This document shows positions 1 through 64,000 of a stretch of 64,000 bases of DNA, in pieces. The stretch is taken from IMG/VR virus record IMGVR_UViG_3300033571_011534, positions 11,732-75,731 of that record. The stretch is one strand, 5' to 3'. The DNA is from a virus. The translations under genes and the position numbers were made by a program. The notes beneath the pieces were generated by a model. That model was not told the DNA's origin. It was given only the letters and a program-made list of their open reading frames with translations, and searched no databases. Every line of letters begins with the position of its first letter. Within the stretch, counting starts at the first letter, position 1.

Positions 1-219
1 TTCCATTTTTTTATTAATATCTGAAAATACTGTCTTTGTTTTGAATTCTAAATTTTTACCATACCAAAAATCTGCAAAATCTTCGCCTTTTGCCGTGTCT
101 TCAGAAAACCAATCTTTTTCGCTAAGGCTATTTATAATATTAAAAACTTCGCCAAACTCCTCTTCAGAAAGAAAATTATTAATTTCATAGACACCCTCGT
201 GCAACTTTACAATTTCCAT
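1..219 (-). CDS. Partial (runs off window) probable 2OG-Fe(II) oxygenase, N-terminus
   Basis: ATG at 219; MEIVKLHEGVYEINNFLSEEE resembles the N-termini of neighbouring oxygenases; catalytic motifs lie outside the window. Confidence 0.55.
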   Translation of the reverse strand, partial: MEIVKLHEGVYEINNFLSEEEFGEVFNIINSLSEKDWFSEDTAKGEDFADFWYGKNLEFKTKTVFSDINKKME

Positions 220-223
220 ATCA

Positions 224-892
224 TCACACATACTTACTATTAAAGATATTGCTAATTTCTAGATGGTTTACATTAAAGTGTTTTGGCAAAGAGGAAATCC
301 ATCTAATGGCCTCTGCCACATCCTCTGCGGTCAAAGCGTTGTCTTTTTTCTCAATTTGGGTATCTATTGTTCCTGGGCAGATTTCTGTAACCTTAATGCC
401 GTACTGGGGAAATTCCATTCTCATTGTGTCAACAAGAGCCATCATCCCCCTTTTCGCATTAGTGTAATTTCCGCCACCCCGAAAAGGAACCTTTCCAGAA
501 AGAGATGATACAAAAACAATTGACGGAGACTCTGACCTTTGTAAACACGGCACGAATAGCTGAGAAAGATACATTGGTCCAGAAACGTTTATGTCATATG
601 CCATTCTAAAATTATCCATTGTTTCATTAATAATGCTGGTTGGGCTTGCTCCTCCGCCTGCATTATTTACCAGCAAATCTAGAGAAATATCCTTGTACTT
701 GTCAAAGAAGCCTTTTATCTGATCTTTTTGTGTAATGTCTAGTCGATAAAGTTCTAGGTTATCAGAACTTATTTTAGATAATTCGGACAGGTTTCTTGAT
801 ACAGCTATTACCCTATACCCAGAATTTAGCAAAAGCTTTACAGTGGCATAGCCGACGCCCTTGCTAGACCCAGTCACGATTGCCGTTTTCAT
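224..892 (-). CDS. Short-chain dehydrogenase/reductase (SDR)
   Basis: TGSSKGVG Rossmann motif, NNAG, YTNAK catalytic YxxxK, PG motif. Confidence 0.92.
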   Translation of the reverse strand: MKTAIVTGSSKGVGYATVKLLLNSGYRVIAVSRNLSELSKISSDNLELYRLDITQKDQIKGFFDKYKDISLDLLVNNAGGGASPTSIINETMDNFRMAYDINVSGPMYLSQLFVPCLQRSESPSIVFVSSLSGKVPFRGGGNYTNAKRGMMALVDTMRMEFPQYGIKVTEICPGTIDTQIEKKDNALTAEDVAEAIRWISSLPKHFNVNHLEISNIFNSKYV

Positions 893-1743
893 TATCCCAA
901 AGATTCTATTTCTTTTTCATAATAAGACTCAAAGTCTTGCCAAAACGGGACGCCATTAATTATGTCAATGTTGTCGCTATTTCTATTATATCTAAGCCTT
1001 TCGTCTTCCATCTGCTTCCAGATGTCCTCTCCATACTTTTCTTGCAACCTTTTCCAAAGTGGGTGGCCAGGGTAGTCGTATCTCCAGTATGTTCTAATAA
1101 TATACTTTTCTCCCTCAGAGACTATTTTGACTCCATGATAATGTGGGTGGCCAGAATTAAAAATAACTAAATCTCCAGCCTGGGGCTTATAGTTATATTC
1201 TTCTTTAATTACAGAAACATCGTCATTGTCTAAGAATCTAAATAAAACATCTCCACCAGAATAATTATCGTTTAGATAGAAAACTGCGGTTACGGCAAAT
1301 TTATGTCCAGGATTATAGGCAAATTCTCTTTGATAGTCTGTGTGGAAGGCCATTGCATAGTCGCCACCATTGATTTCATTTTGCCTTGGTTCATATTTTG
1401 CAATATTCCATCCACTAAATATCCAGTTATCGATAGATACATTATTTGCCTCGACGTACTCTTTTGTTGCATTGTAAAATACGTCATTTATTTCACTTTC
1501 AAATGGACCGCATGCCCCAAAGTCGTGGTCATAGATATTTTTTGCTTCTTCCCACTGTTCTGGTGTTGGAAAACTATCAAACCTAGTTGTAAAATGTGTA
1601 CCCTCTGCATGCTTTCCAAAAATATACCAGTCTTTCCATTCCACCTTTTTGTCAAGATAGTCCAACGTAGCTTCTGGACTCTTTAATGCGTTTTTAAAGA
1701 CCCAGACTGTGTTGTGGATTTTCTGAATATCAAAATTAGACAC
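892..1743 (-). CDS. 2OG-Fe(II) oxygenase, prolyl 4-hydroxylase-like
   Basis: HTD, YLNDNYSGG, HGV and KY motifs of the DSBH fold. Confidence 0.88.
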   Translation of the reverse strand: MSNFDIQKIHNTVWVFKNALKSPEATLDYLDKKVEWKDWYIFGKHAEGTHFTTRFDSFPTPEQWEEAKNIYDHDFGACGPFESEINDVFYNATKEYVEANNVSIDNWIFSGWNIAKYEPRQNEINGGDYAMAFHTDYQREFAYNPGHKFAVTAVFYLNDNYSGGDVLFRFLDNDDVSVIKEEYNYKPQAGDLVIFNSGHPHYHGVKIVSEGEKYIIRTYWRYDYPGHPLWKRLQEKYGEDIWKQMEDERLRYNRNSDNIDIINGVPFWQDFESYYEKEIESLG

Positions 1744-2437
1744 TGCAGCCTCCGTGTAGGTTCATATCATTATGAATCCAGTGGCTTGGGACCATATACT
1801 TTACCCCAGACTTTACTGTGTGGGCAATGTGATAGTACGGAGCGGATGATGGGAATATGATAATACTTCCAGCACTTGGCTTAACGCCAAAATCGATTTC
1901 GTTATTCTCAACAGCAACAGAGTAATCCAAATCTGGGCTAACAACCTTGCTGTGGTCCTCGTAATCAGAAAGCTTAAAGGATATTTCTCCGCCATCACAG
2001 TCATCATTCAAATACATTACCAAAGAGTACCTGAGGGTTTTGTCTCCATCTAGCTGGTCATAGTGTGCCCCCATTGCAGCGCCAGTATTGTATTTTTTAA
2101 TATTAAAGACTGGGAATAGCCTTGGCTCATCGCTATCGCCAACTGCTGCGGCATAGTCTTTACAAACGTTGTACAGCGACTTCATGATGTTGATGTAAAT
2201 AAATTCAGACTTACTTCTGTATGGCTCTTCCATATGCTTAATCTGATTAAGATCAAACGACTGAGTCTCTCCATATATAAAAGTCTTGTCGTTTGAAGCT
2301 GTCCAGTCTTGCCATAGCGGCTTTCCAGCGGATGCTCCGATTTCGTCTAGTTCCCTAATGGCGTCCATAACCTCTTTAAAGTTTTCGACGGCATCCTCGT
2401 AGTAGTAAACCTTTTCGTGTAATACCTGCTTTTTCAT
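1736..2437 (-). CDS. 2OG-Fe(II) oxygenase, prolyl 4-hydroxylase-like
   Basis: HYD, YLNDDCDGGE, FPS..HIA..V.SG.KY; start placed at MKKQ, abutting the upstream stop. Confidence 0.88.
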   Translation of the reverse strand: MKKQVLHEKVYYYEDAVENFKEVMDAIRELDEIGASAGKPLWQDWTASNDKTFIYGETQSFDLNQIKHMEEPYRSKSEFIYINIMKSLYNVCKDYAAAVGDSDEPRLFPVFNIKKYNTGAAMGAHYDQLDGDKTLRYSLVMYLNDDCDGGEISFKLSDYEDHSKVVSPDLDYSVAVENNEIDFGVKPSAGSIIIFPSSAPYYHIAHTVKSGVKYMVPSHWIHNDMNLHGGCSV

Positions 2438-2438
2438 A

Positions 2439-3098
2439 TTAGTACCTATTCCTTTGATAATGTCCAACTTCTTTTATAAAGCCCACAAGGACATATCTGA
2501 TTGGGCCTTCTGAAACAAATTCTACTCCATGCTCATACTTTTCATTGCCTGGAAAAATCAACAAGCACTTTGGCTTTGGCCTTAGCTTTAAGCCTAAATT
2601 TTTAAAAAGTAACTCTCCATCTTTATAGTCATCATTGATATATGTAATAGCTGCATACCTAATAGATGGGTCTGTGTGCTGATCAGTATGAGACTTTAGC
2701 TCAACCCCTGGTTGCATTCTTTGAATTGTTGCAAGCCCACTGAGCTCTAGAGAGCTATCTGCCTCTCTGACCATGGAAGCAAGCCTTTCATAAAAAACCC
2801 TATATTCTGGATATTTACTTATATTAAGATTTTTGTCTGTCCAGTTTTGAGTGATCTCGAACTTGCCCTCAGCCACAAGGTTATCTACGTCATCTCTTCC
2901 AAACTTTTCTATGCAAAAATTTTTTAAATTTGACATGTACTCAATTTCCCAGTCAGGTTGAGATGCCTCGTTAATTCTGTCTTGCAGAAAGCTTAAGTCT
3001 TCGTCTGTTAGGAAATTGTCAATAGATAGTAGCTCATCAGTTAGCTCTTCAAACGCAATGCCCCTATCTTTTAAAACTTCCTTTAACGACTCAATCAT
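2439..3098 (-). CDS. 2OG-Fe(II) oxygenase
   Basis: HTD, YINDDYKDGEL, HGV, RY; paralog of 39880..40548. Confidence 0.88.
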   Translation of the reverse strand: MIESLKEVLKDRGIAFEELTDELLSIDNFLTDEDLSFLQDRINEASQPDWEIEYMSNLKNFCIEKFGRDDVDNLVAEGKFEITQNWTDKNLNISKYPEYRVFYERLASMVREADSSLELSGLATIQRMQPGVELKSHTDQHTDPSIRYAAITYINDDYKDGELLFKNLGLKLRPKPKCLLIFPGNEKYEHGVEFVSEGPIRYVLVGFIKEVGHYQRNRY

Positions 3099-3099
3099 C

Positions 3100-3846
3100 T
3101 TACAGGTCTTCTACCTTATACTTGTTTCCATTTATGTCTATCTTGTAGCCTTCTTTTAGCAGATCTTGCCACTCTTTTCTTTCTAGCTCTTGACCGTCTC
3201 TAATCTTCTTCATTTCTTCCGCCCAGGCGTCTCTCAGCTCTTGAGGGTATGCGTCTTCTTCACGATCATCCCAAAAAGATCCGATTGTGTATCTAACGCC
3301 TGACTCAATTAGGGTAACCTCGTGCATATTATTAAATCCGCCATCAAATGCCGCAAGCATTCCAACCTTTGGCTTAATCTCTATATCTTGTGATGGGAAC
3401 TTTAGAAGACCTCCCCCAAAGTCATCATTTAAGTAAAGAAACGCAGCATATCGGCTTCTAGTAAATGGTCCAGAGTTGCCATGCTCATCTGTATTGTCGG
3501 AGTGGACTCTTGCATATGCTCCTGGCTCCCACTTTTGTGTATGGTATCCGATCTGAACGACTGTTTTTGGATCTAGGTCGTGTACGGATGCAACTGCCTC
3601 AATAATGCCCTGCTTAATTTTTGAAAAAATGTCAGAGTCAAGACCCTCATCTAGGATCTCTTGATCGCCATCCTGCGGTAAAACAGAGGAATAGGACTCG
3701 TAAAAAGATATTGGCATCCACGTAATTTTTCCAGTTTCTGCAACCTTATCTAGGACTTTTATGATTTTTTGAGATTCTTCTGGGGTTAAAAAGTTCTCAT
3801 AAAGGACTATATCCTTAGTAATCCTGTTTTTGTTATTTAAATTCAT
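3100..3846 (-). CDS. 2OG-Fe(II) oxygenase
   Basis: HSD, YLNDDFGGG, HEV..IESGVRY. Confidence 0.9.
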   Translation of the reverse strand: MNLNNKNRITKDIVLYENFLTPEESQKIIKVLDKVAETGKITWMPISFYESYSSVLPQDGDQEILDEGLDSDIFSKIKQGIIEAVASVHDLDPKTVVQIGYHTQKWEPGAYARVHSDNTDEHGNSGPFTRSRYAAFLYLNDDFGGGLLKFPSQDIEIKPKVGMLAAFDGGFNNMHEVTLIESGVRYTIGSFWDDREEDAYPQELRDAWAEEMKKIRDGQELERKEWQDLLKEGYKIDINGNKYKVEDL

Positions 3847-3898
3847 TGCAAGGCACTCCTTTTAAATATATTATAGCAGATAGTAAAAGTGGCCAGCA

Positions 3899-4624
3899 TT
3901 AAGCAAAGTTCCAGAGCGACCACTTAGATCTCCAGGAACTGTCCCATTCTTCATACCAGGACTTAGACCAATCTTCCATTTTTTGACTTCTCCAGGCTTC
4001 TCTTTCTTCAGAATACTTGGAATCAGAAAAGTCCCAGAATGAAATTATTGTATATCTGAGTCCAGACGTGATTTCCCTTACTCCGTGGATGTTTTCCTTT
4101 CCTCCAGGAAAAAGAACTAGCGACCCAGCCTTTGGCCTAACGTCCATTTCGTGCTCAGGAAAAAACACCTCTCCACCAGAATACTGATCATTTAGATAAA
4201 TAATCGCTGCGTACTTATTTATTTCAAAATGGTTAGAGTCTCCATTTTCATCTGTATTGTCGGAGTGGACATGACCAAGACCTCCAGTTTGAAATTTTTG
4301 GGCATGAATAGTGTTAAGGGAAACGTCCTTAGAGAAAAAGAAAGATACGTGATTATTTATTTTTTCAACAATGTCATATACAGTAGATTTAGAAAGATTA
4401 AACAATTCAAGATCTACGTCTGGCTCTGGGAAGTGTCCTAGTCGATATTTATAAGAAGCAACATGCCCCCAATTTTCTGGTTTGCTTTCTATATACTTAA
4501 TTATGTTTTTGCAAGCCTCATCGTCTAAAAAATCCAGAACTTCTATTATTTTATTTTGACTGATTCCAGGAGTTCCATTATTATTCAAAGAGTCTAAATG
4601 GACAACAATTTTGGGGTCCATCAT
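3899..4624 (-). CDS. 2OG-Fe(II) oxygenase
   Basis: HSD, YLNDQYSGGEV, HGV.EITSG.RY; close paralog of 3100..3846. Confidence 0.9.
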   Translation of the reverse strand: MMDPKIVVHLDSLNNNGTPGISQNKIIEVLDFLDDEACKNIIKYIESKPENWGHVASYKYRLGHFPEPDVDLELFNLSKSTVYDIVEKINNHVSFFFSKDVSLNTIHAQKFQTGGLGHVHSDNTDENGDSNHFEINKYAAIIYLNDQYSGGEVFFPEHEMDVRPKAGSLVLFPGGKENIHGVREITSGLRYTIISFWDFSDSKYSEEREAWRSQKMEDWSKSWYEEWDSSWRSKWSLWNFA

Positions 4625-4629
4625 TTTTA

Positions 4630-5304
4630 TTACTCAGAAGTTTTTTCTTTATGAGACAGGATTGTCCAAAAGAACGGTACTGTATACCTGATACCAGAGA
4701 TAATTTCTGAAACTCCATGAATGTAGTTCATGTCTCCAGGGAAGAAGTAAGCAGCGCCCCTCTTAGGCTTAAATTGAATGTTCTGGTTTGGAAAGTACAA
4801 CTCGCCACCTTCATAATCATCGTTAATGTAGAAAAGGCCAGCAATGTCGTAATATGGGAAATCATTTGGCTTACCAGCGTCTGGTCCTGTGTGAAGCTCT
4901 TTGTCTGCGTGTGGCATCTGTAGCTGCCCTGGAAGCCATCTAACCATTGCTGGGCTAGTTGGGAGGGCGTCTACGCCAAAGAACTTATCTACCTCTATCT
5001 TCAATCTTGCAACCATTCCCTCAATAATTTCTGGAATTTCTTGATTTGTTTTATAGATAGTTGGATAGGTCGCTACACGATTAGCCCAGTATCCAGCATC
5101 ATAAATAACGGTTCCGTTTTCGTTGTGATGAGTTTCTGTTTGGTCCCAGTTTTCATTACTTCTAATAAAGTCATTTAGAGCAGTCAGCTCTTCTTCGGTC
5201 ATAAAATTTTCTAGGGCAACAATGTTTTCTGGAGATGAACCAAAAAATCCAGATGGCGTAATTGAAACCCGATCAACAATGTGATTGTTAGTTAAGTCGT
5301 CCAT
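4630..5304 (-). CDS. 2OG-Fe(II) oxygenase
   Basis: HAD, YINDDYEGGEL, HGV.EI.SG.RY. Confidence 0.9.
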   Translation of the reverse strand: MDDLTNNHIVDRVSITPSGFFGSSPENIVALENFMTEEELTALNDFIRSNENWDQTETHHNENGTVIYDAGYWANRVATYPTIYKTNQEIPEIIEGMVARLKIEVDKFFGVDALPTSPAMVRWLPGQLQMPHADKELHTGPDAGKPNDFPYYDIAGLFYINDDYEGGELYFPNQNIQFKPKRGAAYFFPGDMNYIHGVSEIISGIRYTVPFFWTILSHKEKTSE

Positions 5305-5318
5305 TATAACTCTCCTTC

Positions 5319-6044
5319 TTAGTCATACTTTCGTCTTTCCCAAACCTCTTTTAAGTATACACCACCGTTGGGCACCCGATATTTCTTCGAGTTTTCCATG
5401 TTCTTTTTCATAATAGAAAGGCCAGAATCAAGCTCGTACTCAGACTCCCAGTCCTCTCGTTTAAATGGTATCATTTGAGAATATGGTGTTCCAGCTGGAA
5501 TAACCCCAGTCCAGCCTTCTTGTATAAAAAATGGAAAAGTTCCTGGAAGGTGTACCTTATCATTGTCGATGATACCGCTTGTTGTATGAAATGGCAAGTC
5601 ATATCTTCCAAAAGGCTGGGCATACAAGACGCTGTACCCCTTTGGAGTAGCTACGGCCCAGTCTGGGTACCAGGCAAAATGCTTTTTATAGTATCCTCGT
5701 GGATGCTCAAACTGCGGCATAGGATCTCGAAACTGAATAAAATCAGAGTATTTAGGGTCTAATACTTTAGCTGAAATTTCATTTTTGCTATCAAGAAAAA
5801 ACTCGATATCGCAAGGAGTTCTATATACGTAACCAGTAATAAAAATATCATATATGGCTGGGCAGGCTTTCCAGGTTGGAATCTTACCACCATCCATTCC
5901 AATGATGCTTTCTCCATTTTGTCCCTTGTAGAATCTGTCAGCAGAGGTATACCATTCTGGCAAACTTTTTGATACTGGCTCTGGAGCTGATGAGTCTTTT
6001 TCGGACAACCACCCTCTATTAGCTAAAAATTTAATTTTTGGCAT
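5319..6044 (-). CDS. Conserved phage protein, DUF6065-like
   Basis: PEWY, TWKACP, GY..TPCDI, SGIIDND, IPAGTP..Q.IPF motifs; resembles the adjacent gene. Confidence 0.5.
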   Translation of the reverse strand: MPKIKFLANRGWLSEKDSSAPEPVSKSLPEWYTSADRFYKGQNGESIIGMDGGKIPTWKACPAIYDIFITGYVYRTPCDIEFFLDSKNEISAKVLDPKYSDFIQFRDPMPQFEHPRGYYKKHFAWYPDWAVATPKGYSVLYAQPFGRYDLPFHTTSGIIDNDKVHLPGTFPFFIQEGWTGVIPAGTPYSQMIPFKREDWESEYELDSGLSIMKKNMENSKKYRVPNGGVYLKEVWERRKYD

Positions 6045-6750
6045 AATTGGTGACCTTCATGATAATCTTTTTGGATTCGTGATGGCCGATAGGGACTCCG
6101 TTGTGGTCTACAGCATCTCGATAAAAATGAGTCCATTCCCCTTTAGAGTTCTTTTCCTGACTTGCAACTCCACGATCTCTCATTCTTTCCTGCCATTGAA
6201 GGTCCTCGTATTCTGGCCTTCCATTACGAACCTCTAGTTCGTGTTCCTGAATATCAGAAAGGGATATTGGCAAGACAGAAGCTATTGGAGTGTTTGCTGG
6301 TATTGTTATTTCAATATTTGGCTCTGTAATCATCCAAGCAATCGGAAGGTCACCAGCCAAAACAGAAGTACTTATTAGGGTTGTCATACACTGAGCTCCT
6401 CTAATAAACTGATTCGGCACAGGCATTGTCAAAAGACTTAGATTTTCATTGTTTTCTTTTACAAATGTAATGTCTGTGTAAAAGCTAACAGTTCTGTTTC
6501 CACGATTTGGATGAGCATAATTTGAACCAGAAAGAATTTTTACGTGCTCTCCTCTTGAATCATTTATTCCATCCCAAATAAACGTAATATCTTCTGGGTA
6601 CGAAATGCCCCACCCAAGTCTATTTGACAAAGAAACAGGAAAGCACTGATAGGCATGTCTATCAAAAGTAATATCCATCCAGTCACGGTGTAGCGGTAGC
6701 TGATCTATATTAGCGTGATGACCAGAAGTGTAGGCTGTTACCTTGGGCAT
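6031..6750 (-). CDS. DUF6065 family protein
   Basis: RDWMD...HAYQCFP.SLSN.LGW signature recalled for DUF6065. Confidence 0.65.
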   Translation of the reverse strand: MPKVTAYTSGHHANIDQLPLHRDWMDITFDRHAYQCFPVSLSNRLGWGISYPEDITFIWDGINDSRGEHVKILSGSNYAHPNRGNRTVSFYTDITFVKENNENLSLLTMPVPNQFIRGAQCMTTLISTSVLAGDLPIAWMITEPNIEITIPANTPIASVLPISLSDIQEHELEVRNGRPEYEDLQWQERMRDRGVASQEKNSKGEWTHFYRDAVDHNGVPIGHHESKKIIMKVTNYAKN

Positions 6751-7454
6751 CAGGAACCTGTCTCTTGGTAGAACTTTGGATTGTGATATTTATCTGAGTA
6801 ATCCAGCATTGTCACAATAGAATGCTTTATTCCAGACTCTACTGGCAACGATTTGTGAGGATACATGTAGTTAGATGGGAAGATGAAAAGATCTCCTGCC
6901 CTTGGCTTTACCTTTAGCCCCTGTAGTCTAAATTCTAGCTCTCCACCAGTATAGTCATCATTTGGATAGGCAACAAGCGAAACAACACAGTTATAGGAGT
7001 AACCGTTGTCAGAATGCTCTTGGAAGTGTTGTCCTGGACCATATTTTACAAAGTTCATTGCTTCCCAGTAGCGGAGCTCTCCGACGTTGAATCGTCTTGA
7101 GTAATCTTTTACTGCTGCGATTTCTCTATCATAAACATCTTGCCACAACTGCTGAAGCTTTTGAGATGCTGGAGATTGGTCATGCATAATATCTGTTTTC
7201 TTGTACTTAAAATCCCAGCAGTCACGGTATTCTGGCATCTTGGTACCGTAGCCCACCATAGCTTCCATGTAGTTGTAGTAGTTTGTATTATCGTCCAAAA
7301 CCTCTTCGAGTCTATTTATGATATCCATATCTGTAGGAAGGACATCGTGGTATACGAATATGCCAGGAGATAGCTCCTCTACAGAAGACCAAGTCTGCTC
7401 TTCGATCTGATAGTATTCCTGAATTCTTCTGCTTAAATCTTCAACTTTTTCCAT
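6750..7454 (-). CDS. 2OG-Fe(II) oxygenase
   Basis: FVKY, HSD, NDDYTGGEL, FPSNYMYPH, SG.K. Confidence 0.9.
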   Translation of the reverse strand: MEKVEDLSRRIQEYYQIEEQTWSSVEELSPGIFVYHDVLPTDMDIINRLEEVLDDNTNYYNYMEAMVGYGTKMPEYRDCWDFKYKKTDIMHDQSPASQKLQQLWQDVYDREIAAVKDYSRRFNVGELRYWEAMNFVKYGPGQHFQEHSDNGYSYNCVVSLVAYPNDDYTGGELEFRLQGLKVKPRAGDLFIFPSNYMYPHKSLPVESGIKHSIVTMLDYSDKYHNPKFYQETGS

Positions 7455-7464
7455 TTTTCACCAA

Positions 7465-8220
7465 TCAGTATGTTATCTTTGTCGAGTCCTCTTGCCTATA
7501 TGGGAAATATCTTAGATTTCCACGATCATTGTAGTCTGTCATAACAACCACAGAGTACTTTGTACCGCTTTTCATTGGCAATGAGGCGTGTTCATATATA
7601 TATGTAGATGGGAAAACAGCAATATCTCCAGGCTTTGGCTTAATAGTTAAATCAAACCTTGGGAAGTAAAGCTCTCCACCCTCATAATCATCGTTTAGGT
7701 ATGCAACAACAGAGACTGTAGTCACATATGCGGGACCATGGTCTGCATGAATATTAAAATGCTTCCCCTCTCCCTCATACTTTACAAAATTAAATGCTTC
7801 GTAGTATGATATTCCTACTCCCCAATAGTGTCCATAATCCTGGACATTTGGGTGAATAGCCTGAAATGCCTTTTCGTGCATATCATATAGTTCTGAGTTT
7901 TCTGGATTTCTTGGGCCGTAGGAAGTACTATTAATTTTAAAGTCTACACAATCTCTTGCATCTGATAAAACAGCATCAGACTCTGTTACCATGGCTCCGT
8001 GCCACTTATAGACATCACTTGTGCTATTCGTAAGCTTTGACTCTAGGGTATTTATAATGCTCTTACAGTCGTTAAAAGAAATAGCATTATTGTAAATATT
8101 AATTCCAAGTGCTGGATTTGATACTAAAATACCGCCACCTGTTGTTCTGTCTGGCATTCTGTTGCTATAAGTTTCGGATCTATCTTTAGTTAGCCAAGGA
8201 TTTTCATATTGTTGTTCCAT
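7465..8220 (-). CDS. 2OG-Fe(II) oxygenase
   Basis: FVKY, HAD, YLNDDYEGGEL, FPSTYIYEH, SGTKY; leaderless after TGATATAAT (8227-8235, minus). Confidence 0.9.
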   Translation of the reverse strand: MEQQYENPWLTKDRSETYSNRMPDRTTGGGILVSNPALGINIYNNAISFNDCKSIINTLESKLTNSTSDVYKWHGAMVTESDAVLSDARDCVDFKINSTSYGPRNPENSELYDMHEKAFQAIHPNVQDYGHYWGVGISYYEAFNFVKYEGEGKHFNIHADHGPAYVTTVSVVAYLNDDYEGGELYFPRFDLTIKPKPGDIAVFPSTYIYEHASLPMKSGTKYSVVVMTDYNDRGNLRYFPYRQEDSTKITY

Positions 8221-8244
8221 GCAGCAATTATATCACAGTGGCCA

Positions 8245-8289
8245 AAACAGAAAAACTGCAAGTTATTTCTAACCTGCAGCTTTCTGTTT
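8245..8289 (-). terminator. Hairpin/intrinsic terminator after the FN3-PPFF gene
   Basis: Imperfect inverted repeat aaacagaaa..ctgca / tgcag..tttctgttt; T-run on minus strand. Confidence 0.6.
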
Positions 8290-8299
8290 ATACGCTAAC

Positions 8300-9112
8300 C
8301 TAGCAGCGGGGTGGACATCCACCAAACCTTGGGAAGAATGGACCGAATCTAGGGAAGAATGGCGGGAAGAATGGTGGGAAGAATGGGAAGAACGGTGGGA
8401 AGAACGGCGGGAAGAACGGTGGGAAGAATGGTGGGAAGAATGGGAACCATGGTGGGAAAAATGGTGGGAAGAACGGGAACCATGGTGGGAAGAATGGGGG
8501 GAAGAACGGTGGAGTAGTAGTAATGTCTCCAGAATATGGAGACCACTCTCCTAGGCCATTTGCATTTTGAGCACGTACACGATATGCCTGAGTAGTAGAA
8601 CCCTCTTGAGCAACGGTAACAGAAGTGCTTGTAGTGGACCCACTCTTGCTATCTGTACTTTCCCAAGAATAAGAAGTAATAGTACTTCCTCCGTTATTTG
8701 GGATATTCCAGCTTACAATATCCTCATTAACTTGTGGGCTAGCTGAAGGAGCATTAGGCGCTGCTGGAACTGTGGTTGCTGTAACACTTACAGATGAAGA
8801 TGGCTGAGAAGTTCCAGCATTATTAGATGCAGTTACTGTAACAGAGTAGCTAACATTAGAGGCAAGACCCTCTACGGAAATTGGAGAAGAAGATCCTGTG
8901 CCAGTTCTAGTGGTCTGGCCAGATGCTGTAGCAGTTACAGTATAAGAGTTGGCAGCTGGAGAATCATCTGGCAAAGAGAACGACACAGTTGCTGCGCCGT
9001 TATTAAAAGCTCTTGATGTCCCTACGTTTTGTGCTGATACATTGATCGGAGCCTTAGGCTCTAAAAAGTCATTCTGCTGTGACGACCTTCCGCCAACTTC
9101 TTTCTTTGCCAT
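8300..9112 (-). CDS. Two fibronectin type III domains plus C-terminal (PPFF)n repeat tail; probable virion-surface protein
   Basis: FN3 signatures (GLASNVSYSVTVTASNNAG; VSW..P.NGGS.IT.Y...YRVRAQNANG.GEWS); 70-aa Pro/Phe tail ending GCPPRC. Confidence 0.8.
   Translation of the reverse strand: MAKKEVGGRSSQQNDFLEPKAPINVSAQNVGTSRAFNNGAATVSFSLPDDSPAANSYTVTATASGQTTRTGTGSSSPISVEGLASNVSYSVTVTASNNAGTSQPSSSVSVTATTVPAAPNAPSASPQVNEDIVSWNIPNNGGSTITSYSWESTDSKSGSTTSTSVTVAQEGSTTQAYRVRAQNANGLGEWSPYSGDITTTPPFFPPFFPPWFPFFPPFFPPWFPFFPPFFPPFFPPFFPPFFPFFPPFFPPFFPRFGPFFPRFGGCPPRC
8303..8512 (-). repeat. Coding tandem repeat, ~12-bp unit encoding PPFF/PPWF/PFF/PRFG
   Basis: Plus-strand gggaagaa(t/c)gg(t/c) repeated, with synonymous variation. 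Confidence 0.95.
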
Positions 9113-9161
9113 GTAGGTTCTCCTTCTTTAAAGACTCTTTAATTATAACGTATTTTTTAAA

Positions 9162-9197
9162 ATCCCATATTTAGGTGTTTGCCATTAAATATGGGAT
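9162..9197 (-). terminator. Intrinsic terminator-like hairpin
   Basis: Perfect 12-bp inverted repeat atcccatattta / taaatatgggat downstream of 9209..11605. Confidence 0.7.
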
Positions 9198-9208
9198 CTT
9201 AATTGTTT

Positions 9209-11605
9209 TTAGGCCTTTAGGTCTCCATAAACAATCCAGCTGTTCTCTGAACGCTTTAGAATTGTTGCAGATGACCACTGAGTTCTAAGCTTTAGACCTG
9301 GTGTTGAGTTTACGGTAACACCAGCAGCACCAGCAATCGTAACCTCACCAGTACCAGTTCCAAGGATGTCCATGGATGCTCCGACTGGCCATGCCAGGGT
9401 AGCGTTTGCTGGAATTGTAAAGGTAGTTGCTGAAGATGAGCTCATCTCTACAATACCGTCTCTTAGGTCTAGGTCGTCTAGTGTATAGCTTGAAGTTTTT
9501 ACTACAAACTCAGTAAGTGATGGAACACCAACTTTAGTCTGGGTACCGTCGGTAAATACGACTCCAGCAGCAGTTAGGTTGTTTACCTGTAGGTCATCAA
9601 GAGATCCCTGTCCAAAATCAACAGTTGTTGCAGGCTCAGTGGTTACACCCTTGAATAGCTTCCAGCGGTCGTCAGATACGTCACGAACGATACCAGCATG
9701 CTTTAATGCTCCGTCGTTGTATCCTACTACAAGACCAAGGTCTACGGTGTTTGCAGCATTTTCGTGTGCAAGCTGAAGCATGTTGTCTTCAATTGTGATG
9801 CTTGTTGCACTTGCTAAAAACTCTGTACCATTTACAGTCAAGTCACCGTCAACAACTAGATTTCCTTCTACTTCTACGTTTCCAGTAAAGGTTGCACCAG
9901 AAAGGTTTGCCTTTGCGTCTAAAGCTGTTTGAGTTGCAGTAGAAACTGGCTTGTCAGCATCAGAGGTGTTGTCTACATCTCCAAGACCAACGTGTGCCTT
10001 TGTTACACCCGCAACAGTTCCAGTAAATGTTGGATTAGCTGTAGGAGCCTTAGAGTCTAACTGATCCTGAACGTTTGAAGATACAGTAGAGATGTGGCCA
10101 AGCTCAGTTGCAGACACGTTTCCAATCGAAGTAGTGCTTGGAAGAGTTACTGTTCCAGAAAGCGTTGGGTTATTAAGTGGTGCATAAGTTGCAGACGCCA
10201 CTGAAGAGTCTAGCTTGTCATCAATCTGGTTCTGGATTGAAGATGTTACACCATTAAGGTGACCAATCTCGGAAGAAGAGACGTCCCCAATTGAAGTGGT
10301 AGATGGCAAGACAACAGTTCCAGTAAAGTTTGGTGATTCTGATGGAGCCTTCTCTGCAAGATCAGAAACGACAGTATTTAGAGTGGTCTGCTGATCTGCA
10401 AAGTCATTGTCAAGTCCCAAAATGTTAGCATTCGCTGCTATCAGTCCGTCAGACAAAGCACTTACTGCGTCATTGATAGTTAAAATATCTGTAGCAGCCT
10501 GGTTTGCAGTTGTGGTTACTGTAGCTAGGTCGTTTGCAACTGAAGTAACAGTATCAGAAATAGCATCATCAGCTGCAGTAAGGGTGTCAGAAAGTGTTAA
10601 AATTTCAGAATCAACATAGCCCTTGCTAGCAACAACATCTAGGTCTGCAGAAAAAGTATTTCCATTAAGAGTAATTCCTAGTCCAGCAAGATAGGTTCCT
10701 GCACCAGAGAACTGAGTAAATTCAACAGGGTCTGTTCCGATAGTTCCTACGGTAGCTGTTTGAACCCATCCAGTGTCTCCATTAACCGTTCCTCCAGATA
10801 CGAAAACAAAGTCACCAGCATCAATTTCTGCAGGTGAGTTATAGTCTTGTGCTCTATTGGTTGAATAGTTTGTTCCGCCCATGGACTGAAGAGCATAAAT
10901 ACCATTTTGTGTTGGGTCTGTTTGATCCTTTACAAGAATTCTCATGCCGTCGAAGGTTGTGACACCGTCAATGCTTGGAAGATTAGATCCAGAAGAAATA
11001 AGAATGTTTTCAGTTGTTGCAGCCGCTACAGACTCGTGAATGTGCAGGTTGGAAGCTACGCCATCAACATATGACTTAGTTGCAGCTTCTAGTGGCTGTG
11101 TTGGGTTTGCACTAAGAACAACAGAGCCAGTAAAGACTGCTCCATCTCCACGTGCGTAGTCTGCTAGCATAGTGTCAGTATAGTCTTTGGACTCTGTTAC
11201 TCCGTCCTCAACACTTTGCTGAATATTTGTAAAGAAGTTAGGGTCATCGCCAATAGCATCTGCTAGCTCTGAAAGAGTGTCAAGAGCTTCTGGTGCCAGG
11301 CCAACTACGTTTTCGATTGCCTGGTCTACATAGCCAAGCTGCGAGGCTGGAATCTGACCACTTGAGTTAAGAGTTGCAACACCATTAGCTGCGCCTCTCT
11401 GGGTAAGAGGAACATAGTCATCAATAGATCCGCCAAGCGTCGTTGCATTTTGGAAGTAGTCTAGCTGGCTCCAAGTGCTTTCTCCATCACCAATCTTAAA
11501 AGAGTTGGTGTCAACCTCGAAACCAATTTCTCCAGGTCCTAGCACTGGGTTTGCTGTGGTCCACTGTTCTGCGGTACCACGACGCTGCTGCATTCTAATA
11601 GCCAT
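9209..11605 (-). CDS. Tail fibre-like structural protein with Mtd N-terminal-like domain
   Basis: QRRGTAEQW...L.PGEIGFE.DT..FKIGDG N-terminus; APEALDTL.ELA, GLGDVDNTSDADKPVS fibre motifs; LRTQWSSAT...W.VYGDL C-terminus. Confidence 0.75.
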   Translation of the reverse strand: MAIRMQQRRGTAEQWTTANPVLGPGEIGFEVDTNSFKIGDGESTWSQLDYFQNATTLGGSIDDYVPLTQRGAANGVATLNSSGQIPASQLGYVDQAIENVVGLAPEALDTLSELADAIGDDPNFFTNIQQSVEDGVTESKDYTDTMLADYARGDGAVFTGSVVLSANPTQPLEAATKSYVDGVASNLHIHESVAAATTENILISSGSNLPSIDGVTTFDGMRILVKDQTDPTQNGIYALQSMGGTNYSTNRAQDYNSPAEIDAGDFVFVSGGTVNGDTGWVQTATVGTIGTDPVEFTQFSGAGTYLAGLGITLNGNTFSADLDVVASKGYVDSEILTLSDTLTAADDAISDTVTSVANDLATVTTTANQAATDILTINDAVSALSDGLIAANANILGLDNDFADQQTTLNTVVSDLAEKAPSESPNFTGTVVLPSTTSIGDVSSSEIGHLNGVTSSIQNQIDDKLDSSVASATYAPLNNPTLSGTVTLPSTTSIGNVSATELGHISTVSSNVQDQLDSKAPTANPTFTGTVAGVTKAHVGLGDVDNTSDADKPVSTATQTALDAKANLSGATFTGNVEVEGNLVVDGDLTVNGTEFLASATSITIEDNMLQLAHENAANTVDLGLVVGYNDGALKHAGIVRDVSDDRWKLFKGVTTEPATTVDFGQGSLDDLQVNNLTAAGVVFTDGTQTKVGVPSLTEFVVKTSSYTLDDLDLRDGIVEMSSSSATTFTIPANATLAWPVGASMDILGTGTGEVTIAGAAGVTVNSTPGLKLRTQWSSATILKRSENSWIVYGDLKA

Positions 11606-11671
11606 GTAAAAACTCCTCGTTAAAGCTTATATTAAATTATATATACAATTTTAAATAAAGATTTGATTTCT

Positions 11672-12127
11672 TTAGTTAAAATTATCTATTGCAATTCCAC
11701 CATTGTAGATGTCTGCCCAATCAATTGTTCCTGGGCCACCGCCATCTGCAGCAGTTCCCTGAGGCTGATTAAAGCTTCCAGCATCAACAAACCTGGTCAC
11801 GATAAGTCCATTTCCATCGATAGATGTATCGTGAATGTGGTCTGGAATATTTAGCGTGTCATCGATTGTTGCGATTGTTCGCCAAAGTCCTTCGTAGTAT
11901 ACGTTAATTCTTTCTACAATGGTGTCGAACCAAAGCATTCCGTTTAGTGGGTCTTCTGGAGGGGTTGATCCAGAAGGCATAAGTCCAGAAACAGAGTCAA
12001 CGTATTCTTTTGTTGCTAAATGTGTAGGAAGAGTAGGGTTAGCCGCAGCAACATTTCCTCCAAATAAACCGTCGCCAGCTACCTGTATTCCATGCTTGAC
12101 TTTAAAGTCTTTATTAACTGCAGTCAT
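11672..12127 (-). CDS. Virion structural protein (tail fibre associated)
   Basis: KDFKVKHG N-terminus shared with the adjacent gene; ATKEYVD and G.LWFDT fibre motifs. Confidence 0.55.
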   Translation of the reverse strand: MTAVNKDFKVKHGIQVAGDGLFGGNVAAANPTLPTHLATKEYVDSVSGLMPSGSTPPEDPLNGMLWFDTIVERINVYYEGLWRTIATIDDTLNIPDHIHDTSIDGNGLIVTRFVDAGSFNQPQGTAADGGGPGTIDWADIYNGGIAIDNFN

Positions 12128-12153
12128 CCCTACTCTCCCTATTTATTAAATTA

Positions 12154-14445
12154 CTATGAAAGTAATGTTCCCATTACCTTGATTGTTGAATTGTTGTTGG
12201 TTGGGGTAACAAGAAGTCTTACGTTACCGCCAGTTACGTCTGCAGTAATACCTGATGCAGAACCGTTTGTTCCTACAACAGCGTACTCTGTAATCGCAAT
12301 GTTGTCTGAAGAGTCAAGGGTCAAAAGAACCTCTGATACCTCAGTGTGAGATCCGTGAGCAACCTTAACCAAGAACTTTGCAGATCGGTAATCTGCAGTA
12401 GCAAAGCTGTATGCTACAACGTTCTGGGAAGCGTCTCCAGAAGATGCTGCTGCAACCTGAGTTGCAACCTCATTAATGTCGATCTCTGTAAAGTTAGGAA
12501 CAACAGCCTCTAGAGCAGATACTGCACGAGCATCCGTAAAGTAGAGGTTTGTAGAACCTTCAGCAAGATCATCAGTATCAGAGTCTGCAACACCGTTTTC
12601 AGCAGTAATGGTTAGACCATTCTCATCTCCAGTAATCTGAATGTTGGTTTTTGTTGCTCCAACAAGAAGGTCTGCTGCATCTGCCTTTGCACGTGATGTA
12701 GTGTAGTAAAGGTTGGTTGTGCCTTCCTCAATGTCATCAGTGTCAAGTGCGTTAATAGCATCGCCAATAGTTCCGCCTACTGCATCAATTGCTCTCTGGT
12801 TTGTGAAGTATAGGTTATTGCTTCCCTCTTCAATGTCGTCAGAGTTTAGAGCAGAGATTTCTGTGTCTGTGTAAAGCTTTGCATCAGCTTCTGCCAAATC
12901 AGCGTAGTTCTGGTAAGCAGTAGTGATTGCAGCTTCACGAGCATCTGTGTGGTCCTTGGCATTGTTTTCTGCTGTGTTTGCATAACCCTGAGCAGCAGTG
13001 TCTAGATCTGAGATTTCGGCGTCTACATAAGACTTAGTAGCAGTGTAGTCCTCGTCAATAGAAAATGAGTTTCCATTCAGATTTAGACCAGTGCCTGCAA
13101 CGTACTCTCCAGCACCAGAGAACTGATCAAAATTAATTGAGCTTGTTCCCAAAGTTGTTACAACGTTTGTCTGAACCCATCCAGTACTTGCGTAGGTGTT
13201 ACCTCCAGTTACGAAGGTAAAGTCACCACCCTGGATTTCGGCAGCAGAGTTGTAGTCATCTGCACGTACCCAAGCACCAGGCTTTGCTAGATAGATACCA
13301 TTCTCAGTGGTATTTGACTGATTCTTAACAAGGACACGCTCATCTTCGTTAAGACCTACGCCATCAATTGTTAGCAAGCCACCTGTTGCAAGATCTACGT
13401 TTGCAGCTGTTGCTGCAACTACAGATGCGTGAACATGTAGTCCCTCTGCAACTGCGTCTACGTACTGCTTTGTAGCTGCACCAAGTGCCTGAGTTGGGTC
13501 TCCAGGAAGAATAACATCACCAGTAAAGGTTGCTCCAGCTAGTGGTGCATACAGAAGTGCTGCTGCACTAGCTGCTGCATTGATAGCATCAGCCTCAGCT
13601 TCATCTGCATACTCCCTTAGAGAAGTGTCTAGTGTGTCAATCTCGTCATTGGTGTATGCGTTTGCGGAACCAAGAGTTGCGGTGTCTGCGTCATCTACAT
13701 AGTTCTTAGTTGTAGCATCTGTACCAGCAGTAGGTGTTCCAAGATCTTCAATCTTGTTACCGTTCATGTCTAGGTTTACAGATAGGTTAGTTCCCGCACC
13801 AAGAGTCTTGTTGGTAAGAGCCTGGGTATTGTCAGTTCCTACAACGAATCCAGATACTCCGTGTACGCCTGTGTCTAGGTCTGAGTGGTTGGTTACTGCT
13901 GTTGCAATTCTGTCTGATACTGTGTTTCCAGCGGTACCGTCAACAGTATTGTCACCGATTAGGTTATCAACTGTTCCCTTGACAACTACTTTGTTATCTG
14001 GTGCCTCGCCATTTATAAATACATTTCCATCAGGTACATCAAATTCTACCATTCCACTAGCACTAATGCCGATAAAATCATTTGCATCTAAACGAATATC
14101 ATCTGATGCATTTAGTCTAAAGTCATTAGTGTTAATCTCAACATCGGTGTTGTCAATATTGGCAATAACAAGATCGCCATCCTCATCCTCATAGATACGA
14201 GCGATGTCCGTAACACTAAGCTCATTTACTGTGATATCTCCTGCAGCAAAGTTACCGCTTGCATCACGCTTTACAACCTTGTTTGGCACATTTGCTGACT
14301 CTGCTCCGCCACCAGCTAGGTTGATAATGTACTGCTCATCTGCAGCATTTTCTTTCTTAAGGACATCGTATCCGCCTACGGTAGCATTTGCACCCTCAAC
14401 GACAAGTCCTGATTTAATCTTAAAGTCTTTTACGACTGTTGCCAT
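12154..14445 (-). CDS. Tail fibre-like structural protein
   Basis: ATK.YVD repeats, three DD(I/L).EG..NLY(F/Y)T..RA repeats, internal domain shared with 9209..11605. Confidence 0.7.
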   Translation of the reverse strand: MATVVKDFKIKSGLVVEGANATVGGYDVLKKENAADEQYIINLAGGGAESANVPNKVVKRDASGNFAAGDITVNELSVTDIARIYEDEDGDLVIANIDNTDVEINTNDFRLNASDDIRLDANDFIGISASGMVEFDVPDGNVFINGEAPDNKVVVKGTVDNLIGDNTVDGTAGNTVSDRIATAVTNHSDLDTGVHGVSGFVVGTDNTQALTNKTLGAGTNLSVNLDMNGNKIEDLGTPTAGTDATTKNYVDDADTATLGSANAYTNDEIDTLDTSLREYADEAEADAINAAASAAALLYAPLAGATFTGDVILPGDPTQALGAATKQYVDAVAEGLHVHASVVAATAANVDLATGGLLTIDGVGLNEDERVLVKNQSNTTENGIYLAKPGAWVRADDYNSAAEIQGGDFTFVTGGNTYASTGWVQTNVVTTLGTSSINFDQFSGAGEYVAGTGLNLNGNSFSIDEDYTATKSYVDAEISDLDTAAQGYANTAENNAKDHTDAREAAITTAYQNYADLAEADAKLYTDTEISALNSDDIEEGSNNLYFTNQRAIDAVGGTIGDAINALDTDDIEEGTTNLYYTTSRAKADAADLLVGATKTNIQITGDENGLTITAENGVADSDTDDLAEGSTNLYFTDARAVSALEAVVPNFTEIDINEVATQVAAASSGDASQNVVAYSFATADYRSAKFLVKVAHGSHTEVSEVLLTLDSSDNIAITEYAVVGTNGSASGITADVTGGNVRLLVTPTNNNSTIKVMGTLLS

Positions 14446-14463
14446 TTTTTATCTCCTTTTAAT

Positions 14464-14910
14464 TTATGCCTTTAGCCCCATGCGAGCGAATCGCACGGTG
14501 ACTGGCTTAATAGCTGAATCTGGGGTAACAGTTATAGCAACTGTATCTCCAGCCCTAGAGACATTAACGGTGCCCATATTCCCATCGTTGTCTATTGTTC
14601 CGTATTCAGTGACAGAGACATTTTCCTCGTCAACCAATACGGTTAATTCTGTAGCATAGAAGAGGTTATCCCCCTGAGTTGTTTTTGATATTGAAACAAT
14701 GTACTTAACCATTCTCCACTGAGTTGCGTTAAAGCTATCAATGATTGTTGGATTTTCAATTCCAAAGATTTCGTTTTCATTGTTTCCAAATGTTCCTAAA
14801 TCAGTTGCCTGACTGGACATTGTGTCAATCAAGTCTTCATAGTCAGTCTGACTTGGTCTGTCTCCAGTTTCATATCTGGATTTAACATAGGGTATAGTTA
14901 CTCTTGCCAT
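14464..14910 (-). CDS. Structural protein
   Basis: ETGDRP...DY.DLID N-terminus; beta-rich C-terminus similar to that of 12154..14445. Confidence 0.55.
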   Translation of the reverse strand: MARVTIPYVKSRYETGDRPSQTDYEDLIDTMSSQATDLGTFGNNENEIFGIENPTIIDSFNATQWRMVKYIVSISKTTQGDNLFYATELTVLVDEENVSVTEYGTIDNDGNMGTVNVSRAGDTVAITVTPDSAIKPVTVRFARMGLKA

Positions 14911-14940
14911 ATTTATTATTATAAATAGCTTTTTTAAAGA

Positions 14941-15165
14941 TTATAGAATATAGTTGCTATATCCAATAATTTGTACGCCAATTCCAGGAACATTATTACT
15001 AGAAAAACCAGGAATCTGAATACTTGTAAATCTTACTCTAAATGGTAGCGTGTCTAGAATCTTTACTCTTCCAGACTTGTAAGTTATTTTTGATCGATGG
15101 CTACCGACTTCGTATATCTTTCTAACTTTTTCAGATTCAAGAATCTTTATAGTTGAAGTTGCCAC
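14941..15165 (-). CDS. Hypothetical protein in tail module
   Basis: Start overlaps the upstream stop; co-oriented. Confidence 0.5.
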   Translation of the reverse strand: MATSTIKILESEKVRKIYEVGSHRSKITYKSGRVKILDTLPFRVRFTSIQIPGFSSNNVPGIGVQIIGYSNYIL

Positions 15166-15575
15166 TAGTCAGTTACGTCCTCTAGAACAATGACACTACC
15201 CTGGGCCACTGTCCAAACCTTTGCATTTTGCGGTAAAGAAAGCTGGATGTCAAAAATATCTCCAGTCTCTAGAATCAGAGACTCGTCAGCAGTAATCGAT
15301 ACCGTAAACTCTCCTGGTCCGTCCTCTGGCGTTACGCTAGGGGTAACAGATAAAATAAGACTTGCATCATCAGAAATAGTCCCTAAAGATAGTGCTACGT
15401 TAGGTCTTTTAATTTTCATGCTAATTGACCAGTCTTCTATTACAAGTGGTTGCTTAGCATCGTCAACTGCAAAAACTCTAAATGCGGCAGTATCTCCTCT
15501 TACAAATGTCCAGGATACGAATGGTGGCTTGTTGCCAACGTCTACAAATCTAGAAGAACCTCTTGATACAGCCAT
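15165..15575 (-). CDS. BppU-N-like baseplate/tail adaptor protein
   Basis: RGDT...FDIQL...TVAQGS...EDVT pattern shared with 20492 and 21686. Confidence 0.5.
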   Translation of the reverse strand: MAVSRGSSRFVDVGNKPPFVSWTFVRGDTAAFRVFAVDDAKQPLVIEDWSISMKIKRPNVALSLGTISDDASLILSVTPSVTPEDGPGEFTVSITADESLILETGDIFDIQLSLPQNAKVWTVAQGSVIVLEDVTD

Positions 15576-15603
15576 AAATAAATTATAACATATTTAAATA
15601 ATC

Positions 15604-15633
15604 TTGACACTTTTACCCAAACGATGGTATAAT
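15604..15633 (+). promoter_or_regulatory. SigA-type promoter
   Basis: TTGACA-18bp-TATAAT with extended TG. Confidence 0.8.
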
Positions 15634-15681
15634 TTTATAAGAGACCCTTAAACAAGGTCTTTTTCCTTTAGGAGGTGCAAT

Positions 15682-16302
15682 TTGAGAAATACAGTTGCAA
15701 TAATGGGATCAGTATTAGTTTTGCTTGGATGCTCCTCGTCCACACATGCAAATGAACGCAGTAATTCGCTACCGCTTTCTTATAGCTCTAGCTATTCGAC
15801 AGGGCCGATTGGCGATCTTCTTGGAGTAAGTGACGATATTACGATGCTAGAAAAATTAGCAGAAGATTATCAAATAGCTTCACAAAAAGAATTTGAAAGA
15901 AAAAAGGCAGCAATACAAAACAGAATGGCGCTAGAGTCTAGAATGAAAGCCCTTTATTCTTATGTTGGAAAAACCCCATACGTTTTTGCTGGCTCTACCC
16001 CTAGAGGATGGGACTGCTCTGGACTAGTTCTGTGGTTTTACTCTGGACTAGGGGTAGACCTTGAGCATTCTGCAACGAAGCAGGCAATGTCTGGGAAAAA
16101 GGTAGAAATTCCAGCTTTTGGAGATCTTGTGGCATTTAAGCATTTTAGTGCCAAGAAGTATTTTCATATTGGGATCTACATTGGTGACGGAAAAATTATC
16201 CACTCCAGAGAGCCTGGAACAGTGACCGCCATATCAGAAATTAACGACAAGTGGTTTGAAAGAAGCTACGTTGAGTTTGTCAGAATTGTAGACACTCAGT
16301 GA
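15682..16302 (+). CDS. NlpC/P60 cell-wall peptidase, probable lipoprotein
   Basis: GKTPYVFAG...GWDCSGLV, HIGIY.G...IH; LLGC lipobox; AGGAGG RBS. Confidence 0.9.
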   Translation: MRNTVAIMGSVLVLLGCSSSTHANERSNSLPLSYSSSYSTGPIGDLLGVSDDITMLEKLAEDYQIASQKEFERKKAAIQNRMALESRMKALYSYVGKTPYVFAGSTPRGWDCSGLVLWFYSGLGVDLEHSATKQAMSGKKVEIPAFGDLVAFKHFSAKKYFHIGIYIGDGKIIHSREPGTVTAISEINDKWFERSYVEFVRIVDTQ

Positions 16303-16799
16303 AAATCGTTTTATCAATAACTTCTTTTTTAGCCCTGTCTGGATTAGCCATAGGGCTTGTTTCAAGCTTTTCAAAAAATGATACCCAATCGCTAAAAGTC
16401 TCAAATGCCGCCACTGTGTCATTTGAGCGGGGAAGCTACAAAATAGTAAAAGAAAAAGATACCTATAAAACACAAATATCTGAAAAAAGACTTAGACAAA
16501 TATTAAGTAAAGTAGGATTTAAAGAAGATGCATTAGATATGGCCGTAGCTATTGCATATTACGAATCAACCTTTAGACCCATGGCATTAAATAGATCTAG
16601 CAACTGCTATGGACTATTCCAAATAAATATGACTGGCGACCTTGGAAAATCACGTAGGGAAAAATACGGACTATCTAAAAATGAAGATCTATTTAATCCT
16701 GTAATCAATGCGTCTATTGCATATAAAATGTCAAATGGTGGAAAGAACTGGTCTGCCTGGACAACTAAGGATCTTGCAGAAGCAAAGGTTAACGGCTAA
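16299..16799 (+). CDS. Secreted lytic transglycosylase (SLT/lysozyme-like)
   Basis: Signal peptide; AIAYYES, GLFQIN, NP..NA, WSAW. Confidence 0.85.
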   Translation: MKIVLSITSFLALSGLAIGLVSSFSKNDTQSLKVSNAATVSFERGSYKIVKEKDTYKTQISEKRLRQILSKVGFKEDALDMAVAIAYYESTFRPMALNRSSNCYGLFQINMTGDLGKSRREKYGLSKNEDLFNPVINASIAYKMSNGGKNWSAWTTKDLAEAKVNG

Positions 16800-17044
16800 A
16801 CTTCTTCCTTTGCCCATTTGTGTAATGGACATTCAGCGTGGGCAATAGTTGTCTTTGCCCTCATAAAGCATCCACACTTCTTGCAAGTTTTAGTTGCCTG
16901 AATTAACTCTGGACACGCTTTACAAATATCATATCGTGCTTGTGCAATTTCTTTAGAGACATATTTAGTTGCTGGATTAATGAGATCCCATGGCCTGGTC
17001 TCTCCCAAATTCTCTTTCCATTGTTCCCAAGGAGTTTTAGTCAT
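16796..17044 (-). CDS. Small Cys-rich protein (DUF6171-like)
   Basis: R..IC..CP...C..CGCFM..K......CP..KW; paralog of 23482..23682. Confidence 0.65.
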   Translation of the reverse strand: MTKTPWEQWKENLGETRPWDLINPATKYVSKEIAQARYDICKACPELIQATKTCKKCGCFMRAKTTIAHAECPLHKWAKEEV

Positions 17045-17276
17045 CTAACTCGTACCCTGGCCCTTCTTGATTGTGATATGGATCTGATGCTGGTCTATAC
17101 AGCATTCCGTCAATGACCCTCCAGGCTGGCGAAATATCGTCAAAGCCAGTAACCTCTATAACCTGAGGCCCTGATCTAAGACCAGCGATGATTCCGTCAA
17201 ACTGCGGATCATCTGGAAGCTTCATAATATGAAAAACTTCTCCATTTATAACAAATGCAAATACTTTTTCTGACAT
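17037..17276 (-). CDS. Hypothetical protein
   Basis: Leaderless start MSEKVF after a TATAAT box. Confidence 0.55.
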   Translation of the reverse strand: MSEKVFAFVINGEVFHIMKLPDDPQFDGIIAGLRSGPQVIEVTGFDDISPAWRVIDGMLYRPASDPYHNQEGPGYELDD

Positions 17277-17290
17277 ATAGCCATTATACA

Positions 17291-18166
17291 CTAGACAGCG
17301 ACTAGTCTGCCAGTTGTTGGCGTAGTACATCCTCTGGACTGTAGTCTAGAAGTACTATCGCAAGAAGATGAAAATGTGGTAACAACCCTGTCCTGAACTC
17401 CACCAGAGCATCGGCTCCAGCTTCCTTCTACTGTCATAGAGCAGCATCTGCTATCAGATTGAGTGTATTTTGAGCAGTCCGATCTTGTACACGTTCTGGT
17501 TCCAGACTGAGTTCCTCCAGAACAACCTCCCCAACTATAAGAGCCACATCCAGAGCTGCAGCAAGATCTTGTTGTTTCCTCAAACCTAATACTGCAATCA
17601 GTTCTAGTACAAACTCTTTCTCCAATTTGAACACCACCAGAACATGGCCCCCATGTATAAGATCCACAGTTTGCGCTGCAGGTGGGAGCTGGAGGAACGT
17701 ATCCGCAAGTTGTTGAGTTAGAAATGCTACTTGTTGAGCTTACAGATGAGCAAGACTGAGTTTGAACAGACACAGACCCATCGCTATAGGAGTATGTTAC
17801 CTGATTTTCCCTAAAGGTAGTTGTGGTTGTAAGAAGTGTAGTTCCACTACAAAAAGTGCTACTTGATGATCCAACAGAGTAACATGGCCCCGAAATAACA
17901 TCGACCAAAACGATTGCTGGCGGTACATAAGACGAATAAACAAAAGAAATCGGCAGCTCGTAATCAATTAACGTACCAGCGTTTACTGATTGTGAATTAA
18001 TTCTGTCATTAAGAGATTGGTTCGTGGTACTAGACGAGCTTTCCGCATTAAACCTTAGTCCAGCAGACTGAATAGCCGCCCTGGCCTGCTCTCTAGTTAG
18101 TCCAGAAAGGTTCGGCATGGCAACCATTCCCTTGGATGATCCGAATCTAGATAAAGCCCCTAGCAT
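17291..18166 (-). CDS. PASTA-like domain plus Cys-rich thrombospondin-type-1-like repeats
   Basis: MPNLSGLT..QARAAI..AGL...SQS..AG; three W..CSGG.Q...R repeats. Confidence 0.65.
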   Translation of the reverse strand: MLGALSRFGSSKGMVAMPNLSGLTREQARAAIQSAGLRFNAESSSSTTNQSLNDRINSQSVNAGTLIDYELPISFVYSSYVPPAIVLVDVISGPCYSVGSSSSTFCSGTTLLTTTTTFRENQVTYSYSDGSVSVQTQSCSSVSSTSSISNSTTCGYVPPAPTCSANCGSYTWGPCSGGVQIGERVCTRTDCSIRFEETTRSCCSSGCGSYSWGGCSGGTQSGTRTCTRSDCSKYTQSDSRCCSMTVEGSWSRCSGGVQDRVVTTFSSSCDSTSRLQSRGCTTPTTGRLVAV

Positions 18167-18174
18167 TTGTCCAC

Positions 18175-18810
18175 CTAGGCCGTTAGGTCTCCAACTAGAT
18201 ACCAGATATTTTCTGCTTTTTTAAGCAAAACAGCCTGGGCATATCTTGAAGATATCTTCCTATTACCAAACTTACTCAAAAGTGTAATGCTTTGTGCGTT
18301 TGATGGTGCAAAGGTTGTTTGTCCAACTCCAGACTGAATAAATACGAACTGCGAACCTACTGGGATTGGGTCTTGCGAATTTGTTGGTATGGTAACTGTG
18401 TTATTTGTGGAAATGTTTATGTCGATAGTTCTTCCAGCATCTGCTGATGAAAGCGTAAAGTTTGAAGTTCTTTCTAATAGGCCTGCGTTGTCTCCATATA
18501 CTCGCCAAGCTCCGTTTGAGTAATACTGAAGCTGGTTTAGTGATCCACCAGACGAATTGTTTCTTACAAACGCAATAGCCCCATTTTGTGGAGTTGGGAT
18601 TGAAGAGTCTCTTTGAGCTGGGTTTTCGAAATTATTAATACCAAGCCTGGAAATAAAAGTTGATAAAACAGATATTGAATTTGAAAAATTATGGGTTCCG
18701 CTCCACTCAAAGTTTTGGGTTGTGTCAACTGATCCTGCAATTGGGAACCATGTGTCGGAGGCTTCATTATAAATATAACCAAGCTTTCCTGTAGAACTAA
18801 TGTTAGACAT
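18175..18810 (-). CDS. Structural protein (tail fibre associated)
   Basis: C-terminal VTIP...PVG....Q.G.GQ...W.LVGDL domain as in 9209..11605. Confidence 0.55.
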   Translation of the reverse strand: MSNISSTGKLGYIYNEASDTWFPIAGSVDTTQNFEWSGTHNFSNSISVLSTFISRLGINNFENPAQRDSSIPTPQNGAIAFVRNNSSGGSLNQLQYYSNGAWRVYGDNAGLLERTSNFTLSSADAGRTIDINISTNNTVTIPTNSQDPIPVGSQFVFIQSGVGQTTFAPSNAQSITLLSKFGNRKISSRYAQAVLLKKAENIWYLVGDLTA

Positions 18811-19688
18811 TACCCAATCTCCTTCACTACCGCCTGAATGGTGTAACTAGCAGACTGCCCATCAAAGGTTATTGTCTCTGATGACAAGTTTTCAAGAACA
18901 TAGGTCAACAGAGATCCCTCTGGTGCGGTTACGCTATCGACATAGTGTATCTGTGGCACAGAAATTCCATCAAAATAAAATGAGCCTAGTAGAGTGGGGG
19001 ATTGCTCTGAGTTAATAAATCTTCTCAAGCCAATGTTACCTTGAGCTGACTGAAGAGCCTTTCCAAAAACAAAAGAAACCTCTACTTTTGAATTATCTTT
19101 TGTTGTAGTAATTGCTGGCGCTAGAGGGACAAGTGCTCCTGAATTTTGATATCCAAAAACTGGAGCAATACCTAGACCAGCAGCCGTTACGGAATCAAGT
19201 CCGACAATACTAATTGATTGGCCAGTAAGGTTCACTACGCTAATTGCTCCTGCAGATGAAGAAGATCCAGAGGCGACTGTTTTCCACGTCTCGTCTGCTG
19301 CATCATAAACTTTGATTTCTTTTGTTGAGCTATTTACCCACAAAAGACCGTTTTCTTCAGCCGATGGCTGAGATTCTTGATAATATGCTACAAAAAAGTT
19401 TTCGTATATTGGGGCATTTGAGTTTGCGTCTACCCAAATAGCACCGTCCACTTTGCTTGATGGCTCATTTGGTGAGTAGGCAGATCCAATTCCGAGCTGC
19501 TCCAAAGTCTGCAGCCTTAGGTTTGCTGATTGGAGGTGGCCAGCAACGGAATTAGGGATTACCTGGCTAACATTAGATGGAACTGTTTTAGTTCCATAAT
19601 GGAAAATCTTCAAGGCATCCTGAATGTTTGCGTTTTCAGAAAGGCTTGGTACTTGTGTCGAGAATATTGGTCCGATTGATTCTGGCAT
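18810..19688 (-). CDS. Structural protein
   Basis: G.IWVD / G.LWVN fibre-type repeats; tail module context. Confidence 0.5.
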   Translation of the reverse strand: MPESIGPIFSTQVPSLSENANIQDALKIFHYGTKTVPSNVSQVIPNSVAGHLQSANLRLQTLEQLGIGSAYSPNEPSSKVDGAIWVDANSNAPIYENFFVAYYQESQPSAEENGLLWVNSSTKEIKVYDAADETWKTVASGSSSSAGAISVVNLTGQSISIVGLDSVTAAGLGIAPVFGYQNSGALVPLAPAITTTKDNSKVEVSFVFGKALQSAQGNIGLRRFINSEQSPTLLGSFYFDGISVPQIHYVDSVTAPEGSLLTYVLENLSSETITFDGQSASYTIQAVVKEIG

Positions 19689-19730
19689 AGTTTTTTATCA
19701 CCAGGATTATTGTATCATAATACTATTAAA

Positions 19731-20489
19731 TTATGACTCTTCATCTGGCTGCTCAGAGGTATTTCCAATATTTGCAGTCACAACAATGTTTAGGCTTCTA
19801 ATGCCAGTAAGTGGTGCCCATGACACAACTGGAAGCTGGGTCTGTGGGTTAATGGTCGTAGTTGCCTCTACCGCACTAATAAGAACTGGCAAGAAAATTG
19901 TTCCCTGAACCTCATTGGCCAAAATTGGGCCTAGAGATATTGAACTTGAAATTGGGTTATTTACAATTCCAGTTCCCTGTGGATTATTTATTGGGTCAAA
20001 AAGCTCTGGATCGTTTTTTGACAAAATGCTGTACTGGACGTTAAAGTTTTCAGAGTTTACGAGTCCGAGTTCATCGAGGGAAAAGAAGTCATTTAGAGGA
20101 AAAATAAGTCCTGGAAGCTTTTGATTACCAACTGTACGAACCGCCTGACCATTAAGAAATTCTACGTCAATATTTGCAATTGCGGTATTTGGAATAAGCC
20201 TTAAAATTCTTTCCCATACAGCAACTCCATTAACATTCTGATACTGATATAGGAACAAGTACTCATTGTCTGATGGCTTCAAATTAATGTAAAAATCAAA
20301 AATTTGTGGAGTAGAGTTTGTTGGCTGAGATGGAGAAGCAATAATCACATTCGGATCTGTTGGCTTTCCGTCTCCCCTAAAGATATACGTTCCTCTTGAT
20401 CCTGGTGGGCCATAGTCAAGAGAGATGTCTAATAATGATGGGCCACCTAGAACTGACAGCTGATTATTAGAAAATACAACTTCTGTCAT
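19731..20489 (-). CDS. Structural protein
   Basis: GPPGSRG...G.G.P motif; context. Confidence 0.45.
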   Translation of the reverse strand: MTEVVFSNNQLSVLGGPSLLDISLDYGPPGSRGTYIFRGDGKPTDPNVIIASPSQPTNSTPQIFDFYINLKPSDNEYLFLYQYQNVNGVAVWERILRLIPNTAIANIDVEFLNGQAVRTVGNQKLPGLIFPLNDFFSLDELGLVNSENFNVQYSILSKNDPELFDPINNPQGTGIVNNPISSSISLGPILANEVQGTIFLPVLISAVEATTTINPQTQLPVVSWAPLTGIRSLNIVVTANIGNTSEQPDEES

Positions 20490-20491
20490 AG

Positions 20492-20863
20492 TTATGCCCC
20501 AGTTACTTGCTCTTCAACGGAAATAGTCCCAGTTAGCAACGTGTAAACCTTGTTGTATGGAGTATCTGTCTTATTTATCTCAACGTCATAGAAGTAATCT
20601 TTTGATGCGTCTAGAGCGTTACCGTCATTTGGTCTAATAGCGCAGGTAATGTGAGTTCTGTCCAAAGAAATCTCTGCATAGGCCTCAACCTTGCTTGTAC
20701 GTCCTGGAAGCCCTCTTTCTGCCGAAATAGTAAACTTCACACCGTTGAGTCTGTCGTATCCATCCAAGCTAAACGATTGACCGTTATTCTGCTTTGGGTA
20801 GATTTTAAACTCATACGTGTCGCCACGGTAATAGTTAATATTAAGATTAGCTGGAAATGCCAT
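20492..20863 (-). CDS. BppU-N-like tail/baseplate protein
   Basis: YRGDT...YDVEI...TLLTGTI.V..QVT. Confidence 0.5.
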   Translation of the reverse strand: MAFPANLNINYYRGDTYEFKIYPKQNNGQSFSLDGYDRLNGVKFTISAERGLPGRTSKVEAYAEISLDRTHITCAIRPNDGNALDASKDYFYDVEINKTDTPYNKVYTLLTGTISVEEQVTGA

Positions 20864-20880
20864 AGCCTTATTATAGCATG

Positions 20881-21588
20881 CTACATGACAAAAACTGTAA
20901 AACTTTTAACTTTTAGTAGACAATCGTAGTCTGAACGAATCTGGACAAATATTCCGTTTTGCCTTTGAATTGCCTTTTCGACTATCATCGTATGCTCAAT
21001 AGAGATTCCATAAGTATGTGGGTACTTTAAGCTTGCAGCAAAGGTAGATTGTTCGATTTCAGTCATAGTGCTTTTGCACCAAATCTCTGTATTTGGCATT
21101 AAGCTTTCTACCTCAAAATCGTAAACGACCTTTACCAAAGCGCCAATATTTAGCCCTTTTAGGTTTATTAGCTTAGAGTTAGAGTTATACAGTGTTCCAG
21201 CGTTTTCTGGTAAGTATTCCTCAATTTTGCTACTAACATCAACTGATACCTTTACCCAGCCATCTTTTCCCTGATCAGCTCCTAGTCTATAGGTTTTACT
21301 GCCAGAGTCATAGTATTTGGCAAATCCTGGATTTTGATTGTTTTTTAGAATAAACGGGCTTCCGTCTTTTCCATTTGCTCCTGGCTTTCCAGGTTGTCCT
21401 GCATCACCCTTTGGACCAGTGTCTCCTTTTGGTCCAGGATCTCCCTTAGGACCTTGGTCGCCTTTTGGACCAGCTGGGCCAGGAACAGAAATAAATCCTT
21501 CCTGTCTTTGTATTGGGGTATTCTGGACTAATTCAGCATATCTATTCTTAGACTCTACTGGAAAGGACATATTCTTAGATAAGGCCAA
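20881..21588 (-). CDS. Collagen-repeat structural protein
   Basis: About 13 consecutive Gly-X-Y triplets (GPAGPKGDQGPKGDP...). Confidence 0.8.
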   Translation of the reverse strand: MALSKNMSFPVESKNRYAELVQNTPIQRQEGFISVPGPAGPKGDQGPKGDPGPKGDTGPKGDAGQPGKPGANGKDGSPFILKNNQNPGFAKYYDSGSKTYRLGADQGKDGWVKVSVDVSSKIEEYLPENAGTLYNSNSKLINLKGLNIGALVKVVYDFEVESLMPNTEIWCKSTMTEIEQSTFAASLKYPHTYGISIEHTMIVEKAIQRQNGIFVQIRSDYDCLLKVKSFTVFVM

Positions 21589-21599
21589 CTATGCTCTCC

Positions 21600-21686
21600 C
21601 TATTTTTTTACTGGAAACGACTTTCCGTTAATCTTTACTACTGATGGTAAATTCTTAGGTGTATTGCTAACTCTGATAACTGGCAT
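21600..21686 (-). CDS. 28-aa small protein
   Basis: MPVIRVSNTPKNLPSVVKINGKSFPVKK; ATG overlaps the upstream stop and fills the gap. Confidence 0.4.
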   Translation of the reverse strand: MPVIRVSNTPKNLPSVVKINGKSFPVKK

Positions 21687-22069
21687 TATAGTGATCCTGT
21701 AGTTACATCACTTAAAACCTTGATGGTTCCAATAACTGGTGTCCAAATAGATCCATCTTCTAGTGTTACCTGTAGGTCAAATGGCAATTCTGCTACCGTT
21801 TTTGCAAATCCTATTCCCCAGGACTCTGTTATTTCAGGAGAGGCAATAATGTCGACATATCCAGAAAAGACCTGAACCTCTAGTTCATCCAAGAAGTCTC
21901 CTCTTAGGTCATAGGAGGTAGCGGCAAAGGTCCAGGAAGAGGTGTTAAACTTAGTAACTTCGTCATCTTCAAGGAATTCAATCCTGATAGAAGAACTATC
22001 TCCTCTTACAACTTGCCAGGTAACATTGGCTGGATCGGCACCAAAAACTTCGGGGACACATAGACTCAT
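21686..22069 (-). CDS. BppU-N-like tail/baseplate protein
   Basis: W.VVRGDS...FDLQV...WTPV.GTI.V.SDVT. Confidence 0.5.
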   Translation of the reverse strand: MSLCVPEVFGADPANVTWQVVRGDSSSIRIEFLEDDEVTKFNTSSWTFAATSYDLRGDFLDELEVQVFSGYVDIIASPEITESWGIGFAKTVAELPFDLQVTLEDGSIWTPVIGTIKVLSDVTTGSL

Positions 22070-22098
22070 AATACTATTATTATACCTCCATATAAAAG

Positions 22099-22145
22099 AA
22101 CTAGCATCCAGGATGGTGGGTATGAGAACAGCCTGAATGCTAGTT
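22099..22145 (-). ncRNA. Candidate hairpin small RNA
   Basis: 14-bp stem with G-U valid on minus strand, own TGTTATAAT just upstream, U-tract after. Confidence 0.4.
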
Positions 22146-22266
22146 GTTTAAATTATAACATATAGATAACATTGGCATAAAAAACACTATATATAGTAGT
22201 TACCAAATTGTTATGAAATCTTTATAAAAACGTAATAAAAAATATCGTTTGTTTCTGCTATAATCC

Positions 22267-22339
22267 TATATATATAATATATATAAATATATATAATATA
22301 TTAATATTAAGTATATATTAATAATTAATATATAATAAT
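22267..22339. repeat. Extreme AT tract
   Basis: 73 bp with a single G; (TA)n-like. Confidence 0.85.
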
Positions 22340-22346
22340 CGGTTTT

Positions 22347-22682
22347 TTACTTTTTGTCAAAATGATTTAGAAGTGCCTCGAAAAGTTTATCAATTTTTTC
22401 TTCTAATCTAAAACTATCTTTTTTAAGATCTTTTACATCTTGGTCAATTTTATTGATTTTATTATAGATTTCTTTGTGGTCTGATTCCATTTTATTTACC
22501 TGGTCCTTTAAGCTTGAACCTCCATTAGGCTTTAATTCCTTGGCCACATTAGTAATCTCGTCTTTAATGAAAACGGTAAATTTTTTGTGGATTTTGTAGA
22601 CAATTGTTGACGCCAGCGTAATCAGGGTAAGAATTCCAACAGTTAGGGGCACGTAAGTTTGTAGCCATTCAACAAGAGTCAT
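22347..22682 (-). CDS. Membrane-anchored coiled-coil protein (possible lysis accessory)
   Basis: N-terminal TM helix, ELKPNGGSSLKDQV motif common in actinophages, heptad tail. Confidence 0.55.
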   Translation of the reverse strand: MTLVEWLQTYVPLTVGILTLITLASTIVYKIHKKFTVFIKDEITNVAKELKPNGGSSLKDQVNKMESDHKEIYNKINKIDQDVKDLKKDSFRLEEKIDKLFEALLNHFDKK

Positions 22683-22749
22683 ATCTATAATTATATTGTT
22701 TTTTTAAACATTTTTGCGCATGGTATAATTTATTTCTAGGAGAAAAACT

Positions 22750-23388
22750 ATGTCGGTTCAGGTTATTGATAGCTACATTTCGGATTACGATGCAAGGATG
22801 ATCATCGATGGATTTTCTCCGCACCTGGTAGCCAGCGGCCGAATTGGTATGGCTGAGGCTCAGTACGCAGATCCAGTTAAGGCGATTAACAACATTTACG
22901 AAGGTAAGCCGATTATTGACAATGAGGAGTCACTTGAGGCTGCAGCACTTTTTACAGAAACTGTTAACAAGATCGCAAAAGAGATCAGCGAATTTTACAA
23001 CGTAGAGGCAGTGCCTGCAAGCTCGATTTTTGCAGAGGTTTCTCAAGGCGGTAAAAATGGACTTCACTGCGATAGTGTCATGATAGACGGCACTCCGTGG
23101 CCAGATAATGACGATACACTGGATGGTCTTGAGTTTTCGGCATTATTGTATTTAAATACTTCGGGGGTAGATTACGAAGGCGGTCAAATCGTATTTCCAA
23201 ATCAAAAGATCACGATAACGCCAGAAGTCGGTAAATTGATTTTCTTTCGGGGCGATATTGATCACCCACATGAAGTTTCCGAAGTAACCGCAGGCACAAG
23301 ATATGCATTAGTTTTGTTTTATGGCTCCGCTGATAAAGTAAAGCAATATCAGAGATTTAAGTCAAAGCTCAATTTCGGCGGTATATAG
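22750..23388 (+). CDS. 2OG-Fe(II) oxygenase
   Basis: HCD, LYLN..DYEGGQI.FP, HEV..V..GTRY. Confidence 0.88.
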   Translation: MSVQVIDSYISDYDARMIIDGFSPHLVASGRIGMAEAQYADPVKAINNIYEGKPIIDNEESLEAAALFTETVNKIAKEISEFYNVEAVPASSIFAEVSQGGKNGLHCDSVMIDGTPWPDNDDTLDGLEFSALLYLNTSGVDYEGGQIVFPNQKITITPEVGKLIFFRGDIDHPHEVSEVTAGTRYALVLFYGSADKVKQYQRFKSKLNFGGI

Positions 23389-23481
23389 AGATACCATAAC
23401 CACCATACAGTAAAACCCTGTAATATGGTTATTTGCACTAAAAAGCCTGACATGCTATAATATTAAGACAAGGTGGGTTAT

Positions 23482-23682
23482 ATGTCTAAAGATGTACGAT
23501 TTATAGACCTTTTCGATCCTAATCAGCCTAGGAGCGATAGAGAGCTAATCGAGTACAGGCTTAGTATCTGTAATCAATGTCCCTGGTTTAATAAAAACCT
23601 AGCCAAATGTAAAAAGTGCGGGTGTTTTATGAAGCTAAAAAGTACACTACAACAAGCTAAATGTCCAATAGATAGGTGGTAA
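23482..23682 (+). CDS. Small Cys-rich protein (DUF6171-like)
   Basis: R.SIC..CP...CKKCGCFM..K.....CP..RW. Confidence 0.65.
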   Translation: MSKDVRFIDLFDPNQPRSDRELIEYRLSICNQCPWFNKNLAKCKKCGCFMKLKSTLQQAKCPIDRW

Positions 23683-23870
23683 AAGTGACTAGAGAAGAAA
23701 TTGTACAGAAGATGGTTGAAATTGCAGAAGCATTTAACCTACAGGCTATGGAAGCAGCTAATCTTCCAACAGACCAAGCAGAACAGATGGCTGCACAGGT
23801 TAGGCCACAGTTGTATACAATCCAAGGCGAGATTTATGATACCCTCGTCGAAGATGGAGTTATTCAGTAA
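23676..23870 (+). CDS. Hypothetical protein
   Basis: Overlaps the upstream gene; plausible helical protein. Confidence 0.5.
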   Translation: MVKVTREEIVQKMVEIAEAFNLQAMEAANLPTDQAEQMAAQVRPQLYTIQGEIYDTLVEDGVIQ

Positions 23871-23966
23871 TTCTTATTAAGATGGATTCTGTGGAGTCTT
23901 GCAAGGACACTTGTCATTACAGCCACATGCCATCTTGTGCTTAATAATCAACATAGGAGTATTATA

Positions 23967-24164
23967 ATGCAAAAATTTTATTTTAGACCAAACCTTGATA
24001 TAGTCAAGGAAAGATACCTTCACAATGCTGGATTTGAGTATAAGGTTCCAGCTGATGTCTTTAATGCTTTGTTAGTTGTAGAAGCAGAAGATCTGGATAC
24101 CGCCAAAGAAATCAGGATAGGTATTACCGATATCGATATGTGGGAGCAAGTAGATAGCGAATAG
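23967..24164 (+). CDS. Hypothetical protein
   Basis: AGGAG RBS before MQKF. Confidence 0.55.
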   Translation: MQKFYFRPNLDIVKERYLHNAGFEYKVPADVFNALLVVEAEDLDTAKEIRIGITDIDMWEQVDSE

Positions 24165-24347
24165 TCCGTTATCATTTTGTTATAATTAATACCCGCTGAA
24201 ATCTGAAAAAATTTTCAAATTGACAAAAATCTGAATATTTTTTAACTATGTACGATACACGATCTTGCAAAAAAAATAAAAAAGCATAGTGAGCACACAC
24301 GTACCCGTACGCCTTCTTACATTTTTTATGAGACTGGTGCCTGCTTT

Positions 24348-24563
24348 CTATTTTAGAATAGAAAGACTAGCTAATGCATCTTCTACATTGTCAAACATTG
24401 CAGTAAAAGCATCTAGTGATTTTTGCTTTCGCAATTCACCACACACTTTCAAATCGTGATTAGCTTTCCATTTTTTAGCATCTAGGTAGTAGCTCAAAAA
24501 AGTTTCTTGTTCGTATTCACAATTTGAGCAACGAGTCTTGCGATACATTGTTGTTTTAGTCAT
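24348..24563 (-). CDS. Hypothetical early protein (CxxC)
   Basis: AAAGGA RBS; in leftward mini-operon. Confidence 0.55.
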   Translation of the reverse strand: MTKTTMYRKTRCSNCEYEQETFLSYYLDAKKWKANHDLKVCGELRKQKSLDAFTAMFDNVEDALASLSILK

Positions 24564-24662
24564 TTAGTTATTTTCCTTTTCATTTAGAGAGATTGTTAGT
24601 TGAGTGATTGAAGAGATTGCGTTATCGAACTCTTCCCAAGTTTCGAATGTTAGGGTAATCAT

Positions 24663-24860
24663 TTATTCACCGTCCCAACAAGTGTTCCAGTCAGTTTCGC
24701 AAGGCTCCCAATACTGAAAGCTTGAGCAGAAAGCGCAACCTGCGAACTTATCGTGCTTGATACAGTAAGCCCTATCCTGGTATTCATCACAACAGCGGAA
24801 TAGGTCATCACCGCTTAGGGTGTAGTAGTAATCACTTACCTTGAACATTGTTTGAGTCAT
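24663..24860 (-). CDS. Hypothetical Cys-rich early protein
   Basis: AGAAAGGATA RBS; downstream of the minus-strand promoter at 24968-24991. Confidence 0.6.
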   Translation of the reverse strand: MTQTMFKVSDYYYTLSGDDLFRCCDEYQDRAYCIKHDKFAGCAFCSSFQYWEPCETDWNTCWDGE

Positions 24861-24886
24861 AATTATCCTTTCTAAACTCTAGGTTT

Positions 24887-24934
24887 TTATTTGCTAGGCT
24901 CATACCGCTAAGGGTCTTATTTGCTAGGCTCATA
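24887..24934. repeat. 18-bp direct repeat x2
   Basis: ttatttgctaggctcata at 24887 and 24917. Confidence 0.9.
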
Positions 24935-25057
24935 ACCTTTTTTTTCTTATTTATTTATCTTGCTTTTAGCCTAACACGAACCTACGACATTTATACCCCT
25001 TTTTCTAGCCTTTTTGATACAAACTTTAGACTAATTTTTTGTAGGGTATCTACAAAG

Positions 25058-25087
25058 TTATCCACAGGCATAGAATAGTTATCCACA
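25058..25087 (+). promoter_or_regulatory. Two perfect DnaA boxes
   Basis: TTATCCACA at 25058-25066 and 25079-25087. Confidence 0.7.
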
Positions 25088-25241
25088 GGTGCGCCGAGGC
25101 CCTATATCTAGTAGTACTAATTAAGTTACGATACTAGATCTAGATCTCCCAGAATTATAACAAAATGATAACAACAACGGCGTGTCGCTTGATAAATGTC
25201 GTAGGGTTGTGGTAGGTTGTTAGTAGTTAGAAAGGATAGAA

Positions 25242-25466
25242 ATGAATAACGAACTATTTGAGAAATTGGTATCACTAAAGACTGATACTCATACCGCTAG
25301 GTTTAGCGATGATGGCTCTGCCGTCAAACACGATGAAGAAAAATACCAAAAGGCTTTGGCTAGTCAAAACGACTTTACTGATGAAGAGATAACAGCGGAG
25401 AGTGTTCGCCGTTGGAACCTGATGATACAGAAAATGAACGAGGCATACCAAGCCAAAATGTCCTAG
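25242..25466 (+). CDS. Hypothetical early protein
   Basis: AGAAAGGATA RBS, promoter at 25195. Confidence 0.65.
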   Translation: MNNELFEKLVSLKTDTHTARFSDDGSAVKHDEEKYQKALASQNDFTDEEITAESVRRWNLMIQKMNEAYQAKMS

Positions 25467-25501
25467 GGTTATGCTAGGCTAATTTTAGAAAGAAGGAAAA
25501 A

Positions 25502-25681
25502 ATGGAAGAAAAAATCTGTGTATTTTGTATGAACCTAGTCAATGACTATGTATGCTTTGAGTGTGATGACTACAAGGGTCTAATGCCACTAAAGGAAGCT
25601 GAGAGCTATCTAGGTGAGGACTTCCCTGAAGAGTACCGCCAACCAATGGCTATCTATGGGCAGAGGCTCTACTGGCAATAA
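25502..25681 (+). CDS. Small CxxC..CxxC protein
   Basis: MEEKICVFC...CFEC; RBS and promoter at 25457. Confidence 0.55.
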   Translation: MEEKICVFCMNLVNDYVCFECDDYKGLMPLKEAESYLGEDFPEEYRQPMAIYGQRLYWQ

Positions 25682-25893
25682 ATGTCAGAGGGTCATGCTA
25701 GGTTATAAGTAATTAGAAAGGATAAAGATGTACTACAACAGAGAAGCCCACCAACTACTAGAGGACACCCTAAAGGTTCTTCAGGCTAAAAGAAAACACG
25801 CCTACCCATACATGGTTGGACTACTAATGCCAAATGTTCCTTTGACAGAGGCTAAGAGAATTGCTAAGATTGTAGAAGAAATGGAGAGTGAAA

Positions 25894-26070
25894 ATGACTG
25901 AGGAAGATTTCGATGATTGGCTAGATGATGTTTATCCAACTTATCAAATTGCGGGGGTAGAGTTGCGTCCCTCACAAATGCTAAAGAACTGCGACCCTAT
26001 CGCATACAGAATTGCGATGTCAGAATGTGAAGATAGAGAAGAGGAATGGAATGGCTACTTTGACAACTGA
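25894..26070 (+). CDS. Small acidic phage protein
   Basis: FDDWLDDVYP...PSQMLK..DPIAYR motif seen in phage early genes. Confidence 0.55.
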   Translation: MTEEDFDDWLDDVYPTYQIAGVELRPSQMLKNCDPIAYRIAMSECEDREEEWNGYFDN

Positions 26071-26722
26071 AGAACTAGAAACCCTAATTTTTCAAATTGA
26101 CCTAATGCTATCTGATGACAAAATGTCTGAGGGTGTTGGTAGTCTTTTTACAACAAGAGAGGATAACTAAATGATTTTTTATAACGGATTCAATCTAATG
26201 ATTGATTTGATTTTGGTTGCTGTTGTGTATGTTGTTGCTCACGGAATTGGATACCGCAAAGGCTTAGACAAAAACAAAACACCATTTTAGCAACACGCCA
26301 AAGCCAGGGCTTGACAATTCTGGTTTTTTGGGCCGAGGCGATCTGATCGGGCCCCAAATTTTGTTTACGAAGATGTTTACGAAATTCCCAAAAAATCTCC
26401 CAAAAATGTCAGAGGGTCAATGTATAATAAGGCTATGAAACTAGGAAAAGCTAATGAATCAAGACGCAAGGCGGAAAGTCAAGAACTATTCCGCAACTTA
26501 CTAAAAGCTCCTCACCTAGTTTCTACCCCTCAAAAATACAAGGGTAGCCGTCAGTCTAACAAGACTAACGCTATCAAGGAAAGTAGAGCAAGTGAGTAAT
26601 TATAACTGTTGGGACTGTAATAAACTAACTAGACACTTATTCGAATACAGAACAATAAATGTCTGTGCCTCATGCTATGCTATTAGAGTTGGACACCCCT
26701 CAGCAAGAAAGTTGGTAAAGTA

Positions 26723-26884
26723 ATGGGAAAGTATTCTGTTGGCTATGACGGTTTCGTTATCGTCAATGCTAAGAATGAGGAAGAGGCCTATAACAAGGCT
26801 AACAAGTATCTAAGCAAGACTAACCTTATCAATGATGGTGATGAGGGTGAATGGTATCTTACTGAAGCGGAAGAGATAAAGTAA
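26723..26884 (+). CDS. Small acidic protein, VEA.SEEEA-type family
   Basis: MGKYSV...IVNAKNEEEAY; coupled by TAATG overlaps. Confidence 0.5.
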   Translation: MGKYSVGYDGFVIVNAKNEEEAYNKANKYLSKTNLINDGDEGEWYLTEAEEIK

Positions 26885-27186
26885 TGGGAAGAATGACGGC
26901 CATGTCAATTGCAGAGACAGATGTATCACTAGAGCAACAACTAGCCTGGCACCTTCAAGGGAATCACTATCCACCAATTCCAAAAGCAATGGTTCAACCC
27001 TGCATAGACGCTATTGACGCTTATTGGGAAGAGGACTATGACAGACTAATCCAATTGCCAATTGATGGCTTAGACCGTAATGGAGAGCCATTCCAAATTA
27101 GATGGCGTGATGGCTCAGACAAGGCCCCTGCATGGGCATTAGTTGAACACGCTCACCTTGACAGTTGGCTGCCTGAAATAGAATAA
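26884..27186 (+). CDS. Conserved actinophage protein
   Basis: WHLQGNHYPP...CIDAI...APAWALVE.AHL..W. Confidence 0.65.
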   Translation: MGRMTAMSIAETDVSLEQQLAWHLQGNHYPPIPKAMVQPCIDAIDAYWEEDYDRLIQLPIDGLDRNGEPFQIRWRDGSDKAPAWALVEHAHLDSWLPEIE

Positions 27187-27230
27187 ATGTCAGACGTCGT
27201 CTGTATAATTGTCTAAGAAAGGATACCCCA

Positions 27231-27950
27231 ATGCCCCTAATACGTTCAAAAGATAGAAAGGTAACAAATGCTGTATCTCCGAATGGTAAGTCGCCCACTA
27301 TTGCTAACACCTTTGGGCTTCCGTCTGGTAAAGCGTTTTCCTGCCCTGGAGCGACTAGTGTATGCGAGAAAGTCTGCTACGCTGGCAAGCTTGAGAAAAT
27401 CTACAAGGGAGTAAAAGACGTTCTTCTAAACAATTGGGACCTGCTACGTAATGCAGACCAATTGGAGATGGAAGCGCTACTTTACCAAATGATAGATGAG
27501 TTTGATAAAGACTGTAACAAGCGCAATGCAGAAAAGCTGTTTCGAATTCACTGGGATGGAGACTTCTTCAATGAGACTTACACTCACGCTTGGAAGAATG
27601 TAATCAAGGCTTGGCCTAGCATTCAATTCTGGGTATACACTCGTTCAGACTTTTCGGTACCTATTCTTAGCGATGTTGACAACCTTAGCCTGTACTTCTC
27701 AACTGATGATGACAACTGGCAGCTGGCTAGTAAGTTGAAGCAAGAGACTGGCGTCAAGCTTGCATACCTTGCCAATAACTTTGCAATGGGTAAAGAGCGG
27801 ATGTTGTCTATAACACCTAAGTCTGCAATTCCTTGTCCTGAGAATGCTAAGAAACTTCCGCTAATCAGTGACAAGGGCTCCGCCTGCGTAACTTGCGGAC
27901 AGTGTGTGTTCGCTCGCAATGACATTTTATTTAGCGCTAGCAAAAAGTAA
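27231..27950 (+). CDS. GP88-family protein (radical-SAM-like Cys motif)
   Basis: CPGATSVCEKVCYA, FRIHWDGDFF, FWVYTRS, C-terminal CP..C..C..C. Confidence 0.7.
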   Translation: MPLIRSKDRKVTNAVSPNGKSPTIANTFGLPSGKAFSCPGATSVCEKVCYAGKLEKIYKGVKDVLLNNWDLLRNADQLEMEALLYQMIDEFDKDCNKRNAEKLFRIHWDGDFFNETYTHAWKNVIKAWPSIQFWVYTRSDFSVPILSDVDNLSLYFSTDDDNWQLASKLKQETGVKLAYLANNFAMGKERMLSITPKSAIPCPENAKKLPLISDKGSACVTCGQCVFARNDILFSASKK

Positions 27951-28248
27951 GGAGATGAGGTAAAATATACCATGGACGCATTTTATATCATAACTATTTT
28001 ACTTCTTATGTCTCTATTGCTAGTCTCTACTAATCGAAAATAGACTCATGCTATAGGGGCATGTAAACTGTAGGGATCTTCTTACATCCTTTCTTAGGTC
28101 CTTACCGTCCTGGCTACGACGTAAAACTGGCCACAATCTGGGCCGAGGGCTTTATAACAAAATAATAAAGATTTAAGATCCTTTACGACACGCTCCCAAA
28201 ATGTCGTAGGGTTGGTGTATAGTAATACTACCTAACAGAAAGTAGAGT

Positions 28249-28812
28249 ATGGGAACTAGAGGAATAACAGAAGTAATTTACAATGGCGAGACTGTAGTTA
28301 GCCAGTATGGTCAATGGGACCACTACCCAAGCGGTCAGGGTATCACAGCGTTCAAGTTTCTACGCAGCCAAGAAAACATCGACAACCTAAAGAAAAACCT
28401 TAGCCTAGTCTATGTTCCAAGTGATGAGGAATACAAGTCTATTGTTAGCAAGTATTCTGATGAGCGTGGAATGATGACTATGGAGCAAGGTGAAGAGTAT
28501 AGCAAGATGTATCCAAGTCTTACTAGAGATACTGGTGCTGGTATCCTTGAGGTAATTGCTAACGCTACCAATCCAGTTCCGTTGTTCCTGGACCTAGAGT
28601 TCAAAAACGACAGACTGTTTTGTGAGGGTGTCTACACAATCAACCTAGATGACAACACTTTCACAACTAGATACAATCGCTATGAAAATGAAAATGATGA
28701 AGATACTTTGACTTTATCTTTTGAGCAGATTCTTTACACAGGTGAAGATGACTATCTGGAAAAAGCAAAGTGTGGAGTCTATCAGTATCTCAAGGCTGAG
28801 GCTTTAGCCTAA
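28249..28812 (+). CDS. Conserved phage protein
   Basis: MGTRG...QYGQWD.YPSGQG...CE..Y.I.LD pattern. Confidence 0.6.
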   Translation: MGTRGITEVIYNGETVVSQYGQWDHYPSGQGITAFKFLRSQENIDNLKKNLSLVYVPSDEEYKSIVSKYSDERGMMTMEQGEEYSKMYPSLTRDTGAGILEVIANATNPVPLFLDLEFKNDRLFCEGVYTINLDDNTFTTRYNRYENENDEDTLTLSFEQILYTGEDDYLEKAKCGVYQYLKAEALA

Positions 28813-29035
28813 CAAAGATACCCTGCCAGCTTGACAAACTGGTGGGGATCTGGTCGGGCCCAAAACTAGTAATTTGTCAAGTTTACGATTATAACAATTT
28901 TTCCCCTGAATTGTTATAAAAAAAATAGGGCGTGGCTCTTGATAATGTCGGAGGTATGCCCTATAATTTAGGAGTAGCAAAAACGACTACTAAATAGAAA
29001 AATCCTAGTGGAAAGACTAGGTGAAAGGAAGCAAA

Positions 29036-29191
29036 ATGGCAAATGTAATTGCCCCCGTTGTTGGCTCACAATACACTACTCAGAAATCAGGTGTTTCTGG
29101 GATTGTTCAGGAAGTAGTGGCAAATAAGACTGGCACTTATCGTGTTCGTCTTGATGTAAATGGTCAGCCACGCTGGACAACTATCAAGTAA
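29036..29191 (+). CDS. Small beta-rich protein
   Basis: GAAAGGA RBS; YTTQKSGVSG.V.EVV...RVRL...RWTT. Confidence 0.55.
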   Translation: MANVIAPVVGSQYTTQKSGVSGIVQEVVANKTGTYRVRLDVNGQPRWTTIK

Positions 29192-29299
29192 TAAATTAGT
29201 TTGAGGGGGTAGAGTTATTTATCCTTTCGCTACCCCCTCTCCTAAAATGTCTTACCCTGCCCCTATAATGTAATTACCCCAAATAGAAAGTAGAAACAA

Positions 29300-29746
29300 A
29301 TGGCTAGAACCCTGTCCGTAAAAGTTCCAACAAGCAAACTAATCGCAGACATTGAGGCAAGTATTGCTAAGATTGACGCAGACATTGAGGCGTATGCTGG
29401 AAAGCGTAAGCAGTATGAAGCAGACATAAAGCAGTATGAGAAAGACCTTGTTGCTTTTGCGATTGACGCACTAAAGAACCCAGACAACATTGGAACAGAA
29501 CACAACGCACTAATTCGCATCACAACCAACAACTACCGCAACGCTGTATCTGTTGATTTTGATACTGAGGCACTTGGCTTTCCAAAGCGACCAGAAGAGC
29601 CAGCCAGACCAAATGAAAAAAGTTATTTTGGTAGGGACTACACCACACGCAAGGAAATCCTAGAGAAGAACCTTCGTATTCTCAAGATGACCTCGCAAGA
29701 GGAAGTATCAGCGAGTTCATACTCATCTGTTATTGACCTAATCTAA
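29300..29746 (+). CDS. Hypothetical coiled-coil protein
   Basis: AGAAAGTAG RBS, promoter at 29246. Confidence 0.65.
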   Translation: MARTLSVKVPTSKLIADIEASIAKIDADIEAYAGKRKQYEADIKQYEKDLVAFAIDALKNPDNIGTEHNALIRITTNNYRNAVSVDFDTEALGFPKRPEEPARPNEKSYFGRDYTTRKEILEKNLRILKMTSQEEVSASSYSSVIDLI

Positions 29747-30164
29747 TCTTATTCGCACAAATACTGTGTAGGCAACTACTCTAAAGCTGAAGCGAATAAT
29801 CACCTGAGCAAGTGGCTAAACTGCTCACTAGATTTGGTAAGGCAGATGCTATTTGCTGTTGCTGAATAGAAGTGAGTGCTAGCACAAAAACTTCGTTCCT
29901 TACCTCCAAAGATTGATCCTGCTAATTGTAATGGTACACTGGGCTTGGATCAATACCCCCTGTTGCAATCAATTTGATAGATGCCCAGTTCGAACGAAGC
30001 ATCTCGCAGGGGGATCTTCCCATTTTTGGGTCGGGCCGCCGTTACCAAATTGTTATTTACGAAGACTAATTATTTTTTCCTAGATTCTTGACAAATGTCA
30101 GAGGGTGGCTGTAAAATAGTCTCAACAAACAAATAACTAATAACCCTAATAGAAAGTAGATAAA

Positions 30165-31166
30165 ATGGCACACTTGCTAGAACAGTCCGCAACAGGCGAA
30201 ACCGCTTTTGCTTCTTTTCGTGAGCCTGCTTGGCACCAGCTAGGCACAGTTTTCAATGAAGAAGTCTCAACTAACAAGATGTTGAAACTCGCACACCTTG
30301 ACAACTGGAATGTTCGCTTGGAAGATGTAGCGATTCCAAATGGTTTTGAGAGTGACAAGAATTATTTCTTCGTGACTAGAACTAACCCATTCAACAAAGA
30401 GCAAAATGATGTCCTTGGCGTAGTTGGTGAAAGATACAATGTTCTTCAGAATGAAGACTTATTTGATTTCGGTGATGCCCTGCTAGATGGTGGTCGCTGG
30501 GAAACTGCTGGTTCAATCAAGAACGGAAGACAGGTTTTCGGTTCTCTTGCTCTTGAGCGTGAAACAGTTCTTGACCCTAACGGCGTGTCAGATGTTGTAA
30601 AGTCTTATTTGCTAATCAACACTAGCCACGACGGCTCAGTTGCTATTCAGGCAAGTATCACACCTGTTCGTGTTGTATGTGCTAACACTCTAAATCTTGC
30701 TCTTGGTAAAGGCAACAGAGGTGTCAAGCAAACTTTCAAGATTCGCCACACCGCAACAGCATCTGGCAAGGTTGCTCAAGCTAGAGAGGCTCTTGGTCTT
30801 GCTAATAAGTATCTTGATGAGTTTGATAAGCTTGCTCAGTCTATGATTGCTAAAGAAATTACTAAGGCTCAGTTTGACAAGATTGTTGAGCTTGCTTATC
30901 CAAAGCCTGACAAGGACACAAAGGGTGCTGTCAAGAAGTGGGAAAACAAAACAGACATTCTTCAGGGAATCTATGTTGGCTCAACTAACGGAATGATTGC
31001 TGGAACTGCTTGGGGTGCTTTCAACGCTCTAACAGAGAGACTAGACTGGTATCGCACTGCTAGAGGTGGTTCTAACGAATCTATTCTAGCTGCTGCTTCT
31101 GGTTTTGACCCTGTGACTACCGCAGAAAAGAACAGACTGCTTCAGCTGGTCTTGGCTAACGCCTAG
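30165..31166 (+). CDS. DUF932 / TIGR03299-type phage-plasmid protein
   Basis: REPAWH.LG, LG.VG..Y...QN, ETAGS...G, SHDGS, TPVRVVC.NTL, RHT, GTAWG..NA.TE..D. Confidence 0.85.
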   Translation: MAHLLEQSATGETAFASFREPAWHQLGTVFNEEVSTNKMLKLAHLDNWNVRLEDVAIPNGFESDKNYFFVTRTNPFNKEQNDVLGVVGERYNVLQNEDLFDFGDALLDGGRWETAGSIKNGRQVFGSLALERETVLDPNGVSDVVKSYLLINTSHDGSVAIQASITPVRVVCANTLNLALGKGNRGVKQTFKIRHTATASGKVAQAREALGLANKYLDEFDKLAQSMIAKEITKAQFDKIVELAYPKPDKDTKGAVKKWENKTDILQGIYVGSTNGMIAGTAWGAFNALTERLDWYRTARGGSNESILAAASGFDPVTTAEKNRLLQLVLANA

Positions 31167-31357
31167 CCAAAAGTCCTGAGCATGACTAAAAACTGCTCTC
31201 CATTCATTTGCCAGGATCTAAAATTTTGGGCCGAGGGCCTAAAATAAACTTAATTAATAAAAAATCTTAATTACGAACTATCAAAAAAATTCGCAGAAAT
31301 CTTGATAAATGTCGGAGGGTCATGTCATAATAGACCTACCCTAAAGAAAGTAGACAA

Positions 31358-31552
31358 ATGCCCAAATACTATGTGAAGATGCGTATTGACTTTGCTGGTG
31401 AGCTAGAAGCAGAATCAGCTGAGGCAGCCGAACAACTAGCTTGGACTAGTTGGGGAGACTCTATGGACAACGACATAACCTATGATGGTGTTTATGACAT
31501 TGACGTAGAAGAGATTGAAGATGATGAGGAAGATGAGGAAGAAGATGAATAA
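31358..31552 (+). CDS. Small acidic protein, VEA.SEEEA-type family
   Basis: ELEAESAEAAEQLA; acidic tail. Confidence 0.55.
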   Translation: MPKYYVKMRIDFAGELEAESAEAAEQLAWTSWGDSMDNDITYDGVYDIDVEEIEDDEEDEEEDE

Positions 31553-31687
31553 GCACTTCCGCTGCCAGACTACAATTTCTTTTGACCAGGTATCAGATGG
31601 ATACTATGCACAATGCCCTAGTTGCGATGAAGACCTATTTAGTTTTGAGGTCGTATAATGTCAGAGGGTAGTGTTATAGTATCTACT

Positions 31688-31924
31688 ATGAAAGTATGCC
31701 CCAATCATTCAGGTAGTTTTGACTGTACCCCCTTTTGTCGTATCTGTGAGGGAAACCAGGAGTACGAGTCAAACGGCTACCTACCATGTAACAGATTCGG
31801 CCACTGTGGAGAATACATTGAGGAGGACATCTGGCATGAGGAGCTAGGCTTCTGTGTTGAATGTTCTCACTTATACTGGGACCAAGAGCTAGACCCATTT
31901 ACACTAGAGAGGATAGAGCAGTGA
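31688..31924 (+). CDS. Cys-rich hypothetical protein
   Basis: Leaderless start after TATAGT; CP.H...DC.PFC..C. Confidence 0.55.
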   Translation: MKVCPNHSGSFDCTPFCRICEGNQEYESNGYLPCNRFGHCGEYIEEDIWHEELGFCVECSHLYWDQELDPFTLERIEQ

Positions 31925-32053
31925 AAGAGTGGACCACCTTTATAAATAAATCTAATAAGAATGAGTTTGAGACTCTGCTAGCAGACATAATGTCAGAGGC
32001 TCTTGCTAAACTAGATACTGTCCCTGATGAAGAACTAGAAAGGCTAATTGACT

Positions 32054-32209
32054 GTGAGTAAAACTTGGCAAGTAGAATACAACGCTACCTATTGGGTAGA
32101 AGCAGAAACAGAAGACGAGGCTATTGAGTTGGCTATTGAATCACACGCTGACCTACCTAACGGAGACTGGGAAGCACACATTGAGCAGAAGTGGGAGACG
32201 AAAGCATAA
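32054..32209 (+). CDS. Small acidic protein, VEA.SEEEA-type family
   Basis: GTG start; WVEAETEDEAIELA. Confidence 0.5.
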   Translation: MSKTWQVEYNATYWVEAETEDEAIELAIESHADLPNGDWEAHIEQKWETKA

Positions 32210-32366
32210 TGGCTACCAGCGAAATGGAAAAGATTGGATACGAGAATGGTATTAGATTTGCTATTCATTCCATAGAAAAATCTCTAGACAATCCAGCACT
32301 AAACATCTTGACACCAAAGCAGAGTCTTGGTATCCTATTAGCATCACTAAGAATGGAGATTCAGTA

Positions 32367-32564
32367 ATGTCCTATGTATTAGAACAAACAAGCTATGTTT
32401 CAGAAGACGGAAACTTTGGAACAGGCTACCTACTAACATTCCCCTACAATGCGCTGACTGAAGAGCAGTGGGAAGTATTGGACATGCTAAACGATAGCTC
32501 TAAGATGGAGTATGCCCACGCTATCCTAAATGGACAGGCTGACCTATCGGAGTGGGAAGGCTAA
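32367..32564 (+). CDS. Hypothetical acidic protein
   Basis: TAATG coupling on both sides. Confidence 0.5.
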   Translation: MSYVLEQTSYVSEDGNFGTGYLLTFPYNALTEEQWEVLDMLNDSSKMEYAHAILNGQADLSEWEG

Positions 32565-32836
32565 TGGCCAAAGAGGTCTGGAGTGTGTCTGTCTACAAAG
32601 AAGGCATAATCGAAATAGACACTGATGAAATGACTATCGAACAGGCGGTAGAGGATTGGGTCTATGACCTGGAAGTTGACTACGACCTAATTGAAAGAGT
32701 GGAAGGCTAGTCCTTCCATTTTTTCGGTCGGGGCTGATCTTTAAATAAAATACTTATAAATAAAAAACCTTTAAGATCTCATTATTTTTTTTCCCAGATC
32801 CTTGATAATGTCAGTGGGTAGCAGTATACTATAGTC

Positions 32837-33223
32837 ATGAAAGTAAAGTTGATTGATCCAGAAAAAGCTAAAAACGTATTGGGACTAGACAAGGAAGAGC
32901 ACTGGGTTGCCCCTTCTGTTGTTGTCAACACCCCCAAAGGCCTAGCCGTAGTTTGCTATGAAGGTGTAGGCTGGTTCGAAAACGAGGGCAAGTACAAGAT
33001 CCTTGTTGGAGATGAATGGAATGATTGGGTAAAAGAAATCACTAAGGATGAACTTATTAGTATTATTTCTAATAAGGAAACTACCCTTCATCAGTTAATT
33101 GATCCGCACAATGATAGGACTAGATCTAATCTATCGATCTGGGAGAATCAGATTAAGAATACCCCGCAAAATGTCGTAGGGTTAGGTTATAATGAGGAAA
33201 AGAAAGAGGTGGCAAATGCCTGA
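32837..33223 (+). CDS. Hypothetical protein (possibly recently acquired)
   Basis: Leaderless after the 32807 promoter; contains GATC/TTAA unlike neighbours. Confidence 0.5.
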   Translation: MKVKLIDPEKAKNVLGLDKEEHWVAPSVVVNTPKGLAVVCYEGVGWFENEGKYKILVGDEWNDWVKEITKDELISIISNKETTLHQLIDPHNDRTRSNLSIWENQIKNTPQNVVGLGYNEEKKEVANA

Positions 33224-33395
33224 ATACAAAGTTCAAAGAGAGTACACCAACTGGGAAGAAATTACAGTTGAGGCAGATTCGGAAGAGCAAGCTTTAGAGA
33301 TTGCAGAGGACGACGAAGACTTATGGAACTATGCAATTGATGCTAGTTCATATAATTACACAGGTGAGACCTGGGTAGGAGAAGCAGATGCCTAA
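33216..33395 (+). CDS. Small acidic protein, VEA.SEEEA-type family
   Basis: MPEYKV...TVEADSEEQALEIA; GAGGTGG RBS. Confidence 0.55.
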   Translation: MPEYKVQREYTNWEEITVEADSEEQALEIAEDDEDLWNYAIDASSYNYTGETWVGEADA

Positions 33396-33558
33396 GCACA
33401 TGCATTACTTTAGCTATGGAGCCTGCATTCATTGCGGTAAGGCAGTCAACAAAGGCCTTGGCGTAGACCTGTACAAGGGAAAAAGGGTTTAAGAACCCTC
33501 TTGACAAAATCCCAGAATCCTGAGATAATAGTTTTACCCTAGAGAAAGTATAACCCCA

Positions 33559-33963
33559 ATGGAGAACACAAAAGTAGAAGCGCCCTACACAGAGTACCAA
33601 GGTTGGAACGAATGGGCAGATAAATACAAGCCTATCAAGAATCACTTACGCAATGACCCAGACGAAACCATGTTCGAGACCTATGGCGAAGAGGTTGAGT
33701 TTGTATCTAACTATGACAACAAGTATGTCTGGACCTATTTGCAAGGAGACATGTCTGACCTTATTTGTGCAGGCTATCACTATGTAAATAGATTAGGATA
33801 CTACATCTCTGAGGTACCGTGGACGAACGAGGATGACTATGTCCTGCTATCAGTAGAAGTAGAATGCAAATGCTACGACGAAGATGCATACGACGATGGT
33901 GGTTTTGGAAATCCAGAATGCCAAGAATGTGAAGGGTATGGCTATGTCACAAATTATGTATAG
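33559..33963 (+). CDS. Conserved phage protein
   Basis: YKPIKNH...FETYGEE...VWT...G.H.VNRLGYYI. Confidence 0.65.
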   Translation: MENTKVEAPYTEYQGWNEWADKYKPIKNHLRNDPDETMFETYGEEVEFVSNYDNKYVWTYLQGDMSDLICAGYHYVNRLGYYISEVPWTNEDDYVLLSVEVECKCYDEDAYDDGGFGNPECQECEGYGYVTNYV

Positions 33964-34315
33964 GAATAAGAACAGAGACAAGACCAAGGTCGTCTATGAC
34001 CTAAACATCTTTAAACGTGAGCTATTAAACGACGAAGGTGAATACGAGCACATGGGCCCCTGGTACATTCATATCTATGAATACGACGGTGGCAATATCG
34101 AAGAGGTAGGCGATCCGATTGAGTTGACGTCTGCTGAAGCTGATAGTCTTATTAATAATGACCCATACTTTCAAAACCATGAGCCAGACCTATGGTACGG
34201 CCTGGAGGGATTCATGTTTGAAAAGTGGGATGCATTGCCAGACAGGCTTAAGGCTGTATTTGAATGGTTACCCAAGTACAAGGAAGACATGGGGTATGGC
34301 CTTGTCAATGATTAA
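33944..34315 (+). CDS. Hypothetical protein
   Basis: Long ORF, start uncertain. Confidence 0.5.
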   Translation: MSQIMYRNKNRDKTKVVYDLNIFKRELLNDEGEYEHMGPWYIHIYEYDGGNIEEVGDPIELTSAEADSLINNDPYFQNHEPDLWYGLEGFMFEKWDALPDRLKAVFEWLPKYKEDMGYGLVND

Positions 34316-34472
34316 ACTAAGATTGATGCGTTGAGCCAAGCTCCGCATCATATGGATACGACAGTTAGGGGTAGCTAGCGTATCCAGGGGGTGTCAGGAC
34401 TTTTCCTACTTTCAGTCTTGACACCCCAACCAATTTGTGGGATAATGGGCACAGGAGAATAACCAATTGACA

Positions 34473-34667
34473 ATGAGTGATGAAGAAAAGGTCGCAGTAA
34501 AAATTACTGGACTTCTTTCTGACCATAGGCTAAACTTAGACAGGGTTGGCTTGTATGTGGCAAGAGAAGAACCAAGTAGCAATTACAGACGACTAATGAT
34601 TGTGGCAGAAGCCGCTGATGAGGAATGGGAGAGCAGGTATGGCAGACACGACAGCAACAAGCTATGA
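34473..34667 (+). CDS. Hypothetical protein
   Basis: AGGAG RBS; TTGACA-17-GATAAT upstream. Confidence 0.55.
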   Translation: MSDEEKVAVKITGLLSDHRLNLDRVGLYVAREEPSSNYRRLMIVAEAADEEWESRYGRHDSNKL

Positions 34668-34929
34668 GGCAAAGTGTGAAATCCTTGCTGATGTTTGGAT
34701 AGAGTATAGAGATGAAGAAGCCTTTCAGGAACTGATGGAGTTTGCTGACTTAGGCTTTCCACTTGCGTATGCTGTTCAGGGCGGTATCATAGAGAGCAAC
34801 GAACGAGTAGAAGAATTAGTAGAGGGAACTTTCACCTTGCTACTTCAGTTGCTCAAAGTTGATGACACTGGCTTTGACAGTATCACCCAGCTCTTTGACA
34901 AATCCGAAGAAGCAAATAAATCAAAATAA
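34639..34929 (+). CDS. Hypothetical protein, paralog of 39252..39527
   Basis: ILAD.W...RD...F....DLG.P.AY...TF.LLL...V.DTGF shared. Confidence 0.65.
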   Translation: MADTTATSYEAKCEILADVWIEYRDEEAFQELMEFADLGFPLAYAVQGGIIESNERVEELVEGTFTLLLQLLKVDDTGFDSITQLFDKSEEANKSK

Positions 34930-35177
34930 TTTTTGACCCAGCTTGACATTCGATCAAGACTGTGGTCGGGGTATGTTATCAAAATGTTATCAAACCACTA
35001 TTGACAAAACCTTTACGATGGACTATAATATTTCCCTGAAATTTGATCGAGGTCTATCCAAACCTCAAACCTTATATTGTTTAACATATTACGATCATCT
35101 GTAAAAAATCGCTGAAATATTTTACATATAGGTTTGGGTATTTTTGGCAATCTTATCAAACATGATATACTTATGCC

Positions 35178-35375
35178 ATGAGTCCAAGACATTTCTATAG
35201 AGCATACTATCCAGAAGAAGCCAAGAAGATGGATCAAGCATATGCTGAAGCTGGTGTTATTATTGTAGATACTGTTACTAGAGCATTTAAGAGGTTTGTT
35301 ATTCCTTTCTTTGTACCTGGCCTCAGGGAGACTAATAATACTGACAAAGATAATGCCAAGGGCATCAAAGAATAA
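35178..35375 (+). CDS. Hypothetical protein
   Basis: Leaderless after TGATATACT. Confidence 0.45.
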   Translation: MSPRHFYRAYYPEEAKKMDQAYAEAGVIIVDTVTRAFKRFVIPFFVPGLRETNNTDKDNAKGIKE

Positions 35376-35837
35376 CCCCATTCCCCCCTATATAAATAAC
35401 ATTACGAAGAACATAAAAAAATCGCTGAAATCTTTTTCTTTTGGCCAGATTTCATTTAAAATGGTTTAGTTTTTGATATTTTTATGGCCATATTTTATAT
35501 AAAAAATGCTTGACATTTGACGGATATTATGGTATAAAGGTTTGGCGTTTAAGGGGTGTAAGGGTTTGGGGTTTGGTAAATGATTACGAGTTTAAGTTAA
35601 TATGTGCTCCATTATCCACTATCCTCCATATCACTCCACTTTAACTCTATTAAACTTAATAAACAGTAAGATCTTTTATCCAAAACATGGTCTCTAAACA
35701 TGCTCTAAATAGCCACAGAATCGATTTTGAGGGGGGTATACAAACCTTCGTATCTTGGATGTGGGGCTATGGGGATATCTGGATATCAGGCTTATTTCTC
35801 TATAGTGTTATTGGTTATATAGGGGATGGTGGTTTGA

Positions 35838-36419
35838 TTATTTGATACCGTCGGAGTTTAGGCTATCCCTAATCTTATGAGCTTCATCAAAGATAGGATC
35901 GTCCTGGAGATATCTCATGTGCGAATAGTCTAGGTCTTCATCTATAAACCTAAAGAAAGCCATGGTTATAAACTCTCCCTCTTTGAAGGTCTTATGTGGT
36001 CTCCAATGAGGATACTCATTTGGGTTAAATATGATAGCTTCGTTGTCTTCCATCTCAAAGACTTCCTTGTCTACCGCCAGACCCCATGTCGTATTGGACT
36101 TGTATTGGTAGTCAATAATTAATCCATTATTGTCCCCATCAAAGTGTGGTGGGAGATTTGGCTGTCCATATTTTGCATCATAGTCGACAAACATAACTCC
36201 TATTTGTGGAAGCTTCCTGCCAACAAGTTTTTCGACTCTCTCTTGAATACCCTCTAAAGTGGGCATCGGCAGTCTTGCCACATACATGAGTCTTCCAAGG
36301 ACTGGGTCGTGTTTCTTTTCTGATCTATACATCCACTCATCCTCATCAGTAAGGATGTGCTCGATTACTTCTAGCTCTTCTGGGAGGAGAAAGTTTTTGA
36401 CCCTGTACACATTGTCCAT
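35838..36419 (-). CDS. Divergent 2OG-Fe(II) oxygenase-like protein
   Basis: LPPHFD ... HWR facial-triad candidates. Confidence 0.55.
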   Translation of the reverse strand: MDNVYRVKNFLLPEELEVIEHILTDEDEWMYRSEKKHDPVLGRLMYVARLPMPTLEGIQERVEKLVGRKLPQIGVMFVDYDAKYGQPNLPPHFDGDNNGLIIDYQYKSNTTWGLAVDKEVFEMEDNEAIIFNPNEYPHWRPHKTFKEGEFITMAFFRFIDEDLDYSHMRYLQDDPIFDEAHKIRDSLNSDGIK

Positions 36420-36451
36420 ATGTTAAATTATACCATTTCTGGACAAGCTCA

Positions 36452-36781
36452 TTAAATATCGTCGTCGACTGTATTGTTTAGCTCTATAGGCTTAAGTAGA
36501 TCCATAGCATGCTTGTACTGGATTGCCTTGTTACCCTGCCCCATGTTAATGGCAGACTCAAACATCATGTTCAGGACATATTGGATACGAACCTGCTCTG
36601 CTTCGATACCAGACTGATACCCATTGCTATACCCTAGCTCATAGTTATAGTCAGCCTCAGAGCTATTCTCAGATTCAGATTCTTCATATCCAATATCGTA
36701 GCCAAGCTCATATCCGTGCTCTTGTCCAGCGTCAAAGATTTCTTTTTCTTCGTCTGTTAGCTCATCGTAGTTCACTGCCAA
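36452..36781 (-). CDS. Acidic protein with GYxxGY repeats
   Basis: GYELGYDIGY, GYSNGYQSG. Confidence 0.55.
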   Translation of the reverse strand: MAVNYDELTDEEKEIFDAGQEHGYELGYDIGYEESESENSSEADYNYELGYSNGYQSGIEAEQVRIQYVLNMMFESAINMGQGNKAIQYKHAMDLLKPIELNNTVDDDI

Positions 36782-36992
36782 CCTCCAAGGTTTCCTTTAG
36801 GTGTGAAAAGATTGTCTCCTGGTAAATGGGTGTCCTTGTCCTACGAGACTGTTCCTCTAGTTTGTTTATTTCATTAAGAACCCTAAGCCTCTCATCCAAC
36901 CTTGCCTTTTCAACAAAGTCATTGATAGCCTTAACATCTGACTTAGAGGTGCTTGGGTCTAGCACCAACATTCCATGCTCGTACTTAATCAT
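36762..36992 (-). CDS. Hypothetical protein
   Basis: In overlapping operon chain. Confidence 0.5.
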   Translation of the reverse strand: MIKYEHGMLVLDPSTSKSDVKAINDFVEKARLDERLRVLNEINKLEEQSRRTRTPIYQETIFSHLKETLEVGSELR

Positions 36993-37242
36993 TACGCCAA
37001 ATCTCCACTCCTACGAAAAGGTTAAGAATCTCAAAACTAATGGACCTGTCATAGAAGTTGATTGCAGCTGCGATACCCCAGTGATCTGTCCTGCCAGCAT
37101 AGAAGCCTATCGTATCGAAAAGGACTATGCTACGACTAAATCCAAAGGTATTGCTATCAATCCTAATCCACTTACGCCTACCTGCCTTTTGCAGGTCTTT
37201 GTCTGTATAACCCTCTGCGTGAAGGCTTGCCATCTTAGCCAT
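36985..37242 (-). CDS. Hypothetical protein
   Basis: GGAG RBS; operon chain. Confidence 0.5.
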   Translation of the reverse strand: MAKMASLHAEGYTDKDLQKAGRRKWIRIDSNTFGFSRSIVLFDTIGFYAGRTDHWGIAAAINFYDRSISFEILNLFVGVEIWRND

Positions 37243-37444
37243 TAGATTGCTCCCAGTCTCCCTTGTATGTGTAGTTCACTCCTAGCTTAGGTAGGTAAAC
37301 ACAAATCTCGTCAGGCTCCAAATACCTTGTGTGCTTGTCAGATGTAATATGAAACATCCAGGTGCCTTCTGCTACCTCTGTCTCTACATCCATGTCGCTC
37401 ATTAGATTAATAAACGTGTCACGCTTAGCTGTTACGAACATCAT
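37235..37444 (-). CDS. Hypothetical protein
   Basis: Downstream of a TTGACA..TAAAAT promoter. Confidence 0.5.
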   Translation of the reverse strand: MMFVTAKRDTFINLMSDMDVETEVAEGTWMFHITSDKHTRYLEPDEICVYLPKLGVNYTYKGDWEQSNG

Positions 37445-37595
37445 ACCCTTTGCTCTCAGTAGTACTATTTTATAGTATTACGAAGACATTGTCAATACCC
37501 CAGGATGCTAGAGGCTATTGCTATGTAATAGCATACTAATCTCTATAATCCGCCGAACTTTTTGCCGCCGAACTTAATGCTATAATGTATAAGAT

Positions 37596-37784
37596 ATGAC
37601 AAGACCACAACATGAATTCGAAGAGCTCGAATCCGCAGTAACCCTTACAGTTTATACAAAGTCTCCAAACAAGTGGCTACTGATCGACAGGGAGACTGGT
37701 GTTGCCTACCAAGGCTCTGAACATGGACGATGGGATAAGCTTATTCCCAAGATTAAAGAGTCCTCTGAAAAACCAGGCATATAA
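37596..37784 (+). CDS. Hypothetical protein
   Basis: TKSP.KW.LID.ETG..Y.G motif; TGCTATAAT just upstream. Confidence 0.6.
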   Translation: MTRPQHEFEELESAVTLTVYTKSPNKWLLIDRETGVAYQGSEHGRWDKLIPKIKESSEKPGI

Positions 37785-38070
37785 TAGTTTTATGATTTCT
37801 GGTACCTGTAACTCTTGTGGAAAGATAGCCACTGAGCCTGTACGACTTCCTCCAAAAGGAATCGTCCCTAGGACTCCACAGAAATGTTACGATTGCTCAA
37901 AAAAGAACTAATCTTTATTTAGCACTTCATTATCAAGCTCTATTTGCAGAAACCTTATATCCATCTCAAGAGTCTCAATAGCTTCTGCGTTCATCATAAG
38001 ACCCATCTCGATAGCGTCTAAGGCCTTTTTAATGCTGGACAACTCTTTGGCGAAGTCTTCCATTCTGATA

Positions 38071-38433
38071 CTAAATATCTTCTTTTTCTAGCCAGGCTAC
38101 TAGCTCTGGATTGTCACGCAAGAACATTAGCATTGCATTTTCGTAAACACCAATAAAGAAATGCTCCCACTCCTCAAAGTCTGCCTCTGGCTTTGGGAGG
38201 CCGTTCTCAAAGACCATCCTCATTGCATGTAGGATTTCGTGCAGTAGCGTTACCTGCTGCTTGCTACGACTAAGGGCACTGGAAACGACAATAAGGTTTC
38301 CAAGATCAAGAGTGTACCCATTTGTACCATCATTAAGCATGCCGTCATCTTTTGGGTCACGGAACACAATATTAAAAACTTGGCTTCCAACCTTTACCTT
38401 TTCTGGATAAGCCTCTACCTTAGTCGACTTCAT
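38071..38433 (-). CDS. Zincin-like metallopeptidase domain protein
   Basis: TLLHEILHA (HExxH) with downstream E. Confidence 0.65.
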   Translation of the reverse strand: MKSTKVEAYPEKVKVGSQVFNIVFRDPKDDGMLNDGTNGYTLDLGNLIVVSSALSRSKQQVTLLHEILHAMRMVFENGLPKPEADFEEWEHFFIGVYENAMLMFLRDNPELVAWLEKEDI

Positions 38434-38617
38434 TCTTAGATCTCCTCAACCTCAGATATTTCTCTAATGCTGATGGCACGTTGAACTCCTGCAATATACC
38501 CATCTTGCCAGGCAGTTAGGGCTGACTCTGTTGTGTCTCTCCCAACGCTTGCCATCCATTTTTGCATGTCTAGCGGAGCAAACTTAACTATTTCAGATTC
38601 GATGTCCAACTGGTCTC

Positions 38618-39112
38618 CTATGATATTAGTGGTTCTTTGTTTACGTGTGTTACCCAGAAGTAACTACAAGTGCTGCAGCATGGTTTGTTGTCCTTGCTGA
38701 CAGTGGCAATCTTAAAGGAATAGTAATACTCTGGATCCTTCTTGTAAAGATTAGCTTTATGCGTAGTTATGATTCTATCACTAAACTCTGGGTTTTGCAA
38801 CCACTCTGGAAACTGGCTTCCCCACAGGAACTTCTTTGAAGACCTAAGATTTGCTAGATTTTCCTCATTCTTATCTGTCTTGATACCACGCTTTTTTGCC
38901 TCCTGGACCATGGCTTTTGCATAGGTAAACAGGACGTGCTCTGAGCCTCGCCACATCTTGACAGCTGGATGATTGCGCCAGCCAGCTTTTGGATCATCGC
39001 TTGAAAGGACCTTTAGTATTTGATAAGTTTCTAGTATTTGCTTGTTTAGTCTTTTTGAGTCTAGCGTCTGCGCTATATCTTTAAAGTTTTTTGATGTAAG
39101 GAAAGTCTGCAA
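38618..39112 (-). CDS. MSMEG_6728-like / pyrimidine-dimer DNA glycosylase family protein
   Basis: MQTFL...LD.KRL.KQ..E..QI...W.NHPAV.MW...H..NL..KD..YY. Confidence 0.75.
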   Translation of the reverse strand: MQTFLTSKNFKDIAQTLDSKRLNKQILETYQILKVLSSDDPKAGWRNHPAVKMWRGSEHVLFTYAKAMVQEAKKRGIKTDKNEENLANLRSSKKFLWGSQFPEWLQNPEFSDRIITTHKANLYKKDPEYYYSFKIATVSKDNKPCCSTCSYFWVTHVNKEPLIS

Positions 39113-39211
39113 TGTTGCCTTCTTCTGTAGAGAGTTTTCTTATGTACCCATTATAGCTTATAACCAAATGCCTGTCAAGAATATCTTATTAAATAAACTA
39201 ATTACTCATTA

Positions 39212-39240
39212 TTGACAAAAAGGATTATCTTTGATATAAT
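39212..39240 (+). promoter_or_regulatory. SigA-type promoter
   Basis: TTGACA-17-TATAAT with extended TG. Confidence 0.8.
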
Positions 39241-39251
39241 TATGTAGAGGA

Positions 39252-39527
39252 GTGCTATTGTCAGAAACACCTTTTAACACTAAAACAGAGATACTGGCAG
39301 ATTTATGGATGAACCATAGAGATGCCGATATTTTTATAGACTTTGTCGAATACAACGATCTTGGCTTGCCTATAGCTTATCTGGCAGCCAACGAAGTAAT
39401 AGAAGTAAACAAGGTGATCGCTGGCTTTATTGAAGAAACGTTTACCCTTTTGCTAGCTCTACTAGAGGTTGAAGATACAGGGTTTAGTTCTTTGTCTGAT
39501 TTAATTTCTCCAGACATCTATGATTAA
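39252..39527 (+). CDS. Hypothetical protein, paralog of 34639..34929
   Basis: Shared motifs. Confidence 0.65.
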   Translation: MLLSETPFNTKTEILADLWMNHRDADIFIDFVEYNDLGLPIAYLAANEVIEVNKVIAGFIEETFTLLLALLEVEDTGFSSLSDLISPDIYD

Positions 39528-39631
39528 TCGCTATTGTTTGGTATAATTGTTATACCCCAGCTGGCTTGGGAACGGGAAATGAATGGGCCAGCTGGGGCTA
39601 TATTTATAACAACAACTAGGAGAATCCCCCA

Positions 39632-39853
39632 ATGACAACCGTATACGTAAAGCCATCTTGTGTCCAGTGCGATGCAACAAAAAGACTTATGGATCGATTA
39701 GGCGTTCAATATGACACCGTAGACATCACAAAAGACCCAGATGCACTAGAAAAGATTTTAAGCATGGGATTCAAATCTGCACCAGTTGTTATCACAGACA
39801 ACGATGCCTGGTCTGGCTTTAATCCAGACAAGGTGGGGCAGCTAGCGGCATAG
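39632..39853 (+). CDS. nrdH: Glutaredoxin-like NrdH
   Basis: CVQC active site, APVV, WSGF.PD. Confidence 0.9.
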   Translation: MTTVYVKPSCVQCDATKRLMDRLGVQYDTVDITKDPDALEKILSMGFKSAPVVITDNDAWSGFNPDKVGQLAA

Positions 39854-39879
39854 TTGCCCCAGTCGTGTATAATATAACC

Positions 39880-40548
39880 ATGAGGCACGAACTACAAAAC
39901 CTGACTAAACAGAATTTTATTGATTTTGGATACTCGGTAGAAGAAATAGATACCGAAATATTTTTAATTAAAGACTTTTTGACAGATGAAGAAGCTAAAG
40001 CGTTTTTAGATATAGCAAACTCTGCTAGTGAGGATGAATGGTCTGTTTCTTATATAGAGGGGCTAAAGTCTTTCGCTAGAGCAAAGTTTGGATACGACGA
40101 CTTAGATGAACTGGTTGCCAGCGGCAAGCTTGAGATTACCGATAGATGGAGAGACAAGAACCTTACTTTACACGACAAGAGTCTTCTTGACCCAATAAAC
40201 GAAAGACTTTCAAGGGTTATAAAGCATATTCCTGAGCTTTTGTATAATGGTATCGATGCTATACAGAGGCAGTATGAAGGCGCAGATCTTGTGGTCCATG
40301 TTGATAATCAAACAGACCCCTCCCTTGTTTATGCCGCAATTATCTATCTAAATGACGACTATACAGATGGTGAGCTTATATTTCCAGAGCGTGGCATTGA
40401 AGTAAAGCCACCAGCAAAGACTTTGGCGATATTCCCCACTCACGAAGAATATCTTCATGGAACTAACGCTCCTGGGCCTGGTCCCGTAAGGTATGTCTTG
40501 CCCTCGTTTATTGGCGTAAAAGGCTTTTACGAGAACAATAAATACTAA
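39880..40548 (+). CDS. 2OG-Fe(II) oxygenase
   Basis: HVD, YLNDDYTDGEL, HG..RY; paralog of 2439..3098. Confidence 0.88.
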   Translation: MRHELQNLTKQNFIDFGYSVEEIDTEIFLIKDFLTDEEAKAFLDIANSASEDEWSVSYIEGLKSFARAKFGYDDLDELVASGKLEITDRWRDKNLTLHDKSLLDPINERLSRVIKHIPELLYNGIDAIQRQYEGADLVVHVDNQTDPSLVYAAIIYLNDDYTDGELIFPERGIEVKPPAKTLAIFPTHEEYLHGTNAPGPGPVRYVLPSFIGVKGFYENNKY

Positions 40549-40569
40549 AGCATGTTAAAATAGATTATT

Positions 40570-41169
40570 ATGAGCATAAACGCATGGGGAAGAATAAGTC
40601 CTAGAAGAAGGCAAAAGATGCAAGAAATTGCAGACAGAAGCGACCCTACAAAAATCACCAAAGAAAAGATTGAGGATCAAAAGCGTAAGCGCTATGAGTT
40701 GCAAGAATCAAAACGTGCACCTAAGATCCAGGTAGACCAAAAGATAATTCTTTGGACATGGCTTATTGGTATTGCTGTTGCCTTTATATCATCTGCTGTA
40801 GTTTCTTTTAATGGTATTACTTCTGTAGCCACTTTCGTAGGTCTTTCTCAAGCCTGGATGGCTGGACTATTTTTCTTTTTCATTGAGCTAATGTACCTTT
40901 TGTTTTTGGTAGCGTACCTTGTCCTTGCCTCAAGACTGGATGAGGATGGCAACCCAGAAAAAACTGGCGGAGCTTTAATTGGAATGATTTCCTTTGGTGG
41001 AATCGCTGTTTTGGCTAATGCGTTCCACACATTTGACTTCTGGGACTGGGCCTGGGTAGAGCCACGCATGTGGGCTGGAGTAATTCTTAGCATTGCTGCA
41101 CCAATAGCAATTATTAGTGCTTCCAAGATGGCGTCCAGAGTTGTTTTTGCAAAAGCAATTAAGCTCTAG
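40570..41169 (+). CDS. Four-TM membrane protein (DUF2637-like)
   Basis: Four hydrophobic helices, SF.G..., N..H, AP motifs. Confidence 0.55.
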   Translation: MSINAWGRISPRRRQKMQEIADRSDPTKITKEKIEDQKRKRYELQESKRAPKIQVDQKIILWTWLIGIAVAFISSAVVSFNGITSVATFVGLSQAWMAGLFFFFIELMYLLFLVAYLVLASRLDEDGNPEKTGGALIGMISFGGIAVLANAFHTFDFWDWAWVEPRMWAGVILSIAAPIAIISASKMASRVVFAKAIKL

Positions 41170-41855
41170 GCTTCTAGATAACTCTTTTCGCTAAATAATT
41201 TTTTTAAAATATTTTCCTTAACAGTCCGAAAAGACGAATCTGATGTTGATAAAAACTCAGAATCTTCTACTAGATAGTTATAACTTTTAAACTGCATATT
41301 GCTTTCTGAGTAAACCTTGACATCTGACATTTGGCTGCCACCAACAGAGAACATGTTTCCATATACAGATCTCCATAACAGATTACTATGTTTCATTGCC
41401 CTTGAAAGCTTTTGCTTTTCTACTGTAAATGGAATATGAAGCTCATACGAAAGTGGTTCTGAAAACCCCATACGGAATAGCTGCTCATGTGTATCCTTAA
41501 TTTTTTTAGTATAAACATAGCCAGAAGAAGCCTTTTGATAGCTTATATATTTCTTAAATAGGCTACCTTCATGAGCATACTCAAAGCTGTCTACTTTTTT
41601 CATAACGTAAAAGTCATCGTTCATAACTACAAACTTGTCATCTATAATTGGTGATTCTATAGCAGTTATTAGGTTTTTGTGAACATTGTCATATTTCCTT
41701 TGATCCTGGCTTACCAGAATAGATTCCCCCAGATACCATGCTGGCTTGGCCCCTACAAGAATAATCTTTGGACTATCTACATTTTTTATTAATGACCTTA
41801 TGGAGTACTTAAGCTCTTCGTCAGAATCTGGCCCACACAAATAAACAAACTGCAT
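41166..41855 (-). CDS. Stealth-like / glycosyltransferase-like protein
   Basis: ELKYSIRSL, P.W, F..MNDDFY, ELHIP. Confidence 0.55.
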   Translation of the reverse strand: MQFVYLCGPDSDEELKYSIRSLIKNVDSPKIILVGAKPAWYLGESILVSQDQRKYDNVHKNLITAIESPIIDDKFVVMNDDFYVMKKVDSFEYAHEGSLFKKYISYQKASSGYVYTKKIKDTHEQLFRMGFSEPLSYELHIPFTVEKQKLSRAMKHSNLLWRSVYGNMFSVGGSQMSDVKVYSESNMQFKSYNYLVEDSEFLSTSDSSFRTVKENILKKLFSEKSYLEA

Positions 41856-42530
41856 TTAAACTCTTTTATCTTTAAAATCTACAAGGTCTTTATAGTGTTG
41901 GTTTTCTGGTCTATCTCCACGATATGTTGGGTCATTAAATGTAGAGTGTGCTGATCCCGCCACATATCCAAACAGCTTTCCATATTTTTCAAAATACATT
42001 CGATGAAACATAGTGTCTTCTGGCCCCCACCCCTTTATCTTTTCCTCAAATCCACCTATCTCTTTAAAGATATGAACAGGCACAACAATTGCACCGCTGC
42101 ATGGCCACAGCCTTCTTGGAAGAGAGTCGGAGTATGAAAGTGTGGGAGGGGAAAACTCTTTTCCAAGTTTCATGTTGTAGTTAAGTCTTTTTAAAAAGAT
42201 AATTGTTTCTTTCATATCCTTATGCTGAAAGTATCTATTATAAGGAGCAGCAATTTCGTTATTCTTAACTGAATAATTAATTGCTTTTCTTAATGCCAGC
42301 GGGTCTACAAAGAAATCTGCATCGTTAAATATTACTAAATCACATCCAGAATCAATAGCCTTTTGTGCCCCCAGGTTTCTAGCCTGTGATAGGTTAAACT
42401 CTTCTTCAGTGCTGTCAGACACAATTATTTCAAAATCTGGAAAGTTTTTATTATAGCATTCTATAACCTTTTCAAAAGCTGGCACTCTGCTTGGGTGAGA
42501 TCTCCAGGGAATGACTATAGAGATTTTCAT
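41856..42530 (-). CDS. Glycosyltransferase (GT2/GT7-like)
   Basis: SIVIPWR, ARN.GA, DAD, GGF.E...GWG.ED. Confidence 0.85.
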   Translation of the reverse strand: MKISIVIPWRSHPSRVPAFEKVIECYNKNFPDFEIIVSDSTEEEFNLSQARNLGAQKAIDSGCDLVIFNDADFFVDPLALRKAINYSVKNNEIAAPYNRYFQHKDMKETIIFLKRLNYNMKLGKEFSPPTLSYSDSLPRRLWPCSGAIVVPVHIFKEIGGFEEKIKGWGPEDTMFHRMYFEKYGKLFGYVAGSAHSTFNDPTYRGDRPENQHYKDLVDFKDKRV

Positions 42531-43258
42531 ATATTGCCGAACTTTCTTAAGAAGTGCTCTATTGCAGAACCACTTGGAGGCTTTTGATTAGTATCAAAGT
42601 TTTTCATTCTCAATGCCCCAGTAAAAAATGTTGCGCAATATGCGCCATCACACATTCTAATTATTTCTTCTTTCTTGTCTGGATTCCAGAAGTCTTCTGA
42701 TTTACTCCAGTGATCTAAGACATTGACCAGGCTGGCTGGCTGTGCATACTTCATTAGATCAAATCTTTTAACAAGCTTTGTAATTAAAACTGGCCCAAGC
42801 TCTGCCCACTTAGCCTTTTTTTGAGCAAGCCTTATTTGTGGCAGTATGGTCTTTGCCATTTGATTAATCTGTTTTGTAAAGGCATGCGACTGTGGCATTT
42901 TAAGAATTCCTCCAGCTACAAGACTGTCTGATTCTTTTATAAAAACAAATGGGACATCTTCAAAGAAGTTGTTGTTCAGGCATAGTGTGTCTGCATCTAC
43001 CCACATTAGTCCAGTTTTTTCAATCATATTATATCTAAAGTAATCAGAAAATGCTGCTAGCTGACCATGATATGTAAAGATTTTATCAGATGGAACTATC
43101 TCTTCTGCATTTCTTTTAATGACGCCATCTGGGACCTCCATATCCATATCATAAACATAGAGAAATACTTCGTGTCCATGGTAAACAAAAGACTTTAAAC
43201 AAAGCTTTTGAACTAATCCTAGTCCATCGCCAATCCACAAAGATCCTACGGTAGCCAT
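42527..43258 (-). CDS. Glycosyltransferase (GT32, DXD)
   Basis: LW.G, CLKSF..HG, FSDYFRY, G.WVDAD, W..LGP. Confidence 0.8.
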   Translation of the reverse strand: MATVGSLWIGDGLGLVQKLCLKSFVYHGHEVFLYVYDMDMEVPDGVIKRNAEEIVPSDKIFTYHGQLAAFSDYFRYNMIEKTGLMWVDADTLCLNNNFFEDVPFVFIKESDSLVAGGILKMPQSHAFTKQINQMAKTILPQIRLAQKKAKWAELGPVLITKLVKRFDLMKYAQPASLVNVLDHWSKSEDFWNPDKKEEIIRMCDGAYCATFFTGALRMKNFDTNQKPPSGSAIEHFLRKFGNI

Positions 43259-43303
43259 GGCGTCCTGACTGGCAATAAGAATATCATGATACAATTATAC
43301 AGT

Positions 43304-43585
43304 ATGACAAGCTCTGCTAAGCAAAGAAAGCAACTACATGCCACACTGGAGGAGTTGCACCTCCACAAAGAAAAGCACGGCTGCGCTGACTGCAGAAATC
43401 ATTACCCCCATTACGTATTAGAATTTGACCATAGGCCAGGAGAGACGAAGATAGACGTTGTCTATAGGGTTCTGCGCTCTTATGGACCAGCGGCTGCATG
43501 GGCAGAAGTAAGGAAGTGTGACGTAGTTTGCGCTAACTGTCACAAAATAAGGACATATGAAAGAGAGCAAGAAAGTGAGTCTTGA
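43304..43585 (+). CDS. HNH-like zinc-binding endonuclease
   Basis: CADC...FDH...C.VVCANCH..RT. Confidence 0.7.
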   Translation: MTSSAKQRKQLHATLEELHLHKEKHGCADCRNHYPHYVLEFDHRPGETKIDVVYRVLRSYGPAAAWAEVRKCDVVCANCHKIRTYEREQESES

Positions 43586-43729
43586 GGACGAGATAAAAGA
43601 AATACTATTTAATATTGGTAAAGACATCAAGGTTCACAAACTAATAAATGGCAACATGATATTAGAAATTGATTACGAAAAGCATACCCAAGAAATAATT
43701 AATGCAATAAAAAACAATAAATCTAAAAA

Positions 43730-44725
43730 CTAAAAGATTTCTCTTATTGGTCTTGACTTTGTGTAATCCTTACCAAAGTCTGCAAACAGGGCCTTATCCT
43801 TCATTCTGTTTACTATGGCACGTGACCAGGCAAAGCCTGCGTTGCCACCCCATGCATCCCACATAATACGACCATTAGATGGGTTGCTTGTGTTGTTAAA
43901 GTCTTTTCCACCCTTGCTTGCCTGCTCATGACGAGAGAAGAATGAGAACATGCGCCTAACAGTGCTTAGAGACATTGCTCTACCAGCCACGATATCTCTA
44001 GCACGGCCCCAGCCTACAGGGGTGCCTGCACCAGTTGCCTTGCCATCTTCTTTCCATTTCAATGCACGGCGAGCAGCTGCTTTCATTCCTGCATTTGGGG
44101 TAAAGGTTTCTGCCTTAGCCATCATTTCCATATCGTCATCTTCATACTCTTCCATGCTGATGTTTGGCATATTAATTCTTTCGACATCTGACATTAGTGC
44201 ACCAATTGTGTATGGTGTGTAGTAGTATACCCCGTCGTCTTCTTCTAGAATTCTAACAGCTACCGCTGGATTTTCTGGAGTAGAGTTAACGGAGTAAGGA
44301 TTTTCTGGCTCACCATATCTACCACCTTCACGCATAACGTGTTCTACTTGACCAACAATCATTCCTTCTGTGGTTCTTGCACTTACGAAGTCGCCTTCTG
44401 TGATTGCGGCATCTGCTTTAGATACTGGTACACAATTAGGAACCATTTTACCGCCCTTGCCTGGCTTCATTCCTCTTTGAGTATAGCCTTCCCAGCAGGG
44501 ATTTGATTTAGACACGGGCCATTCTTGTGGATTCTTAATTCCAATCCCGCCGTCATTGGTGATCATTTCTTTTTCATCAATATTTCCCTCAGATTGATTT
44601 ATAGCGTAAATCTGAGCAGCTGCAGCGTCAGCAGTGTCGTGACACCCCATTACGGTGCCGTCGTCTTTTACTGCAGGATATCCTGAACAGCCGTATGAGC
44701 CCTTGGCTCCAACATGATATGGCAT
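43730..44725 (-). CDS. Multi-domain phage protein (possibly head-associated)
   Basis: CWEGY..GMK...VPNCVP module; GT.VG..RA...RMFSFFSRHE...W..WGG..G..W domain. Confidence 0.55.
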   Translation of the reverse strand: MPYHVGAKGSYGCSGYPAVKDDGTVMGCHDTADAAAAQIYAINQSEGNIDEKEMITNDGGIGIKNPQEWPVSKSNPCWEGYTQRGMKPGKGGKMVPNCVPVSKADAAITEGDFVSARTTEGMIVGQVEHVMREGGRYGEPENPYSVNSTPENPAVAVRILEEDDGVYYYTPYTIGALMSDVERINMPNISMEEYEDDDMEMMAKAETFTPNAGMKAAARRALKWKEDGKATGAGTPVGWGRARDIVAGRAMSLSTVRRMFSFFSRHEQASKGGKDFNNTSNPSNGRIMWDAWGGNAGFAWSRAIVNRMKDKALFADFGKDYTKSRPIREIF

Positions 44726-44740
44726 AGATTTATTATACCA

Positions 44741-45535
44741 CTATATGAACTTCTTGTTTTCTTTTAAGAACCTAAATAGATTCGGCCTAATATCGTCCCA
44801 GGATGCTGTAAGCATGCCATAAAGGCCCTCTTGCTTAAAAGAATTGATTTCTTCAAGAAACTGCTCTGGGGTAAAGATTTGAGAGTCGCTAGTTCTGTTA
44901 ACCATAGAATCAGGCGATACCCCATCCTCAGGAAAAACTATGACTGGATTTATCGAAACAAGGATGTTGTTATTGTTTATTGAAACCCGTTGCCGAACTT
45001 TCTCATAGGTGCCATCTTCTTTCCACTTTTTGTGAGTTATGTGCGGAATGATCATTTTGTAGCCATACTTTGAAGCAGCTTCTAAAACATACTCATTTGT
45101 TGTAGAGACATATACGTTCGGAATTTCAGTTTCTGGACTACTACAATTATTCTTTAGCCAGTCTATTGCGCCTAAGTATTCTATTAGATATTCAGATTTT
45201 TCTATTCTGGTTGACCAATCGTTAACTGGACCTACAAAACTGTTATACGGCTTTTCTAGTTCCTTTGGGTCTCCTGCTATTAAATTAATCTCTAACCTAT
45301 TTCCAATCATTCCACAAATTGTTTTATGTATCATTGATAAGTATTGAGGAGAAATAGCGTAAGGCCTAACGGCAACCATGTATCTAAAGTCGTCCTTTAG
45401 GCTATCGATATTACCAATCAAAGTTGTAAAATAGTCTGGAGAACGTGCGTTGTATAAGAACAAGCTTCCATCAAAACCGCTTTCATAAATATCATCTATA
45501 AATCGATATTCTGATCCAAAATAATATATTTTCAT
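44741..45535 (-). CDS. Luciferase-like monooxygenase-fold protein
   Basis: YMVAVRP..ISPQY....RLEINLIAG pattern of LLM TIM barrels. Confidence 0.55.
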   Translation of the reverse strand: MKIYYFGSEYRFIDDIYESGFDGSLFLYNARSPDYFTTLIGNIDSLKDDFRYMVAVRPYAISPQYLSMIHKTICGMIGNRLEINLIAGDPKELEKPYNSFVGPVNDWSTRIEKSEYLIEYLGAIDWLKNNCSSPETEIPNVYVSTTNEYVLEAASKYGYKMIIPHITHKKWKEDGTYEKVRQRVSINNNNILVSINPVIVFPEDGVSPDSMVNRTSDSQIFTPEQFLEEINSFKQEGLYGMLTASWDDIRPNLFRFLKENKKFI

Positions 45536-45595
45536 TTTTCCTTCTAGCTGGCAATTGCCTAAGCTTCATAGCTGGAGCATTATTGTATTATAGCA

Positions 45596-46687
45596 CTATT
45601 CAGCTATATATGTACCAGAGATATGAAAGTTATCTGCTGTAGTCAGGTTAACTGGGGAGTTGTGGTCAAATATCTCATCCTGACCATTTGAGCCAGTGTA
45701 ATTTAGAAATAGCCTGTTTGTTCCCGCCTGGACATGACCACCTACTGAATACTGATTGTTTGCAGATATATCGTGCAGGCACCCATCATTAAGCTGGTAA
45801 GCGTACTTAGCATTAAATGGCAAGTCAACGTAGTATTGGCCAGTTCCAAAGTTAGTAATATTATCCATATCTACCTGAATCTCAAAGTGAACTAGTGGGC
45901 CAGTCTTAACATAATTTCCAGTGAAACGTGGGGCTCCGTTAAAGGTTGGCTGTGTTCCAGCAGTACCGCCATTAACTGTAAATGACACCTCTACTGGTGC
46001 TGAATTAGAGATATCTCCAATAGTTGCAATCCTTGTTTCTCCACCGATAGTAGGTGTACCAAGATATGCATATGAACTTCCTGGGTAAAGAATAATATCA
46101 TTGTCTGCTTCAAGAGTTAAATTAGATCCATCTGATGCAATTTTTTCAGTTTTCTGGTCACCAAAAGCAATTCCACCCTTTGTTGAATCTTGATTTCCAA
46201 CAACTACTAAGTGGTTTGCAATATTGCCGTCTCCAATAAGTACATCATCACCAATTGTTATATTATCTATTGCACCATTGCTTGTAAGAGTAATTTTGCT
46301 AAATGTTGGGCTATCTATTGTTCCTAAATCTTGTGGAAGAACTGCATCTTCTCCGTCTGCACCGTCTGCACCGTCTGCTCCATCTGCACCAACTGCACCC
46401 TTTGCTGCAAGTAGATTCCAGATAAAGCCTTCTGATGGAGTGTCTCCAACATTTCCGCCATTTGAATTAGCACGGTACCAAAGTTGTCCATCATATGTTG
46501 CAATATCTCCTACTGCATATGATGCCCCACCATTGTATTCACCAGTAAAATTCCAAAGTGCATCTGCACCATTTGCTCCGTCAGCACCTGGGGCACCATC
46601 TGCACCAGCTGGACCTTCTGGTCCTGTAGGCCCTGCTGGGCCAACTGTGCCCTCTCCGCCACTAGAGCTGCCACTAAATCTAGCCAT
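45596..46687 (-). CDS. Collagen-repeat fibre protein
   Basis: GXY runs (GADGADG), Y.VGD.ATY.G small binding module, beta-rich C-terminus. Confidence 0.75.
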   Translation of the reverse strand: MARFSGSSSGGEGTVGPAGPTGPEGPAGADGAPGADGANGADALWNFTGEYNGGASYAVGDIATYDGQLWYRANSNGGNVGDTPSEGFIWNLLAAKGAVGADGADGADGADGEDAVLPQDLGTIDSPTFSKITLTSNGAIDNITIGDDVLIGDGNIANHLVVVGNQDSTKGGIAFGDQKTEKIASDGSNLTLEADNDIILYPGSSYAYLGTPTIGGETRIATIGDISNSAPVEVSFTVNGGTAGTQPTFNGAPRFTGNYVKTGPLVHFEIQVDMDNITNFGTGQYYVDLPFNAKYAYQLNDGCLHDISANNQYSVGGHVQAGTNRLFLNYTGSNGQDEIFDHNSPVNLTTADNFHISGTYIAE

Positions 46688-46968
46688 TAGTTTCCTGACT
46701 CTAGGTTAGTCTTTATAATTGCAACCTGAGAGTTGTTTGTATCAGTAGTTGCATATAGAGCATCTTTTCCTGGAAGCTCAAAAGAAATTGCTGTTCCAGG
46801 ATTTAGGCGGTATCCATAAGAAGAACTTGTCACACCTTCTCCACCAATATAAACATAGGCAGAAGCGTGAATATTCTGAATGGTAATGTCCATTCCAGAG
46901 TGGGTTCCGCTAGGGGTAAGTCTTGTGGCTGTCTCATTTGACAGGCTAATGGTAGAGTGGATTGTCAT
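46687..46968 (-). CDS. Small beta-sandwich structural protein
   Basis: IQN....VYIGG..VT...G.RL.PG motif. Confidence 0.55.
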   Translation of the reverse strand: MTIHSTISLSNETATRLTPSGTHSGMDITIQNIHASAYVYIGGEGVTSSSYGYRLNPGTAISFELPGKDALYATTDTNNSQVAIIKTNLESGN

Positions 46969-47017
46969 ATGACTATTATACCTGTTATATTTAAAAGGTA
47001 ATTCCCAGGTTATAAGG

Positions 47018-47761
47018 CTATATTAGCTCTTTATATTTGGACACAAAGTCAAAAAGCCTTGCCTGATCTTTGTCAAAGCCAACCAAAAGAACTCCGTAAA
47101 CACCAGCATCCTTTATGTCTTTTAAAACTTTTACTATTTCTTCTTCTGTGCCATGGACCAGGTCGTTTCCCCTATCTTCGTCCATGATTGCCAGGCCGCT
47201 GTTGTCTATAATTGGAGTAATAGATAAAACTATATTATTTGTGTTTATTTTTTCGGCATATTTTTTATATGTATAATAAGGCACAACCATTTTGCCATTA
47301 AACTTATTTGATGCATCCAGAGTAAACTCATTAGTCACAGAAACATATATGTTGGCTAGATCATTTTTCATAGACTTTTTATAATTACCCAGCACTTCTA
47401 GGTATTTAATTAGGTAGTTTGACTTTTCAACAGAGCTAGAGTTATCATTAATCTCTCCGACAAAAAAGTTGTGAGGCTCCTCTTCTTGCTTTGCCCATCC
47501 AGATACTAGATTTATTTCTAGTATGTCTCCAAAATAATTATAAATATTCCTAGATATCATAAAGAGATATTGTGGAGAAATTACATATGGCCTAATTGCC
47601 ACCATGTATTTAAAATCTTTCCTAATTTTTGACGCATTGTGTACTATTTCTGTAAAATGCTCAAACCTTGAAGAGTCATACAAAAATAAATTACCGTCAA
47701 ACTTTGCATCATAGACCTTATCTATAGAATCAAAGTCTCCACCAAAATAATAAAACTTCAT
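47018..47761 (-). CDS. Luciferase-like monooxygenase-fold protein, paralog of 44741..45535
   Basis: YMVAIRPY.ISPQYL, LEINLVSG. Confidence 0.55.
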   Translation of the reverse strand: MKFYYFGGDFDSIDKVYDAKFDGNLFLYDSSRFEHFTEIVHNASKIRKDFKYMVAIRPYVISPQYLFMISRNIYNYFGDILEINLVSGWAKQEEEPHNFFVGEINDNSSSVEKSNYLIKYLEVLGNYKKSMKNDLANIYVSVTNEFTLDASNKFNGKMVVPYYTYKKYAEKINTNNIVLSITPIIDNSGLAIMDEDRGNDLVHGTEEEIVKVLKDIKDAGVYGVLLVGFDKDQARLFDFVSKYKELI

Positions 47762-47781
47762 ATAGTCTATGATACACTAAA

Positions 47782-47866
47782 GTCCCCACACAGAACCTCT
47801 GGCGATGCCCAGTAAAATGGTAACTAATCATCCTAAGAATAGCAACACCTTGCCCTGTGTGAGGAC
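47782..47866 (-). ncRNA. Candidate ~85-nt small RNA
   Basis: 12-bp closing stem (G-U on minus strand) starting 6 nt after its own TATAAT; no ORF. Confidence 0.5.
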
Positions 47867-47889
47867 AATTTTATTATACCGCTTTTAGA

Positions 47890-48567
47890 TTACTTGGTAG
47901 GTTTCTTTGCAGCAGCCTTTTTAGGGGCAGATCCAAAACCTGGAACTGGGTTCACAAGCTTCTTTCCCTTTCCTGGCTTCTTCTTTGCGCCTAGGCTAGA
48001 AACATCTAAGCTAGGAGGAGCACTGTTTACGATACCATCATCTGGGGTCTCGTCTTTTGCAGAGTCTCTTAACTTTTCCCAAGCCATTACGGCTTCAACA
48101 AATGCAATAGGACTAACAAAGCCCTTGCCGTTTAGATCCCAGCGGTGAGTTCTGCCTTCGACAATTTCAAAGTGCAAATGTCTTCCAGCTGAAGCTCCAG
48201 TGTTTCCCATAATTCCTAGGATGGTTCCAGCTTCAACCTTTTGGCCAGTCTTAACCTTTAGGCTTCCTTCTTTCATGTGACCTGATCTAGTCACGTACCA
48301 CTTTCCATTAATCTTTGAACGAATGTCAACGTAGTATCCAATGCCGCCCAGCGAACCGTCGGCTTTCTTTAGCTTTGATGGACCTGCATACACTACTGTT
48401 CCATCGTGCCATGCTTCGATATAAATCTTTGGGTTTGGCCCCCAGATGTCATCGCCGTTATGATGCTTTTTAATTTTTTCGATGGGATGCACCCTCCATC
48501 CGAAGGGGCTTGTAATTTTCCAAGCCTTGCCCTTTTTCCCGTCAATGGGGTATTGCGATTTTGCCAT
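47890..48567 (-). CDS. M23 peptidase (lysin-like)
   Basis: HNGDD (HxxxD), G.TG.S.G.HLHFE; Lys-rich tail. Confidence 0.88.
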   Translation of the reverse strand: MAKSQYPIDGKKGKAWKITSPFGWRVHPIEKIKKHHNGDDIWGPNPKIYIEAWHDGTVVYAGPSKLKKADGSLGGIGYYVDIRSKINGKWYVTRSGHMKEGSLKVKTGQKVEAGTILGIMGNTGASAGRHLHFEIVEGRTHRWDLNGKGFVSPIAFVEAVMAWEKLRDSAKDETPDDGIVNSAPPSLDVSSLGAKKKPGKGKKLVNPVPGFGSAPKKAAAKKPTK

Positions 48568-48667
48568 TTTTCTCCTTACACAAGTAAAATCATGTCTCTA
48601 TTATGAAACACAGTCTTATTATATCAGAAAAAATGGGCCTTTTTACAACATGCCCAGGTTGGTTTAG

Positions 48668-49057
48668 CTACTTAATTTCGATTTTCTTTGGCTTCTTTTC
48701 TTCTGGAACACGCTTGTACAAATCAATGTACAGAATTCCGTCAATCATCGATGCCCTGTCTACCTCAAAATATTCTGGCAGACTGAATGATCGTGTGAAC
48801 TTGCGACCAGCAATGCCCTTGTAGACATAGTTGGCCCCTTCGTCCTCCTGGCGCTCACCCTTAACCGTTAGCACATCCTTCTCTACTGAGATATCGATGC
48901 CATACTGATTAAATCCAGCAACAGCAAACTCTAGGACGTAGTGTTCGTCTGAGATTTTGTTGATGTTGTATGGTGGGTAAGATGCCTTTACTGGCTGTGT
49001 GAATACCTTCTCAAATTCCTGAGCAAGGCTTCCGAATGGGTCATTAAAAATAACCAT
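48668..49057 (-). CDS. Small heat-shock protein Hsp20 (IbpA-like)
   Basis: YPPYNI, E.AVAGF, GIAGR.F.RSF.L, A...DGIL. Confidence 0.92.
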   Translation of the reverse strand: MVIFNDPFGSLAQEFEKVFTQPVKASYPPYNINKISDEHYVLEFAVAGFNQYGIDISVEKDVLTVKGERQEDEGANYVYKGIAGRKFTRSFSLPEYFEVDRASMIDGILYIDLYKRVPEEKKPKKIEIK

Positions 49058-49108
49058 TTATATCATCTCCTTATATTAAGCGAGTTAATTGCCCCCAAAT
49101 GGCAGGCA
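49058..49108 (-). promoter_or_regulatory. ROSE-like RNA thermometer leader
   Basis: CUC-G-CUUA pairs with UAAG-GAG (SD), bulged G, UCGCU motif; upstream GC hairpin. Confidence 0.55.
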
Positions 49109-49335
49109 GGTTAATTATATCACAACTCAGGCAAAAGTAATAGCCCGAATTACCAAAGGCTTAGGCCTATCTCTAAGACGTCAAGGTGAAAGCTACAGAC
49201 AGGCAGGTTCCTATCTGTAGAAGAAAAGATCTCGGTTGCAGAAGAGTCACAACCTGATATTGCACAAAGTCCCTTTAGGGATTGTAAGTCTTGGGCGTTG
49301 TCTTTAAGTCCTAGCATTAAACCATTATATCATAA

Positions 49336-49713
49336 CTAATCTTTTGGCTTATTTGGCAATAAGCTTTTTAGTTTTTGATAAGCATTCGTAAGCTCATGGT
49401 CTGTAGACTTTTCAAAAACGACATCTGCTTTATCAACAAACTCAGAGATTCCAGCTTGCGCTGATTCGATATACTCAAATGCAGCATCTCTTGATTCAGA
49501 CAAAAATCTTACAAATCCCTCAGATTTATTAATTTCATTTTCCTTGATTGCCTGGTCAAGGGTTGAAAGCACAGCCATTTTATCAATCTCTAACTGAACT
49601 ATTTTTGTTAAACCCTTTTTGTATTTAGATCTAAATCTAATATTATCTACAAGAAGTACTAGAATAACAAACGCAATAACAACAACTGCAATAACATCCA
49701 GTAAATTAGGCAT
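49336..49713 (-). CDS. Membrane-anchored hypothetical protein
   Basis: N-terminal TM; F..FLSESRD.AFEYIE. Confidence 0.55.
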   Translation of the reverse strand: MPNLLDVIAVVVIAFVILVLLVDNIRFRSKYKKGLTKIVQLEIDKMAVLSTLDQAIKENEINKSEGFVRFLSESRDAAFEYIESAQAGISEFVDKADVVFEKSTDHELTNAYQKLKSLLPNKPKD

Positions 49714-49945
49714 CTGGTTTACCGCCCTCTCTAACAAGTAATACGATAGCACCATTGTCCTCTAGTGCCTTTTTAACTCGTATCATATACTCTACTGCCT
49801 TTATCTTATCCTCACCAGTTAAAGACATGAACTTCTTCTCACTAGCCCTTACTGTTATGAAATGATCGTTGTCGATGATGTCAAGACTAAAGTTTGATGG
49901 AGGATTAATAGACCTAAAAGCTCTTCTCATTTGATCTGTATACAT
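49706..49945 (-). CDS. Hypothetical protein
   Basis: Operon chain after whiB. Confidence 0.6.
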   Translation of the reverse strand: MYTDQMRRAFRSINPPSNFSLDIIDNDHFITVRASEKKFMSLTGEDKIKAVEYMIRVKKALEDNGAIVLLVREGGKPDA

Positions 49946-49946
49946 A

Positions 49947-50237
49947 TTATTTGCCCTTATCCATTGTTAAAACTTCCCAGGTTTTGGCCCAGTCTTTTTT
50001 ATTTCTATGACGATTAAACTCTTTTGAAATTTTTCCAGATTCTAGATACACTCCACCCCAGACACCCCATTCTTTTTGAGAGATGCCAACAGCAAAGCAC
50101 TGCCTCACAACTGGACAGCCAGAGCAAAGCTGATCTATTGCTGGACGTAAGAGTTCATCTTCTTCGTATGTATCAAAAAATAAATTAGTATCATAATCAC
50201 GACAAGAGGAATCATCTTTCCACTTGCCACTATCCAT
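49947..50237 (-). CDS. whiB: WhiB-family Fe-S transcription factor
   Basis: W....C...D..LFF, C..CPV...C, GVWGG. Confidence 0.9.
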   Translation of the reverse strand: MDSGKWKDDSSCRDYDTNLFFDTYEEDELLRPAIDQLCSGCPVVRQCFAVGISQKEWGVWGGVYLESGKISKEFNRHRNKKDWAKTWEVLTMDKGK

Positions 50238-50448
50238 TTTTGTTTAGAAGTCCTTCTGGTATTGACCAACCATTTTCAGATGGAGAGTATCTTTTCTGAA
50301 CATACCATTTTCCAGAAACCCTTACACCATCACGCCTCTTCCAGGCAAAGTGGTCAGGAATTCTTAGTAGGACATCCCAGCCATCCCAAGATAGTCTTTT
50401 GTTATTCTTAACAATTTCTTCCATTTTTTCAAGAGACTTTACTAACAT
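50230..50448 (-). CDS. Hypothetical protein
   Basis: LSWDGWDV motif; operon chain. Confidence 0.6.
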   Translation of the reverse strand: MLVKSLEKMEEIVKNNKRLSWDGWDVLLRIPDHFAWKRRDGVRVSGKWYVQKRYSPSENGWSIPEGLLNKNG

Positions 50449-50508
50449 GATTTTCCCTATATTTTTATTTTTATTATTTAGCTTTTGCACATTCCGCTAG
50501 CTAAAATA

Positions 50509-50856
50509 TTAATATCTAAAAACGTCGTTCTTGATATCTTTTGCAGATAAGAAGTTTACTATTTCTGGAATAGCTTCTTTGTGGTTACAAAAGTATGCGA
50601 ACTGACTAATTACTGGGTGGTTTGATTTAAACCACTTTAGAGGAACACGAATAAGCTTTGTCTTGATCCCTCTTGATTTAAAATTAGACACATTCAGATA
50701 CTCTTCTGCCATCTGCGTTACACGATATGGCCCTGCAGAAAAAATGATGAACTCTTTATCATCCGAATCCTTCATTGAATACAGCGTTTTTGCCATTCCA
50801 GACAGGAATATGTTATAGTCATTGAAGCTTTTACTTCCATGAATTCCCAAGATCAT
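50509..50856 (-). CDS. Hypothetical protein (SLOG/YspA-like)
   Basis: I.I.GS..F.DY N-terminus. Confidence 0.4.
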   Translation of the reverse strand: MILGIHGSKSFNDYNIFLSGMAKTLYSMKDSDDKEFIIFSAGPYRVTQMAEEYLNVSNFKSRGIKTKLIRVPLKWFKSNHPVISQFAYFCNHKEAIPEIVNFLSAKDIKNDVFRY

Positions 50857-51256
50857 TTCTGTCCTGCCCTTCGTTTAGTTTGTCTACAATAAACATCATG
50901 TCTTTTAATTCTACCTTATCCATGGCCATTATGTCAAGTGTTTTTGTAGAACTTTCATCTACAACTCCACCCACAAGGTTTGCGGAATACAGAGAGTTGT
51001 TCCTTATCCAGTAGGCCTTGCCCTTAAAGAACAGGATCTTCTGGTGCCTGCTATCAAAGAATCGTGTAGACTGGGTGACCATTTCTTTTCTGTTTTCCTT
51101 TGCAGACATTGCAAAAATATATGGCCCAACCACGCTAAATATATGGCTTTGTCTATAACGAACCTTCATGACTGAGTCTTTAGTTACTTTTGAAACTGCC
51201 TTGCTTAATATAAAAGTTCCAACGATTGCGACAATTGCGCCTACTAGATATTCCAT
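50831..51256 (-). CDS. Membrane-anchored hypothetical protein
   Basis: N-terminal TM; GGAG RBS. Confidence 0.55.
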   Translation of the reverse strand: MEYLVGAIVAIVGTFILSKAVSKVTKDSVMKVRYRQSHIFSVVGPYIFAMSAKENRKEMVTQSTRFFDSRHQKILFFKGKAYWIRNNSLYSANLVGGVVDESSTKTLDIMAMDKVELKDMMFIVDKLNEGQDRNDLGNSWK

Positions 51257-51267
51257 ATTGCTCCAGG

Positions 51268-51606
51268 TCACCTATTGTTTTCTAAAAATGCACGGAGTAT
51301 ATCCTTTAAAGCATTTCTGTGGTTTATGTCTAGCTTCTCTATTTCCTGGACATCAAATGCCTTTTTTAGCAAATGAACTGTAGGGTTTGCCTCAAGAACA
51401 TTAAGTTCTAAAAACCCTAGTTCCCAGAGCTTCATGATCTCTTGATAAAAAAGATCATTAAACCTGTCATACATTTCAGGATTCTGTTCTTTAAGTTTAC
51501 CTGTAGCAGAGTAAAGCATTTCTCCAGTGTCAGAGTCTATTCCAGCAAACTCAATTGCTCCAGAGAGAATTAGTTTTGCTATGTATTCGTCATCGCTTGT
51601 ACTCAT
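51268..51606 (-). CDS. Hypothetical protein
   Basis: AGGAG RBS. Confidence 0.55.
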   Translation of the reverse strand: MSTSDDEYIAKLILSGAIEFAGIDSDTGEMLYSATGKLKEQNPEMYDRFNDLFYQEIMKLWELGFLELNVLEANPTVHLLKKAFDVQEIEKLDINHRNALKDILRAFLENNR

Positions 51607-51624
51607 TAAGACTCCTAAAGTAGA

Positions 51625-51867
51625 CTAGTCTTCAGATTGCTGATTTTTAGCATGGAGCTTTTCACGCTCATCAACTATTTGATAGGCAAACTTCATCATT
51701 TTGTCATACCCAACTGCATTGTTAACAATTCCTTCGTAGTGGTGAGCACAGAACAAAAGCTCTCCAGAAACGCCGATTGCCTTTACATAGGCCTGCGCAC
51801 CGCAAGACGCCGTGTCACACCTATCATTGGCATTTAGACTGGTTTCTTCCACAACCTTGGTTTTCAT
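51625..51867 (-). CDS. Conserved actinobacterial zinc-binding protein
   Basis: DRCD..CGAQAYV...GEL.FCAHH. Confidence 0.65.
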   Translation of the reverse strand: MKTKVVEETSLNANDRCDTASCGAQAYVKAIGVSGELLFCAHHYEGIVNNAVGYDKMMKFAYQIVDEREKLHAKNQQSED

Positions 51868-51869
51868 TT

Positions 51870-52052
51870 TTACTTTCCTTTATCTGTTGAGTAAAATCCA
51901 CTACCGTTAAATGTTACACCAACAGATGAATAAATTCTAACTAGTTTTTTATTACAGTTGTCACAAAAATAATCTGGCTCTGGTTCTGAAATACCCCGCA
52001 CTTTTACATGCGGGGCATCACAGTCTCCACAGCGATATTCGTATACCGCCAT
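51870..52052 (-). CDS. FmdB-family zinc-ribbon protein
   Basis: YEYRC..C...C..C...F.GSGFY.TD. Confidence 0.85.
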   Translation of the reverse strand: MAVYEYRCGDCDAPHVKVRGISEPEPDYFCDNCNKKLVRIYSSVGVTFNGSGFYSTDKGK

Positions 52053-52057
52053 GTCAG

Positions 52058-52384
52058 TTACTTCTTTGGGGAAGCCTTTTTAGTTGAAGCTGTGGTCTTC
52101 TTTGCAACTGGCTTCTTAACATCTGAAGATGCAACCTTTCCAGTTCCCGCAGACTTCTGAACGGCCTCTACAACGTCTACAATTGCCTTTCCAAGGTCCT
52201 TCTTATTAGACGGAGTGACGTTCGCATAAGCTAGAGAAGATCCTCCTACTGCCAATGCAGCAGCTGCGAGAGTAAGAACCTGCTGAGCTACATCGTCGCT
52301 AATTGCTCCAATAATAACCAATACAGGAACTGCTGCAGCAACAAGTCCATAAATTGACTTTCGAACTTCTGGTGTTAGATTCAT
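52058..52384 (-). CDS. Holin
   Basis: RK.IYG..AA..P.L...G, two TM helices, basic tail; next to endolysin. Confidence 0.65.
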   Translation of the reverse strand: MNLTPEVRKSIYGLVAAAVPVLVIIGAISDDVAQQVLTLAAAALAVGGSSLAYANVTPSNKKDLGKAIVDVVEAVQKSAGTGKVASSDVKKPVAKKTTASTKKASPKK

Positions 52385-52488
52385 AATTAATTATTCCTTT
52401 GTTTTAATTAAAATAGTTATTGATTACAAACTCTTAAGAAAGCAATCAATAGAGCAATTGTACCATCTGGTGGGTGGGTATGTCAAGC

Positions 52489-53295
52489 CTATGGAAGCTT
52501 TATTACTTGCCCAACAAGTATTAGATTTGGGTTTTTAATGCCATTAATCTCTACAAGGGTTGCCACAGTTGTCTTATACTTGCGAGCAATGCCAGTAAGG
52601 GTTTCTCCATGAAGAACGCTGTGAGTCTTTGCTGTCTTTTTTGCTGCAGGCTTTGCTGCAGGTTTTGGCTTTTTAGCTGCAGGCTTGGCACCGCCTGATA
52701 GCGACGCTGGTGGTGTAGTCTTAACTGATGCACCAGGAGTCACTGGAGAGCTGGCCTTATTAGAGCTAGACGAAGCAACATCTGCATAGGAAGCAGCACC
52801 GTTTAGTGCAATTACCGCATTCATAAACTCAATTGGTTCAACAAATCCCTTTCCATTGTCTGACCATCCGTGCGACTTGCCTTTCCAGATTTCCCAGTGC
52901 AAATGCACACCAGTGCTCATACCACTGGTGCCCATCACTCCAAGAACATCTCCAGCCTTTACCTTATCTCCCTGCTTAACGGTCATAGATCCTTTAACAA
53001 GGTGCGCATAAAGAGAGCTGTAAAACTCTCCATTAATATTGTGGGTAATTTTCACGTAGTAGCCAAATCCGCTAGGCTCTCCGTTATCCTTCTTTGTTTT
53101 TGATGGACCTGCATAGGTCACAGTTCCAGCATATGGGGCGTAAATCTTATTATCTTTTTTATTAGTATAGATAATGTCCGTGCCGTTATGATGTTTCTTT
53201 GTTTTATGTACTGGGTGTATCCTCCAGCCCATATAGCTTGTTACTTTCCAGTCCTTTCCTGGGTTCCCAGAAAGGGGTAATCTTGCTGTAGTCAT
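52489..53295 (-). CDS. Endolysin, M23 peptidase + LysM
   Basis: HNGTD, YAHL, HLHWE; C-terminal V..GETL.GIA..Y....L...NGI.NPN.I..GQ.I.LP. Confidence 0.9.
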
Positions 53296-53365
53296 GTGTA
53301 AATCTCCTTTTAAAACAATTATATCATTAATAATAAAAAATCCGATCAATGGTATAATTGATTAT

Positions 53366-54064
53366 ATGTCTTTAAGTCTAGCAAACGCACCCAGAATTAT
53401 TCCTGGTACCTATGGTAGGGCCAAGATTTCCTTTTCTTCACAAGAGCAGTGCTATTTTTTGCATTACGATAATGTTCAGTGGATGGGGGTTCGTTTAGAC
53501 TTTTCGGATGCCTTTGATAACTTATATTCTCAATACGAGATTGCTCAGGGCCGTGTACTAATTACTGGGCTTGGCTTTGGTATTCTAACAAAAGCCCTAG
53601 ATGCAAAAGAAAGCGTAGAGTCAATTACCGTTATTGAAAAAGAGCAAGATATTATTGACACTTTCCTAAAGAATAATAGGATAAGTAGTAAAGTTAAAAT
53701 TATCAAAGAAGATGCTACAACTTACACAACAGAAGAAGAGTATGATTGCCTGTTGCCAGACCATTACGAAAAGCAGACTTGGGAGTGGAAGGTAAAAGAT
53801 ATGAACGCCATTTCGAAAAGAATAAAGCACAAGTATTTCTGGCCATGGTCTTTAGAAATGCTGTTCTTTAAAAAGGTTTACCCAAGAGATCATCATATAC
53901 AAGACATCTGTGTAGATCTTGCAGAAAATCCCTCAGAGGTCTATAAAAAATGGCAAGACTTTATTAAAGAATATTTTGAAGGAAACGAGTACATTTTAGG
54001 AATTGAGCAAGAAAAAATTATTCAATATTTGTACTTGTATAAAGAGCACTATCCTTACAGATAG
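53366..54064 (+). CDS. Class I SAM-dependent methyltransferase / spermidine-synthase-like
   Basis: VLITGLGFG, TVIE, DA, YD. Confidence 0.65.
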   Translation: MSLSLANAPRIIPGTYGRAKISFSSQEQCYFLHYDNVQWMGVRLDFSDAFDNLYSQYEIAQGRVLITGLGFGILTKALDAKESVESITVIEKEQDIIDTFLKNNRISSKVKIIKEDATTYTTEEEYDCLLPDHYEKQTWEWKVKDMNAISKRIKHKYFWPWSLEMLFFKKVYPRDHHIQDICVDLAENPSEVYKKWQDFIKEYFEGNEYILGIEQEKIIQYLYLYKEHYPYR

Positions 54065-54071
54065 CAGTTAA

Positions 54072-54395
54072 TTACTGTTGCTCTTCGCCAGCTTCAAAAG
54101 CAAACTCTTCTGATTCTTCTTCAACAACTGGCTCTTCAGATGGTTCCGAGTTGCCATTGTTTTGACCAATCAGAATACCAGCTAGCGTTCCAGTAATGAA
54201 AGTCGCAATGCTTCCAAGAACATTGAAAAACATTTTATCATTTTCAGACTGAGCGCCAATTGGCTGAGTTACAAAAATCAATGCATATAGAATACCAACT
54301 GCAGTCATTAGCAAGATGGATCCTAGAATTAGTCCTAGAGAAAACTTTAGTCTTGCATCTAGTTCTGCTGCGCTGTATCTACGCCTTCTACTCAT
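54072..54395 (-). CDS. Two-TM membrane protein
   Basis: Two hydrophobic helices, acidic tail. Confidence 0.6.
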   Translation of the reverse strand: MSRRRRYSAAELDARLKFSLGLILGSILLMTAVGILYALIFVTQPIGAQSENDKMFFNVLGSIATFITGTLAGILIGQNNGNSEPSEEPVVEEESEEFAFEAGEEQQ

Positions 54396-54690
54396 GTACG
54401 TGTTCCTCTACTGTTTCAGACTCTTCTTCTACGACTACCTCTTCGGAGCTAGTTGATTCGTCTACGTTTTGATCTTCTTCTATTGTATCAGATTCTGGAG
54501 CAAATGGGTCGTACCCAAGAATATCCTCTAGGCATGTTCCAGAGGCATCACAAATTGGTGGCTTGCATTCTGCTTTTTCCCAGTTTTCTGGGTCTTGGCA
54601 TGGGTATCTGTAGTGACCATCATAGCCACAACCAGAAAGGGTAACTGCCAAGAAGGTAGCAGAAATGATTCCTAATACTTTCTTTTTCAT
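54388..54690 (-). CDS. Lipoprotein
   Basis: LSGC lipobox; YRYPCQDP.NW...C.PP.C...GTC. Confidence 0.7.
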   Translation of the reverse strand: MKKKVLGIISATFLAVTLSGCGYDGHYRYPCQDPENWEKAECKPPICDASGTCLEDILGYDPFAPESDTIEEDQNVDESTSSEEVVVEEESETVEEHVHE

Positions 54691-54900
54691 AGTTATATTA
54701 TATCCTTCTTTATTAGTCGTCTTTGTTTCTAATTGGATATGTGATAATCCAGATTGCTAGAGTCATCAGGATAAGCATACCAGTTAGGTCCTTGGCGCTT
54801 CCCTCCAAAACTAGCCAGGCAACAACCATTCCAAGCAAAGTCCAAGACTGATCTATGATGTCTTTAAAAAGACCCTTTAAGAACTTCTTCATTTTTCCTC

Positions 54901-55302
54901 CTACTTTTTATTTCGTTTTGACTTTAACAAATCAAAATCTTTAACCTTGGTTTCTCCAAGGTAGTCCCAGGCGTAGCCCTCATCAATCATTATTTGATTA
55001 ATTGACTTAGCTGATCCATCTAGAAAGACCCATCCAAGAACTCTTCCATATTTTTCTGAAGAGTCTGGCTTTTCTGTTTTTATAACAACGTCTTTTGCCG
55101 ACGAAATAGCCTTTTTTAAAAACTCTTTTGACTCAAGGCCTAGAGCTTTTTCCGCTTTGTCCTTTGTCCTGGACTCTGGTGTATCTATTCCAGCAAGTCT
55201 AATCCTTTGAGAATAGGCAATGCTAAAGCCCAAATCTATCTCTGCATCAAAGGTGTCTCCGTCAACAACGTTGACAACTCTTTTTACTCTATACTCATAC
55301 AT
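54901..55302 (-). CDS. Thermonuclease (SNase-like)
   Basis: VVDGDT, RLAGIDTPE, KYGR.L, N..M...G.A. Confidence 0.9.
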   Translation of the reverse strand: MYEYRVKRVVNVVDGDTFDAEIDLGFSIAYSQRIRLAGIDTPESRTKDKAEKALGLESKEFLKKAISSAKDVVIKTEKPDSSEKYGRVLGWVFLDGSAKSINQIMIDEGYAWDYLGETKVKDFDLLKSKRNKK

Positions 55303-55303
55303 T

Positions 55304-57040
55304 CTATGATCCGTTCCTTATGTTAATTGTTGTAGCTATACCGCTTATTGAAACTGCTGATAAAGCTGCTTGAACGGCAACGATTGCTGTAACAACTACC
55401 TTTTCTGAGGTCTCTCTAACTTGCGGACTCATATCTGCTCCAGCATTCCCCAAGAAGTTAACAAGCTCAACTGCACCGCCCAAAGCATCTCCCAGTAGAG
55501 GAATAGCTGCAAGGGACTCGTCAAGAACAATGTCATCTTGTTGTGCAGCAACCATAAGAGCTTCGAGTGCCTGCTCGTATTCCTCTGAACCAGGCTCAGC
55601 GGTTTCAAAAACTTCAAGGGCTGCTTCAACTAGGGCCTCTGCCTGCTCAGCTGAGAGGTCAGTAGCTACAATTTCATCTAGCTCTACCGACATAAGCTCC
55701 TCTGCAGAAATATCTACTGGTAAATCTTCCGCAGATGTGATAGACTCTTCTTCAGAAGGAGATGGTTCAGGTGAAGGCTCAGGTAAAGGCTCAGGCTCTA
55801 AAGGTTCTGGAGAGGGCTCTACAGGTTCTGTGGTTGGCTCTTCTGGTTGTGTTGGTTCCTCTGGCTGTGGTGTGGTCGGTTCTTCTGGCTCTGGCACCAA
55901 CGGCGGTTCTGGTTCTGGGGTCACTGGTATGGTTGGCGGTACGACAGGTTCGACTGGCACGACTGGAGGTTGAGTAGGCTCTGGAGCAGGCTCAACTGGA
56001 ATATTTTCATAAGTAATAAGAAGAATTAAAACCTTGGGCGTTCCAGGAGCTGGATCGTTTTCAAAGGTTGTGTTTGAAACTTCAACAGTTGCAGAAGTTT
56101 GTCCAGCTAGTAATTCAAAAAGAATGGAAGAAACTTCTTGTCCACGAGTTCCATCATTTGGATCTCCATAATATCCAACAGCACTTGCAATTCTTTGGCC
56201 TTCAGGAGCAACTACTTGAACAAATGACCCCTCGTTTGTAACTGTTGCCCCCTCTGGAATTGCTGGTGGAGTTGGTGTGGGCGTAGGCTCTGGGGTGGGG
56301 GTTGGCTCAGGAGTAGGTTCTGGTGTAGGCTCTGGAGTAGGCGTAGGCGTTGGCTCAGGGGTAGGTGGATTAAATGGAGCCTCTTCTGTGGGCTCTGGTG
56401 CTAGAACTGGAGGCGCTACCGTCTCCTCAATTCCATAGGTTTCGAAGTCAACGATCTGTCCGTTGTTTAGACGAACTCCAGTCCGTGGATTGTTCTGCGG
56501 ATACTCTGGTCCATCTAGCGTGTAAGCCATTGCAACTGTGCCATCTGAAAGAATAGCAGCAGTAATCACAATGCGTGTTGGCTCTGGGGTATTCTGTAAC
56601 CAAATTGGTCTAGCTGAAATATCTACCTGGAATCCACCATCCGATGAGCGAATGATAAGATGTTCATCGTTTCTCCACTGCGGGTAAACGACCCAGTCAA
56701 AAGAGTACAAGGAGATAGACGGAGTTGATGGGTAAGTCCAGTAGGTTCCATCTGGCCTACCAAAGGTAATTACTGAGTTGGTAGTGGCAAAAATATTATT
56801 GTAAACAACCCCATCGAAGGTTACGGTGGTGGTTAATGGAATTTGGTACGATACATCGTCTCCACCACAAGTGCGAATTTCTGTAACGACTGGTTCGGTT
56901 GAAGCGTTTTGCTGTGCAGCTGCTACTGCAGCAACTTGACCTGGGCTAACGCAGCTGGCATTAGCAACTTCCGATATGCCAAGTACTGGCAAGAATGCTA
57001 AAGCAAGGGCTGCCGTGACTCTTCCTACTTTGTTCTTAAT
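55304..57040 (-). CDS. Secreted/membrane-anchored Pro-rich surface protein (probable ATT start)
   Basis: Signal peptide complete only from ATT at 57040; PEPT/PTPE repeats; DPAPG..K.L lectin-like module; hydrophobic C-terminus. Confidence 0.65.
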   Translation of the reverse strand: MKNKVGRVTAALALAFLPVLGISEVANASCVSPGQVAAVAAAQQNASTEPVVTEIRTCGGDDVSYQIPLTTTVTFDGVVYNNIFATTNSVITFGRPDGTYWTYPSTPSISLYSFDWVVYPQWRNDEHLIIRSSDGGFQVDISARPIWLQNTPEPTRIVITAAILSDGTVAMAYTLDGPEYPQNNPRTGVRLNNGQIVDFETYGIEETVAPPVLAPEPTEEAPFNPPTPEPTPTPTPEPTPEPTPEPTPTPEPTPTPTPPAIPEGATVTNEGSFVQVVAPEGQRIASAVGYYGDPNDGTRGQEVSSILFELLAGQTSATVEVSNTTFENDPAPGTPKVLILLITYENIPVEPAPEPTQPPVVPVEPVVPPTIPVTPEPEPPLVPEPEEPTTPQPEEPTQPEEPTTEPVEPSPEPLEPEPLPEPSPEPSPSEEESITSAEDLPVDISAEELMSVELDEIVATDLSAEQAEALVEAALEVFETAEPGSEEYEQALEALMVAAQQDDIVLDESLAAIPLLGDALGGAVELVNFLGNAGADMSPQVRETSEKVVVTAIVAVQAALSAVSISGIATTINIRNGS

Positions 57041-57140
57041 TTTATATCACTCCACATTAAGACAAATAAACTACTTTGTAATATTATAAAGTGATTATAT
57101 AAAAAATAGGCAGTTTTATATCATGCCTAGGATATTTTTA

Positions 57141-59297
57141 TTAGAATAGGTCGTTATTCATTAGCTTTGCCCATACCCTGGCAAAATCTTCCTTGAACTT
57201 TCTCAACCCATCCTTTGATGCATAGACCTCACAGTATGCCCTTAATACAGAATTTGAAGCAAACACTAGGTCTGATCTTGTGGCTGTCCACTTGTATTCT
57301 TTAGTTTTTCGATCAAAGCCCTGATACAAAGAATCTTCAACAGGCTTCCACTCAGTACCCATATCTAAGATATTTACAAAAAATTCATTAGATAGAATTC
57401 CTGGAGTCTTTGTTAGCACACCATAACCATTAGATGGAATTCCCAGCGACCTTAAACCACCATAAAGAACTGTCATCTCTGGAGGAGTTAGTCCCAGAAG
57501 CGTGGCCTTGTCAATCAAGAATCGATCTAACGAATCGGCAAACTTTTTGTGTGACCAGTTTACAAAAGCATCAGCTACTGGGTACAGATGATTAAATGAA
57601 TCAATATCTGTTTGGTCTTGTGTTGCATCTCCACGACCGCCAGTAAAGATTACCTCTAGGTGTGATGCTTTTTGAAGAGCATAAGTTCCAGCATAAACAA
57701 TCAGGTCTGCTAAAGAAATCTTTCCCTCAAGCTTTGCGTGAATCTCCTCAACTGCAGAAAGAGTTTCAGCAACCTCTACGTTTACTGGCCAATCCCTTTG
57801 TGGCTTGAGGGCAATCCTTGCACCATTTGCCCCGCCTCTCTTGTCAGTGTTTCTGTACGTAGCTGCTGACGCATAGGCTAACCTTACCAGGTCTTGATTT
57901 TTTATTTTGCTATCTTCAATCAGACTCTTAGCTAGCTCTAGAACCTCTTCACTTGGGTTCTCCTGCTGCTGTACTGGGTCCTGCCAAATAAGGGTTTCTT
58001 GTGGAACCTCAGGTCCATGGTATCTAGATCTTGGCCCCATATCTCTGTGCGTTAACTTAAACCATGCACGTGCAAACTTGTCAGTAAAGTAGTCGAAGTC
58101 TTCCAGGAACTTTCTGCAAATCTTGTCATACTCTTCATCTCCAAAGCGAAGCGCAAGATCCGTAGTTAGCATCCGTGGAGCTACCTTTTCTCCTGCAATA
58201 TGAGCGTTAGGAGCTAGGTCAGCATCGTCAACCTGTCCAACTGGCTCCCACTGAGTTGCACCAGCTGGGGACTTAGTTTGTTGCCACTCATACTTATAGA
58301 TCAATCTTAGGTAATCATTGTCCCACCTAGTTGGATTTGGAGTCCAGGTAACCTCTAGGCCAGAAGAAATGGTATCTTCTGAATGCCCCTTGCCCTGAGA
58401 ATTCTTCCAGCCAAGTCCTACGGCTGACAAATCATCTACCGCCTCTGGCTCTGGTCCAACTTGAGAAGCGTCTCCTGCACCATGTGTTTTTCCAAAAGCA
58501 TGGCCACCTGCAATAAGCGCAACAGTCTCTTCATCATTCATTGCCATGCGCTTAAATGTCTCACGGATATCAGCAGCTGCCAACTTAAAATCTGGATTTC
58601 CGTCTGGCCCTTCTGGATTTACATAGATAAGCCCCATCTGTACAGCTGCAAGTGGGTCTTCTAAAGTGTCAGCCTGACGAGATGCGTCGTACCTCTTATT
58701 TGCAAGCCACTCAGTTTCTTTACCCCAATAGGTATTGTCTGGTTGCCAGACGTCCTCACGTCCTCCAGCAAATCCGAATGTTGGAAAGCCCATGTCTTCA
58801 AGGGCAACGTTACCCGCAAGGATCATTAGGTCAGCCCAGCTTAGCTTGCGACCATACTTTTGCTTTACTGGCCACAGCAGCCTACGTGCCTTGTCTAGAT
58901 TTATATTGTCTGGCCAGGAGTTAAGTGGGGCAAACCTGTGAAGTCCCTGACCGCCACCACCACGGCCATCAGACACACGATATGTTCCAGCTGAGTGCCA
59001 TGCCATTCTAATAAATAGTGGGCCATAGTGTCCGTAATCTGCTGGCCACCAGTCTTGAGAAGACCTCATAATCTGTACAATATCTTTTTTAACTTCGTCA
59101 AGATCTAGTGCATTAAACTCTTTAACATAGTCAAAGCCATCATCCATCGGATTACTCTTTGGATTATTGTGAAGAAGCGGATCAAGCGAGATCTGATTAG
59201 GCCACCAGTCGTTATTGGATGTGCCGCTTGAAGTTGAAGTCTTTTTGTTTGATTCGTATTGACCGTGGTCAACTGGACATTCGCTATTGTTTGACAT
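57141..59297 (-). CDS. katG: Catalase-peroxidase
   Basis: [46 protein letters not shown]; both domains present. Confidence 0.97.
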
Positions 59298-59458
59298 TTT
59301 TCTCGCTTTCTTTTTGCTGAATAAATTTTTGATCAATTAGTTTTTGAATTACTCTTTCTGCTATGAGGTCTGCAAACTTTTCATCTTGCAGTTGTTTATC
59401 AAATAGCTCTGGAAGTCCCATTGCGTTTCCTATCTCTAAATATAAATTATATCATAAG

Positions 59459-59531
59459 CAGTCCGTACGGGATTTGAACCCGTGCTCTTCTGCGTGAAAG
59501 GCAGACGAGATAACCGCTACTCCAACGGACC
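59459..59531 (-). tRNA. tRNA-Glu(TTC)
   Basis: Cloverleaf; anticodon arm tctgc-CTTTCAC-gcaga; GTTCAAATC T-loop. Confidence 0.92.
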
Positions 59532-59535
59532 ACAG

Positions 59536-59607
<72 letters not shown>

Positions 59608-59624
59608 AAGGCCACTATTTATAA

Positions 59625-59822
59625 CTATTTAATCTTTATAAATTTAGCCCAGACACGCTCGTGGATAAAATATGCCAAAGCCTCCCAGGCCATGTAAATT
59701 AGTGCTCCTATAGTGGCATACTCCCACTTGCCTGTAAATAGAAAGATTACTCCCGCTATAATAACAAGGTGGACGAACTCCCAGCTTAACGTTTTAACTA
59801 AACTTCTCTTTGTGCTTTCCAT
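59625..59822 (-). CDS. DUF2061-family membrane protein
   Basis: ES.KRSLVKT.SW ... Y..HERVW. Confidence 0.8.
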   Translation of the reverse strand: MESTKRSLVKTLSWEFVHLVIIAGVIFLFTGKWEYATIGALIYMAWEALAYFIHERVWAKFIKIK

Positions 59823-59855
59823 GTTTCCTCCGTTTGTTTAGGCATATTGCCTAAG

Positions 59856-59929
59856 CGACTCCAACCAGACTTGAACTGGCGACCTCCTCCGTGACAGGGA
59901 GGCGCTCTAACCAACTGAGCTATGGAGCC
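59856..59929 (-). tRNA. tRNA-Asp(GTC)
   Basis: cctcc-CTGTCAC-ggagg; GTTCAAGTC. Confidence 0.93.
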
Positions 59930-59982
59930 TAATGCCCATTTTTATCTCATACCCGTGAGAGTGGTATGGGCCACACCATTAG

Positions 59983-60054
59983 CTCCCCTTCGTGGATTCG
60001 AACCACGGACCTTAGAGTTAACAGCTCTCTGCTCTGCCGCTGAGCTAAAGGGGA
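59983..60054 (-). tRNA. tRNA-Asn(GTT)
   Basis: agag-CTGTTAA-ctct; GGTTCGAATCC. Confidence 0.92.
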
Positions 60055-60065
60055 TGGATATTCAG

Positions 60066-60308
60066 TTATAGTTTAAAGCCGCTGTTCGTTGCTCTCCATA
60101 TAGATGGAGAATGATTTTCTTCTACTGCAGCTTTTGTTTGCTCATCCTCATAAAGTCTTATGATGTGAACACAAGGATCTGCTTCTTCAAATTCGGCATA
60201 CTCCTGATCAGTTAATGGTAGTCCGTCATGTGTGTAGCAGACAGCTGGTCCACAGAACTTATTTGCTAGACCCTCTTGCAACCACTCTTCAAAACTTTTA
60301 TTGATCAT
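60066..60308 (-). CDS. Hypothetical protein
   Basis: C.THDG.P...DPC.H..RL motif. Confidence 0.6.
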   Translation of the reverse strand: MINKSFEEWLQEGLANKFCGPAVCYTHDGLPLTDQEYAEFEEADPCVHIIRLYEDEQTKAAVEENHSPSIWRATNSGFKL

Positions 60309-60332
60309 TAGGAATGTGCCTTCTTTATCAGA

Positions 60333-61118
60333 TTACTTGTTGGTAACAGCTGCGATTACAGTTGCTACTGATGTGGTAAACCCAGCCATGAAAGGATTGC
60401 TATCGCTTAGGGTTACTGGAAAAGAATCATGACCACCCTGTACAGCTGTTCTTACAGACTTCAGCTTTGGGCTAGTGTAAACGTCTCCTGACAACACAAT
60501 ATCAGAAAGCTGGGCACTTCCGTGAAAGCCAGAAGATCCAACAGAGATAGCGTCTGAGATACATGCTGGATAGTCAACCATTCTTGTACTGCCGTGGTTT
60601 CCAGAAGAAGCGTAAAGCTTAACTCCTGCAGCCCTTAGTGATGAAATAGCAGCAACGATATTGTTGTGTGCTGTAGTTACGTTTATTCCTGGCGAAGATG
60701 GAGTACATCTTGCACCGTTACCAGAGTTGTAGGAAAAAGATACAGCCTTAATGTTGTGCTGTGCAGCATTAGCCATTACCCAGTTTAGAGCAACAAGCAG
60801 CTGGTTGCCAGTTACAACGCCAGTCTTGGTGGACCCTGCTTCAATTAGAACAAGGTGTGCATCTGGGTTGGTGGTCCTAGCAATATCTGCCATGATCGTT
60901 CCATGGTTAAATGCCCTAAGCTGAACCGCACCTCTTGGAGTTACGGCCATATTACAGATTACTGGAGAGCTAACGCAAATCTCGGTAACCTTTCCATCAA
61001 TTAGCTGTGATTCAAAATTTACGTCAATGATGGCTACAGCTGGTTGTGGGCTAGCTTGTGCTGGAGAAATTCCGACAATAGCTAGTAATGCAATAACACC
61101 GATTAGAATTTTTTTCAT
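60333..61118 (-). CDS. Secreted subtilisin-like (S8) peptidase, compact
   Basis: Signal peptide; VAIID, NHGT, SSGN, YPAC, TTSVAT (D/H/N/S residues). Confidence 0.65.
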   Translation of the reverse strand: MKKILIGVIALLAIVGISPAQASPQPAVAIIDVNFESQLIDGKVTEICVSSPVICNMAVTPRGAVQLRAFNHGTIMADIARTTNPDAHLVLIEAGSTKTGVVTGNQLLVALNWVMANAAQHNIKAVSFSYNSGNGARCTPSSPGINVTTAHNNIVAAISSLRAAGVKLYASSGNHGSTRMVDYPACISDAISVGSSGFHGSAQLSDIVLSGDVYTSPKLKSVRTAVQGGHDSFPVTLSDSNPFMAGFTTSVATVIAAVTNK

Positions 61119-61222
61119 TGTTTCATACCCTTTTGTTGTTTTTTTCATAGTAATAATATACCAAAAAGCTGGCGAAAAAGCAAGCATTAAGACAAAGATT
61201 TTTAAATCAATAACAAGATATA

Positions 61223-61603
61223 TTAAGATTGGTCGATGATTTTAAAGCCGTCTTGCCTGTCCAGGTACTGCCACTGCATATCGACAATATCGAAAGTGTC
61301 TGATAGGTGACTCAAGACATCAAGATAGTCTAGCTCTCCACAGGTGTAAAGATCAAATTGAAGAATCATTGGGTCTAGCTTTTCCCAAATATGAAACGCA
61401 ATATGAGAGGTCTCTACAGAAACAGCGGCAGTAACACCCTCGTTTCCAACCATATCTACATACTTAGAAATAGGTCCAGCTGCAATCTTCATGTCAATTC
61501 TTTCGACAAGATCTTTCATCCATTGCTTGGCATCCTCTTCAGTCCTTATTGGATTTTTGATTTCTGCTCTCACCATTAGGTGTAGGTGCTTAATTTCCTT
61601 CAT
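61223..61603 (-). CDS. speD: S-adenosylmethionine decarboxylase-like proenzyme
   Basis: G.T....ETSHI..H.W ... DLYTCG. Confidence 0.7.
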   Translation of the reverse strand: MKEIKHLHLMVRAEIKNPIRTEEDAKQWMKDLVERIDMKIAAGPISKYVDMVGNEGVTAAVSVETSHIAFHIWEKLDPMILQFDLYTCGELDYLDVLSHLSDTFDIVDMQWQYLDRQDGFKIIDQS

Positions 61604-61617
61604 GTTTTTCCTATCTA

Positions 61618-64000
<2,383 letters not shown>

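Follow-up and report, generated by a model that had tools for sequence, protein, structure and literature searches.

The 64,000-nt stretch of freshwater phage DNA analysed here (the window) carries five short, similarly organized segments, which raises the question of whether they belong to one RNA family and what role such an element would play in the messages that contain it.

Five copies of one pseudoknot

An earlier note described five sense-strand pseudoknots in which two stems are laid out as S1, a CU linker, S2, one base, S1', an A-rich linker and S2'. All five are present, in the sense orientation relative to neighboring genes, and conform to a single strict scheme, in which an S1 of 4-5 bp with a C-G closing pair is followed by C, an S2 of 6 bp (U-RRRY-A), 1 nt, S1', nnAAAC and S2'. 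The layout originally proposed stands with the exception of the CU linker. Its U pairs with the base 3' of the S2' strand as first drawn (A in four of the five copies), so S2 comprises 6 bp and loop 1 (L1) is one invariant C. Using a descriptor that requires CCU, S1 pairing at 4/4 positions with a C-G closing pair, a 1-nt L2, a 6-nt L3 ending in AAA[C/A] and S2 pairing at 5/6 or more positions, we obtained exactly five matches in the window, while 300 dinucleotide-preserving shuffles produced a mean of 0.01 and a maximum of 1. No further copies were found in the other 11.7 kb of the 75.7-kb genome.

Copy 1 lies on the plus strand at 28106-28133 (CGUC-C-UGGCUA-C-GACG-UAAAAC-UGGCCA), with S1 at 28106-28109, the L1 C at 28110, S2 at 28111-28116, L2 at 28117, S1' at 28118-28121, L3 at 28122-28127 and S2' at 28128-28133; S1 pairs at 4/4 positions and S2 at 6/6, including one G.U. 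It is located in a 299-nt intergenic gap between a GP88-family gene (27231-27950) and an ORF at 28249, 155 nt past the nearest ORF of at least 50 aa. Copy 2, also on the plus strand, is at 29800-29827 (UCAC-C-UGAGCA-A-GUGG-CUAAAC-UGCUCA; S1 29800-29803, L1 29804, S2 29805-29810, L2 29811, S1' 29812-29815, L3 29816-29821, S2' 29822-29827), and its S1 pairs at 4/4 positions, including one U.G, and its S2 at 6/6. It lies 53 nt past the nearest ORF of at least 50 aa (29300-29746), within a 419-nt intergenic gap, and precedes a promoter-like site at 30088-30117 by about 260 nt.

Unlike copies 3-5, these two copies have no called gene directly upstream. Copy 3, at 31172-31199 on the plus strand (AGUC-C-UGAGCA-U-GACU-AAAAAC-UGCUCU; S1 31172-31175, L1 31176, S2 31177-31182, L2 31183, S1' 31184-31187, L3 31188-31193, S2' 31194-31199), begins 5 nt past the TAG (31164-31166) of a DUF932 gene (30165-31166). 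Copy 4, at 48661-48634 on the minus strand (CAAC-C-UGGGCA-U-GUUG-UAAAAA-GGCCCA; S1 48661-48658, L1 48657, S2 48656-48651, L2 48650, S1' 48649-48646, L3 48645-48640, S2' 48639-48634), pairs at 5/6 positions of S2 and begins 6 nt past the TAG (48670-48668) of hsp20 (48668-49057; Pfam HSP20). Copy 5, at 57135-57107 on the minus strand (AUAUC-C-UAGGCA-U-GAUAU-AAAAC-UGCCUA; S1 57135-57131, L1 57130, S2 57129-57124, L2 57123, S1' 57122-57118, L3 57117-57113, S2' 57112-57107), begins, in its 5-bp S1 form, 5 nt past the TAA (57143-57141) of katG (57141-59336; Pfam peroxidase), where a second in-frame TAA follows the first. These distances confirm the spacing of 5-6 nt previously reported for three copies. 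The two U-runs are likewise present: UUUUUU abuts S2' of copy 4 at 48633-48628 (minus strand) and precedes a TGATATAAT extended -10-like box, and UUUUUU abuts S2' of copy 5 at 57106-57101 (minus strand) and is followed by TATAAT-like boxes. Location in 3' UTRs, claimed for all five, holds for copies 3-5; copies 1 and 2 lie in long intergenic gaps. Promoter-like sequence is found between the knot and the next gene at all five sites.

A widespread family with covariation in both stems

Family copies were gathered with patterns that fixed part of the motif and left the other stem free in each scan. Each of two scans of viral contigs returned at least 120 matches, as did a scan of bacterial contigs. 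Among the matches listed for the S2-fixed scan, S1 pairs virtually always in 141 phage copies and does so with many different sequences. Among those listed for the S1-fixed scan, the four inner S2 positions, which were left free, all pair in 99 of 110 (about 2% would be expected by chance), and more than 30 S2 types are represented. In an alignment of 103 sequences (A1), 96.7% of cells pair, and the covariation measure is 0.476, compared with 0.184 in shuffles (0/500 reach 0.476) and no more than 0.13 when the partners are slid. Only the sense RNA strand accommodates the G.U pairs, of which column 12-26, for instance, has 18. These observations strongly support the conclusion that the five sites are members of a real, very widespread RNA family that folds as an H-type pseudoknot and shows covariation in each stem. 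Both the retention of pairing in changing stems and the existence of a structured RNA family, suggested earlier from five copies, are therefore borne out in a larger alignment.

The family anatomy is that of a 28-nt H-type pseudoknot with an invariant C-G pair closing S1, a single C as loop 1, a one-base junction and a purine-rich S2 in which U-RRRY-A pairs with U-RYYY-A. In the family alignment, the L1 C, the C-G closing pair and AAAC are near-invariant, and L2, one base long, varies between A and U. The 6-nt A-rich loop 3 (nnAAAC) is placed for the S1 minor groove. Isolated-stem energies are marginal (-0.2 to -3.2 kcal/mol for S1 and -4.7 to -6.6 kcal/mol for S2); the functional unit is the stacked, triplex-braced knot, neither stem being stable by itself.

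The family is found in hundreds of unrelated phages and other mobile elements, distributed over many bacterial phyla, so the actinophage scope envisaged earlier was too narrow. Among the carriers are MAGs with the labels Gammaproteobacteria, Polynucleobacter and Coxiellaceae. Two Vibrio phage records appear in the summary listing of carriers. An Rfam search returned no match, in agreement with the earlier failure to name a family, and we found no description of the family in the literature; it is absent from Rfam and uncatalogued.

Placement at gene ends

The knot is a gene-end element. Among the matches listed, the distance from stop codon to S1 has a floor of 5 nt, with 19, 11, 6, 9 and 8 copies at 5-9 nt and none at 1-4 nt; the distribution peaks at the floor and tails to tens of nt, and distances to the next start codon are widely spread. 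The ribosomal helicase site is located near +11 from the P-site codon, and the 5-nt floor equals the length of message that the ribosome encloses beyond its A site in the 3' direction. Based on crude ORF calls (longest-ORF heuristics), which apply to all of our context statistics, a same-strand feature lies upstream of 204 of the 248 phage copies listed (82%) and downstream of 163, with 67 upstream-only and 26 downstream-only discordant cases (p=2.5e-5). When the listed phage and bacterial matches are pooled, 27 convergent and 10 divergent arrangements are found. Many copies reside inside compact operons, with the next start codon only 16-30 nt downstream.

A U-run follows 21 of the 134 copies listed (16%, window copies 4 and 5 included), compared with a 2% background, and is thus enriched 8-fold; the remaining 84% lack one. 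Post-knot bases +25 to +31 are G-depleted (1-9% G) and U-rich. Sampled upstream genes include the major head protein (3/20) and SSB-type genes, which classically carry 3' stabilizers. Among the 141 matches listed, 19 copies have a same-strand tRNA 3-13 nt downstream and the 100 nt following a tRNA never contain a copy. In Arthrobacter phage Amigo, according to its curated record, the knot lies 8 nt past the SSB gene and 2 nt ahead of tRNA-Gly.

The orthologous DUF932 gene is followed by the knot in 60 of 80 relatives, as 52 canonical forms, which lie 5-9 nt past the stop with two exceptions, and 8 variants with a flipped closing pair. The remaining 20 carry a plain hairpin of high stability (-25 to -40 kcal/mol), to which about five add a U-run, giving the look of a canonical terminator. 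At this position, ordinary hairpins and terminators take the place of the knot in some relatives. Among the matches listed, about 25 bacterial loci carry a conserved 20-aa micro-ORF whose UGA stop falls within the knot, so every termination there must melt it. Since S2 variants carry UGG, UAG or UAA in place of UGA, an in-knot stop codon is no general feature.

Candidate roles and related systems

We infer that capping or ending the upstream message is the most likely role. Specifically, and tentatively, the knot may define and protect the 3' end of that message as an exonuclease road-block, and act as a terminator where a U-tract follows. Phages and mobile elements would set it just behind the stop codon, at a minimum of 5 nt, so that the terminating ribosome would be spared melting it. 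As a compact, protein-free mechanical road-block, it would stall 3'-to-5' exonucleases after the transcript end or a nearby downstream cut, made by RNase P where a tRNA follows or, ahead of another gene, by an endonuclease acting in the AU-rich, G-poor linker. At the Amigo locus, an RNase P cut would make the knot the mRNA 3' end. With a U-tract directly after S2, as in copies 4 (hsp20) and 5 (katG), the knot might double as an intrinsic-terminator hairpin. Exonuclease blocking, linker cleavage and termination are all putative activities. Of the functions offered in the earlier note, the genomic context favors the gene-end readings (exonuclease block and non-canonical terminator) over a protein-binding tag.

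Some observations count against a gene-end cap. Copies 1 and 2 lie away from any called stop codon, and a pure 3'-cap model leaves the in-knot micro-ORF stops unexplained. Structured RNA is within the reach of RNase R, so that a knot of 10 bp may be an incomplete block. The closest characterized relatives, coremin/xrRNA-C, stop a 5'-to-3' enzyme, which counts against a 3'-to-5' block.

For the operon copies whose next start codon is 16-30 nt away, with the knot immediately upstream of the ribosome-binding site, placement alone equally fits 5' protection or insulation of the downstream gene. It is doubtful, however, that the knot serves, in the manner of coremin/xrRNA-C, as a bulkhead acting 5'-to-3' that stops the exonuclease RNase J or RNase E scanning from the 5' end and so shields the downstream cistron or insulates cistrons of one transcript from one another's decay. 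An architecture near that of coremin and its Watson-Crick form, detailed below, speaks for it. Against it, the second hairpin on which coremin depends for Xrn1 resistance is missing, the upstream association exceeds the downstream one in both comparisons given above, the sharp distance limit concerns the upstream stop rather than the downstream start, and where a tRNA follows directly RNase P removes the leader anyway. To our knowledge, RNase J is generally absent from Gammaproteobacteria, Polynucleobacter, Coxiellaceae and Vibrio lineages, and MAGs labelled with the first three names are among the carriers.

Coremin is reported to stall exonuclease and ribosomes, and its single-nt L1 (C or U) is described as not freely changeable (Dilweg et al., PMC6546385, PMC10520033, PMC10321173); coremin (xrRNA-C) and its Watson-Crick variant xrRNA-WCC are reported there from beny-, cucumo- and other RNA viruses. 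As described for these forms (PMC10321173, PMC10520033), our knot is a compact H-type knot of about 20-28 nt with a 4-bp S1 closed by C-G, a single-pyrimidine L1 (C here) and a UUAAAC-type spacer followed directly by S2', usually sited behind coding regions. Coremin and the luteovirus frameshift knots are the closest known systems, yet their defining features are absent here. S2 has 6 Watson-Crick or wobble pairs rather than coremin's 3, partly non-canonical ones; the hp1 loop is 8 nt (C-URRRYA-W), outside YGAD and YGNNAD; the obligatory second hairpin, needed for Xrn1 resistance, is missing (35-nt downstream MFE -3.08 versus -2.96 kcal/mol in shuffles); Xrn1 is lacking in the carriers, namely dsDNA phages, mobile elements and bacteria; and the context suggests protection of upstream rather than downstream RNA.

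It is unlikely that the knot acts in every copy, U-tract or not, as a factor-independent terminator or attenuator for host RNA polymerase. Like intrinsic terminators and 3' stabilizer stem-loops (REP-type, phage late-gene 3' hairpins), it occupies the niche right after the stop, sometimes with a U-tract, and related phages carry such hairpins, canonical terminators included, at the same position; also consistent are the enrichment of U-runs and, at all five window sites, promoter-like sequence ahead of the following gene. Unlike them, it is a fixed-size pseudoknot with conserved loop and closing bases rather than a free-sequence GC-rich hairpin, most copies have no U-tract, and S2, with 6 bp and a loop of 11 nt, makes a weak terminator hairpin by usual rules. 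Moreover, where a ribosome site follows within 16-30 nt or a tRNA within 3-13 nt, as in many copies, there is no room for a promoter, so transcription must read through the knot.

A translation-linked device, either a channel-mouth barrier that positions or stalls the terminating ribosome and blocks read-through, sliding or re-initiation, or a sensor of UGA termination, is quite unlikely. The 5-nt floor fits the ribosome's downstream footprint, the 20-aa ORFs end at an in-knot UGA, and in vitro, coremin-type knots are reported to stall ribosomes and to promote frameshifting (PMC10321173). The -1 frameshifting pseudoknots of luteoviruses and enamoviruses (BWYV, PEMV-1, ScYLV; about 28 nt) are equal in size and topology, with a short S1, a 1-2 nt L1 with C, a one-base junction and an A-rich L3 suiting a minor-groove triplex, and likewise begin 5-8 nt past the codon in the ribosomal A site. 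Their S2, however, is 3 bp rather than 6, while our knot follows a stop codon (often doubled, as in the TAA TAA of copy 5), with no slippery heptamer and no extended frame after it, and occurs in several copies per genome behind unrelated genes. In addition, the spacing is a floor with a tail rather than a fixed distance, copies 1 and 2 and many more lie far from any stop, and the UGA is replaced in S2 variants.

Finally, a binding site, whether a mini preQ1-I-type aptamer or a tag for a conserved host or phage protein, is very improbable: the H-type topology and A-rich 3' tail (...AAAAC-U...) pairing into the hairpin loop recall the preQ1-I aptamer (RF00522; about 34 nt), and the near-invariant bases would suit recognition, but the RF00522 covariance model is unmatched even at E up to 10 (80-100-nt search space), the one variable base of L2 provides no ligand-binding C and no space for a ligand pocket, the knot does not occupy the 5' leaders of queuosine genes, the five copies lie behind unrelated genes, the many-phyla carriers have no common phage protein, and the conserved bases are the ones that compact knots, BWYV for example, would be expected to use in triplex contacts.

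Five copies of a covarying H-type pseudoknot

The five repeats that an earlier note had picked out from the sequence alone are copies of a single element, and reading the sequence bore out both the sites and the basic scheme proposed for them, an H-type RNA pseudoknot of the order S1-L1-S2-L2-S1'-L3-S2' (hereafter, the knot; 28 nt). Three copies lie on the plus strand (copy 1, 28106..28133; copy 2, 29800..29827; copy 3, 31172..31199) and two on the minus strand, behind hsp20 (copy 4, 48634..48661) and katG (copy 5, 57107..57135), and each has the same orientation as the genes of the block around it. The part of the scheme that had to be revised is the "CU" linker between S1 and S2, since its U pairs with the base after S2', which is A in four of the five copies. 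The refined anatomy is an S1 of 4-5 bp whose last pair is always C-G, a loop 1 consisting of C, and an S2 of 6 bp, followed on the 3' side by one base, S1', a 6-nt loop nnAAA[C/A], and S2'. A strict descriptor recovers these five copies and no others from the window, and in 300 dinucleotide-preserving shuffles it finds a mean of 0.01 and a maximum of 1. The remainder of the 75.7-kb genome holds no further copy, and relaxed descriptors applied to the whole 75.7-kb genome return only noise beyond the five.

Copies 3, 4, and 5 begin 5, 6, and 5 nt past the DUF932, hsp20, and katG stop codons, respectively, just as the earlier note had placed three of its repeats, and the two U-runs that it reported are UUUUUU tracts directly 3' of S2' in copies 4 and 5. 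In these two copies -10-like boxes come after the UUUUUU; copies 1-3 are without a U-tract. For copies 1 and 2, which fall within long intergenic gaps, the nearest open reading frame of at least 50 aa ends 155 and 53 nt upstream. When the family is described by its fold (with S2 as U-RRRY-A), covariation of both stems, sense strand, and a distance of 5 nt or more from the preceding stop codon, all five copies fit the fold, with copies 1 and 2 adjoining no called stop.

The covariation ascribed to the stems is found again in much larger collections. Scanning viral contigs with a pattern that specifies S2 (CCTGAGCANGNNNNNAAACTGCTC) yielded at least 141 copies at at least 120 loci, and the three S1 pairs left free can form in essentially all 141 listed copies, with many different sequences. 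In a second scan of viral contigs, S1 was fixed (AGAC/GTCT) and four inner S2 positions were left free, giving at least 110 distinct copies. All four free positions pair in 99 of the 110 distinct copies listed, where approximately 2% would be expected by chance, and more than 30 S2 combinations occur among the matches listed, e.g., GAGC/GCUC, GGGU/GCCC, AAGC/GCUU, GAAC/GUUC, and AGGU/GCCU. The patterns fix part of the motif, so these counts are lower bounds and the frequencies are biased. In a 103-sequence alignment that includes the window copies, standard pairs occupy 96.7% of cells, and covariation is 0.476 as compared to 0.184 with shuffled partners (0 of 500 reach 0.476) and at most 0.13 with slid partners. 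Pairs of the G.U type are frequent and are compatible only with the sense RNA strand. Because the two stems are unable to coexist as nested helices, the fold is an H-type pseudoknot. Nested folding is unable to represent it; computed singly, the stems are marginal (-0.2 to -3.2 kcal/mol for S1 and -4.7 to -6.6 kcal/mol for S2).

Conserved features are the C-G pair that closes S1, C at L1, an A/U pair at the second position of S1, a purine-rich S2 5' strand, and AAAC in L3. In the alignment, 103 of 103 sequences have C-G as the closing pair and C at L1, and the AAA of L3 is invariant, a constancy that arises by construction because these bases are specified in both collecting patterns, with independent support coming only from the five window copies, which were found without a pattern. 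By analogy with solved compact knots, the conserved bases would be the expected triplex contacts, with the L1 C predicted to touch the major groove and L3 to form an A-minor triplex.

Placement at gene ends

We compared 80 relatives of the DUF932 gene upstream of copy 3 for the sequence that follows the stop codon. A canonical knot is present in 52 of them, at a distance of 5-9 nt in 50 and of 12 and 16 nt in the other two, and these knots have at least eight different S1 and at least five different S2 sequences. Eight further relatives (L368, L370, L371, L376, L378, L379, L395, and L398) carry, within the first 40 nt after the stop, a variant with a 5-bp S1 whose closing pair is flipped to G-C (e.g., ACAUG-C-UGGGCA-A-CAUGU-AAAAC-UGCC), so the C-G closing pair is not absolute. 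In the other 20, an ordinary but strong hairpin takes its place (-25 to -40 kcal/mol; z -2.3 to -7.2), and approximately five of these hairpins also have a U-run after the stem and resemble canonical intrinsic terminators. The knot and a terminator-type hairpin are interchangeable behind this gene, indicating that selection keeps some stable structure there. In many DUF932 relatives a TTGACA box lies approximately 10-20 nt after the knot, and in knot-less relatives a conserved long hairpin at the same position has the loop TTGACA(A) (first 50 nt after the stop in L380-L384, L392-L394, L401, L417, L418, and L421). This box is a candidate -35 element or binding site.

Among the 141 phage copies listed, the distance from the stop codon of the upstream long open reading frame to S1 has both its floor and its mode at 5 nt, with 19, 11, 6, 9, and 8 copies at 5, 6, 7, 8, and 9 nt and none at 1-4 nt, the open reading frame calls in this and the other context statistics being heuristic. 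The ribosome holds 5 nt of mRNA 3' of the A-site codon, up to the position of the ribosomal helicase. The floor equals the length of mRNA held, so the knot is as near to the stop codon as is possible before a terminating ribosome would unwind it. On the other side, the same 141 copies show a broad spread of distances to the following start codon, with a loose cluster at 16-30 nt.

The association with the upstream gene is also the stronger one. For the 248 phage copies listed that lie away from locus edges, a same-strand feature is found within 300 nt upstream in 204 and downstream in 163, and discordant cases favor the upstream side by 67 to 26 (p=2.5e-5). Among the matches listed, convergent arrangements outnumber divergent ones by 12 to 6 in phages and by 15 to 4 in bacteria. 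A same-strand tRNA begins 3-13 nt downstream of the knot in 19 of the 141 listed copies, and none of these 141 has the knot within 100 nt downstream of such a tRNA. Twenty randomly chosen genes directly 5' of knots include five for DUF932 proteins, three for major head proteins, and one for a Gp2.5-like SSB.

Described RNA structures and candidate roles

The earlier note could match the repeat to no named family, and our Rfam check agrees: Rfam 15 gives no match to the window copies at the gathering score or at E values up to 10, including in search spaces of 81-101 nt. Likewise, we found no description of the knot in phages or bacteria in the literature searched. The closest described structures are coremin (xrRNA-C) and its Watson-Crick variant from RNA viruses, which have in common with the knot a C-G closed 4-bp S1, a single-base L1, and a UUAAAC-type spacer ahead of S2' (PMC10321173, PMC10520033). 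The knot resembles coremin in having a 4-bp C-G closed stem followed by a single pyrimidine L1, an arrangement seen also in the five window copies. The hp1 loop of coremin has the consensus YGAD (4 nt) or YGNNAD (6 nt) (PMC10520033). In contrast, the hp1 loop of the knot has 8 nt, C-U-R-R-R-Y-A-W, with an invariant U rather than G at the second position, and hp2, which is needed for Xrn1 resistance, is absent downstream. Xrn1 is not known from bacteria.

Luteoviral knots are similar in size and topology, being compact and H-type with an L1 of 1-2 nt containing C and an A-rich L3, which in the knot is nnAAAC. However, the luteovirus-type frameshift knot requires a slippery heptamer X XXY YYZ 5-8 nt upstream and an overlapping -1 reading frame, whereas copies 3-5 are preceded at 5-6 nt by a stop codon and not by a slippery heptamer. 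The preQ1-I riboswitch (RF00522) is alike in topology, but its covariance model gives no match, and L2 of the knot is a single base, which is A or U in 92% of the copies listed, rather than a multi-nucleotide loop with a ligand-pairing C. Furthermore, preQ1-I resides in 5' leaders of queuosine or transport genes, whereas knot copies follow DUF932, hsp20, katG, and other unrelated genes. The knot works like a compact triplex knot and is a member of none of these three families.

Three other candidates were rejected. A recoding signal for frameshifting or read-through would not fit the lack of a slippery site, the tandem stop codons (TAA TAA at copy 5), or the fact that no open reading frame continues. 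A tRNA-acceptor mimic (knot plus ACCA) is contradicted by the lack of a CCA signal; among the matches listed, the base after S2' is A in 66%, which is explained by its pairing with the U of S2, and the following bases are C in 45%, then U in 47% or C in 34%, then A in 40% or U in 40%. A self-cleaving ribozyme with a pistol-like core has no Rfam match, and the element is too small.

The best-supported role, which we put forward tentatively, is that of a structural road-block that needs no protein and both sets and shields the 3' end of the upstream message. Such a knot would bar 3'-to-5' exonucleases after the transcript ends or is cut just downstream. The cut would be made by RNase P where a tRNA follows the knot, and by an endonuclease in the AU-rich linker where a gene follows. 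Together with their U-tracts, the hsp20 and katG copies would supply the hairpin for intrinsic termination.

A coremin-type bulkhead acting 5' to 3' is a rather unlikely alternative, given that tRNAs lie on the downstream side, that the upstream association outweighs the downstream one, and that hp2 is missing. We consider it unlikely that the knot is a general terminator. A U-run directly follows the knot in 21 of 134 copies among the matches listed (16%), as compared to a background of 2%, and in these matches G is strongly depleted, and U abundant, over the 7 nt that follow the knot. However, 84% of the listed copies are without a U-run, and many copies must be read through. Judged as a terminator, meaning a stable stem plus a U-tract, the knot has as its stem a 6-bp S2 with an 11-nt loop, and UUUUUU directly follows S2' in window copies 4 and 5 but not in copies 1-3. 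A second hairpin downstream is not enriched (35-nt minimum free energy of -3.08 kcal/mol as compared to -2.96 kcal/mol for shuffles; -8 kcal/mol or lower in 9 of the 134 listed).

A translation-linked device is improbable. A stand-alone micro-gene occurs in approximately 25 of 120 listed bacterial loci, in several phyla (L124, L128, L133, L136, L151, L152, L158, L162, L167, L170, L175, L177 [L177:2742-2804:-], L184, L185, L194, L198, L204, L205, L213, L220, L231, and L240). Its 20 codons read M-K-R-F-x-[VI]-P-R-[VIT]-[AS]-H-C-x-x-G-C-x-x-x-S, and its UGA stop codon is the UGA within CCUGAGCA of the knot. It has a strong ribosome site, a -10-like box at several loci, and often a terminator hairpin afterward, and its neighbors are unrelated between loci. 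Synonymous third-position variation indicates that the peptide is coding and under selection. The peptide matches no NCBIfam model, and its exact sequences were not found in the protein collection searched. With the UGA inside the knot, the ribosome must melt the knot at each termination, which a simple cap model does not explain and which leaves room for a ribosome-linked function. That the knot is a ligand or protein site is very improbable.

A broader proposal is possible but doubtful: the knot would be a universal protein-free "full stop" of bacterial mRNAs, a mechanically hardened triplex used in most bacterial phyla by phages and mobile elements to punctuate polycistrons and cap ends, which would be coremin-like in structure through shared origin or convergence. 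Bacteria themselves would employ it in the micro-gene, whose UGA would link the fold directly to ribosome termination. If the road-block role is correct, the knot would rank among the most widespread phage structured RNAs missing from Rfam and the literature searched, a 28-nt module that, with no need of protein, determines where mRNAs end and how stable each cistron is. It would account for differential expression both in compact phage operons and in mRNA-tRNA co-transcripts, and bacteria would join eukaryotic RNA viruses (coremin, luteoviral knots) as users of compact road-block pseudoknots. It would also provide a very small portable mRNA-stabilizing or insulating part for synthetic biology, and a strand and gene-end marker for annotating uncultured phage genomes.

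Carriers and genomic surroundings

The same pattern finds at least 120 loci in bacterial genome contigs from many phyla, including Saccharibacteria and other Patescibacteria, Clostridia, Lactobacillales, Actinomycetes, Chloroflexi, Cyanobacteria, Desulfobacterota, Aminicenantes, Bacteroidota, Verrucomicrobia, and Alpha-, Beta-, and Gammaproteobacteria. Metagenome-assembled genomes of Saccharibacteria (CPR) are over-represented among the bacterial carriers listed (L122, L125, L134, L159, L166, L174, L181, L189, and L199), and the copies checked adjoin mobile-element genes (Replic_Relax, DUF3768, DUF2958, and DUF7249), often at convergent gene ends. BLAST with one copy as the query identified cultured-phage carriers that include Roseobacter phage SIO1, Lentibacter phages, Amigo-group Arthrobacter phages, crAss-like phages, Staphylococcus phage StB12, Clostridium tetani phages, and Lactobacillus phage phig1e. 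Curated annotation of three of them is consistent with gene-end placement. In SIO1 the knot is approximately 9 nt past the RNR gene; in Amigo the SSB gene is followed after 8 nt by the knot, and the knot after 2 nt by tRNA-Gly; and in StB12 the knot lies in the gap ahead of the scaffold gene, upstream of a canonical terminator. When a 32-nt consensus-like copy was compared with E. coli genomes by BLAST, one partial chance match was obtained, a result that does not speak to whether the family is missing from them.

The window covers the final 64 kb of one 75.7-kb contig and has approximately 41% G+C. It encodes tail-fibre and head-decoration proteins, a GP88-family protein, the DUF932 protein, Hsp20, KatG, an M23 peptidase, ribonucleotide reductase, and four tRNAs, and this gene content identifies it as a phage genome. 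Its DNA is nearly complete in one metagenome run, which may be its own source, and two freshwater runs contain approximately one-fifth of its sampled words. The nearest relatives of the DUF932 protein (55% identity) are in Streptomyces phages and other actinophages, and megablast of window positions 27000-34000 against cultured phages gave no match.

Several features near the copies are worth recording. The katG gene (57141-59336, minus strand) encodes a full-length catalase-peroxidase (KatG) of 731 aa, is an unusual auxiliary gene for a phage, and lies directly downstream of a same-strand cluster of four tRNA genes (59459-60054, minus strand). Directly upstream of the hsp20 start is a sub-threshold match to the ROSE_3 RNA thermometer (49052-49105, minus strand; 23.8 bits, E 0.18, gathering score 43), which may be a heat-sensing leader of the phage small heat-shock gene. 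After copy 2, the 419-nt intergenic gap (29828-30164, plus strand) contains no convincing open reading frame and no Rfam match, and ends with a near-consensus promoter-like site, TTGACA-18-TAAAAT (30088-30117), ahead of the DUF932 gene. Finally, the 11-mer GGGCCGAGGGC occurs twice in the window (28140-28150 and 31228-31238, plus strand; 0.3 expected), 6 nt downstream of copy 1 and 28 nt downstream of copy 3, and is part of a 9-bp hairpin with a GAG loop at 31224-31244.
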